This document shows positions 1 to 64,000 of a stretch of DNA of 64,000 bases, one piece after another; positions within the stretch are counted from its first letter, which is position 1, and every line of letters starts with the position of its first letter. The notes beneath the pieces were generated by a model. The model was not told where the DNA came from. It searched no databases and worked only from the letters and a program-made list of their open reading frames with translations. The translations under genes were made by a program, and so were the position numbers. Source of the stretch: Patescibacteria group bacterium (GTDB taxonomy: Bacteria; Patescibacteriota; Patescibacteriia; Patescibacteriales; UBA12465); contig JBAZNJ010000001.1 in assembly GCA_041649315.1 (NCBI GenBank), positions 197,869 to 261,868 on the forward strand, in the 5' to 3' direction.

Positions 1-356
1 CCTAAAGCCACCAAACTGCCCCTTCCCCTTTCTTTTTGTCCTTCAGCCCAGTAAAGAGCAATCCCTATGAGCCACAAATCCCGATCATTTAATTGACTTA
101 TATCGCGGCGCGCCTCATCTTTAATTCTTTTAGTAGTAGAAATTCTTATTTCCCTTTTTCTTTCTCCACCCTTTCTTATGGCTGCCAGTTTCTTATCCGT
201 GAGCCTCTGCTTTTGTGATTGGCTCAATCCAACGCTTCTCAGCCACATAGAGAGTGTGGATTTAGCCACCGGAACCTCTTTCAAAATATCGGAATAGGAA
301 TAACCTCTTCTTCTAAACTTTACTGCTTTTTCTTTGTCGGATGTTTTAGATATCAT
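1..356 (-). CDS. N-terminal part of an HTH-containing protein with a LAGLIDADG-like motif (ORF runs off the window start)
   Basis: Hand translation of the minus strand from ATG at 356: MISKTSDKEKAVKFRRRGYSYSDILKEVPVAKSTLSMWLRSVGLSQSQKQRLTDKK...DLWLIGIALYWAEGQKERGRGSLVALG. The frame is open to position 1 and is absent from the ORF track because it is edge-truncated. There is an HTH-like segment, and 'LIGIALYWAEG' resembles the LAGLIDADG/..EG homing-endonuclease motif. Confidence 0.4.
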   Translation of the reverse strand, partial: MISKTSDKEKAVKFRRRGYSYSDILKEVPVAKSTLSMWLRSVGLSQSQKQRLTDKKLAAIRKGGERKREIRISTTKRIKDEARRDISQLNDRDLWLIGIALYWAEGQKERGRGSLVAL

Positions 357-534
357 GCGAACCACAATTAATGTTTTATTAATTATACCATCGTGGTTCT
401 AAAATACAAGTCCCGAGTCCTACCGTTAGACGATCCCGCAAATACCAAAATATCCTTCTTTCAGGATATTATGGAAAAAATAGCTAATTGTCAATTTAAA
501 CTAAACCGGGCAAACCCAAACACGACAAAGCGCG

Positions 535-870
535 CTAATCCGCGGACACCGGCAAACTCGCCAAACGGCGCTTAAGCTGTTCCGTGTATTCCATAACATC
601 CTTACGTAACTGGTAATTATCCGGACTGCCCGGCGGGATTTCCGAATAAACGGCGCTGATCTTAATAAGCGCTTCTCTTAATTTATCAAGCGCCGGTTCT
701 TCAAGCTGAGCCACTGAATTCGTGTTTAATAACCTTAAATCGTCCAAAACTGCATCCCAATCCTTGCCGGCGGCGTTAGCGCTTAAAACATCGACCTCTT
801 CCCTCACTAAAGCCATTTCTTCCTTGGTCAAAATCGGCTCACGCGACAAATTTTCAAAATTATTTTTCAT
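535..870 (-). CDS. hypothetical acidic helical protein (111 aa), last gene of the ftsEX string
   Basis: ORF track. It lies 27 nt downstream of ftsX on the same strand. No recognisable motif. Confidence 0.5.
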   Translation of the reverse strand: MKNNFENLSREPILTKEEMALVREEVDVLSANAAGKDWDAVLDDLRLLNTNSVAQLEEPALDKLREALIKISAVYSEIPPGSPDNYQLRKDVMEYTEQLKRRLASLPVSAD

Positions 871-897
871 AAATTTATTATCGCTATCCGGCCGCCC

Positions 898-1806
898 TTA
901 AACCTGGGCGTATTTCCGGACGGCGAATAAGCTCGCAATCGTATTGATAAATAAAATCGCGATGAATTGAGCGCCGAAAATCATTAAAAAATTCTCTAAA
1001 AAATAAGCCAAAATGTTAATATTATAACCCATGAAAAAAACTTCAAGATAAGGCTGAAGCAAAGTTAGAAAAGGAAAGAAAACCGCGATAATCAGTAGGG
1101 TTCCGAATAAAGCATAAATAAAAGCGGAAAAAATATAAGGCATATAGACAAAAAAGTTTGAAGCGCCGACGAGGCGCATGATTTCAATTTCCTGGCGATG
1201 CGTGTAAATCGCGACCCGAATCGCGTTATAAACTACTAACAAAGAAGTCAAGATAAAAATTCCAATAATGAACAAGCCGACCTCGTTGACCCGTTTCGTT
1301 ATAGTATTGATCTTCGCCAGGATAACGGTATTATCGGAAAAATCCCGTGATTCAATAATCGGATTATCAAGCACTTTAAGCTCATTGATCAACAAGCCGG
1401 ATTCTTCAAAATTACTCGGCGCAATTGTTAAACTTGGCGATAAAGGATTCCGACCGAGTTCTTTTAAAGCCGCTAAAACCGCGGAATTATTCTCATATTT
1501 TTTCCGGAAAGATTCAATCGCTTCTTCTTTAGAAATATAGGAAACGCTTTTAACCCGCGGCGAAGAAGCAATTTGAGCGCGCAGGGCCTGGATTTCGCTT
1601 TCCGGCGTTTCCGCTTTCAAATATAAACTGATATCAATCTTTTCTTTGATTGCCGCGGCCGCGCCATCACTAATCAGCCGGACCGTAATTAAAGTATTTA
1701 TGGAAAAAAGCGCGAGCAATAAAATCGTAATCGTCGCAATAGTGAGCCAGGCGTTCCGGCCGATATCCTGTAAGCTGAATTTTATTATCCGATAGAGAGA
1801 AAGCAT
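898..1806 (-). CDS. ftsX: cell-division ABC-transporter permease-like protein FtsX
   Basis: 302 aa with an N-terminal TM helix, a large extracytoplasmic loop and three C-terminal TM helices. It lies directly downstream of ftsE (8-nt gap). Confidence 0.85.
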   Translation of the reverse strand: MLSLYRIIKFSLQDIGRNAWLTIATITILLLALFSINTLITVRLISDGAAAAIKEKIDISLYLKAETPESEIQALRAQIASSPRVKSVSYISKEEAIESFRKKYENNSAVLAALKELGRNPLSPSLTIAPSNFEESGLLINELKVLDNPIIESRDFSDNTVILAKINTITKRVNEVGLFIIGIFILTSLLVVYNAIRVAIYTHRQEIEIMRLVGASNFFVYMPYIFSAFIYALFGTLLIIAVFFPFLTLLQPYLEVFFMGYNINILAYFLENFLMIFGAQFIAILFINTIASLFAVRKYAQV

Positions 1807-1814
1807 AATTTTAA

Positions 1815-2495
1815 TTATAATAGATATTTGCCGCGCTCGCGATCGCTGATTATCCGGCCGCCGTCCATAGTAACGACACGCTTATTCAAATAATTAACGA
1901 TTTCTTTATTATGCGTTACCAGGATAACAGTCGTCCCAAATTTATTTATCCTTAATAATAGATCAATAATTTCATTAGCATTAATCGCATCTAAATTTCC
2001 GGTCGGCTCATCCGCTAATAAAATTTTCGGCTGATGGACTAAGGCGCGGGCAATCGCCGCCCGCTGGCGTTCACCGCCGGAAACTTCATGCGGATAGCGG
2101 TCGCCTTTATTTTCTAAACCGACAATCTTTAAAACGCTCGGCACGATTTTTTTTATCTTCGCGGTCTTGCCGGCGCAAACTTCTAAGGCAAAGGCGGCGT
2201 TTTCCGCCAAGGTCTTTTTCGGCAACAATTTAAAATCCTGGAAGATTACGCCGATTTGCCTTCGCAAAAACGGCACTTCCCGCCGACTAAGCCGCGTAAT
2301 ATCCCAATCGCCAATCAAAACTTTTCCTTCGTCCGCCCGCTCCTCGCCAATCAAAAGCCGGACCAGAGTCGTCTTACCGGCGCCGGATTGCCCAACGATA
2401 GATACAAATTCGCCCGGCGCGATACTCAAATTAACGTCCTCTAAAACGCGATTCTTTTTGCCGTAATTTTTGTAAACGCCTGATAAGTTAATCAT
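1815..2495 (-). CDS. ftsE: cell-division ATP-binding protein FtsE
   Basis: Walker A GQSGAGKTT, ABC signature VSGGERQR, Walker B ILLADEPTGNLD. 226 aa, paired with ftsX. Confidence 0.9.
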   Translation of the reverse strand: MINLSGVYKNYGKKNRVLEDVNLSIAPGEFVSIVGQSGAGKTTLVRLLIGEERADEGKVLIGDWDITRLSRREVPFLRRQIGVIFQDFKLLPKKTLAENAAFALEVCAGKTAKIKKIVPSVLKIVGLENKGDRYPHEVSGGERQRAAIARALVHQPKILLADEPTGNLDAINANEIIDLLLRINKFGTTVILVTHNKEIVNYLNKRVVTMDGGRIISDRERGKYLL

Positions 2496-2514
2496 AAATG
2501 CGGGGCTAATCTGT

Positions 2515-4056
2515 TTATTTAAGCAAAGTCAGGCCGTAACGGATTAATAGCTCATTATCTAAAAAATTCTCGGCCTTGCTTTTAGAATTAAAATTAACCG
2601 CAATCAAATTACCTTGCGGCGTGGCTACCCGAGTCATTAAAGTATAGCCGGACTCATCAATATAGCCGGTCTTTGAACCGCTAATGGAATAATTATTATT
2701 TTTCAAAAGCTGGTTCGTGTTATTAAGGGTATGCTTCTTTTTTGTGTTCACGGTCGTAAAAGTATAACGCCGGGTCGTGCTGATTTTACTAATCAAGGGA
2801 TCGGAAAATACTTCTTTAGTTATTATAGCATAATCAAGCGGCGAACTCACATTGGCCGGCGCTAATCCAGTCGGCTCAACAAAATGCGTTCCGCTCGCCC
2901 CCCATTCCTTAACGCGCTCATTCATCCGGGCAATAAAATCCGCCCGGCTCAAGCCGCTTACTCGCACCAAAGTTTCCATGGCGTTATTAGCCGAGCCGAC
3001 TAAGATACTATACAATAAATCCTCAATCGTCATTGTTTCACCTTCGCTCACTCTTAGCTTCGCCGACTCCCAGGGCTTACAATATTCATAATTATATCTT
3101 TCATCCTGATATTTATAAGCAACAACTTTTTTTAAATCCGGTTTGGTTTCCAAAAAAATCTTAGCCGCGACTAATTTCGTCAAACTTGCCAAGGGCGCCA
3201 CGGCAGCCTCATTTTTCCCCCAAAGGACGCTCCCGTCTTTTTCCGATAAGATAACGGCCGAGGCCGCCGTAATATTTAAATCCGCCGTGGTCTGCGGTAC
3301 AGCTTTTTTCACTTCCGGAATAACAATTTTTAAGGGTTCAATCCGAACCGAAACTAGTCCGGCGCCCGGCGAAGCGATTTTAGAAAAAGCCACATAATCA
3401 AGATCAATTACCCGATCCGGATGCTTGTCCCGCTCCGGTCCCCAGTCATTAATCGTCACATCCACAAATTTCCCGTTATCAAGATTATAAACCCGGACGA
3501 GCGACCCTTTGGCCAAATCCGGCGAAGCCGCAAACAAGCCGTTCTTATATTTATACCAGCTTGCCGTACCGACCGTCATTATTTCCGGATTGCTTAAAAC
3601 CACTAAACGGCCGGATAAAGATTTCGTTTCCGCGCTCACGTATTGCTCCCGTGGCCAATCCCGCGTCGCAACCGGCCGCCAAATATCCGACAATTCATCA
3701 TAAATATAAATCTGTTTGAATTTATTATTATTCTCTGAATAATGAATCTTTATTTCTAAAGGCCAAATCGGATCATATAATCCGGTAGTTGAGAAAGAAT
3801 ACTCATAAACCGGAGTAAGCGCTTTTAATTCCCAGGGTAAGCCCTCGGCTGTTGCTTCGGCCGCAATATTTAAAGTTGTCGGCGCCGTAAACGCCGTCGC
3901 CGGATAATTTATTTCCAGTCCAGCCGAAGTTGCCGCTTCCGACGGAGCCAAAATCGGCGCGACCGTTAGTACTGCGGCGATTAAAAAAGCGGCTAAAGTT
4001 GAGACCGATAAAATCTTTTTATTACTCTTAAATTTAATCATTTTAAACATAAGCAT
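2515..4056 (-). CDS. secreted fusion protein: RlpA-like double-psi beta-barrel domain plus S11 D-alanyl-D-alanine carboxypeptidase domain
   Basis: N-terminal signal/TM. The RlpA-like segment is ASWYKYKNGLFAASPDLAKGSLVRVYNLDNGKFVDVTINDWGP. The PBP5-type motifs are SLTK (SxxK), SAN (SxN) and KTG (SKTGYI). Confidence 0.8.
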   Translation of the reverse strand: MLMFKMIKFKSNKKILSVSTLAAFLIAAVLTVAPILAPSEAATSAGLEINYPATAFTAPTTLNIAAEATAEGLPWELKALTPVYEYSFSTTGLYDPIWPLEIKIHYSENNNKFKQIYIYDELSDIWRPVATRDWPREQYVSAETKSLSGRLVVLSNPEIMTVGTASWYKYKNGLFAASPDLAKGSLVRVYNLDNGKFVDVTINDWGPERDKHPDRVIDLDYVAFSKIASPGAGLVSVRIEPLKIVIPEVKKAVPQTTADLNITAASAVILSEKDGSVLWGKNEAAVAPLASLTKLVAAKIFLETKPDLKKVVAYKYQDERYNYEYCKPWESAKLRVSEGETMTIEDLLYSILVGSANNAMETLVRVSGLSRADFIARMNERVKEWGASGTHFVEPTGLAPANVSSPLDYAIITKEVFSDPLISKISTTRRYTFTTVNTKKKHTLNNTNQLLKNNNYSISGSKTGYIDESGYTLMTRVATPQGNLIAVNFNSKSKAENFLDNELLIRYGLTLLK

Positions 4057-4085
4057 TGACTAAGTTATTTCTTTAAGATTATAAT
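4056..4085 (+). promoter_or_regulatory. sigma70-type promoter candidate for the tRNA-Gly/tRNA-Thr pair
   Basis: TTGACT (4056-4061), an 18-nt spacer, then TATAAT (4080-4085), about 44 nt upstream of the first tRNA. Confidence 0.6.
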
Positions 4086-4128
4086 AGAAATCGTAATGGT
4101 TTTTAAAAGATAAGCTTGGCCATTTACC

Positions 4129-4200
4129 GCGGGTGTCGTATAATGGTTATTACATCAGCTTCCCAAGCTGAGGAAGGCGGTCCGATTCCGCTCACCCGCT
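4129..4200 (+). tRNA. tRNA-Gly (anticodon CCC)
   Basis: Hand-folded cloverleaf. Acceptor GCGGGTG/CACCCGC. Anticodon arm TCAGC-TTCCCAA-GCTGA. T arm GGCGG-TCCGATT-CCGCT. Similar to E. coli tRNA-Gly(CCC). CCA is not encoded. Confidence 0.85.
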
Positions 4201-4234
4201 CACCCGTTTTTACATTAAGGATATAACCATCAAC

Positions 4235-4307
4235 GCCGAGATAGCTCAGTTGGTAGAGCGACGCACTCGTAACGCGTAGGTCGCGGGTCCGATTCCCGCT
4301 CTCGGCT
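4235..4307 (+). tRNA. tRNA-Thr (anticodon CGT)
   Basis: Acceptor GCCGAGA/TCTCGGC. D arm GCTC-AGTTGGTA-GAGC. Anticodon loop CTCGTAA. T arm GCGGG-TCCGATT-CCCGC. Close to E. coli tRNA-Thr(CGU). Confidence 0.9.
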
Positions 4308-4319
4308 CACTAAAGGACT

Positions 4320-4745
4320 CTAATCAAAAAAATATTTTAACCACTTCTCCCGCTTGCTCCCGGGCGTGGCGTCATTTTTTATAACCTCTTTTCCCGGCAA
4401 GGGCTTATCTTCAATCACAATTACGGCCTCGCCGGGTTTTTTTAAATTAAGATTCAAACGGGCCTGTTCCTCTAAGGATTGATCGGACTGTAAATAGGCC
4501 ATTAAATCTTTCAATTCCTGATTCTGGGTCTCAAATTCCTCAATCTGACGTTTGACTTCCGCGATTTCCCGTTCAACCATAAGCTTTTGGCTATGTGCCC
4601 GGGCTAAAGGGAAAATTATGATTACTAGAAAAGCTAAGCCGATAATCGCCAAAAAACGCTGGCTGGAAACCAGGCGGTAGAAAAAGCCGTGTTCCGAGGC
4701 CGCGGTCTCTGGATAAACCGGGCGGCTATGTCCATACTTATTCAT
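4320..4745 (-). CDS. septum-formation initiator family protein (FtsB/DivIC-like)
   Basis: 141 aa with a single TM helix followed by a coiled coil. It ends in ...SLEEQARLNLNLKKPGE, typical of FtsB/DivIC. Confidence 0.7.
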   Translation of the reverse strand: MNKYGHSRPVYPETAASEHGFFYRLVSSQRFLAIIGLAFLVIIIFPLARAHSQKLMVEREIAEVKRQIEEFETQNQELKDLMAYLQSDQSLEEQARLNLNLKKPGEAVIVIEDKPLPGKEVIKNDATPGSKREKWLKYFFD

Positions 4746-4858
4746 TTTCCCAATATATTAGTTTATTCGGCCGCCTTGATTGAATTCAGTGCTATCTTCA
4801 CTCTCACTTCATGGTTTTTATTATAACATAATCGGAAACGGGAGCCAACCGCAATTTA

Positions 4859-4895
4859 TAAAAAAAGCCGTATTATATAATAATATAATACGGCT
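4859..4895 (-). terminator. rho-independent terminator downstream of the 67-aa ORF
   Basis: Perfect 13-bp stem AGCCGTATTATAT/ATATAATACGGCT with a 4-nt loop. On the minus strand it is followed by a run of T residues. Confidence 0.65.
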
Positions 4896-4913
4896 TGCTT
4901 GACCTTAAAAAAT

Positions 4914-5117
4914 TTATTTATTATCTGCTAAGACCACTTGGTCAACAGTGGTAGGAACAGAATTTTTTGCACTATTGTCATTATCAATTTTACCGGCGTT
5001 CAACATCAGTATACTACCGATAATAACAAGGGGCATAACAATTGCTATACCGATCCATCCGAATCTATTAGCTCTACGAACCCTTTGTTCGTAATTTCTT
5101 TGCTGAATTTGTGTCAT
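4914..5117 (-). CDS. small single-pass membrane protein (67 aa)
   Basis: ORF track. It has one hydrophobic helix (WIGIAIVMPLVIIGSILML) and its own terminator. Confidence 0.4.
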   Translation of the reverse strand: MTQIQQRNYEQRVRRANRFGWIGIAIVMPLVIIGSILMLNAGKIDNDNSAKNSVPTTVDQVVLADNK

Positions 5118-5492
5118 GACTTTAAATATTTGGTTAGTAAATAAATTTTTATTTTAAACTCCTTAGTTTTTTTAACTTCAGAGCTTTATTTTTTAATGTG
5201 CTAATTTATTTGTTTAATGTCAATATTGACATTATCTAAATAAAATATCATCTTTAATTACCAATAGTATAGCATATTAAAATAATTTTGTCAATACCTC
5301 AAGCCCATATTTAATATATTTTAGCTATTATTAAATAAAAATTGTGTTATAAAACATCCAGGCGGTAATCAAAAATTGTGTTTTGAGCTATGCGAGCGAC
5401 AATAAATAAAAAAGCTATAATCTATTATTAGAATATAGCTAAATAATTTAATCTCTTAGCTTTAAAGCCCGAGAAATCCCAAACCTTATTGA

Positions 5493-7118
5493 CTAACTAT
5501 TCTTTTCTCCCGGCCGCATCTTCGGCGTCACCCAAAACCCCATATACCGGCCGAACATCAAGCGGACCTGCGCTTCAAGGCAAGGAATCGCTCCGAAAAC
5601 AATAATCGTTATCGGAACCGTAATCCATTCGAGAGTCATTAAGATTTTTTTACCAAAACGGCAATTCTTCGGACGCGGCGGCAAAAGCAGGGTTGAAACA
5701 ACAGCCGACAAAATCAAACCGATCATCGCCACGTTCATCAAATTCTGGGTAATTGCCGGCAAATTGCCGGATAAGACCGTAGAATTAAAACGATCGCCGC
5801 CTAAAAGCATGGGCAGCCAGCCAATAACGCCAATAATCAAAGCGTTCGTCGCCCAGGCATGGAAACCATAAATCTGGATAATAATATGTCCCCGAATAAT
5901 TCCCCGTTTAAAACCCTGAACGCCGCGTTTTTTCCAGGCGTTAAATATTAAATAAGGAATATTCTCGCCGCCCCAGGCCCAGCGCCGCTGCTGCTTATAT
6001 AAACTTTTTGCCGTCCGCTTTATCCCTTGGTCACAGGTGACATCCATTGAAACCTGGTAATGAATCGGCTCAACCCGATAGTGTCCGTTATAAAACATCA
6101 GGCAATGCCAAAAAATCCGTGAATCCTCGGAAACATTTTTAGTTGACCAAAAGCCGATTTCAACCAAAGCCTTCCAAGTCATGGAATGAGAGGAATAAGT
6201 AACTAAGCTTTCCTGCCGAACCTGCATAATCATCTGCCAAAAAGTATTGGAGGCGGCGGCTACCCGGGAGAAAAAAGGCGCATTCCAGATATTATTATGA
6301 TAAACCGGCACCGGCTGATAGCTGGCATAATAAGGGTCGTCAACCGTTAGAAATTTATAAGTTAAAGCAAAAAAATAACCGGCCCGGATAACCGTATCAA
6401 TATCAAAAACGCTGACTAAAATCTTATCATAATCAAGTTTTTCCTGATCGATAATTTCGCGCTTAACTTCTTGCGCCGCCCAGGCCTGATTAGCTCCTTT
6501 GCCCTTTAACTCGCCCGGCAGGCCGTCCGGATGAAAAGTGATTAAGAAGCGCCCGAACTTATCGCCGAATTCCGCGCGAATAATTTCCGCTCGCTGATAA
6601 GCTTCTTCTCCGGCCCGGGCTTCCATGGCTAAAACAACGATCATCCGGGCTGATGAAAAATTATCTTTTAAAATAGATTCTAAGCAACCCCTAATAATCT
6701 CCACGCCCTCAAACGCGGTCGGTAAAATAACTAGTTGCCACAAATCATCCCAGGCCACGCCTTGCGCCGCTAAGGATTTTGGCGCGACATCTGAATTAGG
6801 CGCGCCGGGGTTAACTTTAAGCTGTTCACACTTTTCCCGCCAATCTATTCGCAAACCCTTTTTTAAACGGCGATACGCGGCAATTAAAAAAATCGCCATA
6901 TAGATAACCAGTAAAAGCCAATAAACATCAAAAGCGATAATAAAATAAGCGACCCAGACCGGTTTAAAATAAGACAGGATTATTAAAACTAAAAGAGTAG
7001 CGATAGATAAAACTCCGGGGAAAATTTCCAAAAGACGATAGATTTTCCGGTCATGACCAAAAAGATCGGTGGCCTTGCCGATTTTAAGATAATTAATATT
7101 CTGCTCAGTCTGTTCCAT
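5493..7118 (-). CDS. integral-membrane family-2 glycosyltransferase (processive beta-glycan synthase type)
   Basis: 541 aa with N- and C-terminal TM bundles. DxD-type motif (FDIDTV) and the QxxRW motif (KQQRRWAWG) of processive GT2 synthases. Confidence 0.8.
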   Translation of the reverse strand: MEQTEQNINYLKIGKATDLFGHDRKIYRLLEIFPGVLSIATLLVLIILSYFKPVWVAYFIIAFDVYWLLLVIYMAIFLIAAYRRLKKGLRIDWREKCEQLKVNPGAPNSDVAPKSLAAQGVAWDDLWQLVILPTAFEGVEIIRGCLESILKDNFSSARMIVVLAMEARAGEEAYQRAEIIRAEFGDKFGRFLITFHPDGLPGELKGKGANQAWAAQEVKREIIDQEKLDYDKILVSVFDIDTVIRAGYFFALTYKFLTVDDPYYASYQPVPVYHNNIWNAPFFSRVAAASNTFWQMIMQVRQESLVTYSSHSMTWKALVEIGFWSTKNVSEDSRIFWHCLMFYNGHYRVEPIHYQVSMDVTCDQGIKRTAKSLYKQQRRWAWGGENIPYLIFNAWKKRGVQGFKRGIIRGHIIIQIYGFHAWATNALIIGVIGWLPMLLGGDRFNSTVLSGNLPAITQNLMNVAMIGLILSAVVSTLLLPPRPKNCRFGKKILMTLEWITVPITIIVFGAIPCLEAQVRLMFGRYMGFWVTPKMRPGEKNS

Positions 7119-7232
7119 AGATCATTTATGCTTCCGTGCCTGAAATTATTAATATGGGCGAAAAAATATTTTACAAAATTTACCAAAATATCGGAAATAG
7201 GACAAAAATGGGATTTAGCGACAGCCCTTAAA

Positions 7233-7802
7233 TCAAACCGCGCCCCTTCTTTTTAGCTCAAAAAAACATTCCGCGCAAGCGGCCACGTCAAAAGCGGCAT
7301 CATGCGCTTCCGGAAAATCGCGGGAAAAAAGATGGCGATATAATTCGGTTAAATTCGGCCATTTATAACCGCCGCGCGGACTCGGAATCTTAGTCACGGC
7401 CACACTGGATTTCATGGTACAAATTTTATTTACCGCCGGCAAATTTCCTAATTTTTCTCTTAATAATTCCGAACCGACGATTTTTTCGTCAAAATCAATA
7501 TTATGCGCCACTAAATCAGAGGTGGTTTTAAGGTCGCGTAAAAAATGTTCTAAAGCCAAGCGCAGTTCCACCCCCTCTTTTAAAGCCCGCTCCTGAGAAA
7601 TTCGATGGATTTTAGCAACCTCATCAGAAATAACAAAATTGACCGGCCGAATAATATAATTTTGGCTTTCCCATTGGTTCCCCTCTTGATCATACAAACT
7701 CCAGGCCAATTGGACAATCCGCGGCCAATTTAAAAAATCATCAAGCGGCGCTTGATAATTACGAGGCAAACCGGTTGTTTCCGTATCAAAAAATAAATAC
7801 AT
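7233..7802 (-). CDS. DEDDh 3'-5' exonuclease (DnaQ/epsilon-like)
   Basis: Exo I FFDTETTGL, Exo II AHNIDFDEK, Exo III HDAAFDVAA. 189 aa. Confidence 0.8.
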   Translation of the reverse strand: MYLFFDTETTGLPRNYQAPLDDFLNWPRIVQLAWSLYDQEGNQWESQNYIIRPVNFVISDEVAKIHRISQERALKEGVELRLALEHFLRDLKTTSDLVAHNIDFDEKIVGSELLREKLGNLPAVNKICTMKSSVAVTKIPSPRGGYKWPNLTELYRHLFSRDFPEAHDAAFDVAACAECFFELKRRGAV

Positions 7803-7805
7803 AAT

Positions 7806-9869
7806 CTAAAAATTATTATTAGTAATAGTTATTTCCTCGCCTTCAGAAAATTCTTTTTCTAAGGAAGAAACAGGAGCGGCCGAAACCGGAATTGAAGAAG
7901 AAGAAGAAGGCGATTGCGGAGAAGAAAATGAAGGGGCGGAGGCAAAAGCGGCATCCAAACGATCCGCAACGGCTTTTTCCTCATCATTACGATAAGAATC
8001 AGCCGCAACTACTTCAGAGCTTTCGTCCCGAACGGCTTTTAAAGGCGCTGTTTTAATCGGCCGGCCGCGAAAATCAACTGGCGCGGCTTGTTTTAAAGCG
8101 CTCAAAGACAAAGCCGGTCCGTCCGGTATTTTTGGTACGACGCGTTCTAAACGCTTTTTCTCTTCTTCTTTAGCTAAACGCCTTGTTTCAAGCTCAAGCC
8201 GTTTTTCCTCTTTTTTTTTAGACAAACATTCCCGGCAATAAACCGGACGAACGCCATCCGGCTCAAAAACCGTTGTCGTGGACTGGCCGCAACCGGAACA
8301 AATCGCGCTATAACCCGGTTTAGCATAACGATTATCCGACGCGACAGACCGGGGCGCGTTCTGAGACGCAGTAGTTCGAGACGCATTTATATTTTTTTGA
8401 TAAGCTCCGGGCGCCACTGAATCATTGGCGGGCGCCGGCGAAGCCGTTGGGGCGGATTGATTAAAAGCCGGTCGGCTAGGTGAGCCGTTTTGAACAGGGG
8501 CATAAGCCGGGGCGGGAGCCAAAGAAGCGGCGCCGGCCGGCCGGAATGGCTTAGCCCCTTTAGCGCCGGCATTTTGCGCACCAGTTTCCTCAATATAGCT
8601 CTCATGCCAACTCATAATTTTTTCCTCAACCGTTTCCCGATCCGAAGCGTATTTTTCTCGCGAATAACCTATAACTTTTTCTGTGTTGCCAGTTTTTTCT
8701 TCTTCTAATAAAGGCGGCAAGCCTTGAGCGGAAAAGGGCGAAGAAGCAATGCCGTCAATCATTAATTTCATATACATTTCATACTTCGGCAAATTAACAA
8801 TATCTTCTTCGGTAAAAGTCGGGGTTAATTCTTTTACTAATTCTTCAGCATCAGCCGCGCCCACGCGAAAAATAACCATCGTGCCGACATTACCAAAAAC
8901 CGCCGGCTTTACCTTCTCGCTTAATTGCTCAATATATTGATGCGCTAAAATTAAATTCAAACGATATTTACGCGCTTCCGATAAAATATTCGCAAAACTA
9001 TCCGTGGAAAAATTCTGGAATTCATCAATATAAAGATAAAAATCACGGCGTTCCTTTTCCGGCACGTCAACGCGACTCATCGCCGCCAGCTGAATTTTGG
9101 TAATCATCATCGCGCCTAAAAGAGCGGAGTTATCTTCACCAATTCGGCCTTTGGAAAGATTCATGATTAAAATCTTGCCCTTATCCATAATATCGCGGAT
9201 ATCAATTGAGGATCTAACCTGACCGATAACATTCCGCATCAAAGAACTTGATAAAAATTGCCCGACTTTATTTTGGATAGGGGAAACCGCTTCGGCCGCG
9301 AACTTATCGGCATAACCGGAAAATTCTCTTTCCCAAAAGGCCTTAACCACCGGATCTTTGATGTTAGCCACGACCCGCTTCCGGTAATTTTTATCCGATA
9401 ACATCCGGACAACGCCCAAAAGAGTCGAGCCTGGAAAATCCAAGATCGCTAAAATCGCGTTGCGTAAAATATACTCTAAACGCGGCCCCCAGGAATCAGC
9501 CCAAAGTTTTTGAAAAACACCAATCAAACCCGAAGCGACTAGATGGCGCAAATGCGGTTCAACCTGTTCCACAACATTGAAAGCAATCGGGAAATTAATA
9601 TCTGACGGATTAAAATAAACAACGTCCTCAATTCGTTCGCTCGGGATAAATTCAATAATCTTTTCCGCTAAATCGCCATGCGGATCAACAACGGCAACGC
9701 CGTGTCCGGCCCGGATATCATCCACAATCATATTCTCTAAAATTGTTGACTTGCCCATACCGGTTTTTCCAATCAAATACATATGCCGACGACGATCGTC
9801 GGTTTTAATTCCGAATTTTTTAAATTCGTTGCGATAAGTTGTTTGGGCAAAAACCGCGACGTCTTTCAT
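7806..9869 (-). CDS. VirD4/TraD/TraG-like (FtsK-HerA superfamily) ATPase with a C-terminal Ala/Pro-rich linker, zinc ribbon and charged coiled coil
   Basis: Walker A GKTGMGKST, Walker B FYLYIDEFQNF and a LILAHQYIEQL segment typical of coupling-protein C-domains. The C-terminus carries CSGCGQ...VYCRECL (CxxC-x21-CxxC) followed by a KEEKRLELETRRLAKEEEKKRLE coiled coil. Confidence 0.7.
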   Translation of the reverse strand: MKDVAVFAQTTYRNEFKKFGIKTDDRRRHMYLIGKTGMGKSTILENMIVDDIRAGHGVAVVDPHGDLAEKIIEFIPSERIEDVVYFNPSDINFPIAFNVVEQVEPHLRHLVASGLIGVFQKLWADSWGPRLEYILRNAILAILDFPGSTLLGVVRMLSDKNYRKRVVANIKDPVVKAFWEREFSGYADKFAAEAVSPIQNKVGQFLSSSLMRNVIGQVRSSIDIRDIMDKGKILIMNLSKGRIGEDNSALLGAMMITKIQLAAMSRVDVPEKERRDFYLYIDEFQNFSTDSFANILSEARKYRLNLILAHQYIEQLSEKVKPAVFGNVGTMVIFRVGAADAEELVKELTPTFTEEDIVNLPKYEMYMKLMIDGIASSPFSAQGLPPLLEEEKTGNTEKVIGYSREKYASDRETVEEKIMSWHESYIEETGAQNAGAKGAKPFRPAGAASLAPAPAYAPVQNGSPSRPAFNQSAPTASPAPANDSVAPGAYQKNINASRTTASQNAPRSVASDNRYAKPGYSAICSGCGQSTTTVFEPDGVRPVYCRECLSKKKEEKRLELETRRLAKEEEKKRLERVVPKIPDGPALSLSALKQAAPVDFRGRPIKTAPLKAVRDESSEVVAADSYRNDEEKAVADRLDAAFASAPSFSSPQSPSSSSSIPVSAAPVSSLEKEFSEGEEITITNNNF

Positions 9870-9952
9870 AATTCTTGGATTATTTATCAGGCCTACTTGG
9901 CCATCGCGCTTCTCCTGGGTAAATTGACTATTCCTTTACGGTGCAATTGTTT

Positions 9953-10213
9953 TTATTTCGTCATCTCTAAGGGGGTAGAAAAATTATTTAAATAATTTTT
10001 AGCGTAAGAAAACACGGAACGGAAAGATATTATTCCTAAAACAAAAATCCCGATAAGAAGCACTATTTTAATACCGTTCCAAATAACTTGACCATGAAAA
10101 TAATTCTTGATGAATTTAACATCTTTTAAAATCTTTCGATTCGTTTCTAAAATTTCCGTTAAAATCTCCGCCGGTTTTTTTTCTATTTTTTTATCTAATT
10201 TTTCTTCAGACAT
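9953..10213 (-). CDS. small membrane protein (86 aa)
   Basis: ORF track. Charged N-terminus followed by one TM helix (IKIVLLIGIFVLGIISF). Confidence 0.4.
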   Translation of the reverse strand: MSEEKLDKKIEKKPAEILTEILETNRKILKDVKFIKNYFHGQVIWNGIKIVLLIGIFVLGIISFRSVFSYAKNYLNNFSTPLEMTK

Positions 10214-10230
10214 ATTTTATTGGCTAATAT

Positions 10231-10387
10231 ACCGTTCGTCGGCAATGCTCCTGAGCGCCTGTAATTTCGTAGAGTAAAATTTATCGCCGGCCGGTCGCCT
10301 CCGCCAGCTGGCCGGGGTGACCGGAGAAGAGGCGGTGAATTTTGCCACAGAAATTACCGAAGCGAAGGAGTATTGCCGACGAACGGT
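10231..10387. other. GC-rich 157-nt imperfect palindrome: candidate structured RNA or MITE-like element
   Basis: A 22-bp perfect/GU closing stem (10231-10252 with 10366-10387) and an inner 8-bp helix GTAATTTC/GAAATTAC (10261-10268 with 10350-10357). Further inner pairings are CCGGTC/GACCGG and GCCAGCTGGC. There is no ORF, and it sits in otherwise AT-rich spacer. Confidence 0.45.
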
Positions 10388-10423
10388 TTTAATACAAATT
10401 TAATAAAAATTTCTACTAATATC

Positions 10424-11152
10424 CTACTCACGCACCGCGCAAAGATCAACATATTTCCGGCCAATAGCCGCAAACTCGGCCATTTCCTTTCGCGTATAAG
10501 ATTTTTTCGTTTGATACGCGCTATTAACTAAGCCCGTATCGGATTTAAAGCTTTGTAAGTACCATTTAGCCGCGCCCTTAATCGCCTGGCCCATTAACGC
10601 GAAATCGGCCGCGCCTAAAAGCCCGGGAACAACGGTTGTCCTAAATTCATAGGGCAATCCGCTCTCCATGATAATTTTAACACTTTTTTGCAAATTATCA
10701 CAATTTATCTTAACCCCGACCACGGATTCATACTTTTCCAAAGGCGCTTTTAAATCCATAGCAATATAATCAATTAAACCCTTTTTAATCAATTCTTTTA
10801 GCATTTTCGGATTAGTCCCATTAGTATCAAGCTTTACTAAATAACCGATTTCCTTTATTTTTTTAATAAAAAACGGCAAGTCGGGATATAAAGTCGGCTC
10901 CCCGCCACTGATAACTACTCCGTCTAAACGGCCGAATCTTTCCTTTAAAAAAAGAAAAAGATTTTCAATGGAAACCGAGGGAAAACCTTTTTCTTTTTTT
11001 ATATTTTTTTCGTCCTTTCCCTCACCGGGCAGGACAAGCAATGGGTTATAACAATAATGACAACGAAAATTACACCCAGCAGTAAAGATTATGGCCGCCA
11101 AATGATCGGGATAGTCGAGAAGGGTTAATTTCTCAAAACCACCAATAATCAT
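10424..11152 (-). CDS. nrdG: anaerobic ribonucleotide reductase activating protein (radical SAM)
   Basis: CNFRCHYC (CxxxCxxC) cluster motif, GGEPTL, 242 aa. It lies downstream of nrdD. Confidence 0.9.
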   Translation of the reverse strand: MIIGGFEKLTLLDYPDHLAAIIFTAGCNFRCHYCYNPLLVLPGEGKDEKNIKKEKGFPSVSIENLFLFLKERFGRLDGVVISGGEPTLYPDLPFFIKKIKEIGYLVKLDTNGTNPKMLKELIKKGLIDYIAMDLKAPLEKYESVVGVKINCDNLQKSVKIIMESGLPYEFRTTVVPGLLGAADFALMGQAIKGAAKWYLQSFKSDTGLVNSAYQTKKSYTRKEMAEFAAIGRKYVDLCAVRE

Positions 11153-11170
11153 AGGCCTTAATTTAATTTT

Positions 11171-11308
11171 TTAATCTTTAATCTTAAAAGTTTTACGATC
11201 CTTATATTCAGCCGCTTTCCCCGGATTATAGTTTCTTACCGGAGTTAGCCAGCCGACGACACGGCTGTAAACAGTACATTCAGTACGTTGAGTTTGAATC
11301 GGACTCAT
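11171..11308 (-). CDS. stand-alone glycyl-radical segment of anaerobic RNR (45 aa), split from NrdD
   Basis: Hand translation: MSPIQTQRTECTVYSRVVGWLTPVRNYNPGKAAEYKDRKTFKIKD*. It matches the NrdD C-terminal radical loop pattern (R-x-x-G-aromatic ... N-x-G-K-x-x-E). It is below the 60-aa cutoff of the ORF track. Confidence 0.75.
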   Translation of the reverse strand: MSPIQTQRTECTVYSRVVGWLTPVRNYNPGKAAEYKDRKTFKIKD

Positions 11309-11356
11309 ATAGTTATTATTAATATTATTATAAATTAATAAATTATTATTTTTTAA

Positions 11357-13420
11357 TTATTGAGCTTCCGCGCCGTCTTGTTTTATTCCGGCTTCTACTT
11401 TTTCTTCATAACCGATTTCTTCATCGCATTTCGGGCAATATTTATGCTCACCGGAAATATAACCATGTTTCGGGCAAATTGAGAAAGTCGGGGTAATCGT
11501 AAAGTAAGGCAGATGATAATTATCAACAATCTTTTTCACTAATTTTTTCGCGGTCTCGCCGTCCGACAAACGTTCGCCTAAATAGCCATGTAAAACCGTG
11601 CCGCCGGTATATTTTGTCTGGATATTATCCTGCAGATCAAGGGCGGAAAAAATATCATCGGTAAAATTAACATGTAAATGCGTTGAATTCGTATAATAAG
11701 GGTCCGCGCCCTGGGTCTTAACCGCTTCACTGTTAGCGCAAATTATCCCGGGATAAAGCTGTTGGTCTTTTTTCGCGAAACGATAAGTACAGCCCTCGCC
11801 CGGCGTCGCTTCCAAATTATAAAGATTATTTGTTTCATTCTGAAAATCCATTAATTTTTCCCGCATAAACTCCAGAATTTCAATAGCAAAGGCCTGTCCC
11901 TCCGAAGTCGTTAAATCTTTCCCCATCAAATTTAAAATTGCCTCGTTCATGCCATTGATGCCAATCGTGGAAAAATGATTTTTCCAATAAAAACCAAAAC
12001 GCGCCTTAATATTTTCTAAATAAAACATTGAATAGGGATAAAGACGATCGTCGGTAAATTGTTCTAAAATCTTGCGCTTTATTTCTAAACTATCTTTAGC
12101 TAAATCCATTGTCGCCGCTAAACGCTTTTTAAATTCTTCTTTATCTTTAGAAAGATAGCCGAGGCGCGGTAAATTTATAGTTACGACACCAATTGATCCG
12201 GTTAAAGGATTAGCCCCGAATAAACCGCCGCCGCGCTTGCGCAATTCCCGATTATCAAGCCGTAAACGGCAACACATTGACCGGGCGTCATCGCGATTCA
12301 TATCCGAGTTAACAAAATTAGAAAAATAAGGAATCCCATATTTCGCCGTCATCTCCCAAGCCGGCTTCAAGCTTTCCCGATCCCAATCAAATTCCTTATC
12401 AATATTATAAGTCGGAATCGGAAAACCAAAGACCCGTCCAGTCGAATCGCCAGCCAACATCACTTCGGCAAAGGCCTGATTAAACATATCCATTTCCGGT
12501 TGAAAATCCTTGTATTTTTCCGGCATAATCTCGCCTCCGATAATCGCGTTCTCTTCGCCAATCATCGGCGACGGCGTAACATCCAAAGTAATATTAGTAA
12601 ACGGAGTCTGGAAACCGACTCGGGTCGGGACATTGATATTAAACATGAATTCCTGTAAACCCTGTTTTACTTCTTTATAAGTTAAATGATCATAACGAAT
12701 AAACGGCGCTAAATAAGTATCAAAATTCGCAAAGGCCTGTGCGCCGGCTGATTCGCCCTGGAGCGTATAGAAGAAATTAATGATCTGGCCGAGAGCGCTG
12801 CGGAAATGTTTAGGCGGGCCGCTCTGGACTTTTTCGCTCACCCCGCGGAAACCGCGAATCAAAAGATCCTTAAGATCCCAACCGCAACAATAAGTCGCTA
12901 ATAAACCAAGGTCATGGATATGAAAATCACCGTTAACATGGGCCTCCCTGATATTCTCCGGGTACATCTTATTAAGCCAATACCGGGCAGAAATCGCTGA
13001 AGCTACATAATTATTTAGTCCTTGGACCGAAAAACTCATATTACTATTTTCTTTCAAGCGCCAATCCGCCCGGCCTAAATAATCTTCCATTAATTTATCA
13101 TCAACGGTCGCGGAATTAATATCCCGCAATTGACGATGCTGTTCCCGATACAGGATATAATTCTTAGCGATACTAATCAGTTTATTCTCAATCAAAACCT
13201 CTTCCACAATGTCCTGAACTTCTTCCACGGCCGGGATGCTGTTTTTATGGAATTTCTTATTAAGCTTTAAAGAGACCTGATCGGCAATCTTTTTCGCTAA
13301 ATGGCGATCATCGATCTTTACGGCTAAAGCGGCTTTATAAATAGCTTTAACGATCTTATCCAGATCAAAATCAACGATTTCTCCGGACCTTTTAATGATT
13401 TTGCTGATAGTTTCTGACAT
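11357..13420 (-). CDS. nrdD: anaerobic ribonucleoside-triphosphate reductase, large part (ATP-cone plus catalytic barrel plus Zn site, lacking the glycyl-radical loop)
   Basis: N-terminal ATP-cone, MCCRLRLD finger-loop cysteines and a C-terminal Zn site CPKH...CPKC. The ORF stops 22 aa after the Zn site without an RxxG(Y/W) motif. Confidence 0.95.
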   Translation of the reverse strand: MSETISKIIKRSGEIVDFDLDKIVKAIYKAALAVKIDDRHLAKKIADQVSLKLNKKFHKNSIPAVEEVQDIVEEVLIENKLISIAKNYILYREQHRQLRDINSATVDDKLMEDYLGRADWRLKENSNMSFSVQGLNNYVASAISARYWLNKMYPENIREAHVNGDFHIHDLGLLATYCCGWDLKDLLIRGFRGVSEKVQSGPPKHFRSALGQIINFFYTLQGESAGAQAFANFDTYLAPFIRYDHLTYKEVKQGLQEFMFNINVPTRVGFQTPFTNITLDVTPSPMIGEENAIIGGEIMPEKYKDFQPEMDMFNQAFAEVMLAGDSTGRVFGFPIPTYNIDKEFDWDRESLKPAWEMTAKYGIPYFSNFVNSDMNRDDARSMCCRLRLDNRELRKRGGGLFGANPLTGSIGVVTINLPRLGYLSKDKEEFKKRLAATMDLAKDSLEIKRKILEQFTDDRLYPYSMFYLENIKARFGFYWKNHFSTIGINGMNEAILNLMGKDLTTSEGQAFAIEILEFMREKLMDFQNETNNLYNLEATPGEGCTYRFAKKDQQLYPGIICANSEAVKTQGADPYYTNSTHLHVNFTDDIFSALDLQDNIQTKYTGGTVLHGYLGERLSDGETAKKLVKKIVDNYHLPYFTITPTFSICPKHGYISGEHKYCPKCDEEIGYEEKVEAGIKQDGAEAQ

Positions 13421-13431
13421 AGGGAAGATAA

Positions 13432-13890
13432 TTATTTTTTTTCTTTAATTAATTTATTAAGCTCTTTGCGAAATTCATGCGCATCTTTAAAAGATTCATA
13501 AACCGAGGCATAACGGATATAGGCAATCGGATCAATTTTCTTTAAATTCTTCATTGCAGCCATTCCAACCTGCTTTGAGGTTATTTCGGTCTTCTTTAAA
13601 CGCTGTAAATCCCGCTCAATTGAGTTCACGAGCTTTTTAAAACGATCCTCGGTAATCGGCCGCTTCTCGCAGGACTTCTTTAAACCGCTAACCAGCTTTT
13701 CCCGGCTATAAGATTCTCGCCGGCCGTCCCGTTTAACAATAATCAAGTCCAATAACTCTATTTCTTCATAAGTCGAGAAACGAAAACCGCATTTTAAGCA
13801 TTCGCGGCGGCGGCGGATAGACAAGCCGTCCGGAGCAACCCGAGAATCAACTACTTTTGTGTCTAAAAAATAACAAATTGGACATTTCAT
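13432..13890 (-). CDS. nrdR: transcriptional repressor NrdR
   Basis: MKCPICYFLDTKVVDSR zinc ribbon plus ATP-cone. 152 aa. Confidence 0.95.
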   Translation of the reverse strand: MKCPICYFLDTKVVDSRVAPDGLSIRRRRECLKCGFRFSTYEEIELLDLIIVKRDGRRESYSREKLVSGLKKSCEKRPITEDRFKKLVNSIERDLQRLKKTEITSKQVGMAAMKNLKKIDPIAYIRYASVYESFKDAHEFRKELNKLIKEKK

Positions 13891-13912
13891 AAGAATTGGG
13901 TTATCCGCAAAA

Positions 13913-13960
13913 TTACCATATTTAGGGCTCTCTTAGTAAATAGACCACTAAATATTGTGT
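13913..13960 (-). promoter_or_regulatory. tandem NrdR-box candidates upstream of nrdR-nrdD-nrdG
   Basis: CCACTAAATATTGTGT (13945-13960) matches the 16-bp NrdR palindrome acaCwAtATaTwGtgt at 14/16. TTACCATATTTAGGGC (13913-13928) matches at 10/16. The centre-to-centre distance is 32 bp, the usual tandem spacing. Confidence 0.6.
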
Positions 13961-14223
13961 CTATTAGTATTTTAGCAAATTTTTACCTATGGGTCAATTT
14001 AGCTAACTTTCAAAAAAATAATTAAAAATTCTAAAGTTATCCACAGAAATTTAAAAAAACTTTAAACATGAAAATATCGATCAAAAAAATATCGGCAAAG
14101 ATTAAACTTAAAATAAATAGATTAATAAAGGCCGAATAATTAAAACAAAGAAATGAAAGGCTAAAAAGGGTAAAAGAAAAAGCCCTTTAAATAAGGACTT
14201 TTTATACTTTCTAAAAGTGTGGC

Positions 14224-14616
14224 CTAATAAGCATCGCACTTTTTTTTATATATTCTAGTCATAACGCCGATATTCCGGCCGTTTCTTTTATAGAATATGT
14301 ATTCTTTGTGTTTAACTTGACGCTTGCCGTCAACAATGGTTACGAGAAACCCATTCTTGGATTTCTTCTTATTATGTATATTCCAATCATAGGAATATCT
14401 AGGGGCTTTTTCTAATTCATGCCCTTCGTTCCATCTTCCGGCTGAAGGCGGGGGATTCTGAAGAACGTTGTTATGCATCCAGCTAGCGTTTGATTTCTTC
14501 GACTTCGGCGCCTTTTTATGCTTTTGGACTTTTATCTCTTTAGCGTAAGGAAACTGGGCCTGAGCCGCTCCTATGGCCATCACAAAGATGGCTAATAAAA
14601 ATATAATTCTTTTCAT
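14224..14616 (-). CDS. small secreted Lys-rich protein (130 aa)
   Basis: Signal peptide MKRIIFLLAIFVMAIGAAQA. No recognisable domain. AT-rich coding sequence. Confidence 0.5.
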   Translation of the reverse strand: MKRIIFLLAIFVMAIGAAQAQFPYAKEIKVQKHKKAPKSKKSNASWMHNNVLQNPPPSAGRWNEGHELEKAPRYSYDWNIHNKKKSKNGFLVTIVDGKRQVKHKEYIFYKRNGRNIGVMTRIYKKKCDAY

Positions 14617-14731
14617 GATTATAGGTTTTTGTTAAACAACTAAAATTTTATAAAAACATTATATCATAAAACAAATTACTTGTCAATACTTAGTAAGTCC
14701 ACGGAAATTTCGGAAAAATGAAATCTAGAGT

Positions 14732-14756
14732 AAAAAAACAAGGCGGAAACCGCCTT
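14732..14756 (-). terminator. rho-independent terminator after ftsZ
   Basis: AAGGCGG-AAA-CCGCCTT hairpin. On the minus strand it is followed by GTTTTTTT. Confidence 0.7.
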
Positions 14757-14785
14757 ATTTTATCGCTCAAATTATTTTATAAAGT

Positions 14786-15994
14786 TTACCCCATTTTCTT
14801 CCGAATAAAAGCCGGAACGCTTAAATCATCATCTTCTTCTTTTTCGTCTAGCTTAACCGCCTTCTTCTCTAAGGCCGGTTTCATTGGGATACTCTTAAAA
14901 ACGGAAAATTTGCTTTTTGGCTTTTCTTCTGTTGATTCCGTTTCCTTTTCCTTTTCTTTAAACCCGCCAAAGCTTTTTTCTTTCTCAATAAAGGCATTCG
15001 GAGTATAGGCCTTAGACGATTCGCTTTTTCTTGAATTCTCATGGCCGTCAAAACCGGTCGCGACGACCGTAATCTTGATTTCGTCCTTCATATTTTCATC
15101 AATTACCGCCCCGAAAATAATCTTCGCTTCCTCGTCCGCGGCCGAAGTTATAACTTTAGCCGCCTCGCTCACCTCAGTCATGCTTAAATCCGGCCCGCCG
15201 GTAACCGTAAAGACAATACCGCGGGCACCGTCAATTGACATATCAAGTAAACTTGAATTTATCGCCGCTTTTGCCGCCTCAACCGCCCTATTTTCGCCGC
15301 TCGCTTGACCAATACCCATTAAAGCCGAGCCAGCGTTAGACATCACCGCTTTAACATCGGCAAAGTCGGCGTTAATGATTCCGGGAACAGTAATAATTTC
15401 CGCGATCCCCTGAACGCCCTGACGCAAAACATCATCGGCAATCTGAAAGGCCTCTAAGAGCGGAGTTTTTTTATCAATAACCTGGAGTAATTTATCATTA
15501 GAAATAGTAATAATCGTGTCAACTTTGTCGGCTAATTCCGTAAAAGCCCGATCAGCGATATTTTTTCGTTGGCCGCCTTCAAAAACAAAGGGTCGGGTAA
15601 CTACCGCGACCGTCAAAGCGCCAAGTTCTTTCGCAATCTGGGCGACAATCGGCGAAGCGCCCGAGCCAGTACCGCCGCCTAAGCCACAGGTTACAAAAAC
15701 CATATCGCAACCTTTTAAGGCCTCCCTAATCTCATTCTGGGACTCCTCGGCCGCGTTCTTACCTAATTCCGGATTCATGCCCGCACCTAAACCGCGCGTT
15801 ACGGTTTTCCCGATATGGATCTTCTCATTCGCTTTATTAAAATGAAGCGCCTGGACATCAGTATTAACCGCCACAAAACTAACACCTTTGATACCCCCAG
15901 CAATCATTCGATTAATCGCGCTCCCGCCGCCGCCACCGACGCCGGTGACTTTAATTTTAGCAAAAGTTTCAATGTCAGGTTTTATTTCCGCCAT
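14786..15994 (-). CDS. ftsZ: cell division GTPase FtsZ
   Basis: [13 protein letters not shown], tubulin signature GGGTGSGA and a C-terminal acidic linker ending in [12 protein letters not shown]. Confidence 0.97.
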
Positions 15995-16006
15995 AAAATT
16001 ATATTA

Positions 16007-17266
16007 TTATCTCGGCATTATCTTATTCCATAATCCTTTAATCTTTTCGGATAAACCAGAGAATTTCCTAAATTTATCCCCTAAGCCGCCGCTATCCGCT
16101 TCTAAATTATTCCCCCATAAAACCAACCCCAAAGCCGTTAAAAATTCCGGATTTTTTACTTTATCGATTACTAAATTTATATTTTTAGCTGCGCCGAGCG
16201 CCGCTGGCAACCGTAATTTCTTTTTCGCCACTTCTACCAAACCATCTAATTCCGCACCGCCACCGACAAAAATTACGCCAGCGGGGAGTAGGCCGGACCG
16301 ATCAATCCGTTTAAATTCTCCATCAACTTTATCAAAAATCTCTTCAACTCGAGCATTGATTATTTCCGCTAAATATTTACGAGAAATCGCGCTAATATCG
16401 TCATTAACCTCTTCTTCCTTGACTAATTGGCTCACATCAATCTCTTCTTTTTTGTCAACATCTTCCGCGGCCGCCGTGCCGTATTCGGCCTTAATCCGTT
16501 CCGCTAAATTAATCGGACAACGTAAACCAATCGCGATATCGGAAGTAATATGTTCGGCGCCAATCGGTAAAACCGCGGTATGGATAAGGTTTCTTTCCTC
16601 ATAAACCGCTAAGGAGGTCGTTGACGATCCTAAATTTATCAAAGCCACGCCTAACTCTTTTTGTTTTGAGCTTAAAACCGCTTCGGCCGCGGCAATCGGC
16701 GCGATTACCAAATCTTCAATTTCTAGGCCCGTGCGGTAAATTGCCTTAGTTAAATTCTTGATCTGAGTGCTTAAACCCTGGACAATCAAGGTTTCTACTT
16801 CTAAACGGATACCGTTCATGCCGATCGGATCTTTAATATCGCCCTGGTTATCAACGCTAAATTTTATAGGAATAACATGGAGAATCTCATAATTAACCGG
16901 CACCGCTAAAGCCCGAGCCGCTTCAATCGCCCGATTTATATCATTTTCGCTTATTTCTCCATCACTCCGGCCGACTGCTACTACTCCCTTAGAATGATCA
17001 CATTTAATATGGGGGTCATTAATACTGACCCAAACGCGACTAATCGGCACGCCAACTAAACGTTCGGCTTTTTCTAAAACTGCGGAAATAGATGAAGTCG
17101 TCTCTTCAATACTGTTGACCACGCCACGGCTAACGCCAATAGTCGGCCCGGAAACCGCCCCGATTATCTGTAATTCATTTCCGGCCGGTCCGGCAATTCT
17201 TTGCCCGACAACCAGGCGAATCGAGGTTGAGCCGATATCCAAACCGGCAATAATATTGTCTTTCAT
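16007..17266 (-). CDS. ftsA: cell division protein FtsA
   Basis: Actin-like ATPase. AGLDIGSTSIRLVV phosphate-1 motif, 419 aa, 12 nt upstream of ftsZ. Confidence 0.95.
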   Translation of the reverse strand: MKDNIIAGLDIGSTSIRLVVGQRIAGPAGNELQIIGAVSGPTIGVSRGVVNSIEETTSSISAVLEKAERLVGVPISRVWVSINDPHIKCDHSKGVVAVGRSDGEISENDINRAIEAARALAVPVNYEILHVIPIKFSVDNQGDIKDPIGMNGIRLEVETLIVQGLSTQIKNLTKAIYRTGLEIEDLVIAPIAAAEAVLSSKQKELGVALINLGSSTTSLAVYEERNLIHTAVLPIGAEHITSDIAIGLRCPINLAERIKAEYGTAAAEDVDKKEEIDVSQLVKEEEVNDDISAISRKYLAEIINARVEEIFDKVDGEFKRIDRSGLLPAGVIFVGGGAELDGLVEVAKKKLRLPAALGAAKNINLVIDKVKNPEFLTALGLVLWGNNLEADSGGLGDKFRKFSGLSEKIKGLWNKIMPR

Positions 17267-17446
17267 GTGATTAAATCCCTGATAAAGGGCCTAAAAGTTA
17301 ATAAAAGGGAAAAGAATATTATAATAAATTATAATAAAAATAACGCCAAACAATCGTTATTTATATTATACAAAATTTAGAGAAATTTAACAATTGTTTT
17401 AGGTCTGAATTTTATCCAATCACCCCCTAACCCTTCCTAAATCTTC

Positions 17447-18211
17447 CTAAACCAGTCCTAAATACCAAGTAATCAAGCGTTCCCCCCAAATTAAGGCAAT
17501 AATCGCTCCTAAAGCCAAAAACGGCCCCAAGGCAATCCGGGATTTCCAACCCTTCTTCCGGCCGGCCAGGAGGATTAAAGCACTTAGAGCCCCAACCCCG
17601 TAGGCCAGAATCAATATTAATAGTAATTGCCCGGCACTAGGATAAGCCGCGCCTAAAAACAAGCCCAGCCAAATATCGCCTTCGCCGATTCCTCTTTTTT
17701 TGGTTAAAAAATACTGAATCAAGAAAAAAGCGGCGCCAGAAGCGGCAAAAATCAAAAGAGAAATCCAGGAAACACCAAGCAAAAAATTAAGAATAAAAAT
17801 AACTGCGGTTAACGGCCAGACCAAATTCATAGGCACGAGCTGCCAGCGAAAATCATAAACGAAAATTATGATTAAAGTACTGATTAAAATCCAATCGCGC
17901 GCCAAAAGAAGGGAGAATTGAGGCTGATTAAAAACTGAGCGGAAACTTAGGAGAAAAAGAAACGCGGTGATTAATTCAACTAAAGGATATTGCCAAGAAA
18001 TTTTCTTCCGACAATGCCGGCAACGGCCGCCGAGCGCAATAAAACTCAAAACCGGAATATTGTCGTACCAGGCGATGGCCTGCCGGCATTTCGGACAATA
18101 GGAACGACCAGCGATCGTTTCATTTTCATGTAAACGCCAAAGCAGACAATTTAAAAAACTGCCGATTATCAAACCAAAAATAAAAACAAAAATTTCCGGT
18201 AAAATTATCAT
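17447..18211 (-). CDS. pilD: prepilin peptidase (A24 family, PilD-like)
   Basis: Zn-binding N-terminal segment CPKCRQ...CRHCRKKISWQYPLVE, a polytopic membrane domain and a GEGD aspartyl motif. Confidence 0.9.
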   Translation of the reverse strand: MIILPEIFVFIFGLIIGSFLNCLLWRLHENETIAGRSYCPKCRQAIAWYDNIPVLSFIALGGRCRHCRKKISWQYPLVELITAFLFLLSFRSVFNQPQFSLLLARDWILISTLIIIFVYDFRWQLVPMNLVWPLTAVIFILNFLLGVSWISLLIFAASGAAFFLIQYFLTKKRGIGEGDIWLGLFLGAAYPSAGQLLLILILAYGVGALSALILLAGRKKGWKSRIALGPFLALGAIIALIWGERLITWYLGLV

Positions 18212-18221
18212 AAATAAAAAA

Positions 18222-20879
18222 TTAATAATTTAATAACCATTCATCAGATTTCTCTATTTCTTCTAACCTTTCTATTTCTCCTAAACCATATTCTTTTTCC
18301 AGTTCCTTTATTTCCTTCTTATCCGGGGCTAATTCTAAAGCCCGATCAAGGTATTCGCCGGCATTCTTTAAATCGCCGCTCTCATAATACAAGGCCGCTA
18401 AAGCGACCAGCCAATTATAATCTTTTGGATTACGCGCTAAACCATGCTGATTATATTTAATCGCGGTGGCTAAATCGCCGCGACGATAATAAGTATCAGC
18501 GATATTTTTTAAAACCGTGAAATCAAAAGGGTTATGGCTATAAGCCAAGCGATAATATTTTTCTGCTGCCGGCCAATCACCGGCCGCGTCAAAAAGTTTA
18601 GCCATCTTATAATAAGCTAAATAATAATATTGCCGAGCCAATCTTTGGTGTAGATCGTCAAAAGGGTATTCTTCAATTTTCGGTAAATTTAAAAGCAAAA
18701 GATTATAAGCGGCCAGAGCTTTCCCGGGTTCACCGGCGGCCGCGGCAGATTTTCCAGCCTCCAGATATACTATCGGCCAATAAGGACTAATTTCTATAAT
18801 TTGTTCTATATATTTGTTGGCGGCGGAAAAATCCGACAAAGCAATATTGATCCGCGCTTTAGCTAACAAATTTCGATATCCCTGTTCCGGCATAAGCTCC
18901 CTTAAATTTTCCAACTCCAAGCGTATTTTATTCTTTAAAATTATATTTGAAGTCGCCGGATAAAGTTCGCTTAAACGATTAGCTAAAGAAATATCATAAA
19001 TCACCTGATTAAAAGGGTTAATCTTAAGCTCACGCAAATTATTTACTAAAATCAAAGCGAAAAAATGATTATTTTCTTCGGCCTTGGCCGCCGAATTAAA
19101 ATAAATCTCATTTAAATAATAGTCGGCAATCAACTCTTTAAAAGCGCGCTTCACGGGGATAGCCGCCGCGATTATTATTACAACAACCGCGATAATTTTT
19201 ATTATCATTCCTTTCCAGCTGGCTTTATCTGTCTGATTTTCAACCGGCTGATTAAGTAAAAAGCCTCCCTCAATTTCGTTTTCTATCCTTGTTAAAAAAT
19301 TAATAACAACTAATAGTGCAATAAAAAGCCAAAAATAAATTTCCCCGGCCACTATGGCAAAGCTAAATAAAAGCGATAAAAGATAGGCCAATAAACCGAA
19401 AGCTAAAGCTAAAGATAATATTTTATCTCTCTGTCCGGCTTGATTTATTTCAAAATTTTGATTTATCCCAAGATTATCTCCGGTTTTTATTTTAAGATTA
19501 TCTCGAATCAAAGAAAAAATAAAATAATATAAAAGAAGAAAAAGTATTAAGCCGTAAAAACCCGCATTTATTAAAATATCCAAGACAAGATTATGAGCCC
19601 GATCAGCAGATTGCCCGACATCGCCGGCAATCGCCCAATCTGGCTCGTAATAACGGATAAAAACCTCAGTACCGCTCTCCAGGCCATAACCAAAAATCGG
19701 GCGGCGGCTAATCGCATCGGCGGCGGCGGAATAAAGACCGGCGCGCACGGCAACGCTCCCAGATTTAAAATCTAAAAGAGAGGAAACCCGATTCGGCAGA
19801 AAATGATTAAGCGCTACTAAGAATATAGCCGCTAATCCTAAAAAAAATAAAATAATAATAACTTTTTTTCGACGCGACCGCCAGGAAAAGAGAAAAAATA
19901 AAAGAAATAAAAAAACGGCTAAAAAAAGCGCTAAAAGTCCGCCGCGACTAGCTGTTAAAAATAAAGCTGACAACTGGATCAATAAAACTAAAATAAAAAA
20001 AATCCGACCGCTTGAACGACGACTATTGAATAAGCAATAAAAACTCAAAGGAATAACTAATAAGAGCCAGGACGCTAAAAAATTAGGCTGGCCAAGAGAA
20101 GAAAAAATCCGCTTGGTTAAAAACGGCGGCTCCGGCCAGGTTAAAAAATCAATATTTAAAAACTGTAAAATTCCATAAACTGAAACCACTAGGCCGGATA
20201 AAACCGCACTGATAATAATTCGTCTGATATTTTTCCGGACTGTTTTCTCTGATTTTTTATTCACTTTTAATCCTTCCTCATCCGACTTGCATCCCGTTTC
20301 TTCGCGTTTATTAACCGTTAAAACATTAAATCCGACCAAAATAAACCACAAAAAATAATAAAAATGATTTCTTAACCCGGCTTGGCGCTCTAAAGAACCA
20401 TAGAAAGATCGGAGCGGATCATCGGAAATAAATAGTGTTAAAGACAGACCGACAATAAAAATTATCGGTATTAGCCAATACTTCTTAAAAAACTCTCGCG
20501 GCGAAACTCTTAAGCGCGGCGGATAAAAAATAATTTTTATTACCGTCAGTGCTCCTAAAATACTTAAAAGAATCCGAAATAAGATCATTTTATTAAATTC
20601 AAAAATATGGTAAGTCGGAAAAAAATAAGCGAACCAAAGCGGAATAAAAAAAATCACCGCCAAATAAGCGCTTTCGATTAAAAAATCCAGGACGCGGCGA
20701 CCGGAAAACCCACGTCGCTTGATCGAAGCGCGTAGATCAGAAAATTCGCGCCGGACAGGCGAAACACGTAAAAAAAATAGTAAAGATTGTCGGATTTTCA
20801 TAGCTTTAGGGCTATCATTAAATATTTTTTGAGTATTAAATGATAATCCTATTATACCAAATAAAAAAGGGGCGAACAA
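18222..20879 (-). CDS. polytopic O-antigen-ligase-like (Wzy_C) membrane protein with a C-terminal TPR domain
   Basis: 885 aa with more than 10 TM helices. The C-terminal ~300 aa carry TPR-like repeats (AGDWPAAEKYYRLAYSHNP, RGDLATAIKYNQHGLARNP, SGDLKNAGEYLDRALELAP). The start is uncertain (alternative M27 at 20801). Confidence 0.75.
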   Translation of the reverse strand: MFAPFLFGIIGLSFNTQKIFNDSPKAMKIRQSLLFFLRVSPVRREFSDLRASIKRRGFSGRRVLDFLIESAYLAVIFFIPLWFAYFFPTYHIFEFNKMILFRILLSILGALTVIKIIFYPPRLRVSPREFFKKYWLIPIIFIVGLSLTLFISDDPLRSFYGSLERQAGLRNHFYYFLWFILVGFNVLTVNKREETGCKSDEEGLKVNKKSEKTVRKNIRRIIISAVLSGLVVSVYGILQFLNIDFLTWPEPPFLTKRIFSSLGQPNFLASWLLLVIPLSFYCLFNSRRSSGRIFFILVLLIQLSALFLTASRGGLLALFLAVFLFLLFFLFSWRSRRKKVIIILFFLGLAAIFLVALNHFLPNRVSSLLDFKSGSVAVRAGLYSAAADAISRRPIFGYGLESGTEVFIRYYEPDWAIAGDVGQSADRAHNLVLDILINAGFYGLILFLLLYYFIFSLIRDNLKIKTGDNLGINQNFEINQAGQRDKILSLALAFGLLAYLLSLLFSFAIVAGEIYFWLFIALLVVINFLTRIENEIEGGFLLNQPVENQTDKASWKGMIIKIIAVVVIIIAAAIPVKRAFKELIADYYLNEIYFNSAAKAEENNHFFALILVNNLRELKINPFNQVIYDISLANRLSELYPATSNIILKNKIRLELENLRELMPEQGYRNLLAKARINIALSDFSAANKYIEQIIEISPYWPIVYLEAGKSAAAAGEPGKALAAYNLLLLNLPKIEEYPFDDLHQRLARQYYYLAYYKMAKLFDAAGDWPAAEKYYRLAYSHNPFDFTVLKNIADTYYRRGDLATAIKYNQHGLARNPKDYNWLVALAALYYESGDLKNAGEYLDRALELAPDKKEIKELEKEYGLGEIERLEEIEKSDEWLLNY

Positions 20880-20966
20880 ACCGCCTCTTTTCTAAAATAA
20901 AACAATTATTTTTAAATTCTTTCTAAACCTCTGTCCGTATTAATCTTATCGGTAAACAAATACTAA

Positions 20967-21881
20967 TTATGATTTTCGGGCCCGCCGAACCAAATTATCC
21001 CAAATCACCAAAACCGGACTAGCCACAAAAATCGAGCTATAAGTTCCGATAAAAATACCGATTGCGAGCGCTAACGCAAAATCTTTAATAGTCGCCCCGC
21101 CAAGAAATATAATCGCCAATAAAACTAAAATCGAGGAGGCGGAAGTATTGATCGAGCGAGACAAGGTTTGATTAACACTGCGATTAACCGTATTTTCAAA
21201 ATCCTCCCGACTATTAGGCAGATTTTCTCGGATCCGATCAAAAACGATTATCGTATCATTAACACTATAACCTAACACTGTTAAAATAGCGGCGATAAAA
21301 GGCGTATTTATTTCCGTGCCGTAAAAATGGCCCAAAAGCGAAAAAACTCCTAAGGTTATAAGGACATCATGCGTTAAGGCGATAATCGCTGTAACGCCAT
21401 ATTTCCAGGAAGCAACCGGTTTTGATACTTTTCGAAAAACCGCGGAAATATAAATGATAATCATGATTAAAACAATAAATCCGGCATTAAACGATTTGCT
21501 TTTTAATTCCTGACCGATTGCCGGCCCGACCGCGTCTAAGCGCAATTCCCGAAAAGACGCTTCTTCTTTTCCGGAAATTAAGGTTTCTATACCGCTTAAC
21601 GCCGCTTGATGCGCTTCTTCCGTATCTTCTTTAAAACGTAAAATAAAAGAATCTTCGGTCGGCTGGATAACTAAGTTATGGAGACCGGCCGCGCCTAAAT
21701 TATCCTGGATTTCAGCGATTGTCGGCTGGTAACCGGTAAACTCGACTTCAAGCAAACTGCCGCCGCGGAAATCAACGCCGAAATTTAGACCCCAAGCAAT
21801 TAAAGCCGCTATTGAAGCAACTACGGCTAAAATCGAAATGGATAGAAAAATCTTTCTTCTTTGAATTATTTTATAAATCAT
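20967..21881 (-). CDS. secF: protein-export membrane protein SecF
   Basis: GVDFRGG motif and six TM helices. The start is moved to the ATG at 21881 (MIYKIIQ), just after the secD stop. Confidence 0.9.
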   Translation of the reverse strand: MIYKIIQRRKIFLSISILAVVASIAALIAWGLNFGVDFRGGSLLEVEFTGYQPTIAEIQDNLGAAGLHNLVIQPTEDSFILRFKEDTEEAHQAALSGIETLISGKEEASFRELRLDAVGPAIGQELKSKSFNAGFIVLIMIIIYISAVFRKVSKPVASWKYGVTAIIALTHDVLITLGVFSLLGHFYGTEINTPFIAAILTVLGYSVNDTIIVFDRIRENLPNSREDFENTVNRSVNQTLSRSINTSASSILVLLAIIFLGGATIKDFALALAIGIFIGTYSSIFVASPVLVIWDNLVRRARKS

Positions 21882-21885
21882 ATGA

Positions 21886-23454
21886 TTATTTAATATTATC
21901 GGACTCAACCGGCTTCGGCCGGCGAACGCCTAAGAGCCAGGTATGCTTTTCGGCCCGACGGCCCAAGACGACCGTTAAAAGGATATGGGTAATTACAATA
22001 GAACTAAATAAGGATATGGCGATACCGATAAATAAGGCCGTACCGAAACCCTGAATCGTTGAGGAACCGAAAAACATCAAAATCAAACAGGTAATAATAG
22101 TAGAAATATTACCGTCGCGGATTGAGGGCCAGGCGCGTTTAAAGCCGTCGTCAACCGACTGCCGAACCGATTTCCCGGCCCGCAATTCTTCCCGCATCCG
22201 GGCAAAAATAAGAATATTCGCGTCAACCGCCATGCCGATAGATAAAATAAAACCCGCAATACCAGAAAGAGTTAAGGTAATCGGATTAATCGCATAAAAG
22301 AACAATAATAAGCCGATAAGCGCGAATAACAGCGCTAAGCCACCGGTAAAAATCTTAAGCTCGCTAAAAATATAAAAAATCAAACCGATAATGATTAAAA
22401 CGATAATCAGAGCTATCCAAACCGGCAGAGCTTTAAAAATAGCTAAAACCGTTAAGCCATAAACCGCTAAAGAAAAAACTGATAGGAGACCGGGTAAGCG
22501 ATAATACAAGATCATGAATAGAGAAACGAGTAATAAACCGATTAAACCGGCCGTTAAACTATTATTAATAGATTTTGAACCTAAGCTCGCTTCCACGGTT
22601 TTCTGAGATACTAAAGAAATAGGTACCGGCAAAGCTCCGGAATTCAGGCGCTTCACTAATAATTTTGCTTCTTCTAAATTAAAATTACCGGAAATAATCG
22701 CACTGCCGCCGGTAATCTTATCATTTACGGTCGGAGCGCTGATAATATAGCCATCAAGGAAAATTGCTACTGGCTTGCCGATATTACGGCCGGTGATATC
22801 TTCGAATAATTGCGCCCCTTCGGCGTTAAACTCTAAAGAAACTTCGGGCGAACTGTCGTTCGGATTAAATTGGACCGAAGCACGTTTCAAATATTTTCCG
22901 GTAAGCTCGGTATTCTTCCATTCTTCTCCTAAGTCAATATTTATTTCTCCGGACTCGGGATCAAGGGTCTGCTCTGAGCTCTGTTCTGCGGCTTCCTTAA
23001 ATTCTAAAATCGGGGTCTCGCCAATCATCTTAATTGCTTCGTCAATATCTTTTATTCCGGCTAGTTCCGCAATAATCCGATAATCACCACTCGCATTCCG
23101 GTTAACCTGGACCAGGGGCTCGCTAACGCCAAAAGCGTTAACGCGCCGTTCAATAACATCACGCGCCGATTCTAAAGCGCCGGAGCGGTCCGCTTCCGGA
23201 ATATTGCTTACGTCTGCCTGATAAACAAGATGCGCACCGCCTTGTAAATCCAATCCTAAACTGAAAGGAATTGGATTTATTTTCGGCAAGACAACAATAT
23301 TATTGGTTTTTTCCGCTAAAACTCCGGAAAATTTATTATAGGAATCGCCAACTGTAGCTAAAGTCGTTACAATCGCAAAAACAATAATTAGGCCGAGAAT
23401 CCACCGCGCTTTGGCGCGATAAGATAAGCGGGAAAAATTTTTAGCAAGTGACAT
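21886..23454 (-). CDS. secD: protein-export membrane protein SecD
   Basis: LGLDLQGG motif, a large periplasmic-type domain and a C-terminal 6-TM bundle. Adjacent to secF. Confidence 0.9.
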   Translation of the reverse strand: MSLAKNFSRLSYRAKARWILGLIIVFAIVTTLATVGDSYNKFSGVLAEKTNNIVVLPKINPIPFSLGLDLQGGAHLVYQADVSNIPEADRSGALESARDVIERRVNAFGVSEPLVQVNRNASGDYRIIAELAGIKDIDEAIKMIGETPILEFKEAAEQSSEQTLDPESGEINIDLGEEWKNTELTGKYLKRASVQFNPNDSSPEVSLEFNAEGAQLFEDITGRNIGKPVAIFLDGYIISAPTVNDKITGGSAIISGNFNLEEAKLLVKRLNSGALPVPISLVSQKTVEASLGSKSINNSLTAGLIGLLLVSLFMILYYRLPGLLSVFSLAVYGLTVLAIFKALPVWIALIIVLIIIGLIFYIFSELKIFTGGLALLFALIGLLLFFYAINPITLTLSGIAGFILSIGMAVDANILIFARMREELRAGKSVRQSVDDGFKRAWPSIRDGNISTIITCLILMFFGSSTIQGFGTALFIGIAISLFSSIVITHILLTVVLGRRAEKHTWLLGVRRPKPVESDNIK

Positions 23455-23724
23455 AAGGTTAGATGAAAATAAGACCGAAAACCGGCCAATAAAAGATTAA
23501 TTTATAATTTTCTTAAACTTTAATATATCTTAGAACATATTAAAATAAAAATCAAGATGGACAAGTCGCAAATAAGCCACCAAAAGCCTACTTTAAAAAA
23601 GAATTGACAAAATCTTAGAAAATGCTAATTTATAGCAACAAGGCTAAAGTGATGAAATTTACTAATCTTCTGCTATTTCCCTTGTATTTGGACTTTAAAA
23701 ATTTATTCACCAAAACATAATGAA

Positions 23725-24264
23725 ATGAAAAGAAAAAGAAAAATTGCTGTAATTCTCGGATCTAAGTCCGACCTGAAACAATGTTATGACGGCCTTCTAT
23801 TCTTAAAAGAATTTGAAGAGTCGGTCTTAAAAAATACTACTATTAAAGTCTACATTCGGAGCGTACATCGTAATACTCTGTCACTTTTCGATTTACTAAA
23901 GAAATTAAGTTTATCCGGAACCGATGTAATTATCACAGCGGCCGGCTGGGCTAACCATCTAAGCGGTTGTACTGACGCTTACCTGCGCTATACTTTGCGA
24001 GCCACCAAGCCGGTGGTTGTCGGAGTATCCTTACAGGACGATGACTATCCTAAACATACTCATGCCGCGATGCTGTCGGTATCCGAGGTTCCAGGAACCC
24101 AGGTTATCTTTGCGGACGAGGGCGGACAATTTATCGGCCCAAACGGCTTTTTCCGCGCCTGTCAATTTGCTACCATGCGCCAACTTCCGGAAATAAAATT
24201 GCCGGAGCCGAAGGAAATCGCTGACCTTAACTTAGATGAAGCTTTAATAATGGCTCAATATTAA
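23725..24264 (+). CDS. divergent PurE-like (AIR carboxylase / N5-CAIR mutase fold) protein
   Basis: IAVILGSKSD, SVHRN and ITAAGWANHLSG align to the PurE motifs vaivMGSkSD, SAHRtP and iAGAGgAAHLpG. 179 aa. Confidence 0.6.
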   Translation: MKRKRKIAVILGSKSDLKQCYDGLLFLKEFEESVLKNTTIKVYIRSVHRNTLSLFDLLKKLSLSGTDVIITAAGWANHLSGCTDAYLRYTLRATKPVVVGVSLQDDDYPKHTHAAMLSVSEVPGTQVIFADEGGQFIGPNGFFRACQFATMRQLPEIKLPEPKEIADLNLDEALIMAQY

Positions 24265-24296
24265 AATATTTATTGTTTAACTAAAAAATTACTGAA

Positions 24297-25322
24297 ATGG
24301 CAAAAATTCCTCAAACAATCAAAGAAGCTGGCGCGCCGCTCGCTAAATATTTAAAGCTAAACGGGTTCCAACTGATAAACCAAGGAAAGGTAAGAGATAC
24401 CTGGGCATCGCCCGCTCAATCATTCTTATTGATGATTGCTTCGGACAGAATCAGCGCCTTCGATTTCGTACTTAACGCGCTAATTTCTAAAAAGGGCGAG
24501 GTGTTGACGGCGCTTACTCATTTTTGGCTTAATGGTCCTTTGAGCATATTCCCTAATCACCTTATGAAATCCAGGGAAATGCCGGGCGCCAATACCGCCT
24601 ATGACCTATTTAAAAATAGCTTACCGGGGCTACCTGTCGAACGTTGCTTAGTAGTAGAAAACCTGGGTGGTAAAGTTTACCCCTTCGAACTCATCTATCG
24701 CGGATACATCGGTGGATCGGTCTATAAAAAATATTTAAAAACCGGCAAGGCCGGCGGGCACGAACTGCCTCCTAATCTTCCTAAATGGTCAAAATTGAAC
24801 AAGGCAATATTTACGCCTTCGACCAAAGAAGAGGTTGGCCACGATATTAATATCGACGCTAAATATTACTATGAAAAAATGGGCGAAGAAGGGCGAGAAA
24901 CCGAAGAAATGGTTGCTCACGCCTATGCAACCGCTCATGATTACGCCGCGGCCAAAGGTATCTTAATATTAGATACTAAATTCGAAGTCGCCAGGCGCCG
25001 TATCGTCGATGAAGTCCTAACGCCGGATTCTTCTCGCTTCGCTTTGAAAGATGACTGGGAGAGAGCCATGGCGGAAAAACGGGATCCTTATTTCTACGAC
25101 AAACAACTGGTGCGCGACTGGTTAATGGGAGTCGAAACTCCTTTCGAAATTACTGGAATCAACCAGCTTGATCCAACGAATGAAGAACATCTCAAATTCG
25201 TCGGCAATCTGGAAATCCCGGAAGACATAAAAGCGGAAACTACCCGTCGCTATCTCCAAATTTTTGAATGGTTAACCGGACAAACTCTGGAGTCATATCA
25301 AAAAGAAAAAATGGGGGTATAG
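24297..25322 (+). CDS. purC: phosphoribosylaminoimidazole-succinocarboxamide (SAICAR) synthase, long form
   Basis: GKVRDTW, IASDRISAFD, ILILDTKFE and TPDSSRF motifs. 341 aa. Confidence 0.85.
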   Translation: MAKIPQTIKEAGAPLAKYLKLNGFQLINQGKVRDTWASPAQSFLLMIASDRISAFDFVLNALISKKGEVLTALTHFWLNGPLSIFPNHLMKSREMPGANTAYDLFKNSLPGLPVERCLVVENLGGKVYPFELIYRGYIGGSVYKKYLKTGKAGGHELPPNLPKWSKLNKAIFTPSTKEEVGHDINIDAKYYYEKMGEEGRETEEMVAHAYATAHDYAAAKGILILDTKFEVARRRIVDEVLTPDSSRFALKDDWERAMAEKRDPYFYDKQLVRDWLMGVETPFEITGINQLDPTNEEHLKFVGNLEIPEDIKAETTRRYLQIFEWLTGQTLESYQKEKMGV

Positions 25323-25341
25323 AAATAAAAAAAATAAAAAA

Positions 25342-25369
25342 AGACCATTCTGCCAGAATGGTCTTTTCA
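25342..25369 (+). terminator. rho-independent terminator after purC
   Basis: AGACCATTCT-GCC-AGAATGGTCT hairpin followed by TTTCATTT. Confidence 0.75.
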
Positions 25370-25491
25370 TTTAACAAGGGCTGCTTTGACTTCAGTTTTC
25401 CTAATTACATACTCCTTTACAAAACCCCCTATTTTATTTATAATAATTTTACCCTTGATTACTATAATTTTTAAAATTAAACCCTAAAAAT

Positions 25492-26073
25492 ATGTCAATA
25501 ATTCCTACCGTTATTGAAAAAGACGGCCAAACCGAGCGGGCCTATGATATCTATTCCCGCCTCTTAAAAGACCGGATTATCTTCTTAGGCGAGCCGATTG
25601 ACGACCATGTCGCCAATATCGTTATTGCCCAATTCCTTTTTCTCGATGCCGAAAACAAAGACGCGGACATTAAATTCTACATCAACTCACCCGGCGGCTC
25701 GGTTTCGGCCGGCCTGGCGATTTACGATACGATGCAATACATAAAATCCGATGTCTCAACGATTTGCGTCGGGTTGGCCGCCTCCATGGCTTCAGTCCTG
25801 CTTGCCGCCGGAAAACCGGGGAAACGCTTTGCTCTACCTAATAGCGAAATCATGATCCATCAAGTCATGGGCGGCGCCGAAGGCCAGGCCTCGGACATTA
25901 AAATCCGCGCGGAACATATCTTAAAAACTAAAGATAAGATGAATAAAATCTTAGCATCCCATACCGGACAAAAAGTCGCAACCGTGGAAAACGATAGTGA
26001 TCGCGACCGCTATATGAGCGCAGAGGAAGCCAGGGCCTACGGCATTATTGATAAAATAATCTCTAAAAAATAA
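25492..26073 (+). CDS. clpP: ATP-dependent Clp protease proteolytic subunit
   Basis: [19 protein letters not shown] and the catalytic Ser (GLAASMAS), His (MIHQ) and Asp (DRDRYM) contexts. 193 aa. Confidence 0.97.
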
Positions 26074-26174
26074 AACACGCGGGAATAAAGCATGTGTCGA
26101 CCGTTTTCACGAAATATATAATCCCGCTTTCATAAAACGTAAACAACTATTCTTATAACCAGCTCTAAATATCA

Positions 26175-26206
26175 AAAAAACGCTCGTGCTTAGACGAGCG
26201 TTTTGT
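26175..26206. terminator. bidirectional rho-independent terminator (clpP on +, surface locus on -)
   Basis: CGCTCGT-GCTTAG-ACGAGCG hairpin flanked by A7 upstream and T4 downstream, so a T-run follows the hairpin on both strands. Confidence 0.75.
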
Positions 26207-26291
26207 TATGAAAAATTTATGATAATTAATCGGATAACGGAACATGAGGTGGCGCTCAAAGTCCTACCTCTTAGCCCCGCGTCCAATCCAC

Positions 26292-27344
26292 CTATTCAAT
26301 CATTAAAGAATTAATCATCATTTCCAAGATATTAGCATAGGTCATCCGGCCGGACGCGCTGGAAATATATGAAATTATAAAAATATTCTTTTGATTTTTG
26401 TCAGTCAAATAAAAATTAAAACCGTCCGGACCGGCAATGCCTTCCCAGGTTTCCCCGCTTTTCAAGCGGTCATAAGAAACGGTCTCGCCGGAAAAATAAC
26501 TTTCATACCAATTTAAGATATTCGCACCAGTCGGGTTATCCTGGACTGAAATCTGGATTAAAGAATCATCAGGCGCGGTAAAAATCGTTAACCCGTCGCC
26601 GGCATCAAGCACCGGCCAATTCTTCGGATATAACAATTGATAAGCCGGATTACTGCCAATATAAATCTCTAAAGCCGAATTGTTTTCCAGGCGCCCCTCG
26701 CCGGCCGGATTATAATTATTTTTAATTTCCGCTAAATCATCATAACCATCATTATCACTATCACTCAAATCAAGAGCGGTGCCAAAAACCGCTTCTTCAT
26801 CGTCGTTTAAGCCGTCATTATCGCTGTCTAAAAGCGGGGGCAAATCCATAGCGGTCTTTAAAGGCGTTTCCTCGTTCATTATTATTTCTTCTTCCGCTCC
26901 GGCCTCATTTTCAACATCCGGTTCCATAATAACCGGCTCGGCTGTATCGACTTCGGCAATCTCCGGAACTAAATTAACTTCCGGCTCCGGTGCTTCAAGC
27001 GGCTCCTCGACCGCTTTTTCTTCAATTGCCGCGGAAGGAACTTCCTGTGTAGCCGGACGAGCGGCAGGAGAAATTATAAAACGATAAACAAGAAAAATTA
27101 AAAAGCCGATAACGATCAGGCCACCGACAATAATAATCAAACCGACCGCTTTAAAATTATGCTTAGCGGAAACACTGGATTGGCTAACATTGCTTACCCC
27201 GGAACCGCCGCCGGATTTTAAAGCATCGGGATTTAAAAAACGACCGCTCAAACGCTCTGCGGCGGGCATATTACGGATTAAAAAATCTTCTTTTACTTCC
27301 GCTTCATTAGCTTGATTATTCTCTTTATTATTTTCTTCGGACAT
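26292..27344 (-). CDS. single-pass membrane protein with thrombospondin-type-3-like Ca-binding repeats (350 aa from ATG 27344)
   Basis: TM helix AVGLIIIVGGLIVIGFLIFLVY. Repeats DSDNDGLNDDEE and DSDNDGYDDLAE. The start is moved to MSEENNK because the longer ORF overlaps the upstream 75-aa ORF. Confidence 0.65.
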   Translation of the reverse strand: MSEENNKENNQANEAEVKEDFLIRNMPAAERLSGRFLNPDALKSGGGSGVSNVSQSSVSAKHNFKAVGLIIIVGGLIVIGFLIFLVYRFIISPAARPATQEVPSAAIEEKAVEEPLEAPEPEVNLVPEIAEVDTAEPVIMEPDVENEAGAEEEIIMNEETPLKTAMDLPPLLDSDNDGLNDDEEAVFGTALDLSDSDNDGYDDLAEIKNNYNPAGEGRLENNSALEIYIGSNPAYQLLYPKNWPVLDAGDGLTIFTAPDDSLIQISVQDNPTGANILNWYESYFSGETVSYDRLKSGETWEGIAGPDGFNFYLTDKNQKNIFIISYISSASGRMTYANILEMMINSLMIE

Positions 27345-27352
27345 AAAAATTT

Positions 27353-27580
27353 TTACCACAAGACCAAAAAGGCGATTAAAACCATTAAAGCGGCCATTAA
27401 TATACCTAAAATCAACCACTTTTTAAAATGGCTATCCGAGGTCCGCGGCATCGTATGCAGCTTCAAGGACAAACGCGAGGCCTTGGTTTTAGATTCCAGC
27501 TTCGCTCCAGCTAAAGAAGCTGAATCTAATAATGATTTATCGCTTGCCTTATCGTTGAACATAATTAATTTTAAAAACAA
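27353..27580 (-). CDS. small tail-anchored membrane protein (75 aa)
   Basis: ORF track. C-terminal TM WLILGILMAALMVLIAFLVLW. It tiles exactly between neighbours, 18 nt after the upstream stop and 8 nt before the downstream ATG. Confidence 0.4.
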   Translation of the reverse strand: MFLKLIMFNDKASDKSLLDSASLAGAKLESKTKASRLSLKLHTMPRTSDSHFKKWLILGILMAALMVLIAFLVLW

Positions 27581-27598
27581 AATTCTGAACCGAAAATC

Positions 27599-28441
27599 TT
27601 ATTGGACTTCCGCGGCCGTATCGGCTAATTTTCCGGCACCCAGCGGATTATAGCCATTCTTTACTTCATCGCCATCCGAATAATCATCACCATCCGTATC
27701 CGGGTTTAAAGGATCGGTCTTAAAAATCTTCACTTCTTCATAATCGCTTAAACCATCATTATCAGTATCAATCAGGTTAGGATTAGTACCTAATGTCTGT
27801 TCTTCATCATCGCTTAAACCGTCGCCATCGGAATCAATAAAAGAAATCGGGTTTTCTTCTACAAATTCATTATCCTGGCCTTCAACCATAGGGTAAATAA
27901 AATCTTCAGATATTGTTTCATTAGGAGTTAATACCTCAATATTATCCGCTAATTCTTCACTCTCTCCGGGAGAGACAAAAGAACCAAGATCCGCGCCAGA
28001 TTCAAGATCGGCCGTTTCCGAAACTTCCGGAATCATTTCTTCAGCCGGAGTTTCAACGATAGTTTCTGTCGGCGTCGGCGTCGGATTTAAATTAAACCCT
28101 GTTCCGCTAAAAAATTTACTATAAACTAAATATCCGCCTAAACCAACAATAGCGACAACTATCAAAATCAAGACGATCCTGAACCAAGGACCGCCGGACT
28201 TTTCATCCTGGCCGTCTTCTTCGCTAGCGGAATTAAGCCCCATCCGTCGCGTTTCAATTTCCGAATTTGACGCGGCACCAGTTAACCCAGCCGGCCCGGA
28301 AGCCGACAAACCTGGCGCGACTCTGGCTTTAGCCGAATTATTAGCCATTTCGGACGCAGATTCCTGGCTTTCGGTTTCCGCGAAAATATCATCTACCGGC
28401 GATTGGTTTTGATTATGAGGACTGTTTAAGTCATTAAACAT
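27599..28441 (-). CDS. single-pass membrane protein with thrombospondin-type-3-like repeats (280 aa), paralogous in layout to 26292-27344
   Basis: TM helix [22 protein letters not shown]. Repeats [24 protein letters not shown] and [12 protein letters not shown]. Confidence 0.7.
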
Positions 28442-28555
28442 ATTTTTTTCTTTATTTATTTTCTACAATATATTTAAATTTAATTATCTTTTTTAATTAT
28501 ACCCAATAATCACGTTTTTGGCTAATTATTCCCATCGGATTTATTATTTTTTTCC

Positions 28556-28882
28556 TTATTCTGAGACGGTCGTCTCTTCTGGGATGTTTTCCGCTGTTTC
28601 TTCGGGTTGCTCCAATTCCTCCTCGGATTCAAGCAAGGGACTATTAACTTTATAGACCATAATCGCTCCGTCCTCATCTCTCTCCATCACCTCGACCTCA
28701 ATATCACTTGGTAGCCCGAGCAAGGCCTTGTCTTCGCCATCTAAAAACCTGGCCGTCGGAATAATTTTTTTATCAATTTGATCAGATAACGATTTTCTAA
28801 AGATCAAAATTGCAAAAACAACCAGAATTATTAATAAAACCGTGGTTAAAATCAAAATGATTATTTTTTTGTTTTTTGGCAT
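28556..28882 (-). CDS. small N-terminally anchored acidic protein (108 aa)
   Basis: ORF track. TM IIILILTTVLLIILVVFAILIF followed by an acidic tail. It lies 20 nt downstream of the 1292-aa gene. Confidence 0.5.
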   Translation of the reverse strand: MPKNKKIIILILTTVLLIILVVFAILIFRKSLSDQIDKKIIPTARFLDGEDKALLGLPSDIEVEVMERDEDGAIMVYKVNSPLLESEEELEQPEETAENIPEETTVSE

Positions 28883-28902
28883 AGTGATTAACTTAAATAA
28901 CC

Positions 28903-31900
28903 TTAATATTGACTATCTCTTAACTGCTCAATACATGACCCTCCTACACATATTTTATCGCCACAACTCATCGGACATGTCTGGCCGGTACTCCAAGTAT
29001 TAGGACTACATTTCAAGGTGCAGCCAGAACAAACCATCTGGGTAAGAGGGTGGCCACCGGTACAACCAGCCGGGGAGCTAGTGAGGATTTCTCGAGTGGC
29101 TATTTGTCCTTCTGATGTACAACGGCTCCAATTCGAATAAGTAAAAGAGGTACAAGTTGAAGCGGTCGGGGTGGTTGGAGTAGTTGGGGTAGTTGGAGTA
29201 GTTGGGGTCGTCGGGGTAGTCGGAGTGGTTGGAGTAGTCGGGTTAGTAGCGACAGCCCCCGTAGGATTGAATTCTCCGGCATAAAAAGTATAGCGGCAAT
29301 AAACAGTAGTACCAGATTCATAAGCGTCTTCCGCCCAAATTTGATAAACGCCATCAAGATAAAGAGCATTTCCTCCGTTCTGATCATTTATAGGTTTGAC
29401 TGAAGTCGCTGTCGGCCAACTGGAATCATTAAAACTAATAGCATTCCAACCATTATAATAGGTTCCTGTGCATTTCCAATCCGTAACTGCACTAGTGGTC
29501 ATACTGTTACAAGGGCTTTGATTAAGTGTGGCGGCTAAACCAAACTTAGTCCCTGTATCTCTTGCTTTAATCGCTAAGACGTTCTTGCCCGGCTGGATTG
29601 TAACATCAAACTCCTGTATACATTTCCAGCATATCCCCCCCGGGCAGCTAGAACAAGTCGGGTTAGAAAGATCCTGAGGATCAGTCGTACTAACTTTCGC
29701 TCCATTAAAATAAGTTGTCTGATAATTATCAACGCTAGTTTGAATATTAGCGGAAACCGGACAGCATTGATAGCTCTCATCAGCATTATACATACAAGTT
29801 TTATCAACTCCACAATTATTACAATATCCGCCGCAACCATCCGGACCGCAAGTTCGGTCCTCACAGCGCGGACGACAAACGTCAAAATTACTTAAATCAT
29901 AATTATAAACCAAGCGACAATAATAGGCCTCATAGCCGGAAATTGTGCTTTTCCCCCAGACATAAGGAAGATAAGCCGAATTAACTTGGTAATTTGGAAT
30001 ATTTTTTTGCCCTAATGAACTAGTTCGGTTTAAAACTACGGAATCATTAAAAGTCGTGGCACTCTTATTTTCCGTAAATTTAATATCGGTCCATCTATAA
30101 CCATCCGAATCGAGCAAAGTGCTATCAGCATCAAAGGTGTCGAAAGAAGACTGGCTGTAAGTCAGGGCCTGTCCGGTAACCGGCGCGCAACGCAAATGAG
30201 AATTAGTTGAGTCAATAACATCATAAGGCGCGTTGGTCGGACCGACTAACATCCGATAGGCCAACCCTTGGTTGCTAACCGCCGAACCGATGAAGAACCC
30301 TAAAACATTCTTTCCAGTTAAAAGCGTCCGGGTGGCCTTGCCTAAAGTGCTGGCTGAGGATGTCCGATAAAGATCAGAATTATTTAGGTACGCTATTTGC
30401 TTCTGGTTAGCATAAGATTCAACTGTCCCGACGCAATTTCCGCAATCTTTAGCGCAATTTCTACAGGTCTCCCAGGTGCAATTACCGTCCGAATTCTGCA
30501 AGCATTGGCAGTAACCGTCGCCGCAATATCCTCCCAAATCTTCCGGCGAAGAAAATAACGGCGACTTATAAACGCAATAGGTGTTATTTAAAATTACTTT
30601 CGGAGTTTCCTCTCCCGCTTTAGTCGTACAGCCATATTGATTATTAATACTGCTTCCCGCCGGACTAGTTGCGACCCCGCTTAGGCCATCGCAATCTTCA
30701 TAGCCGTCATTATAAATTCCGCCTTGTGCCTCCATATTCGGCCGTTGTTTTTCGCCGTCACCGCAGAAAGAATTAACTTTTAAAGTAAAAGATTTAGAAG
30801 CTGTAGTGCCATAATCATTTGTTCCTTGGATAGTTATCTCCTGGCCAGCTGACACGACCTTAGGGGCGCCAAGAATATCCTGTTTGGCCTTATCCGGCCC
30901 AGGGGCAATCCTTAAACCATCCGGCAAACCTGAGGCCGTGTACTTAATCGTATAATTACCTTGTTTTTCTAATCCTAAAGAACAGTAATAATCCTTATTG
31001 AGCCGCGCGGTTTCCGGACAATTAAAATTTAATTCTGGCGGCGTTACTTTAAACTTAATCTTTGTATCCTTAGAAGAAGAAACATTATATTTATCAGTTA
31101 CGGAAATCCGATAATTCAATTCTGCATCACTGGTAAATTTAACTGAGGTCGGGATCAAACCATTATGATTGATTTGATAACGATTGACGCCGGCTTCGAC
31201 TCCGGTCTTCTCCATATAGCTAAATACATTAAAAGTATTTGGAGAAATCTGATTTAAAACGCCAGAGGTCTTTGTTAATGAGACCGATTCCAAAACTGGC
31301 GGCGTAAAGTTGGCGCCGGAAAAAAAGAAACTATAATTAAAAGGTATTTTTGGATCAAGGGTGTATTCAATATCCTCCGCTTCAATAAAAGGCGCGGAGC
31401 CGACGATAGTAATCGGAATTTTTATTGCTGTAGTCCCCCCTCGTCCGTCGGTTACTGTTAATTTTACATCATAGGTCCCGGCTTGGCCGGCTTGAGACGA
31501 ATAAACTTTCTTCTGATTTGGATCGCTAGTATCTATTAACCTTGGCAATTCTTTCCAACCTGTCCAATCAGTCCCGCTCGTGTCTAAAAGCCAAGTCAAA
31601 GGATTGTTTTCCGCATCTGACATTTTTATAAAACCGCTAAACTCCTGTTCAACCGCTCCGACTAAAAATTCATCGGCCAACTCCGGCGGATTATTACCGG
31701 CTTGTCCAATCGTGCTCGCTCCAGCGATAACGCAGGCCGAACCCGATTCATAAGCCGGAGAAAAAACATAATTTAACGGCGCGGCAGCGGTTTCTAAAGT
31801 CGCACAAAGATTATAATTAGAGCCGGTCCGATCCGCCGAATAGGCGAAAGCATAACTGCCAGCCGGTAAAATCAAAGACAAAGAATCTTCTTCGGGATCA

Positions 31901-32781
31901 TTCACAAATCTCTTGGATTCTTCGTTCCAACAAGTCGCGGCGCTATATCCCGGACAAGGACCTAAACGGTTAATCGGATCGAAAAAATTCTGACCAGCCG
32001 CCAATTCGGTTAAAAGGGCCTGGGACCAGCTCGGCCAAACCGAAATGCTCCGGCGGTTTAAATAAGTACCAGCGCTTAATAAAGGATATTTATTATTTAC
32101 CGAGCGAAATCGGGATAAATATTCTTTCAATTCTTCTAATTGGCCAATCCGTTTTATATCGCGAGTTATTTTCGCTTTAATGCTGTCACAGAAGAAATTA
32201 TCCGGACAATCAGTATCCGTTAAGCAATTTTTTGCTTCCTTAAGCAAGCAGGAACCAGCCGCTAAATCAGCTTCCTCGCCGGCGCAATATTGGCCCGGGC
32301 CGCAATCCGCATCGCTTGAACAGCTTAATGAAGATATTGAACAGGTATTCACCTGATCGGTCGGAAGATTAGTATTAAATTTCCAATATTTAACAATCTG
32401 GCCTAAAATATCCACGGTATTAGGCGCCGGATCTTGATTATAAGAGATTAAATAAATATTAGTATAGATTTTTGGCGGCTCCGAATTATAGTCAACATTA
32501 GCGGCTCCGACATAAACCGTCCGGCCGTCGCGGATTGCTTCATAACCGTCAACTATAAGCGCTTGCGGCGAACCAGCAAAACCCTGACTAACATACCAAC
32601 GAGCGACGCTATAATGGTTCGGGTTTGGCACGATGCGGACCGCGATCGCATCGGCGCTGTCCGCCGGATTAGCCGTACTCTGAGCGGCGGAATGCTTCAA
32701 AACAACAGCAAAAGAAACTAACAATAATCCAACAACCGCCATGGCCGCTAACTTAAATCTTATTTTTTTAATTCTATTCAT
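28903..32781 (-). CDS. giant secreted Cys-rich adhesin-like protein (1292 aa)
   Basis: Signal peptide. PKD-like segment (YDVKLTVTDGRGGTTAIKIPITI) and an Ig-like 'SGLPDGLRI' segment. One CGPDGCGG Cys repeat, two jelly-roll-like copies ending in YYCRLVY and VYCRYTF, a (TTP)n linker and a Cys-rich tail with a WSRC motif. Confidence 0.8.
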   Translation of the reverse strand: MNRIKKIRFKLAAMAVVGLLLVSFAVVLKHSAAQSTANPADSADAIAVRIVPNPNHYSVARWYVSQGFAGSPQALIVDGYEAIRDGRTVYVGAANVDYNSEPPKIYTNIYLISYNQDPAPNTVDILGQIVKYWKFNTNLPTDQVNTCSISSLSCSSDADCGPGQYCAGEEADLAAGSCLLKEAKNCLTDTDCPDNFFCDSIKAKITRDIKRIGQLEELKEYLSRFRSVNNKYPLLSAGTYLNRRSISVWPSWSQALLTELAAGQNFFDPINRLGPCPGYSAATCWNEESKRFVNDPEEDSLSLILPAGSYAFAYSADRTGSNYNLCATLETAAAPLNYVFSPAYESGSACVIAGASTIGQAGNNPPELADEFLVGAVEQEFSGFIKMSDAENNPLTWLLDTSGTDWTGWKELPRLIDTSDPNQKKVYSSQAGQAGTYDVKLTVTDGRGGTTAIKIPITIVGSAPFIEAEDIEYTLDPKIPFNYSFFFSGANFTPPVLESVSLTKTSGVLNQISPNTFNVFSYMEKTGVEAGVNRYQINHNGLIPTSVKFTSDAELNYRISVTDKYNVSSSKDTKIKFKVTPPELNFNCPETARLNKDYYCSLGLEKQGNYTIKYTASGLPDGLRIAPGPDKAKQDILGAPKVVSAGQEITIQGTNDYGTTASKSFTLKVNSFCGDGEKQRPNMEAQGGIYNDGYEDCDGLSGVATSPAGSSINNQYGCTTKAGEETPKVILNNTYCVYKSPLFSSPEDLGGYCGDGYCQCLQNSDGNCTWETCRNCAKDCGNCVGTVESYANQKQIAYLNNSDLYRTSSASTLGKATRTLLTGKNVLGFFIGSAVSNQGLAYRMLVGPTNAPYDVIDSTNSHLRCAPVTGQALTYSQSSFDTFDADSTLLDSDGYRWTDIKFTENKSATTFNDSVVLNRTSSLGQKNIPNYQVNSAYLPYVWGKSTISGYEAYYCRLVYNYDLSNFDVCRPRCEDRTCGPDGCGGYCNNCGVDKTCMYNADESYQCCPVSANIQTSVDNYQTTYFNGAKVSTTDPQDLSNPTCSSCPGGICWKCIQEFDVTIQPGKNVLAIKARDTGTKFGLAATLNQSPCNSMTTSAVTDWKCTGTYYNGWNAISFNDSSWPTATSVKPINDQNGGNALYLDGVYQIWAEDAYESGTTVYCRYTFYAGEFNPTGAVATNPTTPTTPTTPTTPTTPTTPTTPTTPTASTCTSFTYSNWSRCTSEGQIATREILTSSPAGCTGGHPLTQMVCSGCTLKCSPNTWSTGQTCPMSCGDKICVGGSCIEQLRDSQY
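29164..29250 (-). repeat. tandem 9-bp (Thr-Thr-Pro)n linker repeat inside the 1292-aa gene
   Basis: The protein reads NPTTPTTPTTPTTPTTPTTPTTPTTPT. The DNA shows ggnGTnGTn periodicity on the + strand. Confidence 0.85.
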
Positions 32782-32806
32782 ATACTAAAATGTAATAATA
32801 ATCTAT

Positions 32807-35800
32807 TTAAAAAGTATAACGGCAATATATCGTATCAGCCGTACTCTTAGCGCCCGAGGCTGTCGTTGCCCAAAGCTGATTAACAGCCGGATAAAGGCGG
32901 TTCCCGTTACCCGTTTTTCCGGTCTCAATCGCGGCGCGCCAATAACTATTTGTTGAAAAACTAGTATTCATCCAATTCATCGCCGGCGTAACTTCCGTAC
33001 ACACCCAATTATTAGGATTATTGGTTGAGATAACAGTATTGCAACCGTCAACCAAACGGGCCGCTAAACCATAAACACCGCCATCGTTTATGGCTTTTAT
33101 AGCTAAAACATTATTTCCCGTACGCAACGTAACTGGCAAAGGGCGGATATCTGTCCAGCACATATCATTACTACATCGAGAAGAAACCATTCCATTTTCA
33201 CTATATACATCAATATATTCACGGCTAGAAGACGGATAGGTAATCGCAACCTTGGTTCCATTAAGATAAACTTCGTAAAAATTATCAACGCTTATTTGTA
33301 AACAGGGGTCATCGCCATTGCAAGGTACCGCGCAAGTCCCGCCGCAGCCATTATCCGCACACGGCGCTTTTCCGACACAACTTGGAACGCAGGCCTGGCA
33401 AACCTGACTAACGCATTTTTCAAACCCCGGACAGGCCGCCATACAGGTTCCGCCGCAGCCATCGGCCGCGCCGCCGCATTTACCGGCGCAATCCGGCGTG
33501 CAAATATTTCTGCAAACTTCATTAATACATTCTTGCCCCTGCGGACAGGCCGTAGTACAAGTTCCGCCGCAGCCATCAACCGCGCCGCCGCATTTACCAG
33601 CGCAATCCGGCGTACAAATCTGCTGGCATCGCTGATTAATACAAGCCTCGCCTGAGCTAGAGCAAGCATCATCACAGTAGCCGCCGCAGCCATCAACCGC
33701 GCCCCCGCATTTACCGGCGCAATCCGGAACGCAAGCTTCACAGACCTGATTAACGCATTTCTCAAACTCTGGACAATCCGCCGTACAAGTTCCGCCGCAG
33801 CCGTCAGGTGCGCCACCGCACTTGCCGCTACAATCCTTAGAACAACAATCTAATTGCGGGCCGCAATCCGACGCGCTAAAATCTTCACAACCTTCCCGTA
33901 AAGAAAGCTCACATGACAATTCATCTGATTTTATACTTTCATTATCATATTCATCAAAAGCCGATAAAGAAAAATAATTATTACCGACAGAAAATTGATT
34001 TAAAGGGAAACTTAAACTAGTATTCGGCCCGGCGGAATCAAAAGATTCTCCATAAGCCTTAACCGAAACCCCCCGATAAAGCCGGTAAAAAGAAACTTTA
34101 TCGGCATTAGCCGGCCAAGAAAATTTTAATAATGAATCAACGACTGATAAACTGGGCGCCGCTGGGGTGGCCGGCGGTACTTTATCAGTCGGCATGACGC
34201 TTAATTCTCCGGAAAGGCCGCTTTCCGTCCGGCTTTCCGAAACAGCGCTGATTTTAAAAATATAAGGAATATTATTTTCCAAATTGTTTATTAAGGACCT
34301 ACATTCATAAGATCCATCCACTAAGGAACAAACTTCGCTTGCTTTCAGCTCTTTAAAAAACATTTCCCCGGAACCCGAGGAATAATAAATCTTATAAGAA
34401 TAAACCTGGGCGGCTTCCGAGCGCCAAGCTAAACTGACCGTGCCGCCGATCTCCCGATCGATCGCCTCGATTATTTCGCTGCCGGCAGGTAGTGCCTCGC
34501 GGAAAAAATATGATTCTTTCAAAACATTCCAAATACAAATACCATCTGGGACGCTATCGCCATTTTTGTCCGCCCCGCAAACTTCTCCAGCTGAAACACA
34601 AGGCGATTGGTCGGAACTACAAATCAAATTACTGCTTATCCCTCGAATAACCGCCTGGTCAATAATAGCCGGCAAATCGTCTAGCGTTCCGGCCGCGCCG
34701 GCATCGCGACAGTAATAAAATTTATAATTATAGTCGGCGCAACTCGCGCCTAAGCCGGCCGGACAATTATCAAACCACGGCTCCCAGGTTCCGTCCGGCG
34801 CGACTGGTGGCCAGGGATTATTGCAAAGAAAAAGATAAATATTAGAAAAATTATTAAACTTATCGCCGCCGGTATAAAAATTACAACAATTATTGGAGCA
34901 GATTTCGCCCTCGCAAACGCAATTTAGATTATCATTACAATTTCCTTCATCCAAAAAGCGCTCCATATTAACTGTAGCGGTTATCATGGTTTCACCATCG
35001 GTAATTCCTGGCTCAGCTCTTACCAAAATCCGGTCAGAAGAAACTTCTTCAAGGGAAGCAACTTCTCCATTAGCGATATCGAATTCCCAATCCCAGAAAT
35101 ACCCGGAAACCGGTCGTAAAATCTGACCGTTTGCGCTATAAGCCCGAGCCGCAAAAACTTTATCCCGATCCGCTTCTGTATCAAAAGTTTTAGCGGCCGG
35201 ATCGGAATCATTTTCATCTAAACTATTTTCCGATGTTTTAAAAAGATAGGACGAAGGACTAACCAAAACCTCATCAATCGCACAGATTCCGCTAGTCGGA
35301 TCTTGACCGGATAAAGTCGTGAATTTTATAATCTGTGAATTTTTATATGTCCGCTTATTAAAGAAAATATTTTCTCCTTCAACATAATCGTTACTGCTAT
35401 AATTACCGCCATCATAATCTTCCTTACTCACATTAAGGTAGCCGGAACCGTTAAGGCCAATTCCCTCCATACTTAAAACTCCGGATCGACTATTTAACTC
35501 AGTATCTCCCAGCACTATCAAATAATAATTAGCGGCTGGCGATAATAATCGTTTCGGAACAAAAAGCAAAGAAGTACTTTCGCCATTATTCTCGCTAGAA
35601 ACATCACCAGGAACAGCGCAATATAATTTATTCGGATCCGGCATGTCAGCTAACGCCGAATCGTTAAAACGCCCGAATAGCTTCAACCATAAAGACGCTA
35701 AACGGCTTGATAAGCGGACTAAGCGGCTTTGTTTTAATTCTAGAGAAAATGAATCGCTATCGCTATTATCCAAAGCTATTTCCGCCAATGATTCTCCGGT

Positions 35801-38800
35801 CGCGATAAAAGTACCGGCCGGACAAACGCCTTCACCATAATTCCGCTCTTCTAATAATAAGACGTTCCCGTTAAAACTATTCGTATCCATCTTCTTATTA
35901 AAATCAACCTTAAGCACGGCATTCCGACAAACATTATTATCTAAATGCTTAGGGGAGCTTAAATCGATCTTCGGCCGCGCCTGACAACAAGTATCAAGCC
36001 CGCAGCCGATATTTTCCGGCGAACCGCAATCTAAATCATTAGTACAGCCGCAGCATAAACCGCGATCATCGCCGGAACAATTACCTTTATCTGCCTCACA
36101 ACTAAGCTTAGAATTGCGGGCGGCGCAGGCATCAGAATATTCCACTCCCTCAACTGTTATCGGCTCGCCCGGCTGGCAGCAACAAGTACCGCAATCCGCA
36201 GAAGACCCGCCGAGATTGCCTTCCGGAGAAAAACAGCCAAAACCTTGAACATTACAAACCTCAGGATCACAAAGAGAAGTATCGCCGGCTGTACATATCA
36301 ATCCCGCCCCGGCTGGTTTATTTGGGCAATATTGCTCGCAAGCGGAAATACTGCTAAAAGAATTTTCTGTTCCTCTAACTGGAGTTGAAGATGCGCATTG
36401 GTTAGGATTACTGGCCGAGCAATCATAATAAGCACACCAACCGGCATCCGCCCCCTCGGCAATCTGATTTCCTAAACGACAAATATCATCATCGGTTGCC
36501 GTTGTTCTATCGGAATCAAAGCAACAACGGGGGTTAGCTCGACAATCACCAAAATCCGTTAAACCCGGGCATGGGTCATTCTGCGGACAGGTTTTTTCAC
36601 AAATTTCTAAACTTTTATAAGGCCCGATCTTTAGCGGATTGGTCGCCGCGCATTCATTAGCATTCGTGGCCGAACAATCATAATAAGCGCAATAGCCAAA
36701 ATCCGGATGGGACGGATCAGCGCTTACTAATCCGTTATTATCGCTGCCGCCGCGGCAAATATCATCGGCCGAATCGCTGGTGCCGCGCGAATCCAAACAA
36801 CAAACACCGGCATGTTCTAAACATCCGGCCGCGCTTAAACTAGAGCAATCGCCACAAAAGCCGTTCGGGAAATTATCATTATCTATTTCGCAATATTGGC
36901 CGCTATGGCCGGAACAATTACAAGTCGCGTCGCGTATTCCGGGATCTTCGCCGGCCGAAGCACAACCGCCACAAAGGCCTAGGCCGATATTTGTATTATT
37001 TTGGCCATCTGTTAATGAAATATCACTACCGCAAGTCCCCTCGCATTGCAAGCCGGCACAGCAATCGCGCGCACTTTCCCCGATTGTACAACAGCAGTCG
37101 CAACTGGCGGCAATCGGCTCTAAGCATTTATTAGTTTCCGCACAAATTGAATCTCCCGGGCAAATTTCTTCCGAGGCACAACAGCCGGATCCATTTACTT
37201 CTATACAAGAAAATTCTTCCGAACAAAGCGAACAAACGGAAATTGGATCTATACAAGTATTACCATTCCCTCGTGCCCATCCATCCGGACAGGAAGTAAC
37301 GCTTTCTATTGTCCAACGGTTTCCTATTTCCTCACTAATATTTTGACAAACTTTTTCTGCTTCGTATTCCTGGCTATTCAAAGTATAAGAAAAAGTTTGG
37401 CTTAAATCGCAGATCGCGTCAGCGCCTTTCTCAAGACAGCGATTAACCGTAGAATCATAAGAACAACCATTCGTCCCTAAGCCGCCGCAACCAGAAACGC
37501 TGATACAACTAAAATCACAATCGGCAATCGCTTTTTGCCCGCCGGCATAAGGAGAACAAAGACCGGGCGTATTCGGACAATAATCATTGGTCTGGCAAGT
37601 ACCATAGTATTCAGATAAACCGGCACAGCTATAAGCATAAGGATTTTCTACTAAATCACCAAAACCGGTACTGAATTTCCATTCAAAAACCGAAGTCGGA
37701 ATATCAACGAAACAATCATTTAAAGAATCAACGCAGCGGCCTTTTCGATAAGTATTTTGCGGACAGCAAACCTGCGTGCCGCAATCCGCGTCAACCCGGC
37801 ATTCTTCCACAGCAAAATCAAGGGCGTTGCCGGTTAAACTATTGCTAACTACTGAAACCGGGCCGGAAATCGCGCCAGCCGGAACTTCGGTTTCAATCAT
37901 ATCCGCCCGCCCATCAAGCTCAATCATCCCGACTGCATTCCGATCATAATTAAATTTTATTAAGCCCTCGCTGTCTTCCCGACCGAAATATTCTCCCCAA
38001 AGGGTTACCGGCGACGCGACCGGACCGCTCAACGGTTCTAATTTACATAAACTCGGCGCCAACGGAGCATTTTTATCCGCTAAGAAAATATTGGGATTTA
38101 ATTTTTCCGTATTAATTACAGCGTCCCCTAAATCAACCATGATAACTTGCGACCCGTCCTCTAAACCGGCCGGAACTTTAACAACGATCTGATTATCTTT
38201 CCAAACCGAATTAAGGCACATTTCCGGAAAATCATAAGTCGCTTCGGTCGCGCCGAAAAAAACCCGGGAAGTGCCGCGGGCGCCGCCAAAACCGTCGCCG
38301 CGGATAGTAACATATTGGCCCGGAGCGCCGCTAAGCGGCGAAAAAGACGCAATAAAAGGTCCATCGCCCGCTTCGCTTTCTTTTACAAAACGAAGGTAAT
38401 TGCTTTTTTCGGCCTGGCCGGATAAATTTACCGTCACGAAACTGCCGGATTCCCCGGCCTTAATATTCGGAGTAAGCGAAGTACCGCTTAAGCCCTCGGG
38501 ATTTGTAAAAACTGACTCTATCGCCCGGACATTAGTTTTATAATTACCAAAATAAGCGGCGGCTGAATATAAATTAACTCCTTGATAATTAACTTCGGAA
38601 CTTAAGGCGCCGCGATTAGGATCAAGATAGCATAAACCCGGACGAACAATATTATTGGCTCGGAAATTCGGAATTTCCGGACCAAAATCATCGTCGGTAT
38701 AATCGCTCGCTCCTTCCTGGCTTACTACCTGGATCGGACCGGAAATCGCGCCAGCCGGAACCGCAATAATTATTTGATCATCGCGCCAAAAATCCGAACA

Positions 38801-39763
38801 GGAGGTATTAAGGACTGACGGGGCAATTCCTTCAACCGGATTGCCGCTTCCGGTAAAAAGAACTTTACTGGCGCCATCCGCGTATTCGCCAAAATTTCTT
38901 CCAAAAATCGTAATAAAATTATCAACCGCGCCGTTCGGCGTTAAAAGGTCGCAAACACCCGAGCAATCATCGTCAGAAATACATGACTGATTAGGATTAT
39001 CAATGCAGAAACCGCCTAAAGGACTTATCTCCGTAATCACCGGCGGCCCATAGCAAAGACAAGTTTCTGGATTACAACTTAAATATTCCGCGCATTGATC
39101 ATTATCGGCTTCACAGGTTTCATTACTCAAATCCCCATCACAAGATGCTCCCAAACCGCCGCGCGGCCGGCAAGCGCAATTAGCTTCATCGCAATAATCG
39201 CTAGACGCGCAAATCTGATTTACGGCCTGGCAACCGGGATTCGGGCTGGAATCGCAGCTAGTCGGATTACCGATTCCGGCGCCGGAACAATCCGACCCGA
39301 CACAAGGACCCCATGATCCATTAGAATAAAGCATTGAACCGCCGCAGCCGCAAGGCGCCAAGCTCCCTTCTTCGTAACCGCCCCCAGTGCCGCTAACTGC
39401 GTTACCTAAACGCGTTAAAATAAAAGTAGCAATTCCCCAAGACGCCAAAATAATCACTAAGCCGATAACGCCGCTTTTTAAAATTTTCTTGGCTTTTTCT
39501 ACTTTTTCTTCTTCGCCGCCGGAAGTCATCCAAATAAAGCCGCCATAAATCACGAAACCGACCGCGATAATTCCTAAAAACCCTAAAGCAATATTAATAA
39601 TCCGACCGGCAATCGTCCGCGGATCACCAGCCGCCAAAGCACCGTCCAAACCGCTCTCTACCGCCTCCGTACCGAAGTCCTGGGCAAATACCAAACGCGC
39701 TAAAAGCAGCCCACCGGCAATGAGTAAGAAAAATAATAAATTTTTACTGATTTTTTTTCGCAC
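32807..39763 (-). CDS. giant Cys-rich surface protein (2318 aa) with an N-terminal TrbC/VirB2-like pilin module
   Basis: Signal peptide ...RLVFAQ, then two TM helices flanking TSGGEEEKVEKAKKILK. Several IPT/TIG-like units follow (PVITEISPLGG.., FSPLSGAPGQYVTIRGDGFG, LEPLSGPVASPVTLWGEYFG). It also has FN3-like units, five tandem CxxxCxGKCGGAxDGCGGxC repeats and a C-terminal jelly-roll-like domain ending in CRYTF. Confidence 0.85.
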   Translation of the reverse strand: MRKKISKNLLFFLLIAGGLLLARLVFAQDFGTEAVESGLDGALAAGDPRTIAGRIINIALGFLGIIAVGFVIYGGFIWMTSGGEEEKVEKAKKILKSGVIGLVIILASWGIATFILTRLGNAVSGTGGGYEEGSLAPCGCGGSMLYSNGSWGPCVGSDCSGAGIGNPTSCDSSPNPGCQAVNQICASSDYCDEANCACRPRGGLGASCDGDLSNETCEADNDQCAEYLSCNPETCLCYGPPVITEISPLGGFCIDNPNQSCISDDDCSGVCDLLTPNGAVDNFITIFGRNFGEYADGASKVLFTGSGNPVEGIAPSVLNTSCSDFWRDDQIIIAVPAGAISGPIQVVSQEGASDYTDDDFGPEIPNFRANNIVRPGLCYLDPNRGALSSEVNYQGVNLYSAAAYFGNYKTNVRAIESVFTNPEGLSGTSLTPNIKAGESGSFVTVNLSGQAEKSNYLRFVKESEAGDGPFIASFSPLSGAPGQYVTIRGDGFGGARGTSRVFFGATEATYDFPEMCLNSVWKDNQIVVKVPAGLEDGSQVIMVDLGDAVINTEKLNPNIFLADKNAPLAPSLCKLEPLSGPVASPVTLWGEYFGREDSEGLIKFNYDRNAVGMIELDGRADMIETEVPAGAISGPVSVVSNSLTGNALDFAVEECRVDADCGTQVCCPQNTYRKGRCVDSLNDCFVDIPTSVFEWKFSTGFGDLVENPYAYSCAGLSEYYGTCQTNDYCPNTPGLCSPYAGGQKAIADCDFSCISVSGCGGLGTNGCSYDSTVNRCLEKGADAICDLSQTFSYTLNSQEYEAEKVCQNISEEIGNRWTIESVTSCPDGWARGNGNTCIDPISVCSLCSEEFSCIEVNGSGCCASEEICPGDSICAETNKCLEPIAASCDCCCTIGESARDCCAGLQCEGTCGSDISLTDGQNNTNIGLGLCGGCASAGEDPGIRDATCNCSGHSGQYCEIDNDNFPNGFCGDCSSLSAAGCLEHAGVCCLDSRGTSDSADDICRGGSDNNGLVSADPSHPDFGYCAYYDCSATNANECAATNPLKIGPYKSLEICEKTCPQNDPCPGLTDFGDCRANPRCCFDSDRTTATDDDICRLGNQIAEGADAGWCAYYDCSASNPNQCASSTPVRGTENSFSSISACEQYCPNKPAGAGLICTAGDTSLCDPEVCNVQGFGCFSPEGNLGGSSADCGTCCCQPGEPITVEGVEYSDACAARNSKLSCEADKGNCSGDDRGLCCGCTNDLDCGSPENIGCGLDTCCQARPKIDLSSPKHLDNNVCRNAVLKVDFNKKMDTNSFNGNVLLLEERNYGEGVCPAGTFIATGESLAEIALDNSDSDSFSLELKQSRLVRLSSRLASLWLKLFGRFNDSALADMPDPNKLYCAVPGDVSSENNGESTSLLFVPKRLLSPAANYYLIVLGDTELNSRSGVLSMEGIGLNGSGYLNVSKEDYDGGNYSSNDYVEGENIFFNKRTYKNSQIIKFTTLSGQDPTSGICAIDEVLVSPSSYLFKTSENSLDENDSDPAAKTFDTEADRDKVFAARAYSANGQILRPVSGYFWDWEFDIANGEVASLEEVSSDRILVRAEPGITDGETMITATVNMERFLDEGNCNDNLNCVCEGEICSNNCCNFYTGGDKFNNFSNIYLFLCNNPWPPVAPDGTWEPWFDNCPAGLGASCADYNYKFYYCRDAGAAGTLDDLPAIIDQAVIRGISSNLICSSDQSPCVSAGEVCGADKNGDSVPDGICIWNVLKESYFFREALPAGSEIIEAIDREIGGTVSLAWRSEAAQVYSYKIYYSSGSGEMFFKELKASEVCSLVDGSYECRSLINNLENNIPYIFKISAVSESRTESGLSGELSVMPTDKVPPATPAAPSLSVVDSLLKFSWPANADKVSFYRLYRGVSVKAYGESFDSAGPNTSLSFPLNQFSVGNNYFSLSAFDEYDNESIKSDELSCELSLREGCEDFSASDCGPQLDCCSKDCSGKCGGAPDGCGGTCTADCPEFEKCVNQVCEACVPDCAGKCGGAVDGCGGYCDDACSSSGEACINQRCQQICTPDCAGKCGGAVDGCGGTCTTACPQGQECINEVCRNICTPDCAGKCGGAADGCGGTCMAACPGFEKCVSQVCQACVPSCVGKAPCADNGCGGTCAVPCNGDDPCLQISVDNFYEVYLNGTKVAITYPSSSREYIDVYSENGMVSSRCSNDMCWTDIRPLPVTLRTGNNVLAIKAINDGGVYGLAARLVDGCNTVISTNNPNNWVCTEVTPAMNWMNTSFSTNSYWRAAIETGKTGNGNRLYPAVNQLWATTASGAKSTADTIYCRYTF
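33305..33844 (-). repeat. five tandem ~37-39-aa Cys-rich repeats (about 111-117 bp each) in the 2318-aa gene
   Basis: CSKDCSGKCGGAPDGCGGTCTADCPEFEKCVNQVCEA / CVPDCAGKCGGAVDGCGGYCDDAC.. / CTPDCAGKCGGAVDGCGGTCTTAC.. / CTPDCAGKCGGAADGCGGTCMAAC.. / CVPSCVGKAPCADNGCGGTCAVPC. Confidence 0.85.
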
Positions 39764-39788
39764 AGATTAAATTTAGTATTTACAAAAA

Positions 39789-42494
39789 TTATTGGCAACT
39801 TCCATTCGTGCCAAGTATATCGGTCGGGACACCGAAACAACAAGAAGGATATTCGTCGGTCGCCGAGCAACCCGGACCGATACTTGGCTTATAACAATTC
39901 TGATAAATATCTTTAACGCCGGAGCCGACCTGGACTTTATAAGTCATGGACTCGGCAAAAGGTGAATGAAAGATATTAACAATACTTAAATCCGGCTCGC
40001 CATCCAAAGGTTCAACATCTAAATTATCTACTTTCATCCAATATCCGAGCGGGGACGGCGAAGCCGCGCTTAAATTAATCAATCTATGTTCAACCGTAGA
40101 AGTTCCGCTCTTTACCTTTAAGCCGCCGCTTTGCAAAGTGCTATTCATCATTAAAGTATTAAACTTAATTTTAACCGGCTCAACCAAAGGCAGGCCGCTT
40201 TGCCCGGCCGAAGGGCTTATTTCCGTGATCACCGGCGGGTCTAAAGCAATCTGATCGTTGATGTAAAAAGACCATTTATATTTATCCTTTTTCCCAGCGT
40301 TAACTATTGAATCATAATTATCATGATAAAAATCCAAAGGCCCGTCGGCATAGGCGCTCCGATCGCCGTCAAAAGAATTGATTGCCGCGTCCACGATCCC
40401 GTCCAAGGAGCTTAAATTTCCAGCCGGATAATTCTGGCCGGCGTCATCCTGGCAGGTCTTATAACCCAAAGAAGTGTCTCGGCAATTTATAAACGGCACT
40501 AAAGCCGAACAGTCGCTATCGCTTTCACAGGTCTTAAGATTGGCCGGCAGCATTTCCATAGCTAAATGGCTATTAGCCGGCAAACAATAAATTTCCTCGC
40601 CGCAACCGTTGACGCCGCATTTAACATCGGAAATAAACTCCAAGGTCTTATAATTATTGCTCACGACGAATTTCCCGCCCAAATAATCACCGACGCAAAC
40701 ATTGTTTTCGCATTTATAAGATCGACATTCCGAGGCCGCGCTGCAAGCCGCACCGGCCGGAAAAGCTTCAGTAGCGGCATTAACGACCCGGATATGGCCA
40801 GCCACTTCTCCGGCCGTGCCGGAAACGGTCGCCGGATTAATCGCTTCATTAAAATTAACCTGGATTACAGAATTCATCGGCCGATCTTTTTTATCCAACG
40901 GCTCATCGGTTTTTTCTAAATCCGTGCCGCCAGAAAACGACTTCAATCCTAAAACCGAAACAGCCGTTGTCGTTAATGAAATATTATTACCGTCCTCGCC
41001 AGCAACCCGCGCCGTTAAAATCACTTTATCTCCTTCTTTAAAAACTTCCAAATCTTCCCGGCCGCTTAATTTCGCCGTAATATTTTTTGCTAATTCATCA
41101 TTACTATAACTATCCGGCACTAAAATATTATTATTCTCTCCAGAAGCGGCAAAAGAATATATTTCCCCCCCGACCTCGAGGGTATCAGCTAAGCGTTCCG
41201 GGCTGATTTTTATATTCCATAGATATTCTGCCTTAACCGAATCTGATTTAAAGGTTAAATAATTATTAAAAACCGCCTGGCCGGAAACCAAATCCGCAAT
41301 ACCTAAAAGATTATTGGCACCGTCAAAAAGCTGGACTTTGTCATCGGCGCCGTCAGGCACGGAAACGATAAAATCAGAAACGCTTCCATGATAATCTAAA
41401 ATCACCGAAGCGCCACTCGGCGTCGTCGGAGTGGCCGGTGTAACCGAAATCACTTCGGCCGGCGCATAAACCGCCGGCTCACCCAGGACCGTTATCGCCG
41501 CGCTAGCCGGTGCGGCTGGAGTTATTTGCTGATAAATATCTTTAATATTATCCGGAATCGGAAATACTCCGGTCGGGACGACTAAAGGCGGGGTTAGATC
41601 TAATTTATCGCTAACTGTAAATTCCCATTGAGCGCCGGAGACATTGCAACCAGTGAACATTGAAGAATCGTCTGTTTTCTTAATATAATCGCTTAATTTA
41701 ACAGAATAAGCGGTTTCCCCGCTGGCCGAACCTAAAAAGCTCAAAGGGCTTAAAATAAAAGTTTTATCCTCGCCGGTAACCGTTACTAAAACATCGGTCA
41801 CATTCGCGTTCTCCTCCGGGCAAGAAGAAGCCGAACAAGAATCGCCTAAAGCGCTCTTATACAAACGGACCGCTAAAGGATTAAGGCGATTACAATCTTC
41901 TTTATCACAAACGCAAGGCGTTGCCTGGCTATTAATACAAAGGGTGTCGGTTTTTATTTTTTCTTTTAGGGTAACCATGATTGAAGTATTGCGCGGCACG
42001 TCCTTTTGGCCGTCGGCCGGATAAACACTATCAACCGCGCAGGCACCGATGGCCGCTGTGCCAGAGCCGGAGATACCGGCCCGATTTGAATCGGCCGGAC
42101 TGCCAGTAATTCCTAAAGCGTCGGATAAGCGAGAAAGTAAAAAAGTTGTTATTCCCCAAGAAGACAAAACTATAACCAGGCCAATAACCGCGTTTTTGAG
42201 AATATTTTTCGCTTTCGTTATTTTTTCTTCATCGCCGCCCGAAGTCGTCCAGATAAACCCGGCGTACATTATTATCACAACCGCGAGTACTCCTAAAAAG
42301 CTTAAGGCAATCTGGATAATCCGGCCGATAATCATCCGCGGGTCAGCCGAAGACAGGGTCCCGCCCAAGCCGCTTTCCACCGCTTCTACGCCAAAATCCT
42401 GAGCCGCGACTGGTAAAGAAAACAAAAAACCGCCCGCCGCAACTAAGGCCAGCCAAGCAAAAATAATCATAATCGATTTTACTTTTCTAGTCAT
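39789..42494 (-). CDS. large surface protein (901 aa from ATG 42494) with an N-terminal TrbC/VirB2-like pilin module and Big_5-type Ig domains
   Basis: MTRKVKSIMIIFAWLALVAAGGFLFSLPVAAQ signal, then a module 65/97 identical to that of the 2318-aa protein. SbsA/Big_5-like segments (VDSVYPADGQKDVPRNTSIMVTL, MNSVIQVNFNEAINPATVSG, ISPSAGQSGLPLVEPVKIKFN). The longer track ORF (to 42737) overlaps the divergent rel gene and is rejected. Confidence 0.8.
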   Translation of the reverse strand: MTRKVKSIMIIFAWLALVAAGGFLFSLPVAAQDFGVEAVESGLGGTLSSADPRMIIGRIIQIALSFLGVLAVVIIMYAGFIWTTSGGDEEKITKAKNILKNAVIGLVIVLSSWGITTFLLSRLSDALGITGSPADSNRAGISGSGTAAIGACAVDSVYPADGQKDVPRNTSIMVTLKEKIKTDTLCINSQATPCVCDKEDCNRLNPLAVRLYKSALGDSCSASSCPEENANVTDVLVTVTGEDKTFILSPLSFLGSASGETAYSVKLSDYIKKTDDSSMFTGCNVSGAQWEFTVSDKLDLTPPLVVPTGVFPIPDNIKDIYQQITPAAPASAAITVLGEPAVYAPAEVISVTPATPTTPSGASVILDYHGSVSDFIVSVPDGADDKVQLFDGANNLLGIADLVSGQAVFNNYLTFKSDSVKAEYLWNIKISPERLADTLEVGGEIYSFAASGENNNILVPDSYSNDELAKNITAKLSGREDLEVFKEGDKVILTARVAGEDGNNISLTTTAVSVLGLKSFSGGTDLEKTDEPLDKKDRPMNSVIQVNFNEAINPATVSGTAGEVAGHIRVVNAATEAFPAGAACSAASECRSYKCENNVCVGDYLGGKFVVSNNYKTLEFISDVKCGVNGCGEEIYCLPANSHLAMEMLPANLKTCESDSDCSALVPFINCRDTSLGYKTCQDDAGQNYPAGNLSSLDGIVDAAINSFDGDRSAYADGPLDFYHDNYDSIVNAGKKDKYKWSFYINDQIALDPPVITEISPSAGQSGLPLVEPVKIKFNTLMMNSTLQSGGLKVKSGTSTVEHRLINLSAASPSPLGYWMKVDNLDVEPLDGEPDLSIVNIFHSPFAESMTYKVQVGSGVKDIYQNCYKPSIGPGCSATDEYPSCCFGVPTDILGTNGSCQ

Positions 42495-42512
42495 TGGATT
42501 TCTAAGTAAAAA

Positions 42513-42561
42513 TTTAAAATTATGCTTGTCTATGCTATAATAATATAGCTTTATTATAACA
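42513..42561. promoter_or_regulatory. divergent extended -10 promoter candidates (rel on +, surface locus on -)
   Basis: Plus strand: TTTAAA (42513-18), 17 nt, then TGcTATAAT (42533-41). Minus strand: TGtTATAAT, which is the reverse complement of 42553-42561. Confidence 0.4.
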
Positions 42562-42587
42562 TAAAAAGAGAAAAATAAAAAAGGGTT

Positions 42588-44057
42588 ATGACGATTGACC
42601 GCGTAGTTAAAAAATTCTCTGATAACCACCCCGGCGAGGACGTCGCTGTTCTTTACCGGGCCTTTGAATTTGCTAACGCCGCCCATAAGGACCAAGCTCG
42701 AAAAAACGGCGATCCCTATATCCAACATCCGCTCCATACCGCCTATATTTTAGCGGAAATCAAGGCGGATTTAGCGACTATTGCGAGCGGGCTACTTCAT
42801 GACGTCCCGGAAGATACGCCGCATACTCTTGAAGAGATTGACGAACTTTTTGGGCCGGAGATTGCTTCTTTAGTCGGCGGTATTACTAAGCTTGGAAAAA
42901 TAAAATATCGTGGCATTGAACGCTACCGCGAAAATCTAAGAAGAATGTTCCTGGCCATGACTAATGACTTACGGGTAGTCTTTATAAAATTTTGTGATCG
43001 TTTGAATAATCTCCGAACGATAGAAAATCTGCCACCGGAAAAACAAAAAAGAATTGCTAAAGAAACCATGGAAATCTATGTGCCGATTGCCGGGCTCTTA
43101 GGAATCGCCCGGTTAAAGTGGCAAATGGAGGACATCTGTTTTAAAATCCTTTACCCCGATGAATTCCAGGCTCTAGAATATAAATACGAAGTGGAAAAAA
43201 AAGTCGAGCGCAATCGTTTTTTTCAAAAGGTTAAAAACATTATCGTCCCGAAATTAAAAGAAACCGGAATTGAACACTCAATTGAAATCCGCTTCAAGCA
43301 TCTTTATAGCATCCATCAAAAAATGCAGGAAAAGAATCGTAAATTCGATGAGATTTACGACGTTTTCGCCTTGCGCATCATCGTCCCGACGATTGATGAC
43401 TGTTATAAGACGCTGGGCATAATCCATACTTTATGGAAACCAAAGCCGCATCGTTTCAAGGATTATGTCGCTGTCCCTAAACCTAATGGCTATCGGTCCA
43501 TCCATACCACGATTATCGGCCCGGAGAACAAAGCCACAGAATTCCAGATCCGGACAAAGGAAATGCACGAAGAGAGCCTTTACGGTTTAGCGGCCCATTG
43601 GTATTACAAAAATAAAACTAAAACAACCAATTACGCGGCCCCGCATTGGGTTAAAGAAATAATTGAAATCCAAAAAGAAATCAGTAATACGGACGAATTG
43701 GTAAAAAAAATAAAATTAGATATTTTTCGAGATCGGATTTTTGTTTTCTCACCAAAGGGGGATGTTTTCGAGCTCCCGGAAGGCGCGACCCCGGTCGATT
43801 TTGCTTATGCTGTCCATACCAATATCGGCAACAAGGCTTCCGGCGCCCTGATCAATGATAAGCTCGGCCGACTTGACCAGGAGTTAAAAAACGGCGATTT
43901 CGTAAAAATCATTACGGAAAAAAACCGCGAATACCCGAATCGCGACTGGCTAAAATTCGTCCGTACCCGGAAAGCGCGCGAACGCATCAAGCAATATACT
44001 AAAAAATCCCGCCTGGAAACTATCAAGCGCTTCATCCCGGGAATGAATCGAGAATAA
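42588..44057 (+). CDS. bifunctional (p)ppGpp synthetase/hydrolase, short Rel/SpoT homologue (HD + synthetase + TGS, no ACT/RRM domain)
   Basis: HD motif LLHDVPEDT, synthetase core YRSIHTTI and a TGS segment IFVFSPKGDVFELPEGATPVDFAYAVH. 489 aa. Confidence 0.9.
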   Translation: MTIDRVVKKFSDNHPGEDVAVLYRAFEFANAAHKDQARKNGDPYIQHPLHTAYILAEIKADLATIASGLLHDVPEDTPHTLEEIDELFGPEIASLVGGITKLGKIKYRGIERYRENLRRMFLAMTNDLRVVFIKFCDRLNNLRTIENLPPEKQKRIAKETMEIYVPIAGLLGIARLKWQMEDICFKILYPDEFQALEYKYEVEKKVERNRFFQKVKNIIVPKLKETGIEHSIEIRFKHLYSIHQKMQEKNRKFDEIYDVFALRIIVPTIDDCYKTLGIIHTLWKPKPHRFKDYVAVPKPNGYRSIHTTIIGPENKATEFQIRTKEMHEESLYGLAAHWYYKNKTKTTNYAAPHWVKEIIEIQKEISNTDELVKKIKLDIFRDRIFVFSPKGDVFELPEGATPVDFAYAVHTNIGNKASGALINDKLGRLDQELKNGDFVKIITEKNREYPNRDWLKFVRTRKARERIKQYTKKSRLETIKRFIPGMNRE

Positions 44058-44085
44058 GAAACTGATATATTTCAAACCCCTTAAC

Positions 44086-44116
44086 AAAATCACTCCCTTT
44101 TCGGGAGTGATTTTAA
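44086..44116. terminator. bidirectional terminator between convergent rel and rpsU
   Basis: AATCACTCCC-TTTTC-GGGAGTGATT hairpin with A-rich sequence upstream and TT(T)AAATTT downstream. Confidence 0.7.
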
Positions 44117-44141
44117 ATTTCTATCATAACTCTATCATAGC

Positions 44142-44375
44142 TTACGAGCGCCGATTGCTCTCCGGCAACTTGCCGATACGACGTAAATGCTCATTTTTAC
44201 GACTTAAAGCCAGGCCGGTTAACGCGCGTTTTTTCTGTTTCTGCTTAGTGGTCTTCTGTTCTAAATGTTTTTTAGACCGTGCTTTTTCCAAACGCTTGCT
44301 GTTTTTCAAACCCTTCTTAAATTTCCGTAAAAAACTTTCAAAACTTTCGCCCGGCTTTCTCTTAAAGTCCGCCAT
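44142..44375 (-). CDS. rpsU: 30S ribosomal protein S21
   Basis: MADFKRKPGESFESFLRKFKKGLKNSKRLEKARSKKHLEQKTTKQKQKKRA resembles S21. A strong SD (GGAGG) lies 9 nt upstream of the ATG at 44375. Confidence 0.8.
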   Translation of the reverse strand: MADFKRKPGESFESFLRKFKKGLKNSKRLEKARSKKHLEQKTTKQKQKKRALTGLALSRKNEHLRRIGKLPESNRRS

Positions 44376-45744
44376 ATAACCCACCCTCCTTTCTATTAAT
44401 TATTTTCTTTTCTATTAACTTATCTTTCTTAGCTAAACGCTCCTTAATCTTTTTATAAACCACGGTCTCTTGTGCCCCGGAATCAATATCGCGCATTAAA
44501 ATAGTCCCGTCCATAATCTCTTTTTTCCCTAAAATCAAGGCAGTTTTTGCGCCTAAAGCCGTCGCTTCCTCTAATTGTGTCTTTAAACTATCCGCGGCGA
44601 ATGATTGGCGGACCTTAAAACCGGATTGATGTAAATCATTAAATAATTGCATTGACTTTATCTTCGCCTGATCACCAAGCTGAGCGATAAAAATAACTTC
44701 TTCTTCTTTTTTATCAAACAAAGATTGCTTATCTTTTATTCGCATCACTGTCCGTTCCAGGCCGATCGCCAAACCAACAGCCGGCGTTTCCGGGCCACCT
44801 AAATTTTCAACCAAAGAATCATAGCGTCCGCCCCCGGCCAGCGCCATCTTGCCTAAGACCGCGCCGTCTTCATTCAAAGGCCAGAATTCAAAAACCGTAT
44901 CATTATAATAATTCAAACCGCGAACCAAATAAGGATTAAAATTATAATTAACATCAAGCTCGTCTAAAAATTCCAAGGTCTTGGCAAAATGCTCGCGGCT
45001 TTCCGCCGACAAAAAATCAGCAATCTGCGGCGCTTCTTCCCGTTCCTTAACGCAAGTGTCCTCTTTGCAATCTAATAAGCTCAAGCAATATTTGCCTAAG
45101 TTCTTCTTGCAATTATTACACAATTTTGAACGCCGTCCTCTTTCCTTATAAAAAGCCAAAAGTTTCGCGCTATAATCTTTCCGGCAATCAAGATCTCCGA
45201 TGCTATTGATCTGAACCTGGATCTTTATCTGCAAATCCGCAAAAAAATTATAAACCGCCGCGATCAACAAGGCCTCGGATAGAGGTTTCTTTTCGCCGAT
45301 TATTTCTATATTAGCCTGCGTTGATTCACGATAACGACCGGTCTGCAATTTCTCATGGCGGAAAATCGACCCGAGAGAAAAAAGACGGACTAATGAGGCG
45401 TTTTCATTCAAATTATTTTCTAAATAAGCGCGGATTACGCCCTGGGTTATTTCCGGCCGCAAGATTACCCGTTCACTTTTTTCCCCTTCAACAAAATAAA
45501 ATTCCTTATCCGTATTCTTGCGCGTGGATTTTTTATACAAATCAAAACTTTCTAAAATCGGCGTCTTAATCGGAGAAAAATTATAGATCTTGGCAAAATT
45601 TAAAAGCTTATCAGACACCAATTCAAAATAACGCGCTTCCGGGCCAACAAAATCTTTCATGCCTAAAAGCCGCTTTGAAGTTTTATTATTTTTCTTTTCA
45701 ATTTTTTGCGCCGTTTCCGGAGCATTTTTTTTCGGTCTAGGCAT
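44362..45744 (-). CDS. hisS: histidine--tRNA ligase
   Basis: Class II motifs (LRPEITQGVIRAY; FRHEKLQTGRYRE; GGGRYD) and a C-terminal anticodon-binding domain. 460 aa with a short basic N-terminal extension. Confidence 0.93.
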   Translation of the reverse strand: MPRPKKNAPETAQKIEKKNNKTSKRLLGMKDFVGPEARYFELVSDKLLNFAKIYNFSPIKTPILESFDLYKKSTRKNTDKEFYFVEGEKSERVILRPEITQGVIRAYLENNLNENASLVRLFSLGSIFRHEKLQTGRYRESTQANIEIIGEKKPLSEALLIAAVYNFFADLQIKIQVQINSIGDLDCRKDYSAKLLAFYKERGRRSKLCNNCKKNLGKYCLSLLDCKEDTCVKEREEAPQIADFLSAESREHFAKTLEFLDELDVNYNFNPYLVRGLNYYNDTVFEFWPLNEDGAVLGKMALAGGGRYDSLVENLGGPETPAVGLAIGLERTVMRIKDKQSLFDKKEEEVIFIAQLGDQAKIKSMQLFNDLHQSGFKVRQSFAADSLKTQLEEATALGAKTALILGKKEIMDGTILMRDIDSGAQETVVYKKIKERLAKKDKLIEKKIINRKEGGLYGGL

Positions 45745-45751
45745 ATAAAAT

Positions 45752-46318
45752 TTAATTATATTGCGGCCAATAATCTTTATTAAAAACCATTACCTTATCT
45801 AAAGGCCAACCGCGGAATAAAATTTTTCCCGTGATAAAACTTTTATGGACCGGGCCGAAACTCCGCGAATCTTTTGAGGCATTGCGGTTATCTCCTAAAA
45901 CATAATACTCATCCGAGCCAATCGTAATTTTTTCTTCACTATTATTAAAAGTCGTCAAATCTTCCGGCAAATATTCTTCGTTTAAAACAAGCCCTGTCGG
46001 ATTTTCTTCATTAAAAATATTAATTTGGCCGTCTTTAATCTGGATACTCTCGCCCGGCAAGCCGATTACTCTTTTAATAAAATATTCCTGCGGATTGCGG
46101 GGATAACGGAAAACAATAACCTGGCCGCGTTCCGGCGGCGTAAAGCGATAGCTAAGCTCATCGATTATCAGATATTCATGGTCATGGAAATTCGGTTCCA
46201 TAGACGCACCTTTGACATAAAAAGGTTGAATTAAAAAATAACGCACCGGTAAAATAATCGCTAGAGAAATAGCGACCACTTTAGTTATTTCCCAAATAAA
46301 TATAAGAAATTTTCTCAT
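45752..46318 (-). CDS. lepB: signal peptidase I
   Basis: GASMEPNF (catalytic Ser), KRVIGLPGE (Lys box) and GDNRNASKDSR. The start is set at ATG 46318 (MRKFLIF); the track ORF starts at an upstream TTG. Confidence 0.9.
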   Translation of the reverse strand: MRKFLIFIWEITKVVAISLAIILPVRYFLIQPFYVKGASMEPNFHDHEYLIIDELSYRFTPPERGQVIVFRYPRNPQEYFIKRVIGLPGESIQIKDGQINIFNEENPTGLVLNEEYLPEDLTTFNNSEEKITIGSDEYYVLGDNRNASKDSRSFGPVHKSFITGKILFRGWPLDKVMVFNKDYWPQYN

Positions 46319-46458
46319 AAAAAATAAAATAATCTTTAAAGATTTGGCAGCCGGTCTTAATACGAAACCTGTTGCCAAATACTATTTTTATCCTAAGTTC
46401 CTTAAAAAACACGACAATCAGCTCTTAGTATATCAGAAAAATAAAAAAAAATCAAATC

Positions 46459-46580
46459 ACTTATTTTAGCTGATATTTAATAAATAAACATCGCATCCCC
46501 ATAACTGAAGAAGCGGTAATGGCGGCGGATAGCCTCCTGATAGGCGCGATTGATATATTCTTTGCCGGCTAAAGCGGAAA
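46459..46580 (-). pseudogene. displaced copy of the queA 3' end (last ~33 codons + stop + 18 nt), att-like direct repeat A
   Basis: 115/122 nt identical to 48199-48320. It translates [32 protein letters not shown] but has no upstream queA body. Confidence 0.85.
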
Positions 46581-48198
46581 TAAAAAAAGCGACAATTTTA
46601 GCCGCTTCTTATTTACAAATTCCTCCTGCGACAAACCCGCAGGATTAATTAATTAATATTTTTTGTATTTGCCACCCCGACGACAAATACTTACTGACCG
46701 CCACTATATAGACTCCGGCTTCTATTGGCTTCCAAGTAACCTCATTTTTTTCAAAAAAAGAGACGACTTTCCGGCCACAAATATCAAATATTTGTATTTG
46801 ACACTCATGACCATTATTTACAACTATAGTTAGCTCATCGGCGCCGGCGATACATGGATTCGGAAAAATTTTTATTGCCTCCTTTATTGCCTCCTTTAAT
46901 ATTTCATTTCTTCCAACACTTAGTAATGTGTCTTCTGTAACAGCCGAGGAATCAACAACCGGATCATTACCGGCGGAATCTATCTCTGCAACATTATACG
47001 GCGGAATTACTAATTTGAATAATGAATCGCCACTGATGAAAAAAGCCGTATTCCCAAAACTGGCAAGATTATCAACTTCGCCATTCCAAACTTTTTGAAA
47101 AAGTGGTTGGTAGGTTTCAGTTTCTTCATTCCTAAAAAAATTAGTCTGACCGGATTTTAAACAGGAATACATTAAACCTTCTTGCCCTCCTTTAAATAAT
47201 ATATTATCAGGAGAAGAAGAAAGAGAAAAAAGAGAAAAAATAGATGTATTATTAACTACAAATATAGTATCTAAATATTTTCCTTGCCCGCCTGGCCACA
47301 TTCCGTTAAACATCATAACCACTTCTTCATTGGCGATAATTTGTCTCCCCCCTCTTAACCCGAAAAAATCCTCACTATAAATGGTTTTTCCGTTACAATA
47401 TTCCCGCACTTTCCAGGTATTATAGTAATCAGAAAAAACTATATAAAGCTTTCCGCATCGCGCAATACAATCAGAAAAAAAAGCATAATAATGTTCTCCT
47501 CGCGGACTTACCGTCCCGGTAGTGTCAAATTCTTTTTCCCAAACATCCCCATTTAAACAAAAAATTAAGGATGTATCTGGAAGCAAATCGCCATATCGCC
47601 AAGCGATTAAATACCATTTATTATCTAACATAGCCGCACTTCGAGCGCTTTTAATAATAGTATCTAAAATAAAGGGGGTGTTTTGTTTTTTTCTAAATAT
47701 TTCCCCCTTAGCGCTAATCGCTAAAATTTCTTTTATTTGCTCGGCGACAACAATATTTGTTATTGCTTCTTCAGAAATTTTTTCTACAGAAATTTCATTT
47801 CCATCAGCAATCAAAATTGAACCATCTCCCATAGCAACAATAACAGTGCTATCGTCAATCGCACTCATAGCCATACTGGCAGCAGGAAGATTTGAAATAC
47901 TATTAATCCGAACCGAATCTGAAAAATCAGAACTCGTATGAGCTAATACGCTACCAACTGCTAAGCTAAAACTTAATAATAATACTATTTTCATCATTTT
48001 TAATTTTTAATTAATACTTATATTTAATTACTCATTAAGCCCCTGAAAATAAAGTGATCTGAAGAAGATGTCAGAAACTTAAAGAATAATTAAATATGAG
48101 TAAATAATCATTATTTTTGTTAAAGGGCTAATAATTCTTATCAAACTACCACAAACAAAAAAATAAGTCAAACATAAGAATAAAACGCTTTAATATTG
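46581..48198 (-). mobile_element. 1.6-kb low-GC insertion (island remnant) between the two queA 3'-end repeats; no recombinase present
   Basis: Bounded by the 122-bp direct repeats and carrying a single ORF. AT-rich: for example, 47221-47280 has 10 G+C of 60 by hand count. Confidence 0.5.
46645..47997 (-). CDS. secreted protein with a T9SS-type (Por) C-terminal sorting domain (450 aa)
   Basis: Signal peptide MMKIVLLLSFSLAVGSVLA. The C-terminus IKIFPNPCIAGADELTIVVNN..CQIQIFDICGRKVVSF...IEAGVYIVAVS....QIQKILIN matches the Por_Secre_tail pattern (PNP..., iyD..Gr.V, GvY.v.v, K..k). Confidence 0.7.
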   Translation of the reverse strand: MMKIVLLLSFSLAVGSVLAHTSSDFSDSVRINSISNLPAASMAMSAIDDSTVIVAMGDGSILIADGNEISVEKISEEAITNIVVAEQIKEILAISAKGEIFRKKQNTPFILDTIIKSARSAAMLDNKWYLIAWRYGDLLPDTSLIFCLNGDVWEKEFDTTGTVSPRGEHYYAFFSDCIARCGKLYIVFSDYYNTWKVREYCNGKTIYSEDFFGLRGGRQIIANEEVVMMFNGMWPGGQGKYLDTIFVVNNTSIFSLFSLSSSPDNILFKGGQEGLMYSCLKSGQTNFFRNEETETYQPLFQKVWNGEVDNLASFGNTAFFISGDSLFKLVIPPYNVAEIDSAGNDPVVDSSAVTEDTLLSVGRNEILKEAIKEAIKIFPNPCIAGADELTIVVNNGHECQIQIFDICGRKVVSFFEKNEVTWKPIEAGVYIVAVSKYLSSGWQIQKILIN

Positions 48199-48320
48199 AC
48201 TTATTTTAGCTGATATTTAATAAATAAACATTGCGTCCCCATAGCTGAAGAAGCGGTAATGGCGGCGGATAGCCTCCTGATAGGCGCGATTAATATGCTC
48301 CTTGCCGGCTAAAGCGGAAA
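48199..48320 (-). repeat. att-like direct repeat B (functional 3' end of queA)
   Basis: See 46459-46580. The offset between copies is 1740 bp. Confidence 0.85.
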
Positions 48321-49338
48321 CCAACATTAAAAGCGTTGATTTCGGCAGATGGAAATTAGTTATTAGCGCGTCTATGATTTTAAATTCATAGCTGGGATAA
48401 ATAAATATATCGGTCCATAAAGAGCGAGATTTAAGACCGTCTTGTCCATCGTGCCAATCAAGCGACTCCAAAACCCGGCAACTAGTCGTCCCGACCGGGA
48501 TAATTCGTCCACCCGATTTTTTCGTCGCTAAGATTGCTTTAATCGTCGCCGCGCTTATTTCCGCAAATTCGCTATGCATCTTATGCTCATTGATTTTTTC
48601 CGTTTTTACCGGCGCGAAAGTCCCGAGCCCGACATGTAAAGTCACATATACTATTTTTACGCCTTTAGCTTTTATTTTCTTCAACAGGCCTTTAGTAAAA
48701 TGCAATCCGGCCGTCGGAGCGGCCGCCGAACCGACTTTATGTTCGTCGGCAAAAACGGTTTGATAATTTTCCTTATCGCCGACAACTTTTTTATTGCGCT
48801 TAATATAGGGCGGCAGAGGAACAATACCAATCTTGTTAATCGTTTTCCAAAAAGCCGCCCCGCCTTGATTAAACTTTACCTGCCAAGTGCCGTCCTGATT
48901 ATTTTTTAAAATTTCTGCTTTTAATCCAGCTCGTTTCCGTTCGACTGTTTTTTTTCCGGCCGCAATCACTTTGTTCGTGTTTGATGTTAGCAAAAATTCC
49001 ACAACCTGCCTCTCTTTAACCCGTCCGCCGATTAAACACTCCCAAACATTGGCGGACGCTTTACTATCGCTTAATTTACGATGCAAAAAAACTTCCACCG
49101 CCCCGCCGGTCTCCGCTTTCCGTCCGATTAGCCGCGCCGGAAAAACTTTAGAGTTATTCAAAACTAGAAGATCGCCGGGCTTAAAATAATCGACTAAATC
49201 ATAAAAATGTTTATGCTCCATCGCCCCGGTTTTTTTATTCAATAACAAAAGCCGCGAATGGTCTCGCGGTTTAACCGGTTTTTGGGCGATGAGCTCGGGA
49301 GGTAATTTATAATCAAAATCGGATACAGTATAGGACAT
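48217..49338 (-). CDS. queA: S-adenosylmethionine:tRNA ribosyltransferase-isomerase
   Basis: MSYTVSDFDYKLPPELIAQKP... matches the QueA N-terminus, with the C-terminal ...SYGDAMFIY. The start is set at ATG 49338, 5 nt after the upstream stop. Confidence 0.93.
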   Translation of the reverse strand: MSYTVSDFDYKLPPELIAQKPVKPRDHSRLLLLNKKTGAMEHKHFYDLVDYFKPGDLLVLNNSKVFPARLIGRKAETGGAVEVFLHRKLSDSKASANVWECLIGGRVKERQVVEFLLTSNTNKVIAAGKKTVERKRAGLKAEILKNNQDGTWQVKFNQGGAAFWKTINKIGIVPLPPYIKRNKKVVGDKENYQTVFADEHKVGSAAAPTAGLHFTKGLLKKIKAKGVKIVYVTLHVGLGTFAPVKTEKINEHKMHSEFAEISAATIKAILATKKSGGRIIPVGTTSCRVLESLDWHDGQDGLKSRSLWTDIFIYPSYEFKIIDALITNFHLPKSTLLMLVSALAGKEHINRAYQEAIRRHYRFFSYGDAMFIY

Positions 49339-49342
49339 AGAT

Positions 49343-49936
49343 TTAAACATTTTTTCTTTTAACCGTAATTTTTCGCCTAACAATAAGCAGTCCAATAAAA
49401 GCGCTATTAGAAACGACCAGGGCGGCGGGGTAAAGCCAGGTCGTCGGATTATAAGCCTCTAGGGCAAATAGACTTAAGATAATTCCAATCGTAGTTATAA
49501 TAAAAGTCGGCAAAGTTTCTTCATGCGGCTTATAATAAGCTTTACGAAAAGTTGGAACATAGGCCAGGGTATCAATAACAATTGCTAAAATAACGGCGGA
49601 TAAAGGATTACTAGTTAATAGCCATAAAACCAAGGCTAAAATTGCGCCCCCAAAAGACAATTTATCAATCAAGGTAATATTTCTTTCCCCTCTTTTAATT
49701 GCCAAAGCAAATATAATCAGACAAACTAAAGCCGTTGTTCCGTTAGCCCAAGACCCGGCGCCCGCGCCTTTAACCACTTGCGCCGCGTAAGTTATTCCTC
49801 CTAATAAGCCCCAAACTAACCAAGAAAAGATATGGGGCTTGGCTCTTCCTTTAAAAATATCCCGAAAATATGGGATATAAGCTAGGACAGCAACAATGGA
49901 AGCGACGGCCCCTAAGATTATTTTATAATTGTTCAT
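49343..49936 (-). CDS. polytopic membrane protein with an internal two-fold repeat (PQ-loop/SWEET-like layout)
   Basis: AYIPYFRDIFKGRAKPH and AYVPTFRKAYYKPHEET occur at equivalent positions of two 3-TM halves. 197 aa. Confidence 0.45.
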   Translation of the reverse strand: MNNYKIILGAVASIVAVLAYIPYFRDIFKGRAKPHIFSWLVWGLLGGITYAAQVVKGAGAGSWANGTTALVCLIIFALAIKRGERNITLIDKLSFGGAILALVLWLLTSNPLSAVILAIVIDTLAYVPTFRKAYYKPHEETLPTFIITTIGIILSLFALEAYNPTTWLYPAALVVSNSAFIGLLIVRRKITVKRKNV

Positions 49937-49947
49937 CTGGAATAAAA

Positions 49948-50970
49948 TTAAACCAATCTCCCCATTCCCGGTTCTTTTAATCCTAAATGCTGATAGCCGA
50001 GCGCAGTAACGATTCGGCCGCGCGGCGAACGATCAAGGAAACCGAGCTGCATTAAATATGGTTCATAAATATTTTCAATCGTATCCATTTCCTCGCCGGT
50101 CGCGGCGGCAAGCGTATTAAGTCCAACCGGTCCGCCCTTGAATTTATCAACAATTGTCTCTAAAATCCGGCGATCAATTAAATCCAAACCGAGCTCATCT
50201 ACTTCCAATAATTCAAAGGCGCCCAGGCAATCATCAACCGTAATCCGACCATCGCCTTTGACTTCGCAATAATCGCGCACCCGCTTTAACAAGCGATTGG
50301 CGATGCGCGGTGTCCGGCGGCTACGGGAAGCAATCGCGCCCATAGCTTCCGGTTCTATCTCCGTTTGTAAAATCTTGGCGCTCCGACCGATAATTTTTTC
50401 AATATCCTCGTTCTCATAAAAACTTAAATGATGCGTAACGCCAAAACGATCGCGAAGCGGCGCCGAAAGCAAACTAGCTAAAGTCGTCGCGCCGATAATC
50501 GTAAACTTCGGCAAATCAAGGCGCAAAGTCCGAGCACTCGGCCCCTTGCCCATAATAATATCTAGGGCGTAATCTTCCATGGCCGGATATAAAATTTCTT
50601 CCACGGTTTTATGGAGCCGGTGAATCTCGTCAATGAATAAAATATCGCCGGCTTCAAGGTTCGTTAAAATCGCGGCTAAGTCGCCGCTTTTCTCAATCGC
50701 CGGGCCGGAAGTAACCCGAATATTCGCGCCGGTTTCATTGGCAATAACATGCGCCAAAGTCGTTTTGCCAAGTCCGGGGGCGCCGTAAAGTAAAACATGT
50801 TCAATCGGCTCTTCACGCTTTTTGGCGGCCGCAATAGTAATCTCCAGATTTTTCTTAATCCGCTCCTGCCCGACATATTCGCCGAGGGTCTTCGGACGTA
50901 AAGAAAGATCCAAGGCCTCATCGCCTTGGCGTTCAATCGGACTGATTAAGCGGTCTTTATCATTAGACAT
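49948..50970 (-). CDS. ruvB: Holliday junction branch migration ATPase RuvB
   Basis: [13 protein letters not shown], Walker [10 protein letters not shown], Walker [10 protein letters not shown]. The start is set at ATG 50970 (MSNDKD). Confidence 0.97.
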
Positions 50971-50984
50971 ATATATAATAGTAG

Positions 50985-53900
50985 CTAAACTTCCCGAAAC
51001 TCGCAAATGGAATTAAAATCGCAGAATTTGCACATCGGCGACGGGGTCGGCGCAAAATCACGTTTCTTAATCGCCGCGATTTCCGCATTTATTTCTAAAC
51101 GGAGCTTATCAATTTCCTTCTCCGTCGCGACAAAGGAAACTTTAGCGCCGCTCTCTAAATAATAATAGCTAAGGTGGCTCACTTTAATCTTTAAAAATTC
51201 TTCTAAAAATAATTGATATAAAATTAACTGGCGTTTAGTCGCGAAATCAAGTTTTTTATCCTTTCCGGTCTTATAATCAACAATTTCCAAAGTACCGTCG
51301 CCAAGCTTATCTACCCGGTCAATCGTGCCTTTAATAACATCCTCGCCGACCTTGAAAGAAAATTTCTTTTCTAAGAATAAGATTTCGGCCGGCGGAGCGG
51401 TCTGGTAATCTTTCAAAAATTTCTTCAAGGCCTCCCGGCCTTTATTTTTATATTTTTCCCGATCTTCTTTATTCGGATAACCGTCCGTCTGCCAAAACTC
51501 GGCATAAATTTCCATTAATCTTTTCTCACTAAATAATTCAGCCATAATTTCCGCTTCACTTTTTTTCTTAGCGCCTTTTTTCTCATTAAGCGCGGCGAAC
51601 AAATCGCTCTGGACCTTGCGCCGCTCGCTTAAGGTCGGTAAAAGAAAATTATATAGAGTATTATGAAGTACGCGGCCAAAAATTAACGAGGCTTTATCCC
51701 CGGAAGCGGGAATTTTTAAAATAAAAGCGAATTTATATTGCAAGGGGCAAACCGAATAAGCGGCCAGTTGCGAAAAAGAAAATTTTTCCGGAAGCGGATA
51801 TTTTTCTTCTGGTGTTTTTTCCCGAACCGCCGAAATTTCCCGAGCGTTTAGATAATGCAAATCGCGTAAAAATTCATTTTTATCGCTTAAAGAAATTTCC
51901 GGAACAATTTCGCTGCTTAAGCCCATCTCGGCAATAAAACGTGACGGCTTTTTCTCGCGCGCGCCGCCGTAATCTTTCGCTCCAGTCAGATATAATTCCT
52001 CTTTGGCCCGCGTCGCCGCTACATAAAATAAACGCCGCTCTTCTTCTAAATGAAATTCGCCCTCGGTCGCGACTTTTTCTTTTACCAAGGTCTCGGGAAT
52101 AGAAATTTTTTCACTTCGCGCAATAGTCGGAAATTTCTTATCAACTAAATTAACAATAAAAACATATTTAAATTCCAGGCCCTTGGCCCCGTGAACCGTC
52201 ATTATTTTAACCGTATCGTGATCGGCAAAATCTAACTTCAAAGCGCCGGTCTCGCCCGCTTCTAACTCTAAATCAATCGCGGTCATAAAATCTTTTAAGC
52301 GCAAATCCGGCTCGGTTTCTTCAAGTTTTTTTATTTTCTGGTAAAACTGATTAAGATAAGAAAATTGTTCTAAGTCGCGATCGCGATCCAGACCGGCTAA
52401 AAGTCCGGAGTCATAAGCAAAATGTAAAAATATCTTGGTCGGCTTGGCATCTTTTGCCAGTTGCGAATGCTGATCAATAAGCGTTAATAATTTATTAATA
52501 TTCTTCACACTCTCAGCGCTCAAGCCCGGAATCGCATTAATATTCTTTAAAGCTTCATAAAGCGACCAGACCTTGCGCGCCGCCATTTTATTTATATTAA
52601 CAAGATCAAGATGCGAGACCTTAAAAGCTTCCATATTCAAGACCCGGAATAAAGCGGCTGATTCATGATAATTATCAAGCAGGCGAAAATAGGCGAGAAT
52701 ATCAAGAATCAATGGTTTATAATAAAGCCCGCGCCAGGACATAAACTGGTTAGGCAAGCCTTGACGATTTAACTCCTTAACATAAGGCTCGGCGGTATCG
52801 TTCGCCCGGACTAAAATCGCAAAGTCCGACCAACTGACCGCTTCTTCCGCGGACGCCTTATCCTGTCCGGCGGCATAAAGTTCTTTAATTCGTTGCGCGA
52901 CAAAAGAAATCTCTTCACTGGCCGCTTCAAAATTTAGCCACTTCACCGCCGGCTCGGTTCGCGGCTTTTTTGCAACCGCGCCCTTGGCCGCCAACTTCTT
53001 ATTAATCTTTAATTTTACCTCTAAACGATTCGGATTATTATGTTGAATAAATTTATAAGCGTAATCAAGAATTTCCTGCCGCGAACGATAATTCTCGGTC
53101 AAAACAATTTCCTCGGCCTTAGGGAAGTCATCTTTAAATTGCATGATATTAGAAATAGAGGCGCCCCGAAATTTATAGATAGCTTGATCATCGCAGCCCA
53201 CGACCACTAAATTATTCTTCGGCGCCGCTAAAATCTTCACTAATTCATACTGCGCCCAATTCGTGTCCTGAAACTCATCAACCATAATATACTTAAATTT
53301 ATCCCGATAAAATTTTAGAATGTTCGGCCGCTCCCGGAATAATTTTAAGGTATAAACAATCAAATCGCCAAAATCAAGATAATTATTTTCCAATAATAAC
53401 TGATTATAAATATGATAGGCATTAGCTAATTCCTTAATCCGACCAATTTCCATTTCTTCGCCGTCATCGTCATCATCGGCTTCGCCATCATCAGCCGCGC
53501 CCGCTTTTTTTCGCCCGACCGTCCCGACTTCCGCGGCCATAACTTTCTCGATCTTTTTTTTCGGAACCGCTTTCGCTTTCCGACTTATTTTTTTCCCGCT
53601 CAATCTCTCATCTTTATCCGACTCTAGTTCTTCTGCGTATTTTAAATATTCGGCCGCCGAAATATTTTCGTCCTTCAAGCGGGAAAAATGCTTAATCAGC
53701 TCGGAAATAAATTTTGTCGGGTTGCCGAGTGGCCGATAATAATCAAGATTAAAACGATTCAAATTTTTCTTAATTAAAACCCATTGGTCAGTCGTATTTA
53801 ATAAACGGAAACTGGCGCTTAAACCGATATCTAAACCAAATTCCCGTAAAATCCGCTCGCCAAAACTATGAAAAGTACTGATCCATAAATCAACATAACC

Positions 53901-54137
53901 ATAAGGCAAAATCTTATCCGCCCGTTCCTCCATCTCGCCGGCCGCTTTTTCCGTAAAGGTTAAAAGCAAAATTTCCTCGGTTGAAACTTTTTTTTCCGTA
54001 ATTAAATAAGCCAAGCGGTTAATTAAAACCGTGGTCTTGCCGGTACCGGCGCCGGCCACGATTAAAAGCGGACCGGCCTCATGGATAACGGCCGCCTGTT
54101 GGGCACTGTTTAGATTTTTTAATGATTCTTGATTCAT
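50985..54137 (-). CDS. UvrD/PcrA-family helicase fused to a C-terminal PD-(D/E)xK nuclease with a Cas4/AddB-type 4-Cys cluster
   Basis: Helicase motifs (AGAGTGKTT; MVDEFQDTN; [10 protein letters not shown]). Nuclease motifs GTIDRVD...[10 protein letters not shown]...QLILYQ. Cysteines VCPLQY and [10 protein letters not shown]. An acidic insert reads [18 protein letters not shown]. Confidence 0.85.
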
Positions 54138-54223
54138 TTTACATTTAATAATCTACTTTAATCTTTTTTTGCTTTCCGATTTTAATAATCATTTCAAGTA
54201 GGGGACAATTTGTCCCCCTTTTC

Positions 54224-55489
54224 CTAAAACCTTAAAATCTTTTTAAACCTTTCTCCTTTAACCGCGCCGATTAAAGCTAAATTCAAACCGCGGTTAACAA
54301 AAATTTTCTTCGCCGTCTTTTGCAAATCCGCGGCTGTGATTTTCTTGATTCGCGTTAAAAATTCCGCCGGAGTTAAAATTTTCGGCCGCGAAATCACTTG
54401 ACGCGCGTACCAATTAGCGAGATTATCAGTCGCTTCCATCTGCAAAGACATCTTGCCTTGCAAAAGATCTTTGGCACGTTTTAGTTCCGCGACACTCACC
54501 GGCGCCTCTTTAATCCGGCGATACTCGGCTAAAATAATGTTAACCGCTTCTTCGGCCCGGGCAATCGGCACACCGGCCTGAGTCGTTAAATATCCGGAAT
54601 CAGAATATAATTCCGTCATGGTCCGGACATAATAAGCCAAACCATTACGGCCGCGCAAATTCGTAAATAAGCGCGAGCTCATCGACCCGCCGAGGATAAT
54701 CGCTAAAAGCTTAACCTTAAATTCATCGGGATGACCGAAAGGATAGGCGCGAACGCCGAGCGATAAATTAACTTGATCAATCTTTTTATAAACCGTTAAA
54801 AGACGGGGCGCAGACTGTTTTTCTTTAACCGGCGATTTATCTTGCCACTTATTTTTCTTAAAAACTGAAAATAATTTCGCGGTTGCCTTTTTCGTTGCCG
54901 CGTCTATTCCGCCGGCTAAAACTACATAAACGCTACGCGTGCCATATTGCGATTTTAGATATTTAATAAAATCCTCCCGTTTAAAGCGCCGAATATTTTC
55001 TTTAGTCCCAATTGTATCCCAGCCGGCCGGGGTATCGCCGTACAAGCAAGTTTCAAAAACATCTTCAATATGCATCATCGGATTATCCTCATACATATTT
55101 AATTCCTCAATAATCACACCTTTTTCCTTTTCAATTTCCGCCGCGTCAAAACGCGAATTAAGCAACATGTCGCTTACGATATCCAGAGCCTGCGCCGCTT
55201 TTGCGGCGGCTACTTTAACCCAATAACCGGTAAATTCTTTGGCGGTAAAGGCATTATATTCGCCGCCCAAAGAATCAAGCTCGCTTGATAAAGCTAAAGT
55301 ATCCGGCCGCTTATTTGTTCCTTTAAAAAATAAATGTTCTAAAAAATGCGAAATCCCGTTATTAAGGCGATTTTCATATTTAGAACCGGTCTTAACAATC
55401 ACCAGGGCCGTCATGGTCGGTGCTTTTGGTAAGGGAATCGTAATTAAACGAAGTTTGTTTGACAAAATATCTATTTTATATTTGTTCAT
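54224..55489 (-). CDS. M16-family zinc peptidase (pitrilysin-like)
   Basis: HxxEH motif (HFLEHLFFKG). 421 aa with a two-domain M16 layout. Confidence 0.85.
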   Translation of the reverse strand: MNKYKIDILSNKLRLITIPLPKAPTMTALVIVKTGSKYENRLNNGISHFLEHLFFKGTNKRPDTLALSSELDSLGGEYNAFTAKEFTGYWVKVAAAKAAQALDIVSDMLLNSRFDAAEIEKEKGVIIEELNMYEDNPMMHIEDVFETCLYGDTPAGWDTIGTKENIRRFKREDFIKYLKSQYGTRSVYVVLAGGIDAATKKATAKLFSVFKKNKWQDKSPVKEKQSAPRLLTVYKKIDQVNLSLGVRAYPFGHPDEFKVKLLAIILGGSMSSRLFTNLRGRNGLAYYVRTMTELYSDSGYLTTQAGVPIARAEEAVNIILAEYRRIKEAPVSVAELKRAKDLLQGKMSLQMEATDNLANWYARQVISRPKILTPAEFLTRIKKITAADLQKTAKKIFVNRGLNLALIGAVKGERFKKILRF

Positions 55490-55594
55490 AAATTATTTTT
55501 TATTTTATTTTAGCGCGTTCTCTCGTATTTTAAATTTAACACATCTCTGATATAATTTAAAGGTGAGGAAAAAGATAAACAAAAAAATCCCTCA

Positions 55595-55632
55595 TTGATA
55601 ACTTTAAACTTGATAACTTGATAACTTTAAAC
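55595..55632 (+). promoter_or_regulatory. TTGATAAC(TTTAAAC) direct-repeat cluster overlapping a promoter candidate upstream of radC
   Basis: TTGATAACTTTAAAC (55595-609), TTGATAAC (55610-617) and TTGATAACTTTAAAC (55618-632). A possible -35 TTGATA (55610-15) is followed by 18 nt and then CATAAT (55634-39). Confidence 0.3.
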
Positions 55633-55639
55633 TCATAAT

Positions 55640-56356
55640 ATGCCTTACAAAATTAGCGACCGCAATTTCGTCTTAAATCGCGGCAAACAATATAAAATTC
55701 CGCGCGTCAAAGACATGGCCGATGACGAAAAACCGCGCGAAAAAATGATTAAAGAAGGGGCCGGCGTCCTAAGCTCGGCCGAACTTTTAGCCGTGGTGCT
55801 TAGTGTCGGCACAAAAAAAGAAGAGGTCTTCTCAATGGCGAGCCGCCTGCTCCGCGAATATGGCGAAAAAGGCATTGCTTACCAAAAAGATCCGAAGATA
55901 ATTGAAAGGGACTTAAAAATTCCAACGGTCAAGGCCTGCCAGATTGTCGCCTGTTTTGAGCTCGGCCGCCGCTTCTACCAGAAAAAACCCGGCGGCTCAA
56001 TTACAATCCGCACGGCTAAACAAGCCTTTGAACATTTAAAAGATATGGGCGGTCTTAATAAGGAACAATTCCGCGGCCTTTATCTTAATACTCATTATCA
56101 GCTAATCCATGACGAAGTAATCTCAATCGGCACCCTTGACTCTTCGATTGTCCAACCGCGCGAAGTTTTCCGGCCGGCGCTTGAATACTCCGCCGCCGCT
56201 ATAATTATCGCCCATAATCACCCCTCCGGCGTCTTAAAGGCGACCCGGGCCGATGTTGAAATTACGAATAAACTAATTGAAGCCGGCAATATTCTAGGAA
56301 TTGAAGTCCTGGACCATCTGATTATCGGTAAAAATAAATTTGCTAGTATAATATGA
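55640..56356 (+). CDS. radC: RadC-family JAB-domain protein
   Basis: EKPREKMIKEGAGVLSSAELLAVVLSVGT (HhH region) and the JAMM motif HNHPSG. 238 aa; the start may instead be M26. Confidence 0.9.
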   Translation: MPYKISDRNFVLNRGKQYKIPRVKDMADDEKPREKMIKEGAGVLSSAELLAVVLSVGTKKEEVFSMASRLLREYGEKGIAYQKDPKIIERDLKIPTVKACQIVACFELGRRFYQKKPGGSITIRTAKQAFEHLKDMGGLNKEQFRGLYLNTHYQLIHDEVISIGTLDSSIVQPREVFRPALEYSAAAIIIAHNHPSGVLKATRADVEITNKLIEAGNILGIEVLDHLIIGKNKFASII

Positions 56357-56745
56357 AAAAATATAAAATCACGCCGCTCGTCTGGTATGTAAAGGATGAA
56401 AAAAGTGTTAAATTCCATATTAAAAGCGACGATTATTTCGGCACGACCGCCACGATTCTAAGCTTGTTAAAACATCGGCTAAAACAAAACGGCGCTGAAA
56501 ACGCCGCTCTTTTAGGGGCTTTTGATAATCTGGAAGAAGATCTAATGTTTCTGCAAAAAAATTACCGAATCCATCCGCGAGCAACGGTTAAACGCAAAGT
56601 CGGAAATAAGAAAAAAGTTAAAGGCGCGGGGGCTAGAAGCAAAACAAAAATTCAAAGTAAAAAAGTTTCGACTCGGACAAAAACCAACGGTAAATCTAAG
56701 CCAGGCCGAAATCAACGGCAAAAATCGAAATCCAAAAAAACCTAA
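56353..56745 (+). CDS. hypothetical protein with an extremely basic Lys-rich tail (130 aa)
   Basis: ATGA overlap with the radC stop suggests translational coupling. The C-terminal ~50 aa are K/R/S/T-rich. Confidence 0.5.
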   Translation: MKKYKITPLVWYVKDEKSVKFHIKSDDYFGTTATILSLLKHRLKQNGAENAALLGAFDNLEEDLMFLQKNYRIHPRATVKRKVGNKKKVKGAGARSKTKIQSKKVSTRTKTNGKSKPGRNQRQKSKSKKT

Positions 56746-56748
56746 AAA

Positions 56749-58113
56749 TCAAAGCAGGCCTAAAATAAGAAACAAGAAAATCAAACCGAAGGGCAAACTT
56801 AAAAGCCAATGATCAAAAACCATTAAAACCAATAAGGCACCAAAAACTGCGCCGGGGACCACTAGGTTCCGGCGTTTTTTAACAGCTAAAAACAGAAAAC
56901 CGAGAAAAAACATCAAAGCCATAATTCCGCTTTCCGCCCAGAACAAAAGAAAAACATTATGAACCGGCTGATAGGCCCAGGATTCTTTTTTAATCTCATC
57001 GCGAACTTCTAAGGCGCGGGAATAGTTACCAAAACCAACGCCGAAAACCGGTTTTTCTTTGATTAAGGTAAAAGATTGGCTCAAATATTCTCGTCGTTCA
57101 CTTAAAGATTTTTCTTCTAACCGGGTTTCGCCGACTATTCTTACCCGCACTAATTCTTTATAAGGCATCGCGACGACAAATAACATTACTGCCGAAAAGA
57201 AGATAAGCGCGAGAAGACGATCAATAATCCAGCGATCCTTTTGGATAATCAAAACCACTAGCAGAACCAACAGACCGAACACTAGAGCAAGCCAAGCCGA
57301 ACGGGAAAAAGTAAAGAAAAGGGCAAACAAAGAAACAAAATAAAAAACAAATAAAAAAATCGATTCGCTGATTTCCCGCGCCGAGGCGATTATTTTCTTC
57401 TTCGCCAATAAGTACGCGGCAATAATCATACTAATCGCTAAAACGCCGCCGAAAATATTCGGATGGTCAAAGCCGCCGTAAGCTCTTAGCCAGCGCCCGG
57501 ACGTCGTTTCAACAACCGCCGTGCCTAAAATATCGGCATGATGAGCCGCCAAGCCCAGATATTTACAGGCAAAAGCGCTTTGGCTTAAAAATTGATAGAT
57601 GCCGAGCGCGGCCTGAAAAAATATTCCGGCTAAAAAACTATAAATTATCGTAGCGCGATTAAGACCTTTTTCATCATAAGCGGCCGGCCGGATACCTTCC
57701 CGCAAAAGATAAAACAAGCCGACACCGACGAGAAATAAAACATAATGGAAAAAAGCTAAGACCTGGTCCGGCGCGAAAAAGAAAGAAATTAAAACGAAAA
57801 CTTCTAAACCACACAAAGAAATCCATAGGGCACTAATCTTTTCTTGACCAGAACGAGTACGTAATTTATGGACAAAGAAAAGGATTAAGATTACCAAAAG
57901 CAAAACATGCGTGGCGTAGACCGCTATTTCATTAAAGTTATTATCAGCCGAACGCAAAATCAACTTGGTTTGCCAAGGTAAAAGAAAAATAAAAAGATAA
58001 AAAAGGTATTCAATCGCGTGCCGGCATAATCTCATTAATTTTGTGTCCATATTTTTCTTTAAATTCCCGGCGCCGGTCGCGCAAATAAAACTTAAGCACG
58101 CAATCGTTAACAA
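56749..58113 (-). CDS. O-antigen-ligase-like (Wzy_C) polytopic membrane protein
   Basis: About 12 TM helices with a loop containing FSRSAWLAL, typical of Wzy_C/WaaL-like proteins. The true start is probably internal (M22/M27), because the track ORF overlaps the upstream gene by ~100 nt. Confidence 0.65.
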   Translation of the reverse strand: MLTIACLSFICATGAGNLKKNMDTKLMRLCRHAIEYLFYLFIFLLPWQTKLILRSADNNFNEIAVYATHVLLLVILILFFVHKLRTRSGQEKISALWISLCGLEVFVLISFFFAPDQVLAFFHYVLFLVGVGLFYLLREGIRPAAYDEKGLNRATIIYSFLAGIFFQAALGIYQFLSQSAFACKYLGLAAHHADILGTAVVETTSGRWLRAYGGFDHPNIFGGVLAISMIIAAYLLAKKKIIASAREISESIFLFVFYFVSLFALFFTFSRSAWLALVFGLLVLLVVLIIQKDRWIIDRLLALIFFSAVMLFVVAMPYKELVRVRIVGETRLEEKSLSERREYLSQSFTLIKEKPVFGVGFGNYSRALEVRDEIKKESWAYQPVHNVFLLFWAESGIMALMFFLGFLFLAVKKRRNLVVPGAVFGALLVLMVFDHWLLSLPFGLIFLFLILGLL

Positions 58114-59014
58114 TAACGCCGTCGGAATTATTCATGGCCGCCCGTAAAGCCGACGGCATTATTTTTAATTGAAATTTTTTTAAAATTTTTTCTAGGCGGT
58201 CACCAAAGGGATTCGACTTGGCTATTGGCGCACCCGGCGTAGACACTATTTTCGAAAAACAACTTTCAGCCATTACCGACCCAGGCGCATCAACTATTAC
58301 ATCATCCGAAAAATGCCGTCTATCCGTCGCTGTTTCCCGATTCCCCGGTGCCTTGTCGCCCAAGCCGTTCGCCGCCTGAAAATTTTCATAAACCTTATCC
58401 TTATTATACAACAAAACTAAATCTTTTAGCCAATAATCAAAATAGGGATCGCCGCCAGGAAGTTTTAAATCATCAAGATTCAGATAATCCGCGGTTATAT
58501 AAAAGCTCAAACAGATTTTATCCCGCTTCTGTCCGGCTCGCGGCCGGCTATTTAATAATTTTGCCAGGCCGGCGCAATAAAAACGGCTTAACCATAAACG
58601 GCGCGGCGCGGTAATGATAAAAAAATCAATATCGCTTCCATCGCGCAAATTATGGGCGCCTAAAGAATTTGCTACGGCAATGACTTTTACAAAAGGGGCC
58701 AGGGAAAACAAACGGACAAAACGAGCCGCCTTTTTGATTTTTCGCCGCGCGTAATTATAACGCTCCTGCCTGATGGTAACTATTTCTTCTCGGCCGGCTA
58801 AAAAATAAAAGCCGTTTTCGGACCCAATCCGGCCGCTAAAACCAGCGGCACCATCAGCTAAAACTTCCATGATTTCCACTAATGCGAATTTCTTACCTAA
58901 ATACTGATAAATTTCAAAAGCGGTCAGAGGATAATTAAACAAATCAAAGAAAGCAATCGTTTTAAGGATCACCTGGGTTAAGCTGTCTTGATGAATGTTA
59001 TCTTTAATTATCAT
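58010..59014 (-). CDS. hypothetical protein with a nucleotidyltransferase-fold motif
   Basis: GSDIDFFIIT (G-S-x-D-x-D) motif. 334 aa, with a 4-nt overlap with the upstream gene. Confidence 0.45.
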   Translation of the reverse strand: MIIKDNIHQDSLTQVILKTIAFFDLFNYPLTAFEIYQYLGKKFALVEIMEVLADGAAGFSGRIGSENGFYFLAGREEIVTIRQERYNYARRKIKKAARFVRLFSLAPFVKVIAVANSLGAHNLRDGSDIDFFIITAPRRLWLSRFYCAGLAKLLNSRPRAGQKRDKICLSFYITADYLNLDDLKLPGGDPYFDYWLKDLVLLYNKDKVYENFQAANGLGDKAPGNRETATDRRHFSDDVIVDAPGSVMAESCFSKIVSTPGAPIAKSNPFGDRLEKILKKFQLKIMPSALRAAMNNSDGVIVNDCVLKFYLRDRRREFKEKYGHKINEIMPARD

Positions 59015-60363
59015 AACTTTTTCACAATCCCCTTATCTGCATTTACTTCAACCAAATCACCATCTTTTAAAACTTTTGTAGCTATTCTAGTGCCAATAAT
59101 ACATGGTTTATTCATCTCTCTGGCTACTATAGCGGCATGGCAAGTAATACCGCCTTCATCGGTAATAAAAGCAATCGCTTTTTGCATTAGAGGTAAAAAT
59201 TCTGGTCTAGTCATTGAGGTGACTAAAATGTCTCCTTTATTTATACTAGCAAATTTTGAATCAAAAACAACTCTCACTTTACCTATGATATTTTTCCCGC
59301 CGTTCCCTACCATGCCTTTTATTTCCTTAATTTTGCCCTTGTCTCCATAAAATGTTTTTTCCACGCCAAGCCATAACTTCGAGCTGGCTTCTATAAAACC
59401 ATCTTCAGCCATTATTCCGTATCTTGCATTATTTTTTGCATATCTTTTCGCGCTCTCTAATATCTCAGTATCGCCCCCATCTAAAATTTTTATAATTTCA
59501 TCCATTGCCAGCCACTTTAATTCATTAAAAGACCACCCTTTTTGAACGCATAACTCATTAAGCCACGCTTCCATTAAATCAACCACAATTAAAAAAAGTT
59601 TTTTCTTGTCGTCTCTAAAAGTAATCGCCTTTGAGCTTGCCTCGACTAAAAGACTAAATTTTTTATCTATTTTTTGTTTTTTACGTTTACGATTTACAGA
59701 TTCTTCACGTCGCGCAAAATTTAAAAGCCACTCTTTGGTTATATTAAATTTGCCTTTGTAAGAATTTTGAAACCATCCGTATTTTTCTATAAATTTAAGG
59801 GAAATTTTATCCCAATCCCCATTGTATAGTTTTTCTAACTTTAATAATTCCTCATGCGCCTTGCTTATAAAAGATTTTTCTTTAGTAAATATATTGCTCC
59901 TAATACTTTCTAGCTCTTTTGAGTTATTTTTTTCTTTGTTTTTTAAAAATTCGTCTAGCGCGTAGTCAAAACCGAATAAAATTCCCGCTGAATCGGACAG
60001 TATTTTTTGAGCAGGAACCCACCATTTTTTAAAATCCTGATGACTTTTATTTTTTCTTGTTTCAAGACATAAATTTATTACGTTTTTCATCGCCCGATGC
60101 ACTCTATCAAAATCTTTTATAAAATTATCATTGCCAGCCAATAATTCATTTATTATTCTCTTTCCAGTCTTCAAAAATGGCTCTCGCGGAACATATCCTT
60201 CTAACTGAGCCTCGTGGAAATAATTTAAAAAATACACCCACCTGGTAAAATATTTTTCATTAGTTGGGCGGGCGACTTTTTGATAAACAGATGTAAATAA
60301 AGGATAGGCTTCATATTGCCATCTATAACTTTCCCCCCAAATTTTGAGATTAAATTCTTTCAT
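59011..60363 (-). CDS. protein with a C-terminal PEP-utilising-enzyme mobile (swivelling phosphohistidine) domain and an unassigned N-terminal domain
   Basis: GDILVTSMTRPEFLPLMQKAIAFITDEGGITCHAAIVAREMNKPCIIGT matches the PpsA/PPDK phosphohistidine domain. The first ~330 aa have no recognisable motif. Confidence 0.7.
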   Translation of the reverse strand: MKEFNLKIWGESYRWQYEAYPLFTSVYQKVARPTNEKYFTRWVYFLNYFHEAQLEGYVPREPFLKTGKRIINELLAGNDNFIKDFDRVHRAMKNVINLCLETRKNKSHQDFKKWWVPAQKILSDSAGILFGFDYALDEFLKNKEKNNSKELESIRSNIFTKEKSFISKAHEELLKLEKLYNGDWDKISLKFIEKYGWFQNSYKGKFNITKEWLLNFARREESVNRKRKKQKIDKKFSLLVEASSKAITFRDDKKKLFLIVVDLMEAWLNELCVQKGWSFNELKWLAMDEIIKILDGGDTEILESAKRYAKNNARYGIMAEDGFIEASSKLWLGVEKTFYGDKGKIKEIKGMVGNGGKNIIGKVRVVFDSKFASINKGDILVTSMTRPEFLPLMQKAIAFITDEGGITCHAAIVAREMNKPCIIGTRIATKVLKDGDLVEVNADKGIVKKL

Positions 60364-60465
60364 AAAAAATGTTGTCTGCTGGAGAGAGTAAGCGCCCTGG
60401 TCACAACCATCACAAAAATTTTATGCGCCTTAATTTTAAGACAAAATTCAGGTACTAGGCTTATA

Positions 60466-61182
60466 CTATTTAAGCGGTCTTTTAATTATTAGATCAACCT
60501 CCGGATTATCTAACTTTAAATTTTCAATTACTTTTTTAGCGACAGGTTCAACCTCCATATACTTATTCAAATCTACTGGGTATTTTTCTTTATATATTTC
60601 TGTCTGCATTCCCCCAGGAAACACTCCGTAAATTTTTATGTTGGAATCTTTCAACTCTTGGCGAATTGATTCAGTTAATCCTTTAATGGCAAACTTGGAT
60701 GCTGAATAGGCTGAAATCCCTGGCTTACCATTAAGCCCGGCGGTTGAATTAATATTTATAATCAAGCCCTTCTCTTGTTTTTTCATATATAACAAGGCGG
60801 TTTGGCAACCATAAAAATATCCAAAAAAATTAACATCAAATAAGTGGTGTAATTTTTTAATATCAACTTCTTCAACTAAACTCGGCGCTATTTGAATCCC
60901 GGCGTTATTTATCCAAATATCAATCGTGCCATATTTTTCAAACACATAATTACTAAGCTTATCCATATCTTCCGCCGAAGTTACATCGGCTAAAAAGTAA
61001 TCAGATGATAATTCTTTCGCGACAAGCTCTAAACTATTTTTATCATGACTACTAATAATAACTTTTGCTCCTTCGACTATAAAAGCACCGGCAAGAGCTT
61101 CGCCAAATCCATGGCTACCGCCAGTGATTATAATAATTTTACCATTTAAATTCATATATATTTTTACTATGCTCCTCCTCAA
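60466..61182 (-). CDS. short-chain dehydrogenase/reductase (SDR)
   Basis: TGGSHGFG cofactor motif, NNAG and catalytic YSASKFA. 238 aa. Confidence 0.9.
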   Translation of the reverse strand: MRRSIVKIYMNLNGKIIIITGGSHGFGEALAGAFIVEGAKVIISSHDKNSLELVAKELSSDYFLADVTSAEDMDKLSNYVFEKYGTIDIWINNAGIQIAPSLVEEVDIKKLHHLFDVNFFGYFYGCQTALLYMKKQEKGLIININSTAGLNGKPGISAYSASKFAIKGLTESIRQELKDSNIKIYGVFPGGMQTEIYKEKYPVDLNKYMEVEPVAKKVIENLKLDNPEVDLIIKRPLK

Positions 61183-62288
61183 CTCCCCTTTGGCTTCTCG
61201 ATTTTCAAAACCTCAATCTTGCTTTCCTTGTCGGTAATCTTCGTCACGTCCTTATCAATTTTCTTAAACTCGGCGTAGGCGTTATTATAATGATTAACCG
61301 TCGTGGACATAGACACGCCTAATTTTTTCATAAATTCGTCATAACTGCCCATATGCCGCTGAAGTTTTTCAATATTCGCTCTAATCTCTTTAGCTTTCTC
61401 CTCAATTTGCATCGCTTTCAAGCCTTGTAAAACCGTCTGGAGATAAGCTAAGAAAGAAGTCGGGGAAACAATAATCACTTTCTTGTCGCGGAAAGCGTAT
61501 TCAATTAAATCGCGCGTGTTAACCTTGACCGCTCCGACCGAATTAACCAATAAATCATAATAAATCGCTTCGGAAGGAATGAACATAAACGCGAATTCCA
61601 TCGTTCCTTCCGACGGCTTAACGTATTTCGCGGTCTCGTCAATCCGATTTTTCAAATCCGCCTTAAACTGCGCTTCTAATTTCTTGCGCGCTTCCGGATC
61701 ACTGGTATTCAATAATTTTTCATAATTTTCCAAAGTAAATTTCGCGTCCACCGGAATAATTTTATCTTTCACGAAAACCACCGCGTCCACAATCGTGCCG
61801 TCTTTAAACGGATATTGCATCTGATAAGATTTCGGCGGCAAAACATTTTTTAAAGTTTCCTCTAAAAAATATTCGCCGAGCACGCCGCGCTGTTTCGGAT
61901 TTTTTAAAATATCCTGCAAATTTTGCAATTGAGCAGAAAAATTAACCACTTGCTTATTGGTTTCATCCAGTTTCGTCAGCTTTTCAGTCACGTCGGCGAT
62001 GAGTTTTGACGATTGCGAAGTGATATTCTGGATAATTTTCGCGTTCTGGCCGAATTGTTCCTGGCTCGTTCGGTGCGTTTCCGATAATTTTCGATCTAAT
62101 TCCTGGCGCAACTCGCTATTCTGCGTCGCGAGCTGGGCGAGCTTTTCCGATTGTTGAATTAAACGTTCAGTTACGGCGTCAATTTTTTGATCGCCTCCGC
62201 CTTCTTTACGGCGAAGCAATAAAAAAATTACCGCCGCCACGCCGGCAGCTAAGATAATTAAGAAAAAATAAATAAGATAATTGTTCAT
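61179..62288 (-). CDS. rmuC: DNA recombination protein RmuC
   Basis: N-terminal TM plus a long coiled coil, then an RmuC nuclease-like C-domain (GVLGEYFLEETL.., PVDAKF..). 369 aa. Confidence 0.85.
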   Translation of the reverse strand: MNNYLIYFFLIILAAGVAAVIFLLLRRKEGGGDQKIDAVTERLIQQSEKLAQLATQNSELRQELDRKLSETHRTSQEQFGQNAKIIQNITSQSSKLIADVTEKLTKLDETNKQVVNFSAQLQNLQDILKNPKQRGVLGEYFLEETLKNVLPPKSYQMQYPFKDGTIVDAVVFVKDKIIPVDAKFTLENYEKLLNTSDPEARKKLEAQFKADLKNRIDETAKYVKPSEGTMEFAFMFIPSEAIYYDLLVNSVGAVKVNTRDLIEYAFRDKKVIIVSPTSFLAYLQTVLQGLKAMQIEEKAKEIRANIEKLQRHMGSYDEFMKKLGVSMSTTVNHYNNAYAEFKKIDKDVTKITDKESKIEVLKIEKPKGS

Positions 62289-62305
62289 AACTCAGATATA
62301 AAATT

Positions 62306-63478
62306 TTACACTAAAGCTGATAAAAATTTACTAATATTCATTACTCTAATTTTATCGACCATAAAATCAACCTCATCTAAAACTAACTGAAAGGCTAAAA
62401 GAGATTTGTTTTGCTCCGCTAAATATTTTAAATTTTTAGAAACCTCCCGACTATTACTTTTTACTTCAATCGCCAACCAAGGCTTTTTATCGACCGCAAT
62501 TATAAAATCCACCTCCCGGCCCTCTAAGTCGCGCCAAAAAAATAACTCCGCTTGATCGCCTTTTACGTCATGCAAAAAATGAGTAAATTTTAATAAATGA
62601 GACGCCACTAAATTCTCTAGGCGTTTTCCTTGTTCGTCAACTTGCGACCAATCCCAAAGATATAATTTTGCCGCCTTTCTTAAAGATTTCACTGTAGAGA
62701 AAGCAAAGGGATAAATTCGAAAACTATAATAAAAATTTTCTAAAATATTAACCCACAAAGATACAGTCTTATGATTAACTTCTAAATCTAAACGCAAATT
62801 ATTGACGGACAACAAAGAACCAACTTTTTCCGGTAAAATATCAACTAATAATTGCATCCCCGATAGATTACGGATAATTTCTACATCCCTAATATCTTCT
62901 TTAACTAAAAGATCTTTCCTGGCGTTATGCCAACGTTTTAAATCGTTAATATTCTTTTTAAAAAGCACTTCCGGAAAACCGCCAAAAGTCATTAAATCGT
63001 TAAAATCCTTTTCAGTTCTCTTGTCGGGAGCCGTAAAAGATAAGGTTTTCCCGATTTTTCCGGAAAATATCCGGCCGGATAGCTCGGCTAAAGAAAAGGG
63101 GTGGAGCCGATAATAATGATACCGGCCAAAAATAGAATCACCGCCGCGACGATATAAATCTAAACGGGCGCTACCGGTCACTAAAATTTTAAAATCATCT
63201 TTATACTTATCGAATACTCCTTTAATATAATTTTTCCAACGCCGATATTTATGTAGTTCATCAAAAATTAACAAATCGGCCGCGGCGGGTAAATTATTTT
63301 TTTCAATCATCTTCCGATCATCATAAACATCCCAATTTAAATAACTAGGATTTTTAAAATAATTTTGTCCAATTATTTTTGCTAAAGTGGTCTTGCCGAC
63401 CTGTCTCGGCCCGCCGATAAAAACCATCTTATCCTTTAGATCGCTCTTTATAAATTTTGCTAAATATCTCTTTTCCAT
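62306..63478 (-). CDS. AAA-type ATPase with a DUF4143-like C-terminal domain
   Basis: Walker A GPRQVGKTT, Walker B LLIFDELHK. The C-terminal half is typical of the COG1373-type ATPase family. Confidence 0.8.
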   Translation of the reverse strand: MEKRYLAKFIKSDLKDKMVFIGGPRQVGKTTLAKIIGQNYFKNPSYLNWDVYDDRKMIEKNNLPAAADLLIFDELHKYRRWKNYIKGVFDKYKDDFKILVTGSARLDLYRRGGDSIFGRYHYYRLHPFSLAELSGRIFSGKIGKTLSFTAPDKRTEKDFNDLMTFGGFPEVLFKKNINDLKRWHNARKDLLVKEDIRDVEIIRNLSGMQLLVDILPEKVGSLLSVNNLRLDLEVNHKTVSLWVNILENFYYSFRIYPFAFSTVKSLRKAAKLYLWDWSQVDEQGKRLENLVASHLLKFTHFLHDVKGDQAELFFWRDLEGREVDFIIAVDKKPWLAIEVKSNSREVSKNLKYLAEQNKSLLAFQLVLDEVDFMVDKIRVMNISKFLSALV

Positions 63479-63640
63479 AATCCCTAAACTAAAAAATTAA
63501 TGTCCACCTAAATATTATACCAAACTACAAAATTTAGGCAAATATTTTATACTTTGGTGTAAAATTTATGATATACCGATTTTATTATTCAATATTAGCG
63601 AAAAAATATCTGCCCAAAATCTTGCTATTTTCAAAAAATC

Positions 63641-64000
63641 CTACTTCTTCAACGCATCCCTGATTTCCATCAGCAATTCCTGGTCTTTCGTTAATTTCGG
63701 TTCTTCGGTCGGTGTGACCTCTTCCTCTTTAACCAACCTGCTCTTAAGCCGGATAATTATCCTAATCATTAAAAAAATCGACAAAGCGATAATCAGGAAA
63801 TCAAAAATATTCTGGACAAAAACGCCGATATTCATAACCACAGCCGGACGCAAAACCGCGCCGCTCCCGTCTAAAACATCGGCCCGCAAAATCCATTTCC
63901 AGGACGCGAAATTAAGGCCGCCGGCAATCAGGCCGACCAGCGGCATAATAATATCGGCAACGAGTGAAGAGATTATTTTTCCGAAAGCGCCGCCGATAAT
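63641..64000 (-). CDS. mscL: large-conductance mechanosensitive channel MscL (N-terminus runs off the window end)
   Basis: The minus frame is open to position 64000: IIGGAFGKIISSLVADIIMPLVGLIAGGLNF.... This matches the MscL TM1/loop consensus. The track ORF starts at an internal Met. Confidence 0.9.
   Translation of the reverse strand: MIGGAFGKIISSLVADIIMPLVGLIAGGLNFASWKWILRADVLDGSGAVLRPAVVMNIGVFVQNIFDFLIIALSIFLMIRIIIRLKSRLVKEEEVTPTEEPKLTKDQELLMEIRDALKK

Follow-up and report, generated by a model that had tools for sequence, protein, structure and literature searches.

How could an anaerobic ribonucleotide reductase work if the glycine expected to carry its radical were encoded outside the gene for the catalytic chain? 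The defining feature of glycyl-radical enzymes is that the catalytic chain carries a radical glycine at its C-terminus, and to our knowledge every characterised class III reductase has this residue on the same polypeptide as the barrel. The nrdD locus considered here, which lies in a stretch of 64,000 nucleotides from a Patescibacteria group bacterium (hereafter the window, to which all coordinates refer), has the glycyl-radical loop on a separate open reading frame (ORF) of 45 residues. Based on gene content and sequence conservation, we consider it likely (a probability of roughly 0.8) that the locus encodes a two-chain class III (anaerobic) ribonucleotide reductase, with a radical peptide that would be armed by the activase NrdG and would be exchangeable.

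Two open reading frames at the nrdD locus

The genes lie on the minus strand in the order nrdR, nrdD large chain, A/T spacer, small ORF of 45 aa, and nrdG. The nrdR gene (13432..13890) encodes the transcriptional repressor of nrd genes, a protein of 152 aa with matches to TIGR00244 (1.6e-54) and to the Pfam families Zn_ribbon_NrdR and ATP-cone. The nrdD large chain (11357..13420, minus strand) has 687 aa and comprises the ATP-cone, the catalytic barrel and the Zn ribbon without the glycyl-radical loop. It matches positions 1-529 of the 562 of PF13597 (2.7e-184, 614 bits with a cut-off of 26), positions 3-653 of the 684 of NF006126 (1032.7 bits, cut-off 548), and TIGR02487 (526.6 bits, cut-off 326). 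The ATP-cone occupies residues 7-96 (13133..13402, minus strand; PF03477 at 4.2e-20). The finger-loop motif MCCRLRLD, read from the sequence at residues 382-389 (12254..12277, minus strand), is unchanged across 75 large-chain homologues and presumably contains the thiyl-radical cysteine or cysteines, as in known class III reductases. The Zn-ribbon motif C649-P-K-H652 ... C662-P-K-C665 (11426..11476, minus strand), found in 120/120 closest homologues, is a predicted metal site with the spacing C649-x2-H652-x9-C662-x2-C665, and in the alignment it pairs with CEDGH...CPVC of the Thermotoga maritima NrdD (4COI). Thus all three elements that the initial annotation had assigned to the large chain are present.

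The large ORF ends with the tail DEEIGYEEKVEAGIKQDGAEAQ (11360..11425, minus strand), that is, with ...GIKQDGAEAQ followed by TAA 22 residues past CPKC, and the radical motif is missing, as had been noted initially. This tail is poorly conserved and varies from 9 to 29 aa among the 120 closest homologues, whereas its DEEIGY part is common to all split forms and missing from fused relatives in the alignment of the junction. Next comes the near-pure A/T spacer described earlier, of 48 nt (11309..11356, minus strand; 98% A+T), which is in frame with both ORFs, so that they share a reading frame and are separated by one TAA and 16 sense codons. The initial annotation had held a 1-nt frameshift to be unlikely; that outcome was right, but the in-frame relation of the ORFs, which makes a frameshift inapplicable, had been missed. 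The trivial alternative is thus a nonsense change or read-through.

The small ORF MSPIQTQRTECTVYSRVVGWLTPVRNYNPGKAAEYKDRKTFKIKD runs from the ATG at 11308 to 11171 on the minus strand and encodes a glycyl-radical loop of the NrdD type (YSRVVGW), with the predicted radical-site glycine G19 encoded at 11254..11252 and the conserved C11 at 11278..11276. Its sole Pfam match is to PF13597 (NRDD C-terminus), positions 531-562 of 562 at 2.8e-07, so the profile splits cleanly between the two ORFs and identifies the small one with the segment missing from the large chain, as proposed before. No match of the small ORF to the Pfam family Gly_radical (PFL C-terminal) was found at E<=0.01. A search of the PDB with the peptide alone gave no match, while a tethered C-terminal query places it on residues 614-642 of 4COI. 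There is no model dedicated to the radical peptide in NCBIfam or PHROGs, and GenBank entries of its family are labelled 'hypothetical protein' or auto-named as the full enzyme. The last gene, nrdG (10424..11152, minus strand), begins 18 nt downstream of the small ORF, in agreement with the initial annotation, and encodes a radical-SAM activase of 242 aa (TIGR02495 NrdG2 at 4.4e-62, 208.8 bits with a cut-off of 131; PF04055).

A promoter-like element TTGACC-17-TAAAAT with an upstream TG is found 5' of nrdR (13969..13997, minus strand; 10/12 in a consensus scan, a consensus match only). Between this element and the nrdR start codon lies an NrdR-box-like palindrome, ACACAATATTTAGTGG in the minus-strand reading (13945..13960). 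Within the 64-kb window, no other site matches ACACWATATATWGTGT, reportedly the NrdR-box consensus, at up to three mismatches, with 0.43 matches expected by chance; a second, weaker palindrome-like element lies about 30 bp downstream. The spacer of the window contains a weak promoter-like element, TTAAAA-18-TATAAT (11356..11327, minus strand), with the -10 box ending 18 nt before the ATG, and a TTGnnn-17-TATAAT element is present in 58/81 homologous spacers. The small ORF of the window is not preceded by a Shine-Dalgarno sequence, and Rfam yielded no known RNA family in the spacer or the leader.

Conservation of the split and stand-alone copies

The peptide is encoded in 143 species-level genomes, and 78 retrieved loci with upstream sequence were informative. 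All 78, mostly from Patescibacteria, are split: the large ORF stops (TAA, TAG or TGA), a spacer of 18-184 nt follows, and an ATG opens the small ORF, its place in the alignment being constant over the surveyed loci. The glycine motif is missing from all 120 closest large subunits (at least 85% identical), none of which is fused; the named sources among them are Patescibacteria, Falkowbacteria and Saccharimonadales. The same split is seen in other backgrounds, with peptides of the GY type and spacers of 0-27 nt, and the order large chain, small chain, nrdG is fixed in the examined loci. Since the arrangement recurs in every related genome examined, it is far beyond chance, and conservation of the split extends over thousands of protein clusters and, at species level, at least 78 genomes. 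The genuinely two-piece NrdD that the initial annotation had considered is thereby strongly supported at the genetic level, by this conservation, the invariant ATG, the variable spacers and frames, the promoter-like elements and the selection described below.

The break maps to the linker between the Zn ribbon and the glycine loop, as judged from T. maritima NrdD (4COI) and fused phage relatives. In the fused relatives this linker has 3 residues, whereas in split forms it is expanded to CPKCD-E-I/L-G-Y/F plus the tail, with about 8 further residues on the peptide. A quick tree gave no clean separation of split and fused forms (35/300 bootstraps), and both single and multiple origins of the split are compatible with it. 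When large chains and peptides were aligned as blocks in MAFFT, the peptides were misplaced onto an internal GRVFGFPIP stretch.

The small ORF has 58 word-indexed homologues; every one is a stand-alone protein, 44-69 aa long, and in all of them R8, Y14, R16, V17, V18, G19, W20, P23, N28, G30 and R38 are invariant. Variation is concentrated at third codon positions, and pN/pS is 0.079 for 82 cellular copies versus 0.30 for 17 viral ones; purifying selection acts on the small ORF.

Stand-alone radical peptides of the NrdD type form a large family: 251 representatives of clusters pass E<=1e-10, and the top-ranking 150 among these are all 47-115 aa long, with methionine as the first residue in 145/150. 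A second search yielded 7,975 clusters at E<=1e-5, and the best 120 of the 7,975 are all 44-75 aa long. Contig-edge fragments were considered as a source of such short proteins and rejected: the 145 with an initial methionine begin about 10-30 residues before the motif, and complete flanking genes are seen in the examined contexts.

Many of the peptides come from viral contigs and have neither nrdD nor nrdG within 6 kb (21/22 and 65/79 loci in two sets); in most cases the neighbourhood covers 6 kb on each side, and a large nrdD could lie elsewhere on these genomes. Viral marker genes were checked on a few IMG/VR contigs, and an SU10 capsid and tail fibres were found. For instance, the archaeal virus ANMV-1 encodes a terminase, a prohead protease and a 144-aa NrdD C-terminal protein, and no large NrdD was found in its 38.5-kb record. 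The 1,166-aa hypothetical protein of ANMV-1 was considered as a hidden large subunit, but neither this protein nor its neighbours have an NRDD domain. No residue conserved among the radical loops of fused relatives has been lost from the viral copies.

Alternative explanations

The ORFs of the window are in frame and separated by a single TAA, so that one base change would join them into a continuous nrdD, and an assembly or sequencing error, a recent nonsense mutation, or decay to a pseudogene could be suspected. However, 78/78 independent species-level assemblies are split and differ in stops, spacer lengths and frames, 0/120 close homologues are fused, and the small ORF is under strong purifying selection. 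Further, the exact 45-aa peptide, unlike the exact large-chain sequence of the window, is on public record, on three independent contigs, and no second nrdD that would make this one a decaying copy was found in the 64-kb window. Error or decay is refuted as a general explanation, and its probability is negligible. Programmed stop-codon read-through or recoding, yielding one canonical chain and making the two ORFs a translational control device, was assessed in 80 loci (the 78 informative ones, locus L001 and the window). The same frame is used in 41/80, which is more than the one third expected by chance in a count uncorrected for relatedness, but only the window and seven others (8/80) are in frame without a further stop, and in 72/80 read-through is blocked by a frame difference or by 1-7 extra in-frame stops. 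Moreover, the start of the small ORF is invariably an ATG that occupies one fixed alignment position, most spacers, instead of resembling coding sequence, hold a promoter-like element, and the orphan copies of viruses stand on their own as ORFs that are presumably translated. Since a single stop is all that parts the in-frame ORFs of the window, some read-through product may be made in this particular genome; as an account of the family, read-through is highly improbable. Re-joining of the chains after translation by trans-splicing or ligation, which would give a single-chain working enzyme, is suggested by inteins in some large chains of the family (about 1,000-1,150 aa; PF14890 or LAGLIDADG). 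Against it, the large-chain tail is short, variable and devoid of intein blocks, the conserved R-x-x-C of the small chain is preceded by only about 8 residues, Pfam gives no intein match, and the orphan viral peptides have no partner half; we regard re-joining as more improbable still.

Rather than carrying the radical for the adjacent large chain, the small protein might have a regulatory, decoy or inhibitory role, such as titrating NrdG, with viral copies shutting down or hijacking the dNTP synthesis of the host. A viral decoy for an activase is conceivable, and viral copies do evolve faster than cellular ones. Yet none of the 120 large-chain homologues has its own glycine loop, and such a chain could not form a radical without the peptide; in addition, the radical-loop residues are kept even in viral copies, and the gene order is fixed, so we find an inhibitory role improbable. 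The scar of an excised insertion, to which the initial annotation had also pointed, would concern only the origin of the split: a mobile element (a homing endonuclease or an intein) would have been lost from the ribbon-to-loop linker, as in the phage Aeh1 nrdA case, and the two-gene state retained. Both the expansion of this linker in split forms and the frequency of inteins and LAGLIDADG domains in the family favour such an origin, whereas no endonuclease, intein or any other ORF lies between the two genes in about 85 loci (spacers of 0-184 nt). It is possible but rather doubtful as an origin; what exists at present is a maintained two-gene arrangement, and a scar is compatible with two-chain function today.

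A putative two-chain reductase and related systems

Under the two-chain interpretation, the 687-aa chain would contribute the ATP-cone, the Zn ribbon and a ten-stranded barrel that bears the Cys-Cys finger loop, while the 45-aa chain would provide the loop with the stable-radical glycine G19 and the approximately 25 residues normally packed behind it. NrdG would take a hydrogen from the C-alpha of G19 while the peptide is either free or loosely bound to the large chain; activation may need the large chain, since a glycyl radical on a free unstructured peptide is expected to be unstable. The peptide loop would then sit in the barrel beside the finger-loop cysteine, in the way of the covalent C-terminal domain of single-chain NrdD, and transfer of the radical from glycine to cysteine would begin nucleotide reduction. 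Since it is not covalently attached, the radical-bearing piece would be exchangeable. Oxygen cuts glycyl-radical proteins at the glycine, and for this reason the damage would cost only the 5-kDa peptide, a fresh copy of which could re-arm the 79-kDa chain. Where an internal promoter precedes the small ORF and nrdG, as it may in many relatives, production of the peptide and the activase might be uncoupled from that of the large chain. Structure prediction for the tethered chain gave a low mean pLDDT, of 36 from a single sequence and of 53.5 with 75 close large-chain homologues, the C-terminal 110 residues being below 50.

We slightly favour a broader prediction from these sequence patterns, in which the protein of about 45 aa is a free-standing exchangeable cofactor subunit, armed by NrdG and plugged into the barrel, and bacteriophages and archaeal viruses use this modularity by way of orphan copies that arm or re-arm the host large chain and boost the dNTP supply. 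In infected cells, viruses that encode the peptide alone would provide the host enzyme with additional cartridges.

Canonical single-chain class III reductases, namely the NrdD and NrdG proteins of phage T4, E. coli, T. maritima (PDB 4COI/4U3E) and P. copri (8P23), served as the reference set. The locus shares with them the ATP-cone, barrel, finger-loop cysteines, Cys/His Zn ribbon and R-V-x-G-aromatic radical loop, as well as the adjacent radical-SAM activase and control by NrdR. It differs in that the radical glycine (R-V-x-G-Y/F/W) is off the barrel chain, with a stop, a spacer and a new ATG intervening, and in the expanded ribbon-loop linker. Benzylsuccinate synthase (alpha-beta-gamma) and 4-hydroxyphenylacetate decarboxylase are glycyl-radical enzymes that also require a small extra polypeptide, but there the large subunit retains the radical glycine and the small subunits contribute Fe-S clusters or structural functions, whereas here the glycine is on the small chain. 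Genes in pieces occur in other reductases: the nrdA gene of phage Aeh1 is reportedly divided into nrdA-a and nrdA-b, with a homing endonuclease gene in the gap. The catalytic subunit of the class II enzyme of Pseudomonas aeruginosa is encoded by two adjacent genes, nrdJa and nrdJb (PMC9669993). As in these two systems, the products of adjacent genes would have to assemble into one reductase subunit; unlike here, those splits cut the barrel or part off the C-terminal redox/Zn domain, not the radical-bearing element, and the Aeh1 halves are separated by an endonuclease ORF. The locus is also unlike a split-intein pair, with no Pfam intein match in the 9-29-residue tail or the leader of about 8 residues.

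The closest parallel is found among the spare parts of pyruvate formate-lyase (PFL), YfiD/GrcA and T4 Y06I, which, once PFL-AE has activated them, complement PFL that oxygen has cleaved (PMC8683613, PMC13450708). Similar to E. coli GrcA/YfiD, the peptide would be a small stand-alone glycyl-radical-loop protein, presumably armed by its cognate activase, that complements a loop-deficient large chain, and it has virus-encoded copies, as does Y06I in phage T4. This analogy, drawn at the outset for GrcA/YfiD, proved apt and is reinforced by the orphan copies on viral contigs. The two proteins nevertheless belong to different sequence families (PF13597 NRDD C-terminus versus the PFL-type Gly_radical domain of YfiD) and differ in size (45 aa versus 127 aa). 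Further, YfiD backs up a PFL that is intact as a single chain until oxygen cleaves it, whereas the large chain here never has the loop; for this reason the radical peptide is predicted to be the primary, obligatory partner in cellular operons. Formate lyases represent the sole class of glycyl-radical enzymes with identified spare parts according to a 2026 review, which, together with two papers from the Drennan laboratory, raises the question of whether such proteins exist for other classes. In the openly searchable full-text literature (which leaves subscription-only papers outside), we found no description of a split class III reductase or of an NrdD-type spare part.

The separate 45-residue peptide and the solo viral copies suggest a replaceable "radical cartridge", a device for which pyruvate formate-lyase has until now been the one described case. 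If true, this would be the first glycyl-radical enzyme with the radical glycine natively on its own polypeptide, and the spare-part principle would extend beyond pyruvate formate-lyase, answering the question of the 2026 review, which gains a direct test case. The picture of activation would also change, as the substrate of the activase could be small and free, with no need to pry a domain from a 160-kDa dimer, and the 45-residue peptide could serve as a synthetic, freely labelled substrate for radical installation and for the transfer from glycine to cysteine. The viral copies would form a large unannotated family of candidate auxiliary genes, and annotation pipelines that demand a full-length NrdD may score these organisms as having no functional anaerobic reductase. 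Small-genome bacteria of this kind often live at oxic-anoxic boundaries. A replaceable peptide would give them a low-cost repair route for an oxygen-sensitive and probably essential enzyme.

Organization and conservation of the split nrdD operon

The class III ribonucleotide reductase (RNR) genes of the window lie on the minus strand in the order nrdR (13890..13432), nrdD (13420..11357), a small ORF (11308..11171), and nrdG (11152..10424). The nrdD gene encodes a large chain of 687 aa with an ATP-cone at residues 7-96 and an NCBIfam NF006126 match of 1032 bits, which ends 22 residues past the Zn motif C649-P-K-H...C662-P-K-C665. It is followed by a 48-nt spacer with 98% A+T (11356..11309), the 45-aa small ORF (MSPIQTQRTECTVYSRVVGWLTPVRNYNPGKAAEYKDRKTFKIKD), and, 18 nt further, by nrdG. 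Positions 1-529 of the 562 positions of the Pfam NRDD model match the large ORF, and positions 531-562 match the small one. Thus the main claims of the initial annotation, that is, a large chain with an ATP-cone and a C-terminal Zn motif but without the radical loop, an A/T spacer, a separate radical-loop ORF opening with the ATG at 11308, and nrdG 18 nt beyond it, are all borne out.

The exact 45-aa sequence is present on three independent public contigs, where it is automatically named "anaerobic ribonucleoside-triphosphate reductase"; its cluster mates carry this name or "hypothetical protein". The window and the related locus L001 also share operon neighbors (window 7806-9869 and 14786-17266), namely ftsA and ftsZ upstream and, downstream, a TrwB/DUF87-type ATPase of 687 aa whose C-terminus has a zinc finger. 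Judging from this homology, the operon belongs to a core region with conserved synteny in these small genomes.

The small ORF had 58 matches in a word-indexed search; each is a stand-alone protein of 44-69 aa with 67-91% identity. Residues R8, Y14, R16, V17, V18, G19, W20, P23, N28, G30, and R38 are invariant in this set, and C11 is conserved almost throughout. The 120 closest relatives of the large chain, at least 85% identical and assigned by source name to Patescibacteria, Falkowbacteria, or Saccharimonadales, are 671-703 aa long, or about 1,000 aa when an intein is present. The glycine-radical motif is absent from all 120, and all retain the Cys-His-Cys-Cys ribbon, followed by 9-29 poorly conserved residues up to the C-terminus. 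With each species represented by a single genome, 143 genomes were found to encode the peptide. Comparison with homologs, proposed in the initial annotation, showed the split in each of the 78 species-level loci retrieved with enough upstream sequence, and a fused nrdD in none. The large ORF is closed by TAA, TAG, or TGA in all these loci, the spacer varies from 18 to 184 nt, and the small ORF always starts with ATG at a constant alignment position. The nrdG gene was detected in all 78 loci; detection of nrdR failed in seven.

Could the split be an artifact, or could the two ORFs be joined in expression? The initial annotation considered a simple frameshift unlikely, which holds, but it overlooked that both ORFs are in the same frame, separated by one TAA and 16 sense codons, so that the simplest competing explanation is a nonsense mutation or read-through of the stop. 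In the window itself the arrangement would permit read-through. In a set of 80 loci (the 78 loci, L001, and the window), the ORFs share a frame in 41, and only eight of these, the window among them, lack a further in-frame stop, so that joining by read-through is impossible in the other 72. An intact nrdD elsewhere in the genome, with this copy decaying, would according to the initial annotation refute its reading; the 64-kb window contains no second nrdD. The small ORF behaves in evolution as a strongly constrained coding sequence, with pN/pS of 0.079 (3,321 pairs) and variability of 0.06 at the first, 0.03 at the second, and 0.39 at the third codon position. Taken together, the lineage-wide split in all 78 loci and 120 homologs, the variable stops, and the constraint on the small ORF exclude assembly error, pseudogene formation, and recoding as general explanations. 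The split is thus confirmed, and it is more general than initially supposed.

Position of the break and candidate expression signals

In the Thermotoga maritima NrdD (4COI), the ribbon CEDGH...CPVCG is followed by four residues and then by DEYMRIVGYLVPV. The fused phage relatives, 47-63% identical to the large chain of the window (tblastn), have the pattern CP-x-H...CPKC(N/G)-x-x-C-EVYSRVVGY, with just three residues between the ribbon and the conserved pre-loop Cys. In all split forms, by contrast, the large chain is extended by CPKCD-E-(I/L)-G-(Y/F) and a variable tail, and the small one has about eight residues ahead of R-x-x-C-x-VYSRVVG. The cut thus falls within an enlarged linker that connects the Zn ribbon to the radical loop. 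The ribbon remains with the barrel, the radical loop and the C-terminal packing segment form the peptide, and the conserved Cys ahead of the loop (C11 in the window) is relocated to the latter.

The barrel segment TGRVFGFPIPTYN (window 12403-12441; large-chain residues 327-339) is so similar to the radical loop (SRVVGWLTPVRNYN) that MAFFT placed all stand-alone peptides on it. This likeness is probably coincidental, but automated alignments can be misled by it. Many patescibacterial peptides have Cys-rich ends, such as ...CSE, ...DCNC, ...SCC, ...QFC, and GGGCGSCGCDK (loci L001, L020, L066, L088, L093, L102, and L106), and in L020, L093, and L102 the large-chain tails are Cys-rich too (...ACEEC, ...SSCCEA). 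These tails, absent from the copy in the window, could serve as a redox shuttle or hold the two chains together as a metal clamp.

In the spacers of related loci (L027-L106), a promoter-like element is present in 58 of 81 cases: TTGnnn followed after 17 nt (18 nt in one locus) by TATAAT or TAAAAT, with the -10 box ending 9-21 or 44-79 nt ahead of the ATG. A weaker candidate, TTAAAA-18-TATAAT (11356..11327, minus strand), is found in the window and ends 18 nt ahead of the ATG. Each of the 37 long leaders, with the -10 box 44-79 nt from the ATG, contains one hairpin of 10-15 bp directly past the -10 box and followed by an A-rich stretch (for instance, L039:3945-4000, L047:3943-4000, and L083:3932-4000). 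The hairpin sequence varies by lineage while its position is kept; none of the 37 leaders has an Rfam match, and the short spacer of the window has no hairpin. The promoter-like elements inside the spacers suggest that the peptide and nrdG may be transcribed separately from the large chain. Another promoter-like site lies upstream of nrdR; between it and the nrdR start codon is the only NrdR-box-like palindrome of the 64-kb window (13945-13960), with a weaker second element about 30 bp downstream (approximately 13915-13930). The internal spacer between the large and small ORFs contains no such palindrome.

Stand-alone peptides in other lineages and in viruses

When 1.84 billion cluster representatives were searched with a profile, 3,906 proteins matched at E<=1e-3, of which 251 reached E<=1e-10. 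All of the top 150 have lengths of 47-115 aa, and an initial Met is present in 145. The dominant motifs are YSRVVGY, YSRIVGY, or YSRVVGF, as opposed to the GW ending of Patescibacteria. A further search, with peptides of the GY/GF type as queries, retrieved 7,975 clusters at E<=1e-5; each of the best 120 has 44-75 aa. Some of these peptides occur in cellular operons of the same order, encoding a 674-aa large chain, a small chain of 44-56 aa, and NrdG, with spacers of 0-27 nt. The initial annotation also proposed a search for the same arrangement elsewhere; it is present both in these operons and in one split pair on an IMG/VR contig. In one GY-type split lineage (L109, L110, L111, L113, and L114), a TM1506-like gene and one for a thioredoxin-reductase-like flavoprotein lie beyond nrdG, which hints at a co-encoded reductant system. 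In several split and fused relatives, the barrel is interrupted by an intein, in some cases with a LAGLIDADG endonuclease domain, yielding proteins of 993-1,147 aa (P0167, P0169, and P0172; L109:1553-4996; L183-L188; L191).

In the IMG/VR contigs, the orphan peptide ORFs span 41-156 aa (L004-L026 and L115-L193), the longest, of 133-156 aa, being in L119, L122, L134, L141, L150, and L151. For most viral contigs, orphan status was judged from 6 kb on each side. By this measure, 21 of the 22 GW-type contigs have an intact ORF of 42-54 aa with no nrdD, nrdG, or nrdR, and 65 of the 79 GY/GF-type contigs have an orphan with no nrdD or nrdG; the 79 also include ten ordinary fused phage NrdDs and the split pair mentioned above. 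Annotation of a few contigs confirmed viral markers on them, namely an SU10-type capsid gene on the contig of the protein match P0053 and collagen-like tail fibers on L009 and L014. One further orphan lies amid small unknown ORFs and adjoins a Cdc6-like gene.

The archaeal virus ANMV-1 (KP703175.1, 38.5 kb), which encodes a terminase, a prohead protease, and a tail fiber, has a 144-aa CDS annotated as an anaerobic reductase (L194:25525-25959), and its 38.5-kb record contains no large NrdD chain. Methanobacterium virus PhiF1, unlike ANMV-1, encodes a normal fused enzyme. The ANMV-1 protein and the viral ORFs of 133-156 aa belong to a sub-class of longer stand-alone proteins, about 90-156 aa in size. 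Like P0225, P0279, and P0315, the ANMV-1 protein has a CxxC...CxxC ribbon of its own preceding the radical loop, so that the cut point is a different one, before the ribbon rather than past it.

Origin, possible mode of action, and significance

In a quick neighbor-joining tree of the barrel region, the split and fused forms were not separated (35 of 300 bootstraps), and one split group is as near to the fused phage enzymes as to the patescibacterial group; despite this placement, the linker extension is common to all split groups. The split may have arisen once, with later re-fusions, or several times.

In glycyl-radical enzymes, the activase takes the C-alpha hydrogen of the loop glycine once the loop has left the barrel, and substrates of the pyruvate formate-lyase (PFL) activase include short peptides and the 14-kDa YfiD. 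Oxygen-cleaved PFL is complemented by activated YfiD and T4 Y06I (PMC8683613, PMC13450708). By analogy with these systems, NrdG would activate G19, the presumed radical glycine of the 45-aa chain, when the latter is free or loosely bound. The peptide loop would then occupy the barrel beside the finger loop with C383/C384 of the large chain, and the catalytic steps would be those of single-chain NrdD. Two structure predictions, one from the single sequence and one with large-chain homologs at least 84% identical, were poor (pLDDT of 36 and 53.5, respectively, and below 50 in the part corresponding to the peptide). We assign a probability of about 0.8 to an enzyme in which both chains are obligatory and the peptide carries the radical. 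With a detachable carrier, oxygen damage could be repaired cheaply and the radical supply tuned apart from the large chain, and the viral orphans would be extra carriers during infection. This fuller reading, of an exchangeable cartridge exploited by viruses, seems slightly better than an even bet.

The enzyme belongs to the class III RNRs by its barrel, ribbon, ATP-cone, and activase, but departs from their textbook feature, the radical glycine on the catalytic chain. As a stand-alone radical loop the peptide is similar to GrcA/YfiD; however, it comes from a different domain family, and whereas GrcA/YfiD is a back-up, the peptide of the cellular operons would be the primary carrier. The class I RNR of phage Aeh1 is split. 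Class II NrdJa/NrdJb is another known split RNR (PMC9669993). Both these splits leave the radical element attached, whereas that of NrdD detaches it; the gap between the nrdD ORFs contains no mobile gene. Neither NCBIfam (June 2026) nor PHROGs has a model for the small protein. In searches of openly accessible full texts, and in papers that included two comprehensive RNR phylogenies and a June 2026 review of glycyl-radical enzymes, no account of a split class III enzyme was found. The explicitly stated open question of whether spare-part proteins occur outside PFL becomes directly testable with a synthetic 45-residue peptide. The split nrdD runs counter to an architecture by which a well-studied enzyme family is defined. 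It is widespread and subject to selection, and it is accompanied by virus-borne orphan peptides that form an apparently undescribed family.

Follow-up and report, generated by a model that had tools for sequence, protein, structure and literature searches.

A predicted surface locus of Patescibacteria joins VirB2-like pilin modules to giant Ig-rich ectodomains

Results

Layout of the seven-gene locus

Seven co-directional ORFs, G1 to G7, run on the minus strand from 42494 down to 26292 in the window, that is, the whole 64-kb stretch of DNA analysed. The source organism is an ultra-small Patescibacterium related to Falkowbacteria. The gaps from G1 to G7 were first called as 25, 25, 20, 114, 18 and 8 nt, and these ORFs and gaps, listed in an earlier note on this DNA, were borne out except for the start of G6. 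G6 is a real gene, but its start was off by six codons. The start is most likely ATG 27562 rather than TTG 27580, because the former agrees with NCBI MFA4999948.1 (the exact 69-aa product) and with the orthologues, whose alignment takes in an uncalled copy in L008. The 75-aa TTG version was absent from the protein collection. With the start moved, the G5-G6 gap is 36 nt.

The 93-nt divergent spacer between G1 and relA/spoT holds an extended -10 candidate, TGTTATAAT (42553..42561, minus strand; consensus match only), 59 nt 5′ of the G1 ATG, as well as a plus-strand promoter-like site for relA. At the other end, an intrinsic-terminator-like hairpin with a T-run (26167..26204, minus strand; 11-bp stem with 5 G-C pairs; stem and T-run spanning 26204-26177) lies between the convergent G7 and clpP, and is potentially bidirectional because of an A-run on its other side. 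The single transcription unit proposed earlier is consistent with the gaps, the terminator and the extended -10 candidate, but is weakened by a putative promoter inside the unit, TAGCCA-17-TATAAT (28496..28524, minus strand; consensus match only), in the 114-nt spacer between G4 and G5. Promoter-like sites in the region numbered 48 versus 32 expected by chance. One transcript for all seven genes is thus plausible, not certain.

Two giant proteins with VirB2-like hairpins

G1 (901 aa; 39789..42494, minus strand) consists of a Sec signal (aa 1-31), a VirB2-like hairpin, a disordered linker of ~20 aa, and an all-beta, disulfide-rich ectodomain with a Big_5 and more Ig-like domains. Its AF2 model (pLDDT 84.4) shows the hairpin, the disordered linker and a confident beta-rich ectodomain. 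G1 has 24 cysteines in all. The exact sequence is found at NCBI as ‘MAG: pilin’ and in Logan SRR8542065, and more than 200 full-length homologues are 48-62% identical. The most distant homologues (41-43% identity) have no G2 or G3 adjoining, so G1 appears able to function outside the operon. The top Foldseek matches of the model are S-layer SbsC, Sap/EA1, MG domains and MSCRAMMs. That the closest structural matches of the ectodomain are S-layer proteins is counted against the reading that we prefer below.

G2 (2318 aa; 32807..39763, minus strand) has a GTG start that is kept in two of three orthologues compared (L007 and L008). From the N-terminus, a signal and a VirB2-like hairpin are followed by Cys-rich knots, three IPT/TIG-type domains and a long Cys-rich stretch; next come a Big_5-like domain and FN3-like domains, and the protein ends in a variable tail. 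It has 171 cysteines (7.4%) in all. The exact sequence is NCBI MFA4999952.1, and orthologues of 1922-2103 aa directly follow G1. Among the folds assigned to the giants earlier, Big_5 in G1 (55.8 bits) and TIG in G2 (51.9 bits, or 64.1 on a sub-segment) are above threshold; Big_5 in G2 is weak, and so is fn3 in G2 (17.6 bits, cutoff 25). As labels, FN3, PKD and jelly-roll are at best tentative.

The paralogous TrbC/VirB2-like modules claimed for both proteins were confirmed, as T4SS_pilin (PF18895) scores 45.2 bits in G1 and 44.3 bits in G2 against a cutoff of 26.6, a significant similarity to T4SS-pilin families. The G1 module (aa 32-126; 42117..42401, minus strand) comprises a mature N-segment ‘QDFGxExVESGL..DPR’, helix 1 (52-83), a loop ‘TSGGDEEKxxKAK’ and helix 2 (89-126), the helices being taken from AF2 with hydropathy in agreement. 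The G2 module (aa 28-121; 39401..39682, minus strand) is 65% identical to it over a 101-aa core, and the DNA is 71% identical over 279 nt. Whole N-termini (125-135 aa, signal peptides included) are 56-58% identical. The modules group by gene, not by genome, which indicates an old duplication. All 45 scanned members of the module subfamily match PF18895, and 35 of them also match TrbC/VirB2 PF04956 (best E 7e-7). The Mycoplasma ICE pilin-like family NF045849 matches near its cutoff (34-37 bits versus 40), and no sequence similarity was detected to any solved conjugative pilin. Hydropathy and charge distribution of the hairpins fit both termini being outside.

In the G1 family, identity is 67% in the module (71-72% in the helices, 70% in the loop), 54% in the ectodomain, 26% in the linker and 28% in the signal peptide. 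The polar motifs DPR, GRII and TSGG-EEK of the hairpin are invariant.

Free small pilins in the same genome

Elsewhere in the same genome, six genes for free small VirB2-like pilins form an array, which opens with P0403 (125 aa). This pilin is 52% identical to the G1 module and 57% to the G2 module, but its identity to the other five pilins of the array is only 29-37%. The likeness to the giant modules extends over the mature extracellular N-segment, and P0403 ends where the G1 and G2 linkers begin. Comparison of the three sequences places them in one subfamily. P0403 and the locus both lie on contigs of 376,996 bp and occur together in one Logan sample; in one relative, the array, the G1 orthologue and the G3 orthologue each lie on 373,377-bp contigs. 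With a free small-pilin array in the same genome, the locus would plug into the published VirB2-like pilin system of Patescibacteria.

As noted earlier, there are no T4SS genes inside the locus; a solitary VirD4-like gene (7806-9869) lies outside it in the window. No VirB4, VirB6 or VirB3 gene was found in the 64-kb window, nor in the 10 kb that precede the small-pilin array of one relative on its upstream side, and T4SS dependence is therefore only a proposal.

G3 and the variable tails

G3 (1292 aa; 28903..32781, minus strand) has a cleavable signal peptide, no membrane anchor and 54 cysteines. It is divided into a conserved core (aa 1-780) and a variable tail. Of its 446 homologues, most align with only ~57-61% of G3 and have other domains towards the C-terminus (He_PIG, CarboxypepD_reg, Beta_helix and others). 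The AF2 model of aa 1-790 (pLDDT 84.5) together with Foldseek supports the Ig-like segments noticed before, with tandem Ig/cadherin-like domains at aa 365-670.

The long helix and small sheet at aa 200-345 (31747..32184, minus strand) are tentatively pseudopilin-like (T2SS-G or type IV pilin head), without the hydrophobic N-terminal helix. AF2 places a helix at 201-229, followed by strands. T2SSG Pfam matches occur in three of 30 orthologues (best E 0.0025), and hhalign pairs 201-235 with alpha1-C of a Patescibacterial type IV pilin (P 1.7e-4, probability 50%). A profile search gave no match in the PDB.

The G3 tail (aa 781-1292; 28903..30441, minus strand) has two beta-rich copies, a CGPDGCGG knot, the (TTP)9 linker (29165-29247, minus strand), which had been read correctly from the sequence, and a Cys-rich end. 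It is patchy among relatives and was not found in L002, L003 or L005. The G2 tail (aa 1951-2318; 32807..33913, minus strand) consists of five ‘CxPDCxGKCGGAxDGCGGxC’ repeats of ~38 aa each (114 nt, 61-78% identical in DNA) and then a beta-rich (‘jelly-roll’) module. It is missing from the G2 orthologues in the same three loci, and tblastn detected it in two of 80 loci at E<=1e-10 and four of 80 at E<=1e-6. A strain variant of G2 differs by about one tail repeat. Copy 2 of the G3 tail and the G2 tail align over 215 aa with 33% identity (E 1e-19), and the tails beyond aa 1950 in G2 and aa 780 in G3 have one beta-rich cassette in common; this internal similarity is the sole basis of the jelly-roll label. 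The G3 tail also gave a weak 47-aa match (E 9e-4) to a 122-aa PDB chain ‘beta-galactosidase 1’ (5iaz), which we take to be a lectin-like domain. On this one weak match the tail may be lectin-like.

Four small membrane proteins

G4 (108 aa; 28556..28882, minus strand; NCBI MFA4999950.1) has an N-terminal signal-anchor helix and a ~70-aa ectodomain by hydropathy, and orthologues of 103-109 aa take the same position in six related loci. G5 (280 aa; 27599..28441, minus strand), conserved among relatives, has its N-terminus in the cytoplasm and a single TM helix (aa 81-112), followed by a Pro/Thr/Glu-rich spacer and by TSP3 Ca-binding repeats (aa 203-266; 27644-27835, minus strand; TSP3_bac 73.4 bits) with two exact DxDxDGxxDxxE motifs. 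G6 (69 aa; 27353..27562, minus strand) has a cytoplasmic ‘RLSLxLHTMP’ motif and a C-terminal TM helix. G7 (350 aa; 26292..27344, minus strand; NCBI MFA4999947.1; 338-343 aa in relatives) begins with a cytoplasmic segment that bears an ‘RNMP’ motif and crosses the membrane once, through a TM helix at aa 61-96; further on are an acidic spacer and, at the C-terminus, a weakly PsbP-like globular domain of ~135 aa (PsbP Pfam matches in three of four orthologues, E 5e-4 to 0.1). TSP3 repeats had been ascribed to two of the small proteins. G5 clearly has them; G7 falls below the cutoff (18 bits versus 25) but has two exact DxDxDGxxDxxE motifs (aa 173-206; 26727-26828, minus strand), and its DNA is paralogous to the G5 TSP3 region (73% over 80 nt). 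Among orthologues, identity in the TM helices ranges from 17 to 61% for G4-G7 (G5 and G7 52-61%, G4 and G6 17-43%).

Each of the seven products is predicted to lie outside the cytoplasm or to be anchored in the membrane, in line with the surface placement suggested before. The absences reported then also hold: there is no LPXTG sortase motif and, by Pfam search, no SLH domain in the locus, and the whole window is free of class-III signals.

Conservation and assembly

Gene order, on which the earlier note had staked its claim, is conserved. Among 80 species-representative genomes, 70 of 74 loci have G2 after G1, 55 of 59 have the G3 core next, and 68 of 73 have a divergent RelA upstream; all seven genes are kept in three relatives looked at in full. 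The locus is single-copy and occurs in at least 205 species-representative stretches. Its conserved neighbours are signal peptidase I, SecD/SecF, Wzy_C-TPR, PilD, FtsA and FtsZ, and no relaxase, integrase or other mobile-element gene lies around it. The operon belongs to the core chromosome of Falkowbacteria-type Patescibacteria and is inherited vertically.

Discussion

We hold with about even confidence that the locus builds a cell-surface fibril or adhesin complex in which G1 and G2 are modular VirB2-class pilins with giant Ig-rich passengers. G1 and G2 would be exported by Sec, cleaved after an AxA-type site and inserted as helix-loop-helix hairpins with the Lys-rich loop cytoplasmic and both termini outside. 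Past the end point of the small pilin, a flexible linker would lead to a passenger of 770 aa (G1) or 2200 aa (G2), rich in disulfides and Ig/TIG/Big_5 domains and pointing away from the cell. The hairpin would be both a pilin-type assembly interface and a membrane anchor, packing with the small pilin and the other giant's hairpin, for instance where a T4SS-type apparatus is assembled in the membrane. G3 would be an anchorless secreted partner that joins non-covalently, and the small bitopic G4-G7, two with Ca-binding TSP3 and one with a PsbP-like domain, would form a membrane-proximal base. In G2 and G3, the C-terminal tails vary between species and have a beta-rich cassette in common in this genome; they could be the ligand-binding, host-recognising ends. 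The enrichment of a thiol-disulfide oxidoreductase family in CPR bacteria (10.1101/335083) fits the Cys-rich ectodomains. A cultured Saccharibacterium cannot grow as an epibiont without T4SS pilins (PMC10633639). Host contact may be the role of the present locus.

Within the same reading, G1 and G2 might instead be rare subunits of an extruded VirB2-type pilus with the C-terminus outward. A passenger of 770-2200 aa per subunit would be sterically incompatible with a homopolymeric pilus, so only sparse, tip or basal incorporation is conceivable. F-pilin displays peptides at its C-terminus. Taken together with the inter-helix loop, which lines the lumen in solved conjugative pili (PMC12037004), this suggests exterior termini, so that a C-terminal passenger could face outward.

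The main rival, which we consider rather unlikely, is a passively anchored S-layer-like coat, in which G1-G3 form a constitutive protective or structural layer, G4-G7 are Ca-dependent spacers, and the hairpin is exapted as a plain two-helix anchor with no pilus or T4SS link. The G1 model indeed has its best PDB matches in SbsC domains 1-6 (E 8e-9, probability 1.0), with Sap and EA1 next, but this likeness is to a generic Ig-like domain string with TM-scores of ~0.1. A single-copy locus in a conserved housekeeping and envelope-biogenesis neighbourhood, with no T4SS genes nearby, would suit a coat, and a 2015 study by Luef and colleagues reportedly showed S-layers on groundwater ultra-small bacteria by cryo-EM. 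However, a passive anchor should drift, as the TM helices of G4 and G6 do, whereas the hairpin is the best-conserved part of G1, keeps its invariant polar motifs and matches the free pilin of the same genome, extracellular N-segment included. Furthermore, 4-7% cysteine, three unlike giants and species-variable tips are atypical of lattice-forming S-layer proteins.

It is improbable that G1-G3 serve mating-pair contact for T4SS DNA exchange or uptake rather than epibiotic attachment, in the manner of the PrgB-type adhesins of Gram-positive conjugation. The modules are of the conjugative (TrbC/VirB2) type with the near-cutoff NF045849 match, and the Ig-like domains of G3 match PrgB Ig domains (E 1.3e-9), but the latter, one of more than 1,000 matches, reflects generic similarity between Ig domains. 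The VirD4-like coupling-protein gene in the window is uninformative, since solitary T4CP homologues are ubiquitous in Patescibacteria. Although comF, recG and radA are associated with T4SS loci in class ABY1 (PMC12102498), the present locus is chromosomal, syntenic, vertically inherited and free of mobile-element genes, and few Patescibacteria have a relaxase (109 homologues in 103 of 3,035 genomes).

That the giant ORFs are chimeric or repeat-collapsed and the small ones spurious, as a metagenome-assembled source, internal repeats in G2 and G3 and the absence of the exact G3 product (with either of two start choices) from a 15-billion-protein collection might suggest, is effectively refuted by exact products of the other six genes in independent NCBI, JGI, ENA or Logan records, a collinear 2283-aa G2 in an 87%-identical strain, concordant orthologue lengths and order across hundreds of assemblies, DNA repeats of 61-79% identity that are too diverged for assembly collapse, and AF2 models confident throughout the folded domains.

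A PrgB-like adhesin was not detected in Patescibacteria by Quinonero-Coronel et al. 2025 (PMC12102498). The earlier note regarded the anchoring as undescribed, and our literature search indeed found no paper describing fusions of a VirB2 module to a giant ectodomain; on the other hand, the hairpin is not an orphan, given the small-pilin array in the same genome. The module that the giants have in common with the small pilins suggests a so far undescribed route by which huge adhesin-like proteins may be mounted on the cell surface or on a pilus.

Pilin modules of G1 and G2

The N-terminal parts of the first two giants, G1 (39789-42494, minus strand; 901 aa) and G2 (32807-39763, minus strand; 2318 aa from a GTG start), had been taken in the earlier note for TrbC/VirB2-like two-helix pilin modules, and profile searches bear this out. 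On PF18895 (cutoff 26.6 bits) the two N-termini reach 45.2 bits (G1) and 44.3 bits (G2), and the G1 module alone reaches 50.9 bits. When the two modules were pooled with related small pilins into a set of 45, PF18895 was matched by all 45 and PF04956 by 35 (best E 6.9e-7), and an NCBIfam family of Mycoplasma ICE pilin-like proteins gave a match near its cutoff.

By hydropathy, a predicted signal peptide is followed by two hydrophobic helices, the hydrophobic segments being 4-32, 53-87 and 98-121 in G1, and 4-30, 50-81 and 93-120 in G2. An AxA-type site before 'QDFG' and the loop 'TSGGDEEKxxKAK' are kept in the modules. The AF2 model of G1, built from a 97-sequence alignment (pLDDT 84.4), has helices at 52-83 and 89-126 and a disordered linker at 124-142, after which a confidently modeled, all-beta ectodomain begins.

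The module is also the best kept part of G1. Within the G1 family it is 67% identical (helices 71-72%, loop 70%), compared with 54% for the ectodomain, 26% for the linker and 28% for the signal peptide; the plain TM helices of the small membrane proteins G4 to G7 range from 17 to 61%. Such conservation would not be expected of a passive anchor. Over the core, the modules of the two giants share 65% identity and, in five genomes, cluster by gene rather than by genome, on which ground concerted evolution or gene conversion between them was rejected. This clustering points to an old duplication, and the sequences indicate that purifying selection keeps both copies under strong constraint.

The giants do not have the small size of pilins; the hairpin lies at aa 32-126 of the 901 in G1 and at aa 28-121 of the 2318 in G2, in the initial 5-14% of the chain. 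When a profile of the 45 modules was run against PDB sequences, nothing was found at E<=10, so that the Pfam families, and not the solved conjugative pilins, connect the modules to canonical VirB2. No VirB4, VirB6 or VirB3 was found in a Pfam scan that took every window ORF of at least 110 aa lying outside a larger gene, and the sole related match was a VirD4-like gene. Because of the large size and the missing linkage to virB4, virB6 and virB3, G1 and G2 are not ordinary VirB2 pilins; they are best described, from sequence, as fusion derivatives of the T4SS_pilin/TrbC family.

The VirD4-like gene (7806-9869, minus strand) encodes a solitary VirD4/T4CP-like ATPase with TrwB_AAD_bind (E 5.6e-13), TraG-D_C and T4SS-DNA_transf matches and a treble-clef zinc finger. 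It sits between an RNase T-like exonuclease gene and radical-SAM/NrdD genes. Orphan T4CP homologues of this kind are reported as ubiquitous in Patescibacteria (PMC12102498).

Small-pilin array and module family

When 1.84 billion cluster representatives were searched with a profile of the two modules, 43,454 matched at E<=1e-3 and 11,345 of them at E<=1e-10. Of the best 149, 53 are proteins of 650-4410 aa that carry one module, at the N-terminus, and 58 are ORFs in which two to eight modules stand in tandem; the others are small pilins (20) and mid-size proteins (18). The 53 large proteins all have ectodomains that are G1-like or G2-like. The 58 tandem-module ORFs (187-1775 aa; P0253-P0259, P0331, P0390 and others) may be real polyproteins, or they may be tandem pilin genes joined by read-through or by a wrong genetic code at gene calling.

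Small pilins were also returned by a word-indexed search, among them P0403, a 125-aa protein annotated as 'MAG: pilin' and attributed to the same genome. P0403, here called arr1, is encoded by the first of six tandem small pilin genes (L009:17-2817, from the same sample; 125-176 aa). A relative to which G1 and G3 orthologues are likewise attributed has the same array (L010:10001-12525), where no VirB4 was found within 10 kb upstream.

This free pilin matches the G1 and G2 modules at 52-57% identity, and the match takes in the mature extracellular segment 'DFGxExVESGL...DPR'. To its five array neighbors it is only 29-37% identical, and its end coincides with the start of the giants' linkers. 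The other five array pilins are 28-38% identical to everything else; only the first groups with the modules. In these comparisons, the module of both giants and the free small pilin of the same genome fall into one subfamily.

Patescibacterial arrays have been described as two to eleven pilin-module genes in tandem, which are small and divergent paralogues (PMC12102498). G1 and G2 are adjacent module genes as well, but giant ones, and their 65% identity over the module core compares with about 25% in the published arrays. The true small-pilin array of this genome is the one at L009, away from the seven-gene locus.

Ectodomains and tails

Beyond the linker, G1 has the Big_5 domain that had been read in it (55.8 bits), followed by further beta domains. 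The best PDB matches of its ectodomain in Foldseek were the S-layer proteins SbsC (E 8e-9), Sap and EA1, and further matches were macroglobulin MG domains and MSCRAMM adhesins. On the model, the ectodomain is a beads-on-a-string Ig architecture; it carries 24 cysteines, mostly invariant. For G2, which has 171 cysteines, the proposed IPT/TIG fold stands at 64 bits on a sub-segment, whereas Big_5 and fn3 are weak. Residues 1-1950 of G2 are kept in relatives at 42-53% identity, but residues 1951-2318 are not.

G3 (28903-32781, minus strand; 1292 aa) has a predicted cleavable signal peptide and no anchor. Its residues 1-780 are kept in relatives at 42-51%, and its tail is swapped there for other modules, among them He_PIG, CarboxypepD_reg and Beta_helix. 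The Ig-like part claimed for G3 was recovered in an AF2 model of residues 1-790 (pLDDT 84.5) as tandem Ig/cadherin-like domains at 365-670, which match titin, protocadherins, a Bacteroides surface glycan-binding protein, an RTX-adhesin extender and PrgB Ig domains.

Residues ~200-345 of G3 (31747-32184, minus strand) form a long helix and a small sheet, without a hydrophobic N-terminal helix, and are tentatively assigned to a pseudopilin-like head of the type IV pilin / T2SS-G kind. Pfam T2SSG matches 3 of 30 G3 orthologues (best E 0.0025), and in hhalign G3 201-235 aligns with the alpha1-C of a Patescibacterial type IV pilin (P 1.7e-4, probability 50%); a profile search of PDB with this domain gave nothing. 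In some G3 orthologues, a large insertion separates 'DPINK' from 'TCWD'.

In the genome studied, the G2 tail is a paralogue of the second of the beta-rich copies in the G3 tail, with 33% identity over 215 aa (E 1e-19). This cassette, a putative 'jelly-roll', is patchy among relatives, and its only outside match is PDB chain 5iaz, 'beta-galactosidase 1' (47 aa, E 9e-4). The Cys-rich regions and the putative 'jelly-roll' gave weak matches only, with fn3 at 17.6 bits and Dickkopf_N at 22 bits, when ten sub-segments were searched with Pfam and against PDB sequences. Alignment with the relatives shows that the distal ends of G2 and G3 vary and that the cores and hairpins do not. A diversity-generating retroelement was considered as the source of tail variation and rejected, as neither a reverse-transcriptase domain among the window Pfam matches nor a near-identical template/variable repeat pair was found.

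Small membrane proteins and anchoring

Four small genes follow on the minus strand. G4 (28556-28882; 108 aa) is predicted to have an N-terminal signal anchor, G5 (27599-28441; 280 aa) and G7 (26292-27344; 350 aa) are predicted to be bitopic with N-in, C-out orientation, and G6 is predicted to be tail-anchored. G6 was first given as 27353-27580 (75 aa), but orthologue alignment and an exact-sequence match (NCBI MFA4999948.1) move its start from 27580 to an ATG at 27562, for a product of 69 aa.

Thrombospondin-type-3 repeats had been claimed for two of the small proteins. The claim holds for G5 (73.4 bits on PF18884, cutoff 25), but G7 stays below threshold at 18 bits. Both have two exact DxDxDGxxDxxE motifs, at aa 173 and 195 in G7, and their TSP3 regions are paralogous in DNA. 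The C-terminal ~135 aa of G7 (26292-26700, minus strand) match PsbP weakly in three of four orthologues (E 5e-4, 0.05 and 0.098), though not in the window copy; these repeated matches suggest a PsbP/Mog1-like, extracytoplasmic domain.

G6 (27353-27562) and G7 (27165-27344) have in common a cytoplasmic '(H/R)(T/N)MP' motif ahead of their TM helices, in the form 'RLSLxLHTMP' in G6 and 'VxxDxxxxNMP' in G7, orthologues at the L006-L008 loci of relatives included. G5 and G6 both begin with MFND.

Anchoring by sortase, by an SLH domain or through a class III signal was considered, and none was detected, in agreement with the earlier note. An LPXTG-like motif is missing from the last 80 aa of all seven products, whose C-termini are hydrophilic or Cys-rich; Pfam returned no SLH or other wall-binding domain in G1-G7; and a six-frame regular-expression search of the whole window gave no class III signal (G/FTLxE). 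The prepilin peptidase PilD is encoded at 17447-18211, yet G1-G3 are without the class III motif.

Probable transcription unit and conservation of the locus

The seven minus-strand ORFs are separated by gaps of 25, 25, 20, 114, 18 and 8 nt and, the G6 start apart, lie where they had been placed. Both flanking signals expected of the proposed single transcription unit were found, a terminator hairpin with an 11-bp stem plus T-run (26204-26177) and an extended -10 element (TGTTATAAT, 42561-42553). Because a promoter-like site also lies inside the 114-nt gap between G4 and G5, one transcript for G1-G7 is probable, though not assured.

The exact products of G1, G2, G4, G5, G6 and G7 are on record in NCBI, JGI, ENA or Logan (NCBI records MFA4999947-952; locus tags WC545_01130-01145, given for four), under public annotation names such as 'pilin', 'Ig-like domain-containing' and 'IPT/TIG domain-containing'. 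The exact G3 product had no match in a 15-billion-protein collection with two start choices tried, its six neighbor products being present there; the public G3 record may have another start or a different sequence.

Full-length homologues of G1 number more than 200, with about 880-920 aa and 48-62% identity, and those with a name are given as Patescibacteria or Candidatus Falkowbacteria. In a scan of one genome per GTDB species, 205 confirmed stretches carry the locus. Gene order is kept throughout in the three relatives with 10 kb downstream of G3, where all seven genes follow in the same order and are followed by clpP and secDF. The product sizes there are 886-901 (G1), 1922-1939 (G2), 1020-1663 (G3), 103-109 (G4), 240-263 (G5), 64-66 (G6) and 338-343 aa (G7), G6 being present but uncalled in one of them.

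Among 80 species representatives, G1 is followed by a co-directional G2 in 70 of 74 informative loci. The G3 core comes next in 55 of 59, and a divergent relA lies upstream in 68 of 73. The exceptions, four in number, are the most distant G1 homologues (41-43% identity). At the one locus examined with a stand-alone G1 homologue (L086), no T4SS genes were found beside it, but housekeeping genes and a PilT-like ATPase instead. By sequence comparison, the operon is vertically conserved.

In the window, the upstream genes encode an M16 peptidase, an AddA-like helicase, RuvB, QueA, signal peptidase I, HisRS and, divergently, relA/spoT. Downstream lie convergent clpP, purC, purE, and the genes for SecD, SecF, Wzy_C-TPR, PilD, FtsA and FtsZ. 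The purE-like gene and purC between clpP and secD (23725-25322, plus strand) are missing from that position in three relatives (L006, L007 and L008), and are a local insertion or rearrangement in otherwise kept synteny. The upstream helicase (50985-54137) lacks the Hint/intein-splicing domains that its AddA/UvrD-type orthologue in a related genome (L005:1-3973) has.

Two Wzy_C proteins (O-antigen ligase / oligosaccharyltransferase-like) are encoded in the window, at 18222-20879 and 56749-58113, both on the minus strand. One is TPR-fused and adjoins PilD (17447-18211, minus strand), and this pair lies directly downstream of secDF in relatives too; a role in glycosylation of pilins or surface proteins is possible. 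A 450-aa protein (46645-47997, minus strand) matches Por_Secre_tail, the T9SS C-terminal sorting domain, at 24.8 bits, below the cutoff of 27, which is odd in a monoderm Patescibacterium. Many ENA 'binchicken' MAG records with the locus (L014, L017, L020 and about 30 more) are titled 'uncultured Gammaproteobacteria bacterium' and one (L058) 'Bacillota'; these titles are probably placeholder or wrong taxonomy labels.

Proposed mechanism and its rivals

We propose that G1 and G2 are modular VirB2-class pilins, whose hairpins and arr1 would assemble together, whether within the membrane or as part of an extruded pilus. G3 would dock non-covalently, G4-G7 would make a Ca-dependent base, and the variable tails would bind ligands of the host envelope. 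By the predicted topology, the passenger lies on the outside of the cell. In conjugative pili of solved structure, it is the inter-helix loop that lines the lumen (PMC12037004), from which the termini are expected outside, and therefore a C-terminal passenger could in principle be displayed. A family of extracytoplasmic thiol-disulfide oxidoreductases is enriched among CPR bacteria (10.1101/335083). The phylum-wide survey reported no adhesin for the Patescibacterial T4SS (PMC12102498). In the one cultured Saccharibacterium studied by Tn-seq, T4SS pilins are essential, and the T4SS is needed for epibiotic growth (PMC10633639); its role has been called completely unknown (PMC10633639; PMC11665869). 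For the whole of this reading, we see the chances as about evenly balanced.

Should the hairpin mediate co-assembly, pilins of the VirB2 class are able to carry huge passengers. The swappable G2/G3 tails may then encode the host range in the lineage, and the pairing of G1/G2 with arr1 is a defined target for multimer modeling, cryo-ET and metaproteomics.

A stronger form, which we consider unlikely, is that G1 and G2 are true pilus subunits, their hairpins being extracted by the T4SS together with the arr1-type pilin into a VirB2-type pilus. Disulfide-stapled adhesins of 770-2200 aa, and of up to about 4300 aa in relatives, would then stand at the tip or sparsely along the shaft, with exchangeable ligand-binding tips. 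If true, this form would be the first case of a modular pilin in the conjugative (VirB2) class. It would also provide the host-contact adhesin that has been missing for the T4SS, which is present across most Patescibacterial classes and essential for growth in a cultured Saccharibacterium.

The strongest rival is an S-layer-like coat with passive anchoring, in which the hairpin would do nothing beyond holding the protein. The Foldseek matches of G1 to S-layer proteins and the envelope-biogenesis neighborhood speak for a coat, while the way in which the hairpin is conserved, the cysteine content and the variability of the tips speak against it, and we regard it as somewhat unlikely. SbsC, Sap and EA1 have beads-on-a-string Ig-like beta domains like those of the G1 ectodomain, but they are bound to the wall through SLH or SCWP-binding domains and form lattices, whereas G1 has a membrane hairpin and no SLH domain. 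These Gram-positive S-layer proteins generally have few or no cysteines, unlike G1 with its 24 mostly invariant ones. If the coat is right, the locus would instead lead to the proteins that coat the envelope in a major uncultured lineage.

A minor rival, a conjugation-type mating adhesin, seems to us very unlikely. PrgB-type adhesins are likewise large Ig-domain surface proteins, and belong to a monoderm T4SS without a classical pilus adhesin; the G3 Ig domains match those of PrgB in Foldseek. PrgB is, however, anchored by LPXTG and sortase and encoded in a plasmid conjugation operon, whereas the present locus has no LPXTG, a chromosomal housekeeping context and a pilin-hairpin anchor. No PrgB homologue was found in Patescibacteria (PMC12102498).

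That the giants are chimeric or repeat-collapsed is extremely improbable, and an assembly artefact is excluded for practical purposes because the DNA repeats within G2 and G3 are only 61-79% identical and G2 of an 87%-identical strain is collinear (2283 aa), independent assemblies agreeing.

Comparison with known systems

The reading of G1 and G2 as modular VirB2-class pilins can be set against known systems. Small VirB2-like pilins and their arrays in Patescibacteria are already published, and those pilins agree with the modules in PF18895 with PF04956 co-matches, in a Sec signal plus hairpin, and in phylum (PMC10633639; PMC12102498). They are small and were surveyed as small, in contrast to the 901 and 2318 aa here and up to 4410 aa in relatives. 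The present genes also belong to a separate, conserved operon of seven genes, the others of which encode a secreted giant and four small membrane proteins, and they do not lie beside virB4. Such fusions are not mentioned by Wang et al. 2023 (PMC10633639) or Quinonero-Coronel et al. 2025 (PMC12102498). The earlier view that the architecture is undescribed has held up, the giant fusions, the seven-gene operon and the arr1/G1/G2 subfamily being absent from the literature searched.

The Pam pili of Saccharimonadia and Microgenomatia (Troman et al. 2026, bioRxiv 10.64898/2026.03.03.709456) are likewise a CPR-specific Ig-like surface system encoded with small membrane-anchored accessory proteins, and are proposed to work without a trans-envelope machine. 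Pam pilins have plain signal peptides, donor-strand exchange and FimC/PapD-like chaperones, whereas the present locus has VirB2-like hairpins and belongs to a Falkowbacteria-type lineage; no PapD-like Pfam match was found in G4-G7 at E<=0.01. The Pam pilus system was set aside as most likely a different design.

The locus is widespread and well defined, and its function is inferred. It offers a concrete, testable candidate, in which a giant pair has a membrane/assembly module in common with one specific small pilin. In modular type IV pilins, a minor pilin combines the polymerisation module of the major pilin with a C-terminal adhesive passenger that the filament displays. PilB and PilC of Streptococcus sanguinis reportedly are of this kind, a pilin module with a grafted functional domain. 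Type IV pilins have a class III signal, are processed by prepilin peptidase and have a single N-terminal helix. By analogy, G1 and G2 would work like modular type IV pilins, but they are outside that class because they have no class III signal. The design logic is alike, while the pilin class is unrelated and the passengers of G1 and G2 are 5-20 times larger.

Follow-up and report, generated by a model that had tools for sequence, protein, structure and literature searches.

Naturally transformable bacteria undergo RecA-dependent insertion of the Campbell type as well as homology-facilitated illegitimate recombination. Among the elements described from bacterial genes, e14 (and phage 21) resides in icd of Escherichia coli and is associated with the pseudogene fragment icdC, as given in PMC13626634 (Hill et al. 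1989 therein). The CIMEs of streptococci are att-flanked remnants of ICE/IME, which are devoid of integration and transfer genes and are located at the 3' ends of housekeeping genes (PMC5704250).

A locus that resembles these systems is present in an uncultured member of the Patescibacteria, within the 64,000-nt stretch of DNA that was analysed (the window; GCA_041649315.1, contig JBAZNJ010000001.1, positions 197,869-261,868 of the forward strand). As in e14/icd, the repeats at queA represent the 3' end of the target gene, the gene is intact, an orphan C-terminal fragment resides at the far junction, and the differences between the copies are biased to the third codon position (6 of 7 in 122 nt at queA; 11 of 12 in the 165-nt repeats measured at icd/e14/icdC of MG1655). 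By contrast, the queA insert is 1.6 kb with a single ORFan, while e14 is 15.2 kb, carries intE and xisE, and is known to excise. Similarly to CIMEs, the queA insert is without an integrase and is bracketed by repeats, one of which holds the end of a housekeeping gene that is therefore undisrupted. CIMEs, however, are recognised via a related ICE/IME at the same att site, of which none was found for the queA site, nor any integrase or conjugation module, and are streptococcal, whereas the host here is a patescibacterium. The RecA route is similar in that foreign DNA lies beside a short anchor of homology, a single crossover duplicates that homology and mosaic exchange tracts with relatives surround the queA site. 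The likeness is limited by the queA copies, which share only 47 nt of perfect identity, and by the 1.7-kb circle that must be assumed; nor does the RecA route predict a second clade in which the same spacer is occupied, again with target duplication.

As the architecture is already known from e14/icd and CIMEs, the advance is incremental. queA was not found reported as an attachment site; the sole literature match is from Pseudomonas, where a tRNA-Leu gene lies downstream of queA. Patescibacteria have tiny genomes that are rich in lineage-specific genes of unknown origin, the acquisition of which is poorly documented. The queA locus is a concrete, datable case in which an entire expression cassette encoding a secreted ORFan was gained, with both neighbouring essential genes undamaged. 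If a recombinase is involved, the phylum would gain a defined attachment site and cassette type; if RecA acts alone, short gene-end homologies would let competent, reduced genomes gain genes.

Features of the queA-lepB region (positions are those of the window)
Feature	Position	Strand	Remarks
lepB-hisS tract near-identical to the nearest relative (P lineage)	44479..46324	-	two adjacent differences (45646-45647) in 1846 nt
Hypervariable hairpin, lepB leader	46324..46393	-	32 differences in 70 nt versus nearest relative
lepB promoter-like site	46427..46455	-	TTGATT, 17-nt spacer, TATACT, upstream TG
Repeat copy A, orphan queA 3' fragment	46459..46580	-	directly upstream of the lepB promoter
Insert (cargo cassette), 1618 bp	46581..48198	-	missing from eight related lineages
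Terminator-like hairpin and T-run closing the cassette	46584..46610	-	T-run adjoins copy A at its first bases
Cargo gene, 450-aa ORFan	46645..47997	-	sole gene of the insert
Cargo leader/promoter region, 201 nt	47998..48198	-	32-nt inverted repeat, 48015-48046 / 48071-48102
Repeat copy B, true queA 3' end	48199..48320	-	continuous with the queA body; stop codon 48217-48219
queA, tRNA preQ1(34) S-adenosylmethionine ribosyltransferase-isomerase, intact	48217..49338	-	373 aa

A repeat search (94% identity) returns one 122-nt direct repeat, the copies of which (A and B) are spaced by 1740 bp and are identical at 115 of 122 positions on a position-by-position count. Each copy is composed of 2 nt, 33 codons, the stop codon and 18 nt of spacer, and the similarity ends abruptly at both repeat edges. 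The seven differences (A/B positions 46492/48232, 46495/48235, 46504/48244, 46552/48292, 46557/48297, 46558/48298 and 46561/48301) are all transitions and all fall in the coding part; six are synonymous at codon position 3, and the other is a His (B) to Tyr (A) difference at codon position 1. From 5' to 3', four differences occur in the first 29 nt, three in the next 60 and none in the last 33; the longest perfect identity is 47 nt, and a further identical block is 33 nt. Only one-third of the possible transitions in the coding stretch are synonymous, and the probability of at least six synonymous changes in seven is 0.007 (P ~0.007-0.02 overall for the synonymous bias). Copy B completes a full-length queA, the product of which matches Pfam Queuosine_synth over profile positions 1-322 of 322, while copy A lacks a start codon and follows an in-frame stop codon. 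The original prediction, which was made from this DNA alone, is thus accurate in its account of the repeats: their length, identity and offset match on recount, and the makeup of both copies, the pattern of six synonymous third-position differences plus one Tyr/His change, and the status of A as an orphan with only B joined to the queA body are all reproduced.

The cargo protein has a signal-peptide-like segment at its N-terminus (MMKIVLLLSFSLAVGSVLA) and a T9SS type-A sorting domain at its C-terminus, which scores 29.7 bits against TIGR04183 (above the cutoff of 23) and 24.8 bits against Pfam PF18962 (below the family cutoff). Word-indexed and full HMMER searches (5.8e9 and 1.84e9 proteins) return only the protein itself and one weak match to the C-terminal domain, and no relatives are detected in PHROGs, PADLOC, PDB sequences, phage DNA or plasmids (tblastn). 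The insert as a whole has no match among phages, plasmids and viral contigs. A single-sequence AlphaFold (AF2) model of the cargo protein is not usable (pLDDT 35.6). The cargo leader includes a promoter-like site (48074-48046), and Rfam gives no match to the cassette leaders or to that of lepB. The GC content of the insert is ~0.29-0.39 compared to ~0.40-0.45 in the flanks. A third, degenerate copy of the queA end at the right end of the insert was considered and rejected, as it does not rise above shuffles. With regard to a dif/Xer site, no GC-skew turn is seen at the locus.

The insert, whose only ORF is the 450-aa ORFan, encodes neither a transposase nor a tyrosine or serine recombinase, and no such domains are found in the 41 ORFs of at least 120 aa scanned in the 64-kb window outside three giant ORFs at 28903-42737; the claim that no integrase remains holds for both the insert and the scanned ORFs. 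Features of elements that target gene 3' ends include: (i) attL/attR-like repeats, which are present and one of which completes an intact queA, (ii) an unoccupied attB-like site, which is present in related genomes, and (iii) a tyrosine or serine recombinase gene inside the element, usually beside one att site, which is absent here. The locus matches the structure of a CIME, in that a repeat-bracketed insert is without recombinase or transfer genes, the att function of the repeats being assumed; no mobilising ICE/IME with a shared att site is detected in viral or metagenome contigs. Thus, a cassette with no recombinase may be a CIME-like remnant or may have been moved in trans. An insertion sequence or transposon is rejected, since the insert has no transposase and no inverted repeat that pairs its ends, and a diverged duplication of 122 nt is not a transposon target-site duplication. 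An integron gene cassette, which would call for an attC site near an intI/attI platform, finds no support either, since no integrase is found in the scanned ORFs of the 64-kb window and the cassette has its own promoter region and terminator.

The empty site to which the original prediction had pointed as a check, with queA followed directly by the lepB promoter, is found in eight related lineages (the P lineage, L082-L089; L091/92; L093; L094; L096/97; L098; L099-102; and L103), all of other species than the source genome. The P lineage is the nearest relative, with a QueA that is 84% identical to that of the window, and BLAST alignments to L082-L085 break exactly at the repeat edges. Beyond these lineages, a scan of GTDB QueA proteins returns mostly Firmicutes at ~50% identity and no close relative, and none of 80 GTDB queA loci has a second queA C-terminal fragment. 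When searched as a wobble-degenerate pattern in JGI metagenome contigs, the repeat is found only at the relative's own queA; it is not found in IMG/VR viral contigs.

The queA end of the nearest relative differs from copy B at 3 of 122 positions and from copy A at 8 of 122. Synonymous divergence (pS) to the relative is 0.10 in copy B versus 0.53 in the queA codons just upstream, while that of copy A (0.30) is near the genome background (0.34-0.39). The last 33 nt of copy A and the 65 nt that follow (98 nt in total) are identical to the relative. A derived Lys to Glu change at repeat position 21 is common only to A and B among 12 sequences; thus, the phylogenetic signal of the repeat is mosaic.

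A second occupied site is present in the L090/L095 clade, where the same queA-lepB spacer holds a different, unrelated ORFan cargo. The L090 cassette has a shorter direct repeat across the queA stop codon (1940-1992 / 3467-3519) and encodes no recombinase. The repeats of the window and L090 differ in extent, and their overlap is confined to the final ~15 coding nt and the spacer. On the QueA tree, two gains are more parsimonious than one gain and three losses. At their left ends, the inserts of the window and of L090 show weak similarity (p ~0.01-0.02); homology of the left ends was set aside as evidence, being marginal to L090 and absent to L095.

The best reading of the locus, to which we assign a probability of roughly 0.6, is single-crossover (Campbell-type) integration of a circular DNA that carried a copy of the queA end. 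The small circle would have included a promoter, one ORFan gene for a secreted protein, a terminator, and its own queA 3' end with spacer. One crossover between the circle and the chromosomal queA end would duplicate the 122-bp target, leave queA intact, keep the lepB promoter beside lepB and place an untranslated fragment of the queA end at the far junction. In support of this reading, the two copies bound precisely the segment that relatives lack, empty sites are seen in eight lineages, both junctions recur in an independent assembly, and the insert has lower GC, its own terminator and ORFan cargo; the synonymous bias matches that measured for e14, and the L090/L095 clade is occupied at the same spacer, with two gains favoured on the QueA tree. 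The circular intermediate and the single crossover are what we infer. The crossover may have occurred within the first 19 identical nt, such that copy B would be element-borne, as in e14, or within the last 33 identical nt, which overlap the L090 repeat, such that the first 89 nt of copy A would be element-borne. The low pS of copy B compared to the codons upstream, together with the near-background pS of copy A, fits an imported B and a native A. The nearness of B to the relative, however, could also reflect the homologous exchange behind the lepB-hisS identity, and the Glu codon common only to A and B argues that neither copy came from a distant donor. Nor is it established, as originally proposed, that the native end was displaced to become the orphan copy: the relative's end is nearer to B (3 differences) than to A (8). 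Points against this reading are that no recombinase is found in the insert, the scanned ORFs of the window or the L090 cassette, that the repeat is absent from IMG/VR and confined in JGI contigs to the relative's own queA, that the window and L090 repeats differ in extent, and that the cargo has no relatives, so that no element family is visible.

The catalyst of such a crossover is tentatively either a site-specific integrase, acting in trans or since lost, or RecA acting on the 122-bp homology; each is possible, and we give them equal and limited weight. The synonymous divergence of the copies had been taken as a sign of site-specific integration: the bias is real. A RecA-dependent route is equally open, given the near-identical tract that starts ~135 nt from copy A. 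The accompanying claim of foreign DNA agrees with the absence of the insert from eight lineages, its lower GC and its ORFan cargo. The site-specific 'att' route attached to that claim is not demonstrated, as no recombinase is found and no repeat-bearing element is seen elsewhere in viral and metagenome contigs.

An alternative that we judge unlikely, yet worth weighing in full, dispenses with the circular element: the orphan fragment would have been made or kept by homologous exchange with empty-site relatives. The DNA taken up (queA end, lepB promoter and lepB) would recombine on the lepB side and, on the other, end inside the queA-end homology or be joined to it illegitimately (homology-facilitated illegitimate recombination), while the cassette itself would have entered the spacer by a separate illegitimate insertion. 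On this view, copy A would derive from a functional queA of another lineage, which would explain why the differences are synonymous-only. Consistent with exchange, the only near-identical tract in 21.2 kb (46324-44479) abuts the site, a further 98 nt, starting at position 90 of copy A, are also identical to the relative, the divergence of A falls from 5' to 3' (4, 3, 0) as nested tracts ending in homology would give, and phylogenetic signals inside the repeat conflict. By contrast, exchange needs at least two independent events and an illegitimate join exactly at the terminator T-run, leaves unexplained the target duplication of L090 at its own cassette, and does not account for positions 1-89 of copy A, which are unlike the only known exchange partner (8 differences).

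It is also conceivable, if rather improbable, that the spacer between the queA stop codon and the lepB promoter serves clade-wide as a dedicated landing pad for small ORFan cassettes that are self-expressed and recombinase-less. Repeated capture would proceed via a short core at the queA stop codon (ATGTTTATTTATTAAATATYAGYTAAAATA), catalysed by an unrecognised chromosomal or helper-encoded recombinase. If true, this would represent integron-like gene capture in ultra-small genomes.

Gene replacement, in which a foreign block (a complete queA and the downstream 450-aa gene) took the place of all but the end of the native queA, is very unlikely. Copy A would be the last 101 nt of the native gene, and the 'repeats' would be the homologous ends of two queA genes. 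This fits the queA body, which has a dS of 0.84 and dN of 0.10 to the nearest relative compared to a dS of 0.46-0.55 in neighbouring genes. The last 101 nt of queA, unlike the gene body, are not unusually diverged from the nearest relative, and the supposedly foreign B end is the most relative-like (pS 0.10 versus 0.53 just upstream). Moreover, the homology runs 18 nt past the stop codon and halts exactly where the lepB promoter of relatives would begin, and the gene upstream of queA (197 aa), an ancestral one, belongs to no imported block.

Local duplication of the queA end, with neutral decay of copy A and a later insertion between the copies, is just as improbable as gene replacement. The derived Glu codon common only to A and B speaks for a duplication, as do the changes that can be placed unambiguously on the branch to A, which number only two, one of them non-synonymous. 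With the nearest relative as outgroup, however, six changes map to that branch, five of them synonymous (P ~0.02), while copy A has accumulated no indels or stop codons. Local duplication offers no mechanism by which a whole expression cassette would come to lie precisely between the copies, and the target duplication recurs in L090.

The Logan contig SRR8542065_17541, from an independent assembly, is 100% identical to window positions 46522-48228, carries four copy-A-specific variants adjoining the insert, and ends exactly where 31-mers become common to A and B; thus, both insert junctions are present in reads. An assembly artefact, whether a strain mis-join or an empty chromosome plus a 1.74-kb circle threaded via the 47-nt core, is therefore very unlikely: short k-mers cannot phase copies with identical blocks of 47 and 33 nt, and a cross-strain join could itself underlie the 1.85 kb that are identical to another lineage, yet each of the two unique junctions (from insert end to A-type repeat and from insert start to repeat) recurs at 100% in the Logan assembly, the junction of insert and copy A cannot come from a strain mis-join, and the variant with a circle and an empty site would still be an att-type system.

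A segment specific to the window at 58970-61178 was considered as a second insertion of this type and rejected, as it has no flanking repeats. The 197-aa gene between ruvB and queA has been lost in the nearest relative. The lepB-hisS tract includes the only identical runs of at least 250 nt in the 21.2 kb aligned to the relative, starts ~135 nt from copy A, and may reflect a recent homologous exchange or, alternatively, an assembly join across strains. The lepB promoter-like site, which begins 4 nt past copy A, is conserved throughout the empty-site relatives. The hairpin of the lepB leader (fold z = -2.4) sits between two stretches that are identical to the relative.

A repeat search recovers a single long direct repeat at the 3' end of queA, whose two copies (copy A, an orphan fragment, and copy B, the end of the actual gene) are offset by 1740 bp and are identical at 115 of 122 positions when compared base by base. 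Each copy includes, on the minus strand, 2 nt, 33 codons, a TAA stop and 18 nt, and the similarity stops sharply at both repeat edges. Copy A is without a start codon and has an in-frame stop just upstream. The seven differences are all transitions within the coding part: six are synonymous and at third codon positions, and one is at a first position and specifies His in B and Tyr in A. Since just one third of the possible transitions in the repeat coding stretch are synonymous, the probability of at least six synonymous changes among seven is 0.007. The original prediction, read by a model from the sequence alone, described the locus correctly: its coordinates, offset and identity are confirmed, as are the joining of B to the queA body and, codon by codon, the six synonymous differences and the Tyr/His change, and its account of ~33 codons, stop and 18 nt per repeat needs only the extra 2 nt. 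The window belongs to a Patescibacteria MAG contig of 377 kb, on which the minus-strand genes around the locus run uvrD-like helicase, ruvB, a 197-aa membrane protein, queA, the insert, lepB (signal peptidase I) and hisS, with relA/spoT next after hisS on the opposite strand. No tRNA or tmRNA gene is found near the locus.

Features of the queA locus in window coordinates
Feature	Position	Strand	Size	Remarks
Copy A	46459-46580	minus	122 nt	orphan queA 3' fragment
Copy B	48199-48320	minus	122 nt	completes queA
queA	48217..49338	minus	373 aa	Pfam Queuosine_synth matched over full profile
Insert	46581-48198		1618 bp	one real gene
Cargo gene	46645..47997	minus	450 aa	ORFan
Terminator-like hairpin	46610-46584			3' of cargo gene; T-run adjoins copy A
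AT-rich leader			201 nt	5' of cargo gene
lepB promoter-like site	starts 4 nt past copy A			TTGATT, 17-nt spacer, TATACT, TG upstream

The nearest relative of the window genome (the P lineage) was recovered from at least six samples, as contigs that are nearly identical (L082-L089), and encodes a QueA (P0003) that is 84% identical to that of the window. Its synteny is as in the window, with the lepB promoter and lepB coming directly after queA. When the P-lineage contigs are aligned to the window by BLAST, the alignments stop at exactly the repeat edges, and their single queA end matches both copies. Seven more distant lineages (L091/92, L093, L094, L096/97, L098, L099-102 and L103) are empty as well, all with the queA stop, a spacer of ~20 nt and TTGATT. 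Thus, the insert is derived, and the predicted empty site, in which queA leads into the lepB upstream region, exists.

The insert has a GC content of ~0.29-0.39, compared to ~0.40-0.45 in the flanks. Its cargo protein has a hydrophobic N-terminus that reads as signal-peptide-like and a C-terminal T9SS type-A sorting domain (29.7 bits for TIGR04183, whose cutoff is 23; Pfam PF18962 stays slightly under its own), and has no match but itself in 5.8 billion clustered proteins or in 1.84 billion representatives searched with HMMER. T9SS is an outer-membrane system of Bacteroidota, and the Patescibacteria are not known to have an outer membrane; the domain may have another role here or may be a sign of foreign origin. 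Repeat search reveals no inverted repeats that pair the two insert ends. As predicted, no integrase is detected: recombinase, transposase and phage-like domains are absent from the insert and from the 41 ORFs of at least 120 aa scanned in the 64-kb window, the giant ORFs at 28903-42737 being set aside.

Given an intact gene, an exact duplication of the gene-end target and cargo between the copies, the simplest topology would be one crossover between the chromosome and a circular DNA that itself bears the target (Campbell model). Integration of this type, from a foreign circular DNA, is favoured, with a probability of about 0.58 that is divided about evenly between RecA using the 122-nt homology and a site-specific recombinase that either works in trans or has since disappeared. 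RecA is in keeping with the lack of a detected recombinase or element family, with the absence of the queA-end repeat, as part of an element, from viral and other contigs, and with a tract of apparent exchange that adjoins the site. A site-specific recombinase is in keeping with a second clade that is hit in the same spacer, again with target duplication. Of the predicted site-specific foreign integration, the foreign DNA, the empty site and the two functional-looking gene ends stand, but the 'att' label is not established.

The second occupied site is found on contig L090 (QueA 71% identical to that of the window), in the order queA, a 139-aa membrane ORF, a 235-aa ORF, lepB promoter and lepB. 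Both cargo ORFs are ORFans without Pfam matches and are flanked by a direct repeat (1940-1992 / 3467-3519; offset 1527 bp; 77% identical over 53 nt), of which the clearly homologous part spans the last ~5 queA codons, the stop codon and ~24 nt of spacer. L095, the sister of L090 in the QueA tree, has after queA a clearly homologous promoter/leader module, before the contig ends (local score 58 versus 12 +/- 2 when shuffled). In the tree, the window falls beside the empty P lineage and L090 beside L095, so that two separate gains are a more parsimonious history than a single gain with three losses. At their left ends, the window insert and the L090 insert are marginally similar (p about 0.01-0.02), which is left out of the argument. 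A conserved leader of ~38 nt precedes each ORFan cargo gene (L090 2059-2096 and 2582-2619; L095 2479-2500), with a GTCCAsTCCACyCGGAACGGAC hairpin, next TAAAAT and GGAGG, and a loop CUCCA complementary to UGGAG of the ribosome-binding site. This motif is without an Rfam match and is found neither in the window nor in viral contigs.

The orphan fragment was also predicted to be the displaced native end. Between the window and the P lineage, uvrD, ruvB, relA and an M16 peptidase provide a background dS of 0.46-0.55 (pS 0.34-0.39). Copy A, with 8 differences from the P-lineage queA end (pS 0.30), is at background divergence and thus behaves as native sequence. Copy B, with 3 differences (pS 0.10), is anomalously close to the P lineage; the 100 queA codons directly before the repeat have a pS of 0.53. 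Under an e14-type model, this pattern would mean that B arrived with the element and that A is the displaced native end. The queA body has a dN of 0.10 and a dS of 0.84, both above neighbouring genes, and includes a hypervariable stretch (48850-49050, just 50-60% identical to the P lineage) that coincides with an inserted, variable QueA segment of this clade.

Three facts confound the reading of B as imported and A as native, and the signals conflict. First, lepB-hisS (46324-44479) has two adjacent differences (45646-45647) in 1846 nt compared to the P lineage, whereas neighbouring genes have a dS of ~0.5; the tract holds the sole identical runs of at least 250 nt in 21.2 kb of alignment, and a 98-nt stretch that starts at repeat position 90 in copy A and takes in the lepB promoter is identical as well. 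The tract would stem from a recent homologous exchange between the lineages or, with lower probability, from an assembly join across strains; it adjoins the site and could also account for the closeness of copy B to the P lineage. Second, of the 12 queA ends compared, copies A and B alone have a derived Glu codon (repeat position 21), and copy B and the P lineage alone have a derived A (position 89). Third, overlap between the L090 repeat and that of the window is limited to the final ~33 nt of the latter, where A and B do not differ; use of a core common to both sites would put the crossover there, and the element-borne part would be the first 89 nt of copy A instead of copy B. The divergence fits a displaced native end, but the claim is not established.

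Exchange may instead have generated or refreshed the orphan fragment, with an unrelated insertion, although this is unlikely. Copy A as the remnant of a replaced queA is improbable and is contradicted by the closeness of copy B to the P lineage. Local duplication followed by neutral decay of the orphan copy has similarly little to recommend it, as synonymous changes make up five of the six on the A branch (P about 0.02). The independent Logan assembly of run SRR8542065 includes a 1707-bp contig identical to window 46522-48228, which ends at the exact points where 31-mers turn common to both copies and links four copy-A-specific variants to the insert end; both novel junctions are thus real k-mer paths in the reads. 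With both junctions spanned by k-mer paths, an assembly artefact is improbable.

The proposed Campbell-type integration at a gene end has a counterpart in E. coli MG1655, examined as a control, where the last 165 nt of icd are within the cryptic prophage e14 and the orphan fragment icdC is just past the far end (PMC13626634); the icd end and icdC have 12 differences, 11 at third codon positions. The architecture is that of the queA locus (gene-end duplication, intact gene and orphan fragment at the far junction), which behaves like an e14/icd-type attL/attR pair. IMEs commonly integrate into housekeeping-gene 3' ends without disruption, and integrase-less att-flanked derivatives are termed CIMEs (PMC5704250). 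The queA locus has the structure of a CIME but lacks the cognate ICE or IME that the term requires and, without an integrase, is not a self-contained integrative element. The literature searched contains no description of queA serving as an attachment site. The locus is filed as a new member of the known e14/CIME-type class, from a phylum with hardly any description of such elements, and is a clean case of a reduced genome gaining an ORFan at a hot spot rather than a new kind of system.

Other differences from the P lineage are noted in the window. The lepB leader includes a 70-nt patch (46324-46393) with 32 differences between identical stretches; it forms a hairpin in the window (fold z = -2.4) and in the P lineage, there followed by a T-run, and may be a fast-evolving terminator or attenuator. 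The 197-aa gene between ruvB and queA (49343-49936), a multi-pass membrane protein without a Pfam family, is present in L090, L091, L093 and L098 and missing in the P lineage, where queA directly follows ruvB; the difference is a loss in the P lineage and not a gain in the window genome. Between RmuC and the gene after it, the P lineage lacks a 2.2-kb segment (58970-61178) that encodes a short-chain dehydrogenase and a PEP-utilising mobile-domain protein; no direct repeats above 8 nt flank the segment. The three giant ORFs (982-2318 aa) have counterparts on the P-lineage contig L082 with T4SS_pilin (two of them), Big_5 and TIG matches, and a TrwB/TraG-type coupling-protein homologue is encoded at 7806-9869; together these may form machinery for the uptake or transfer of DNA that bears on foreign DNA entry.
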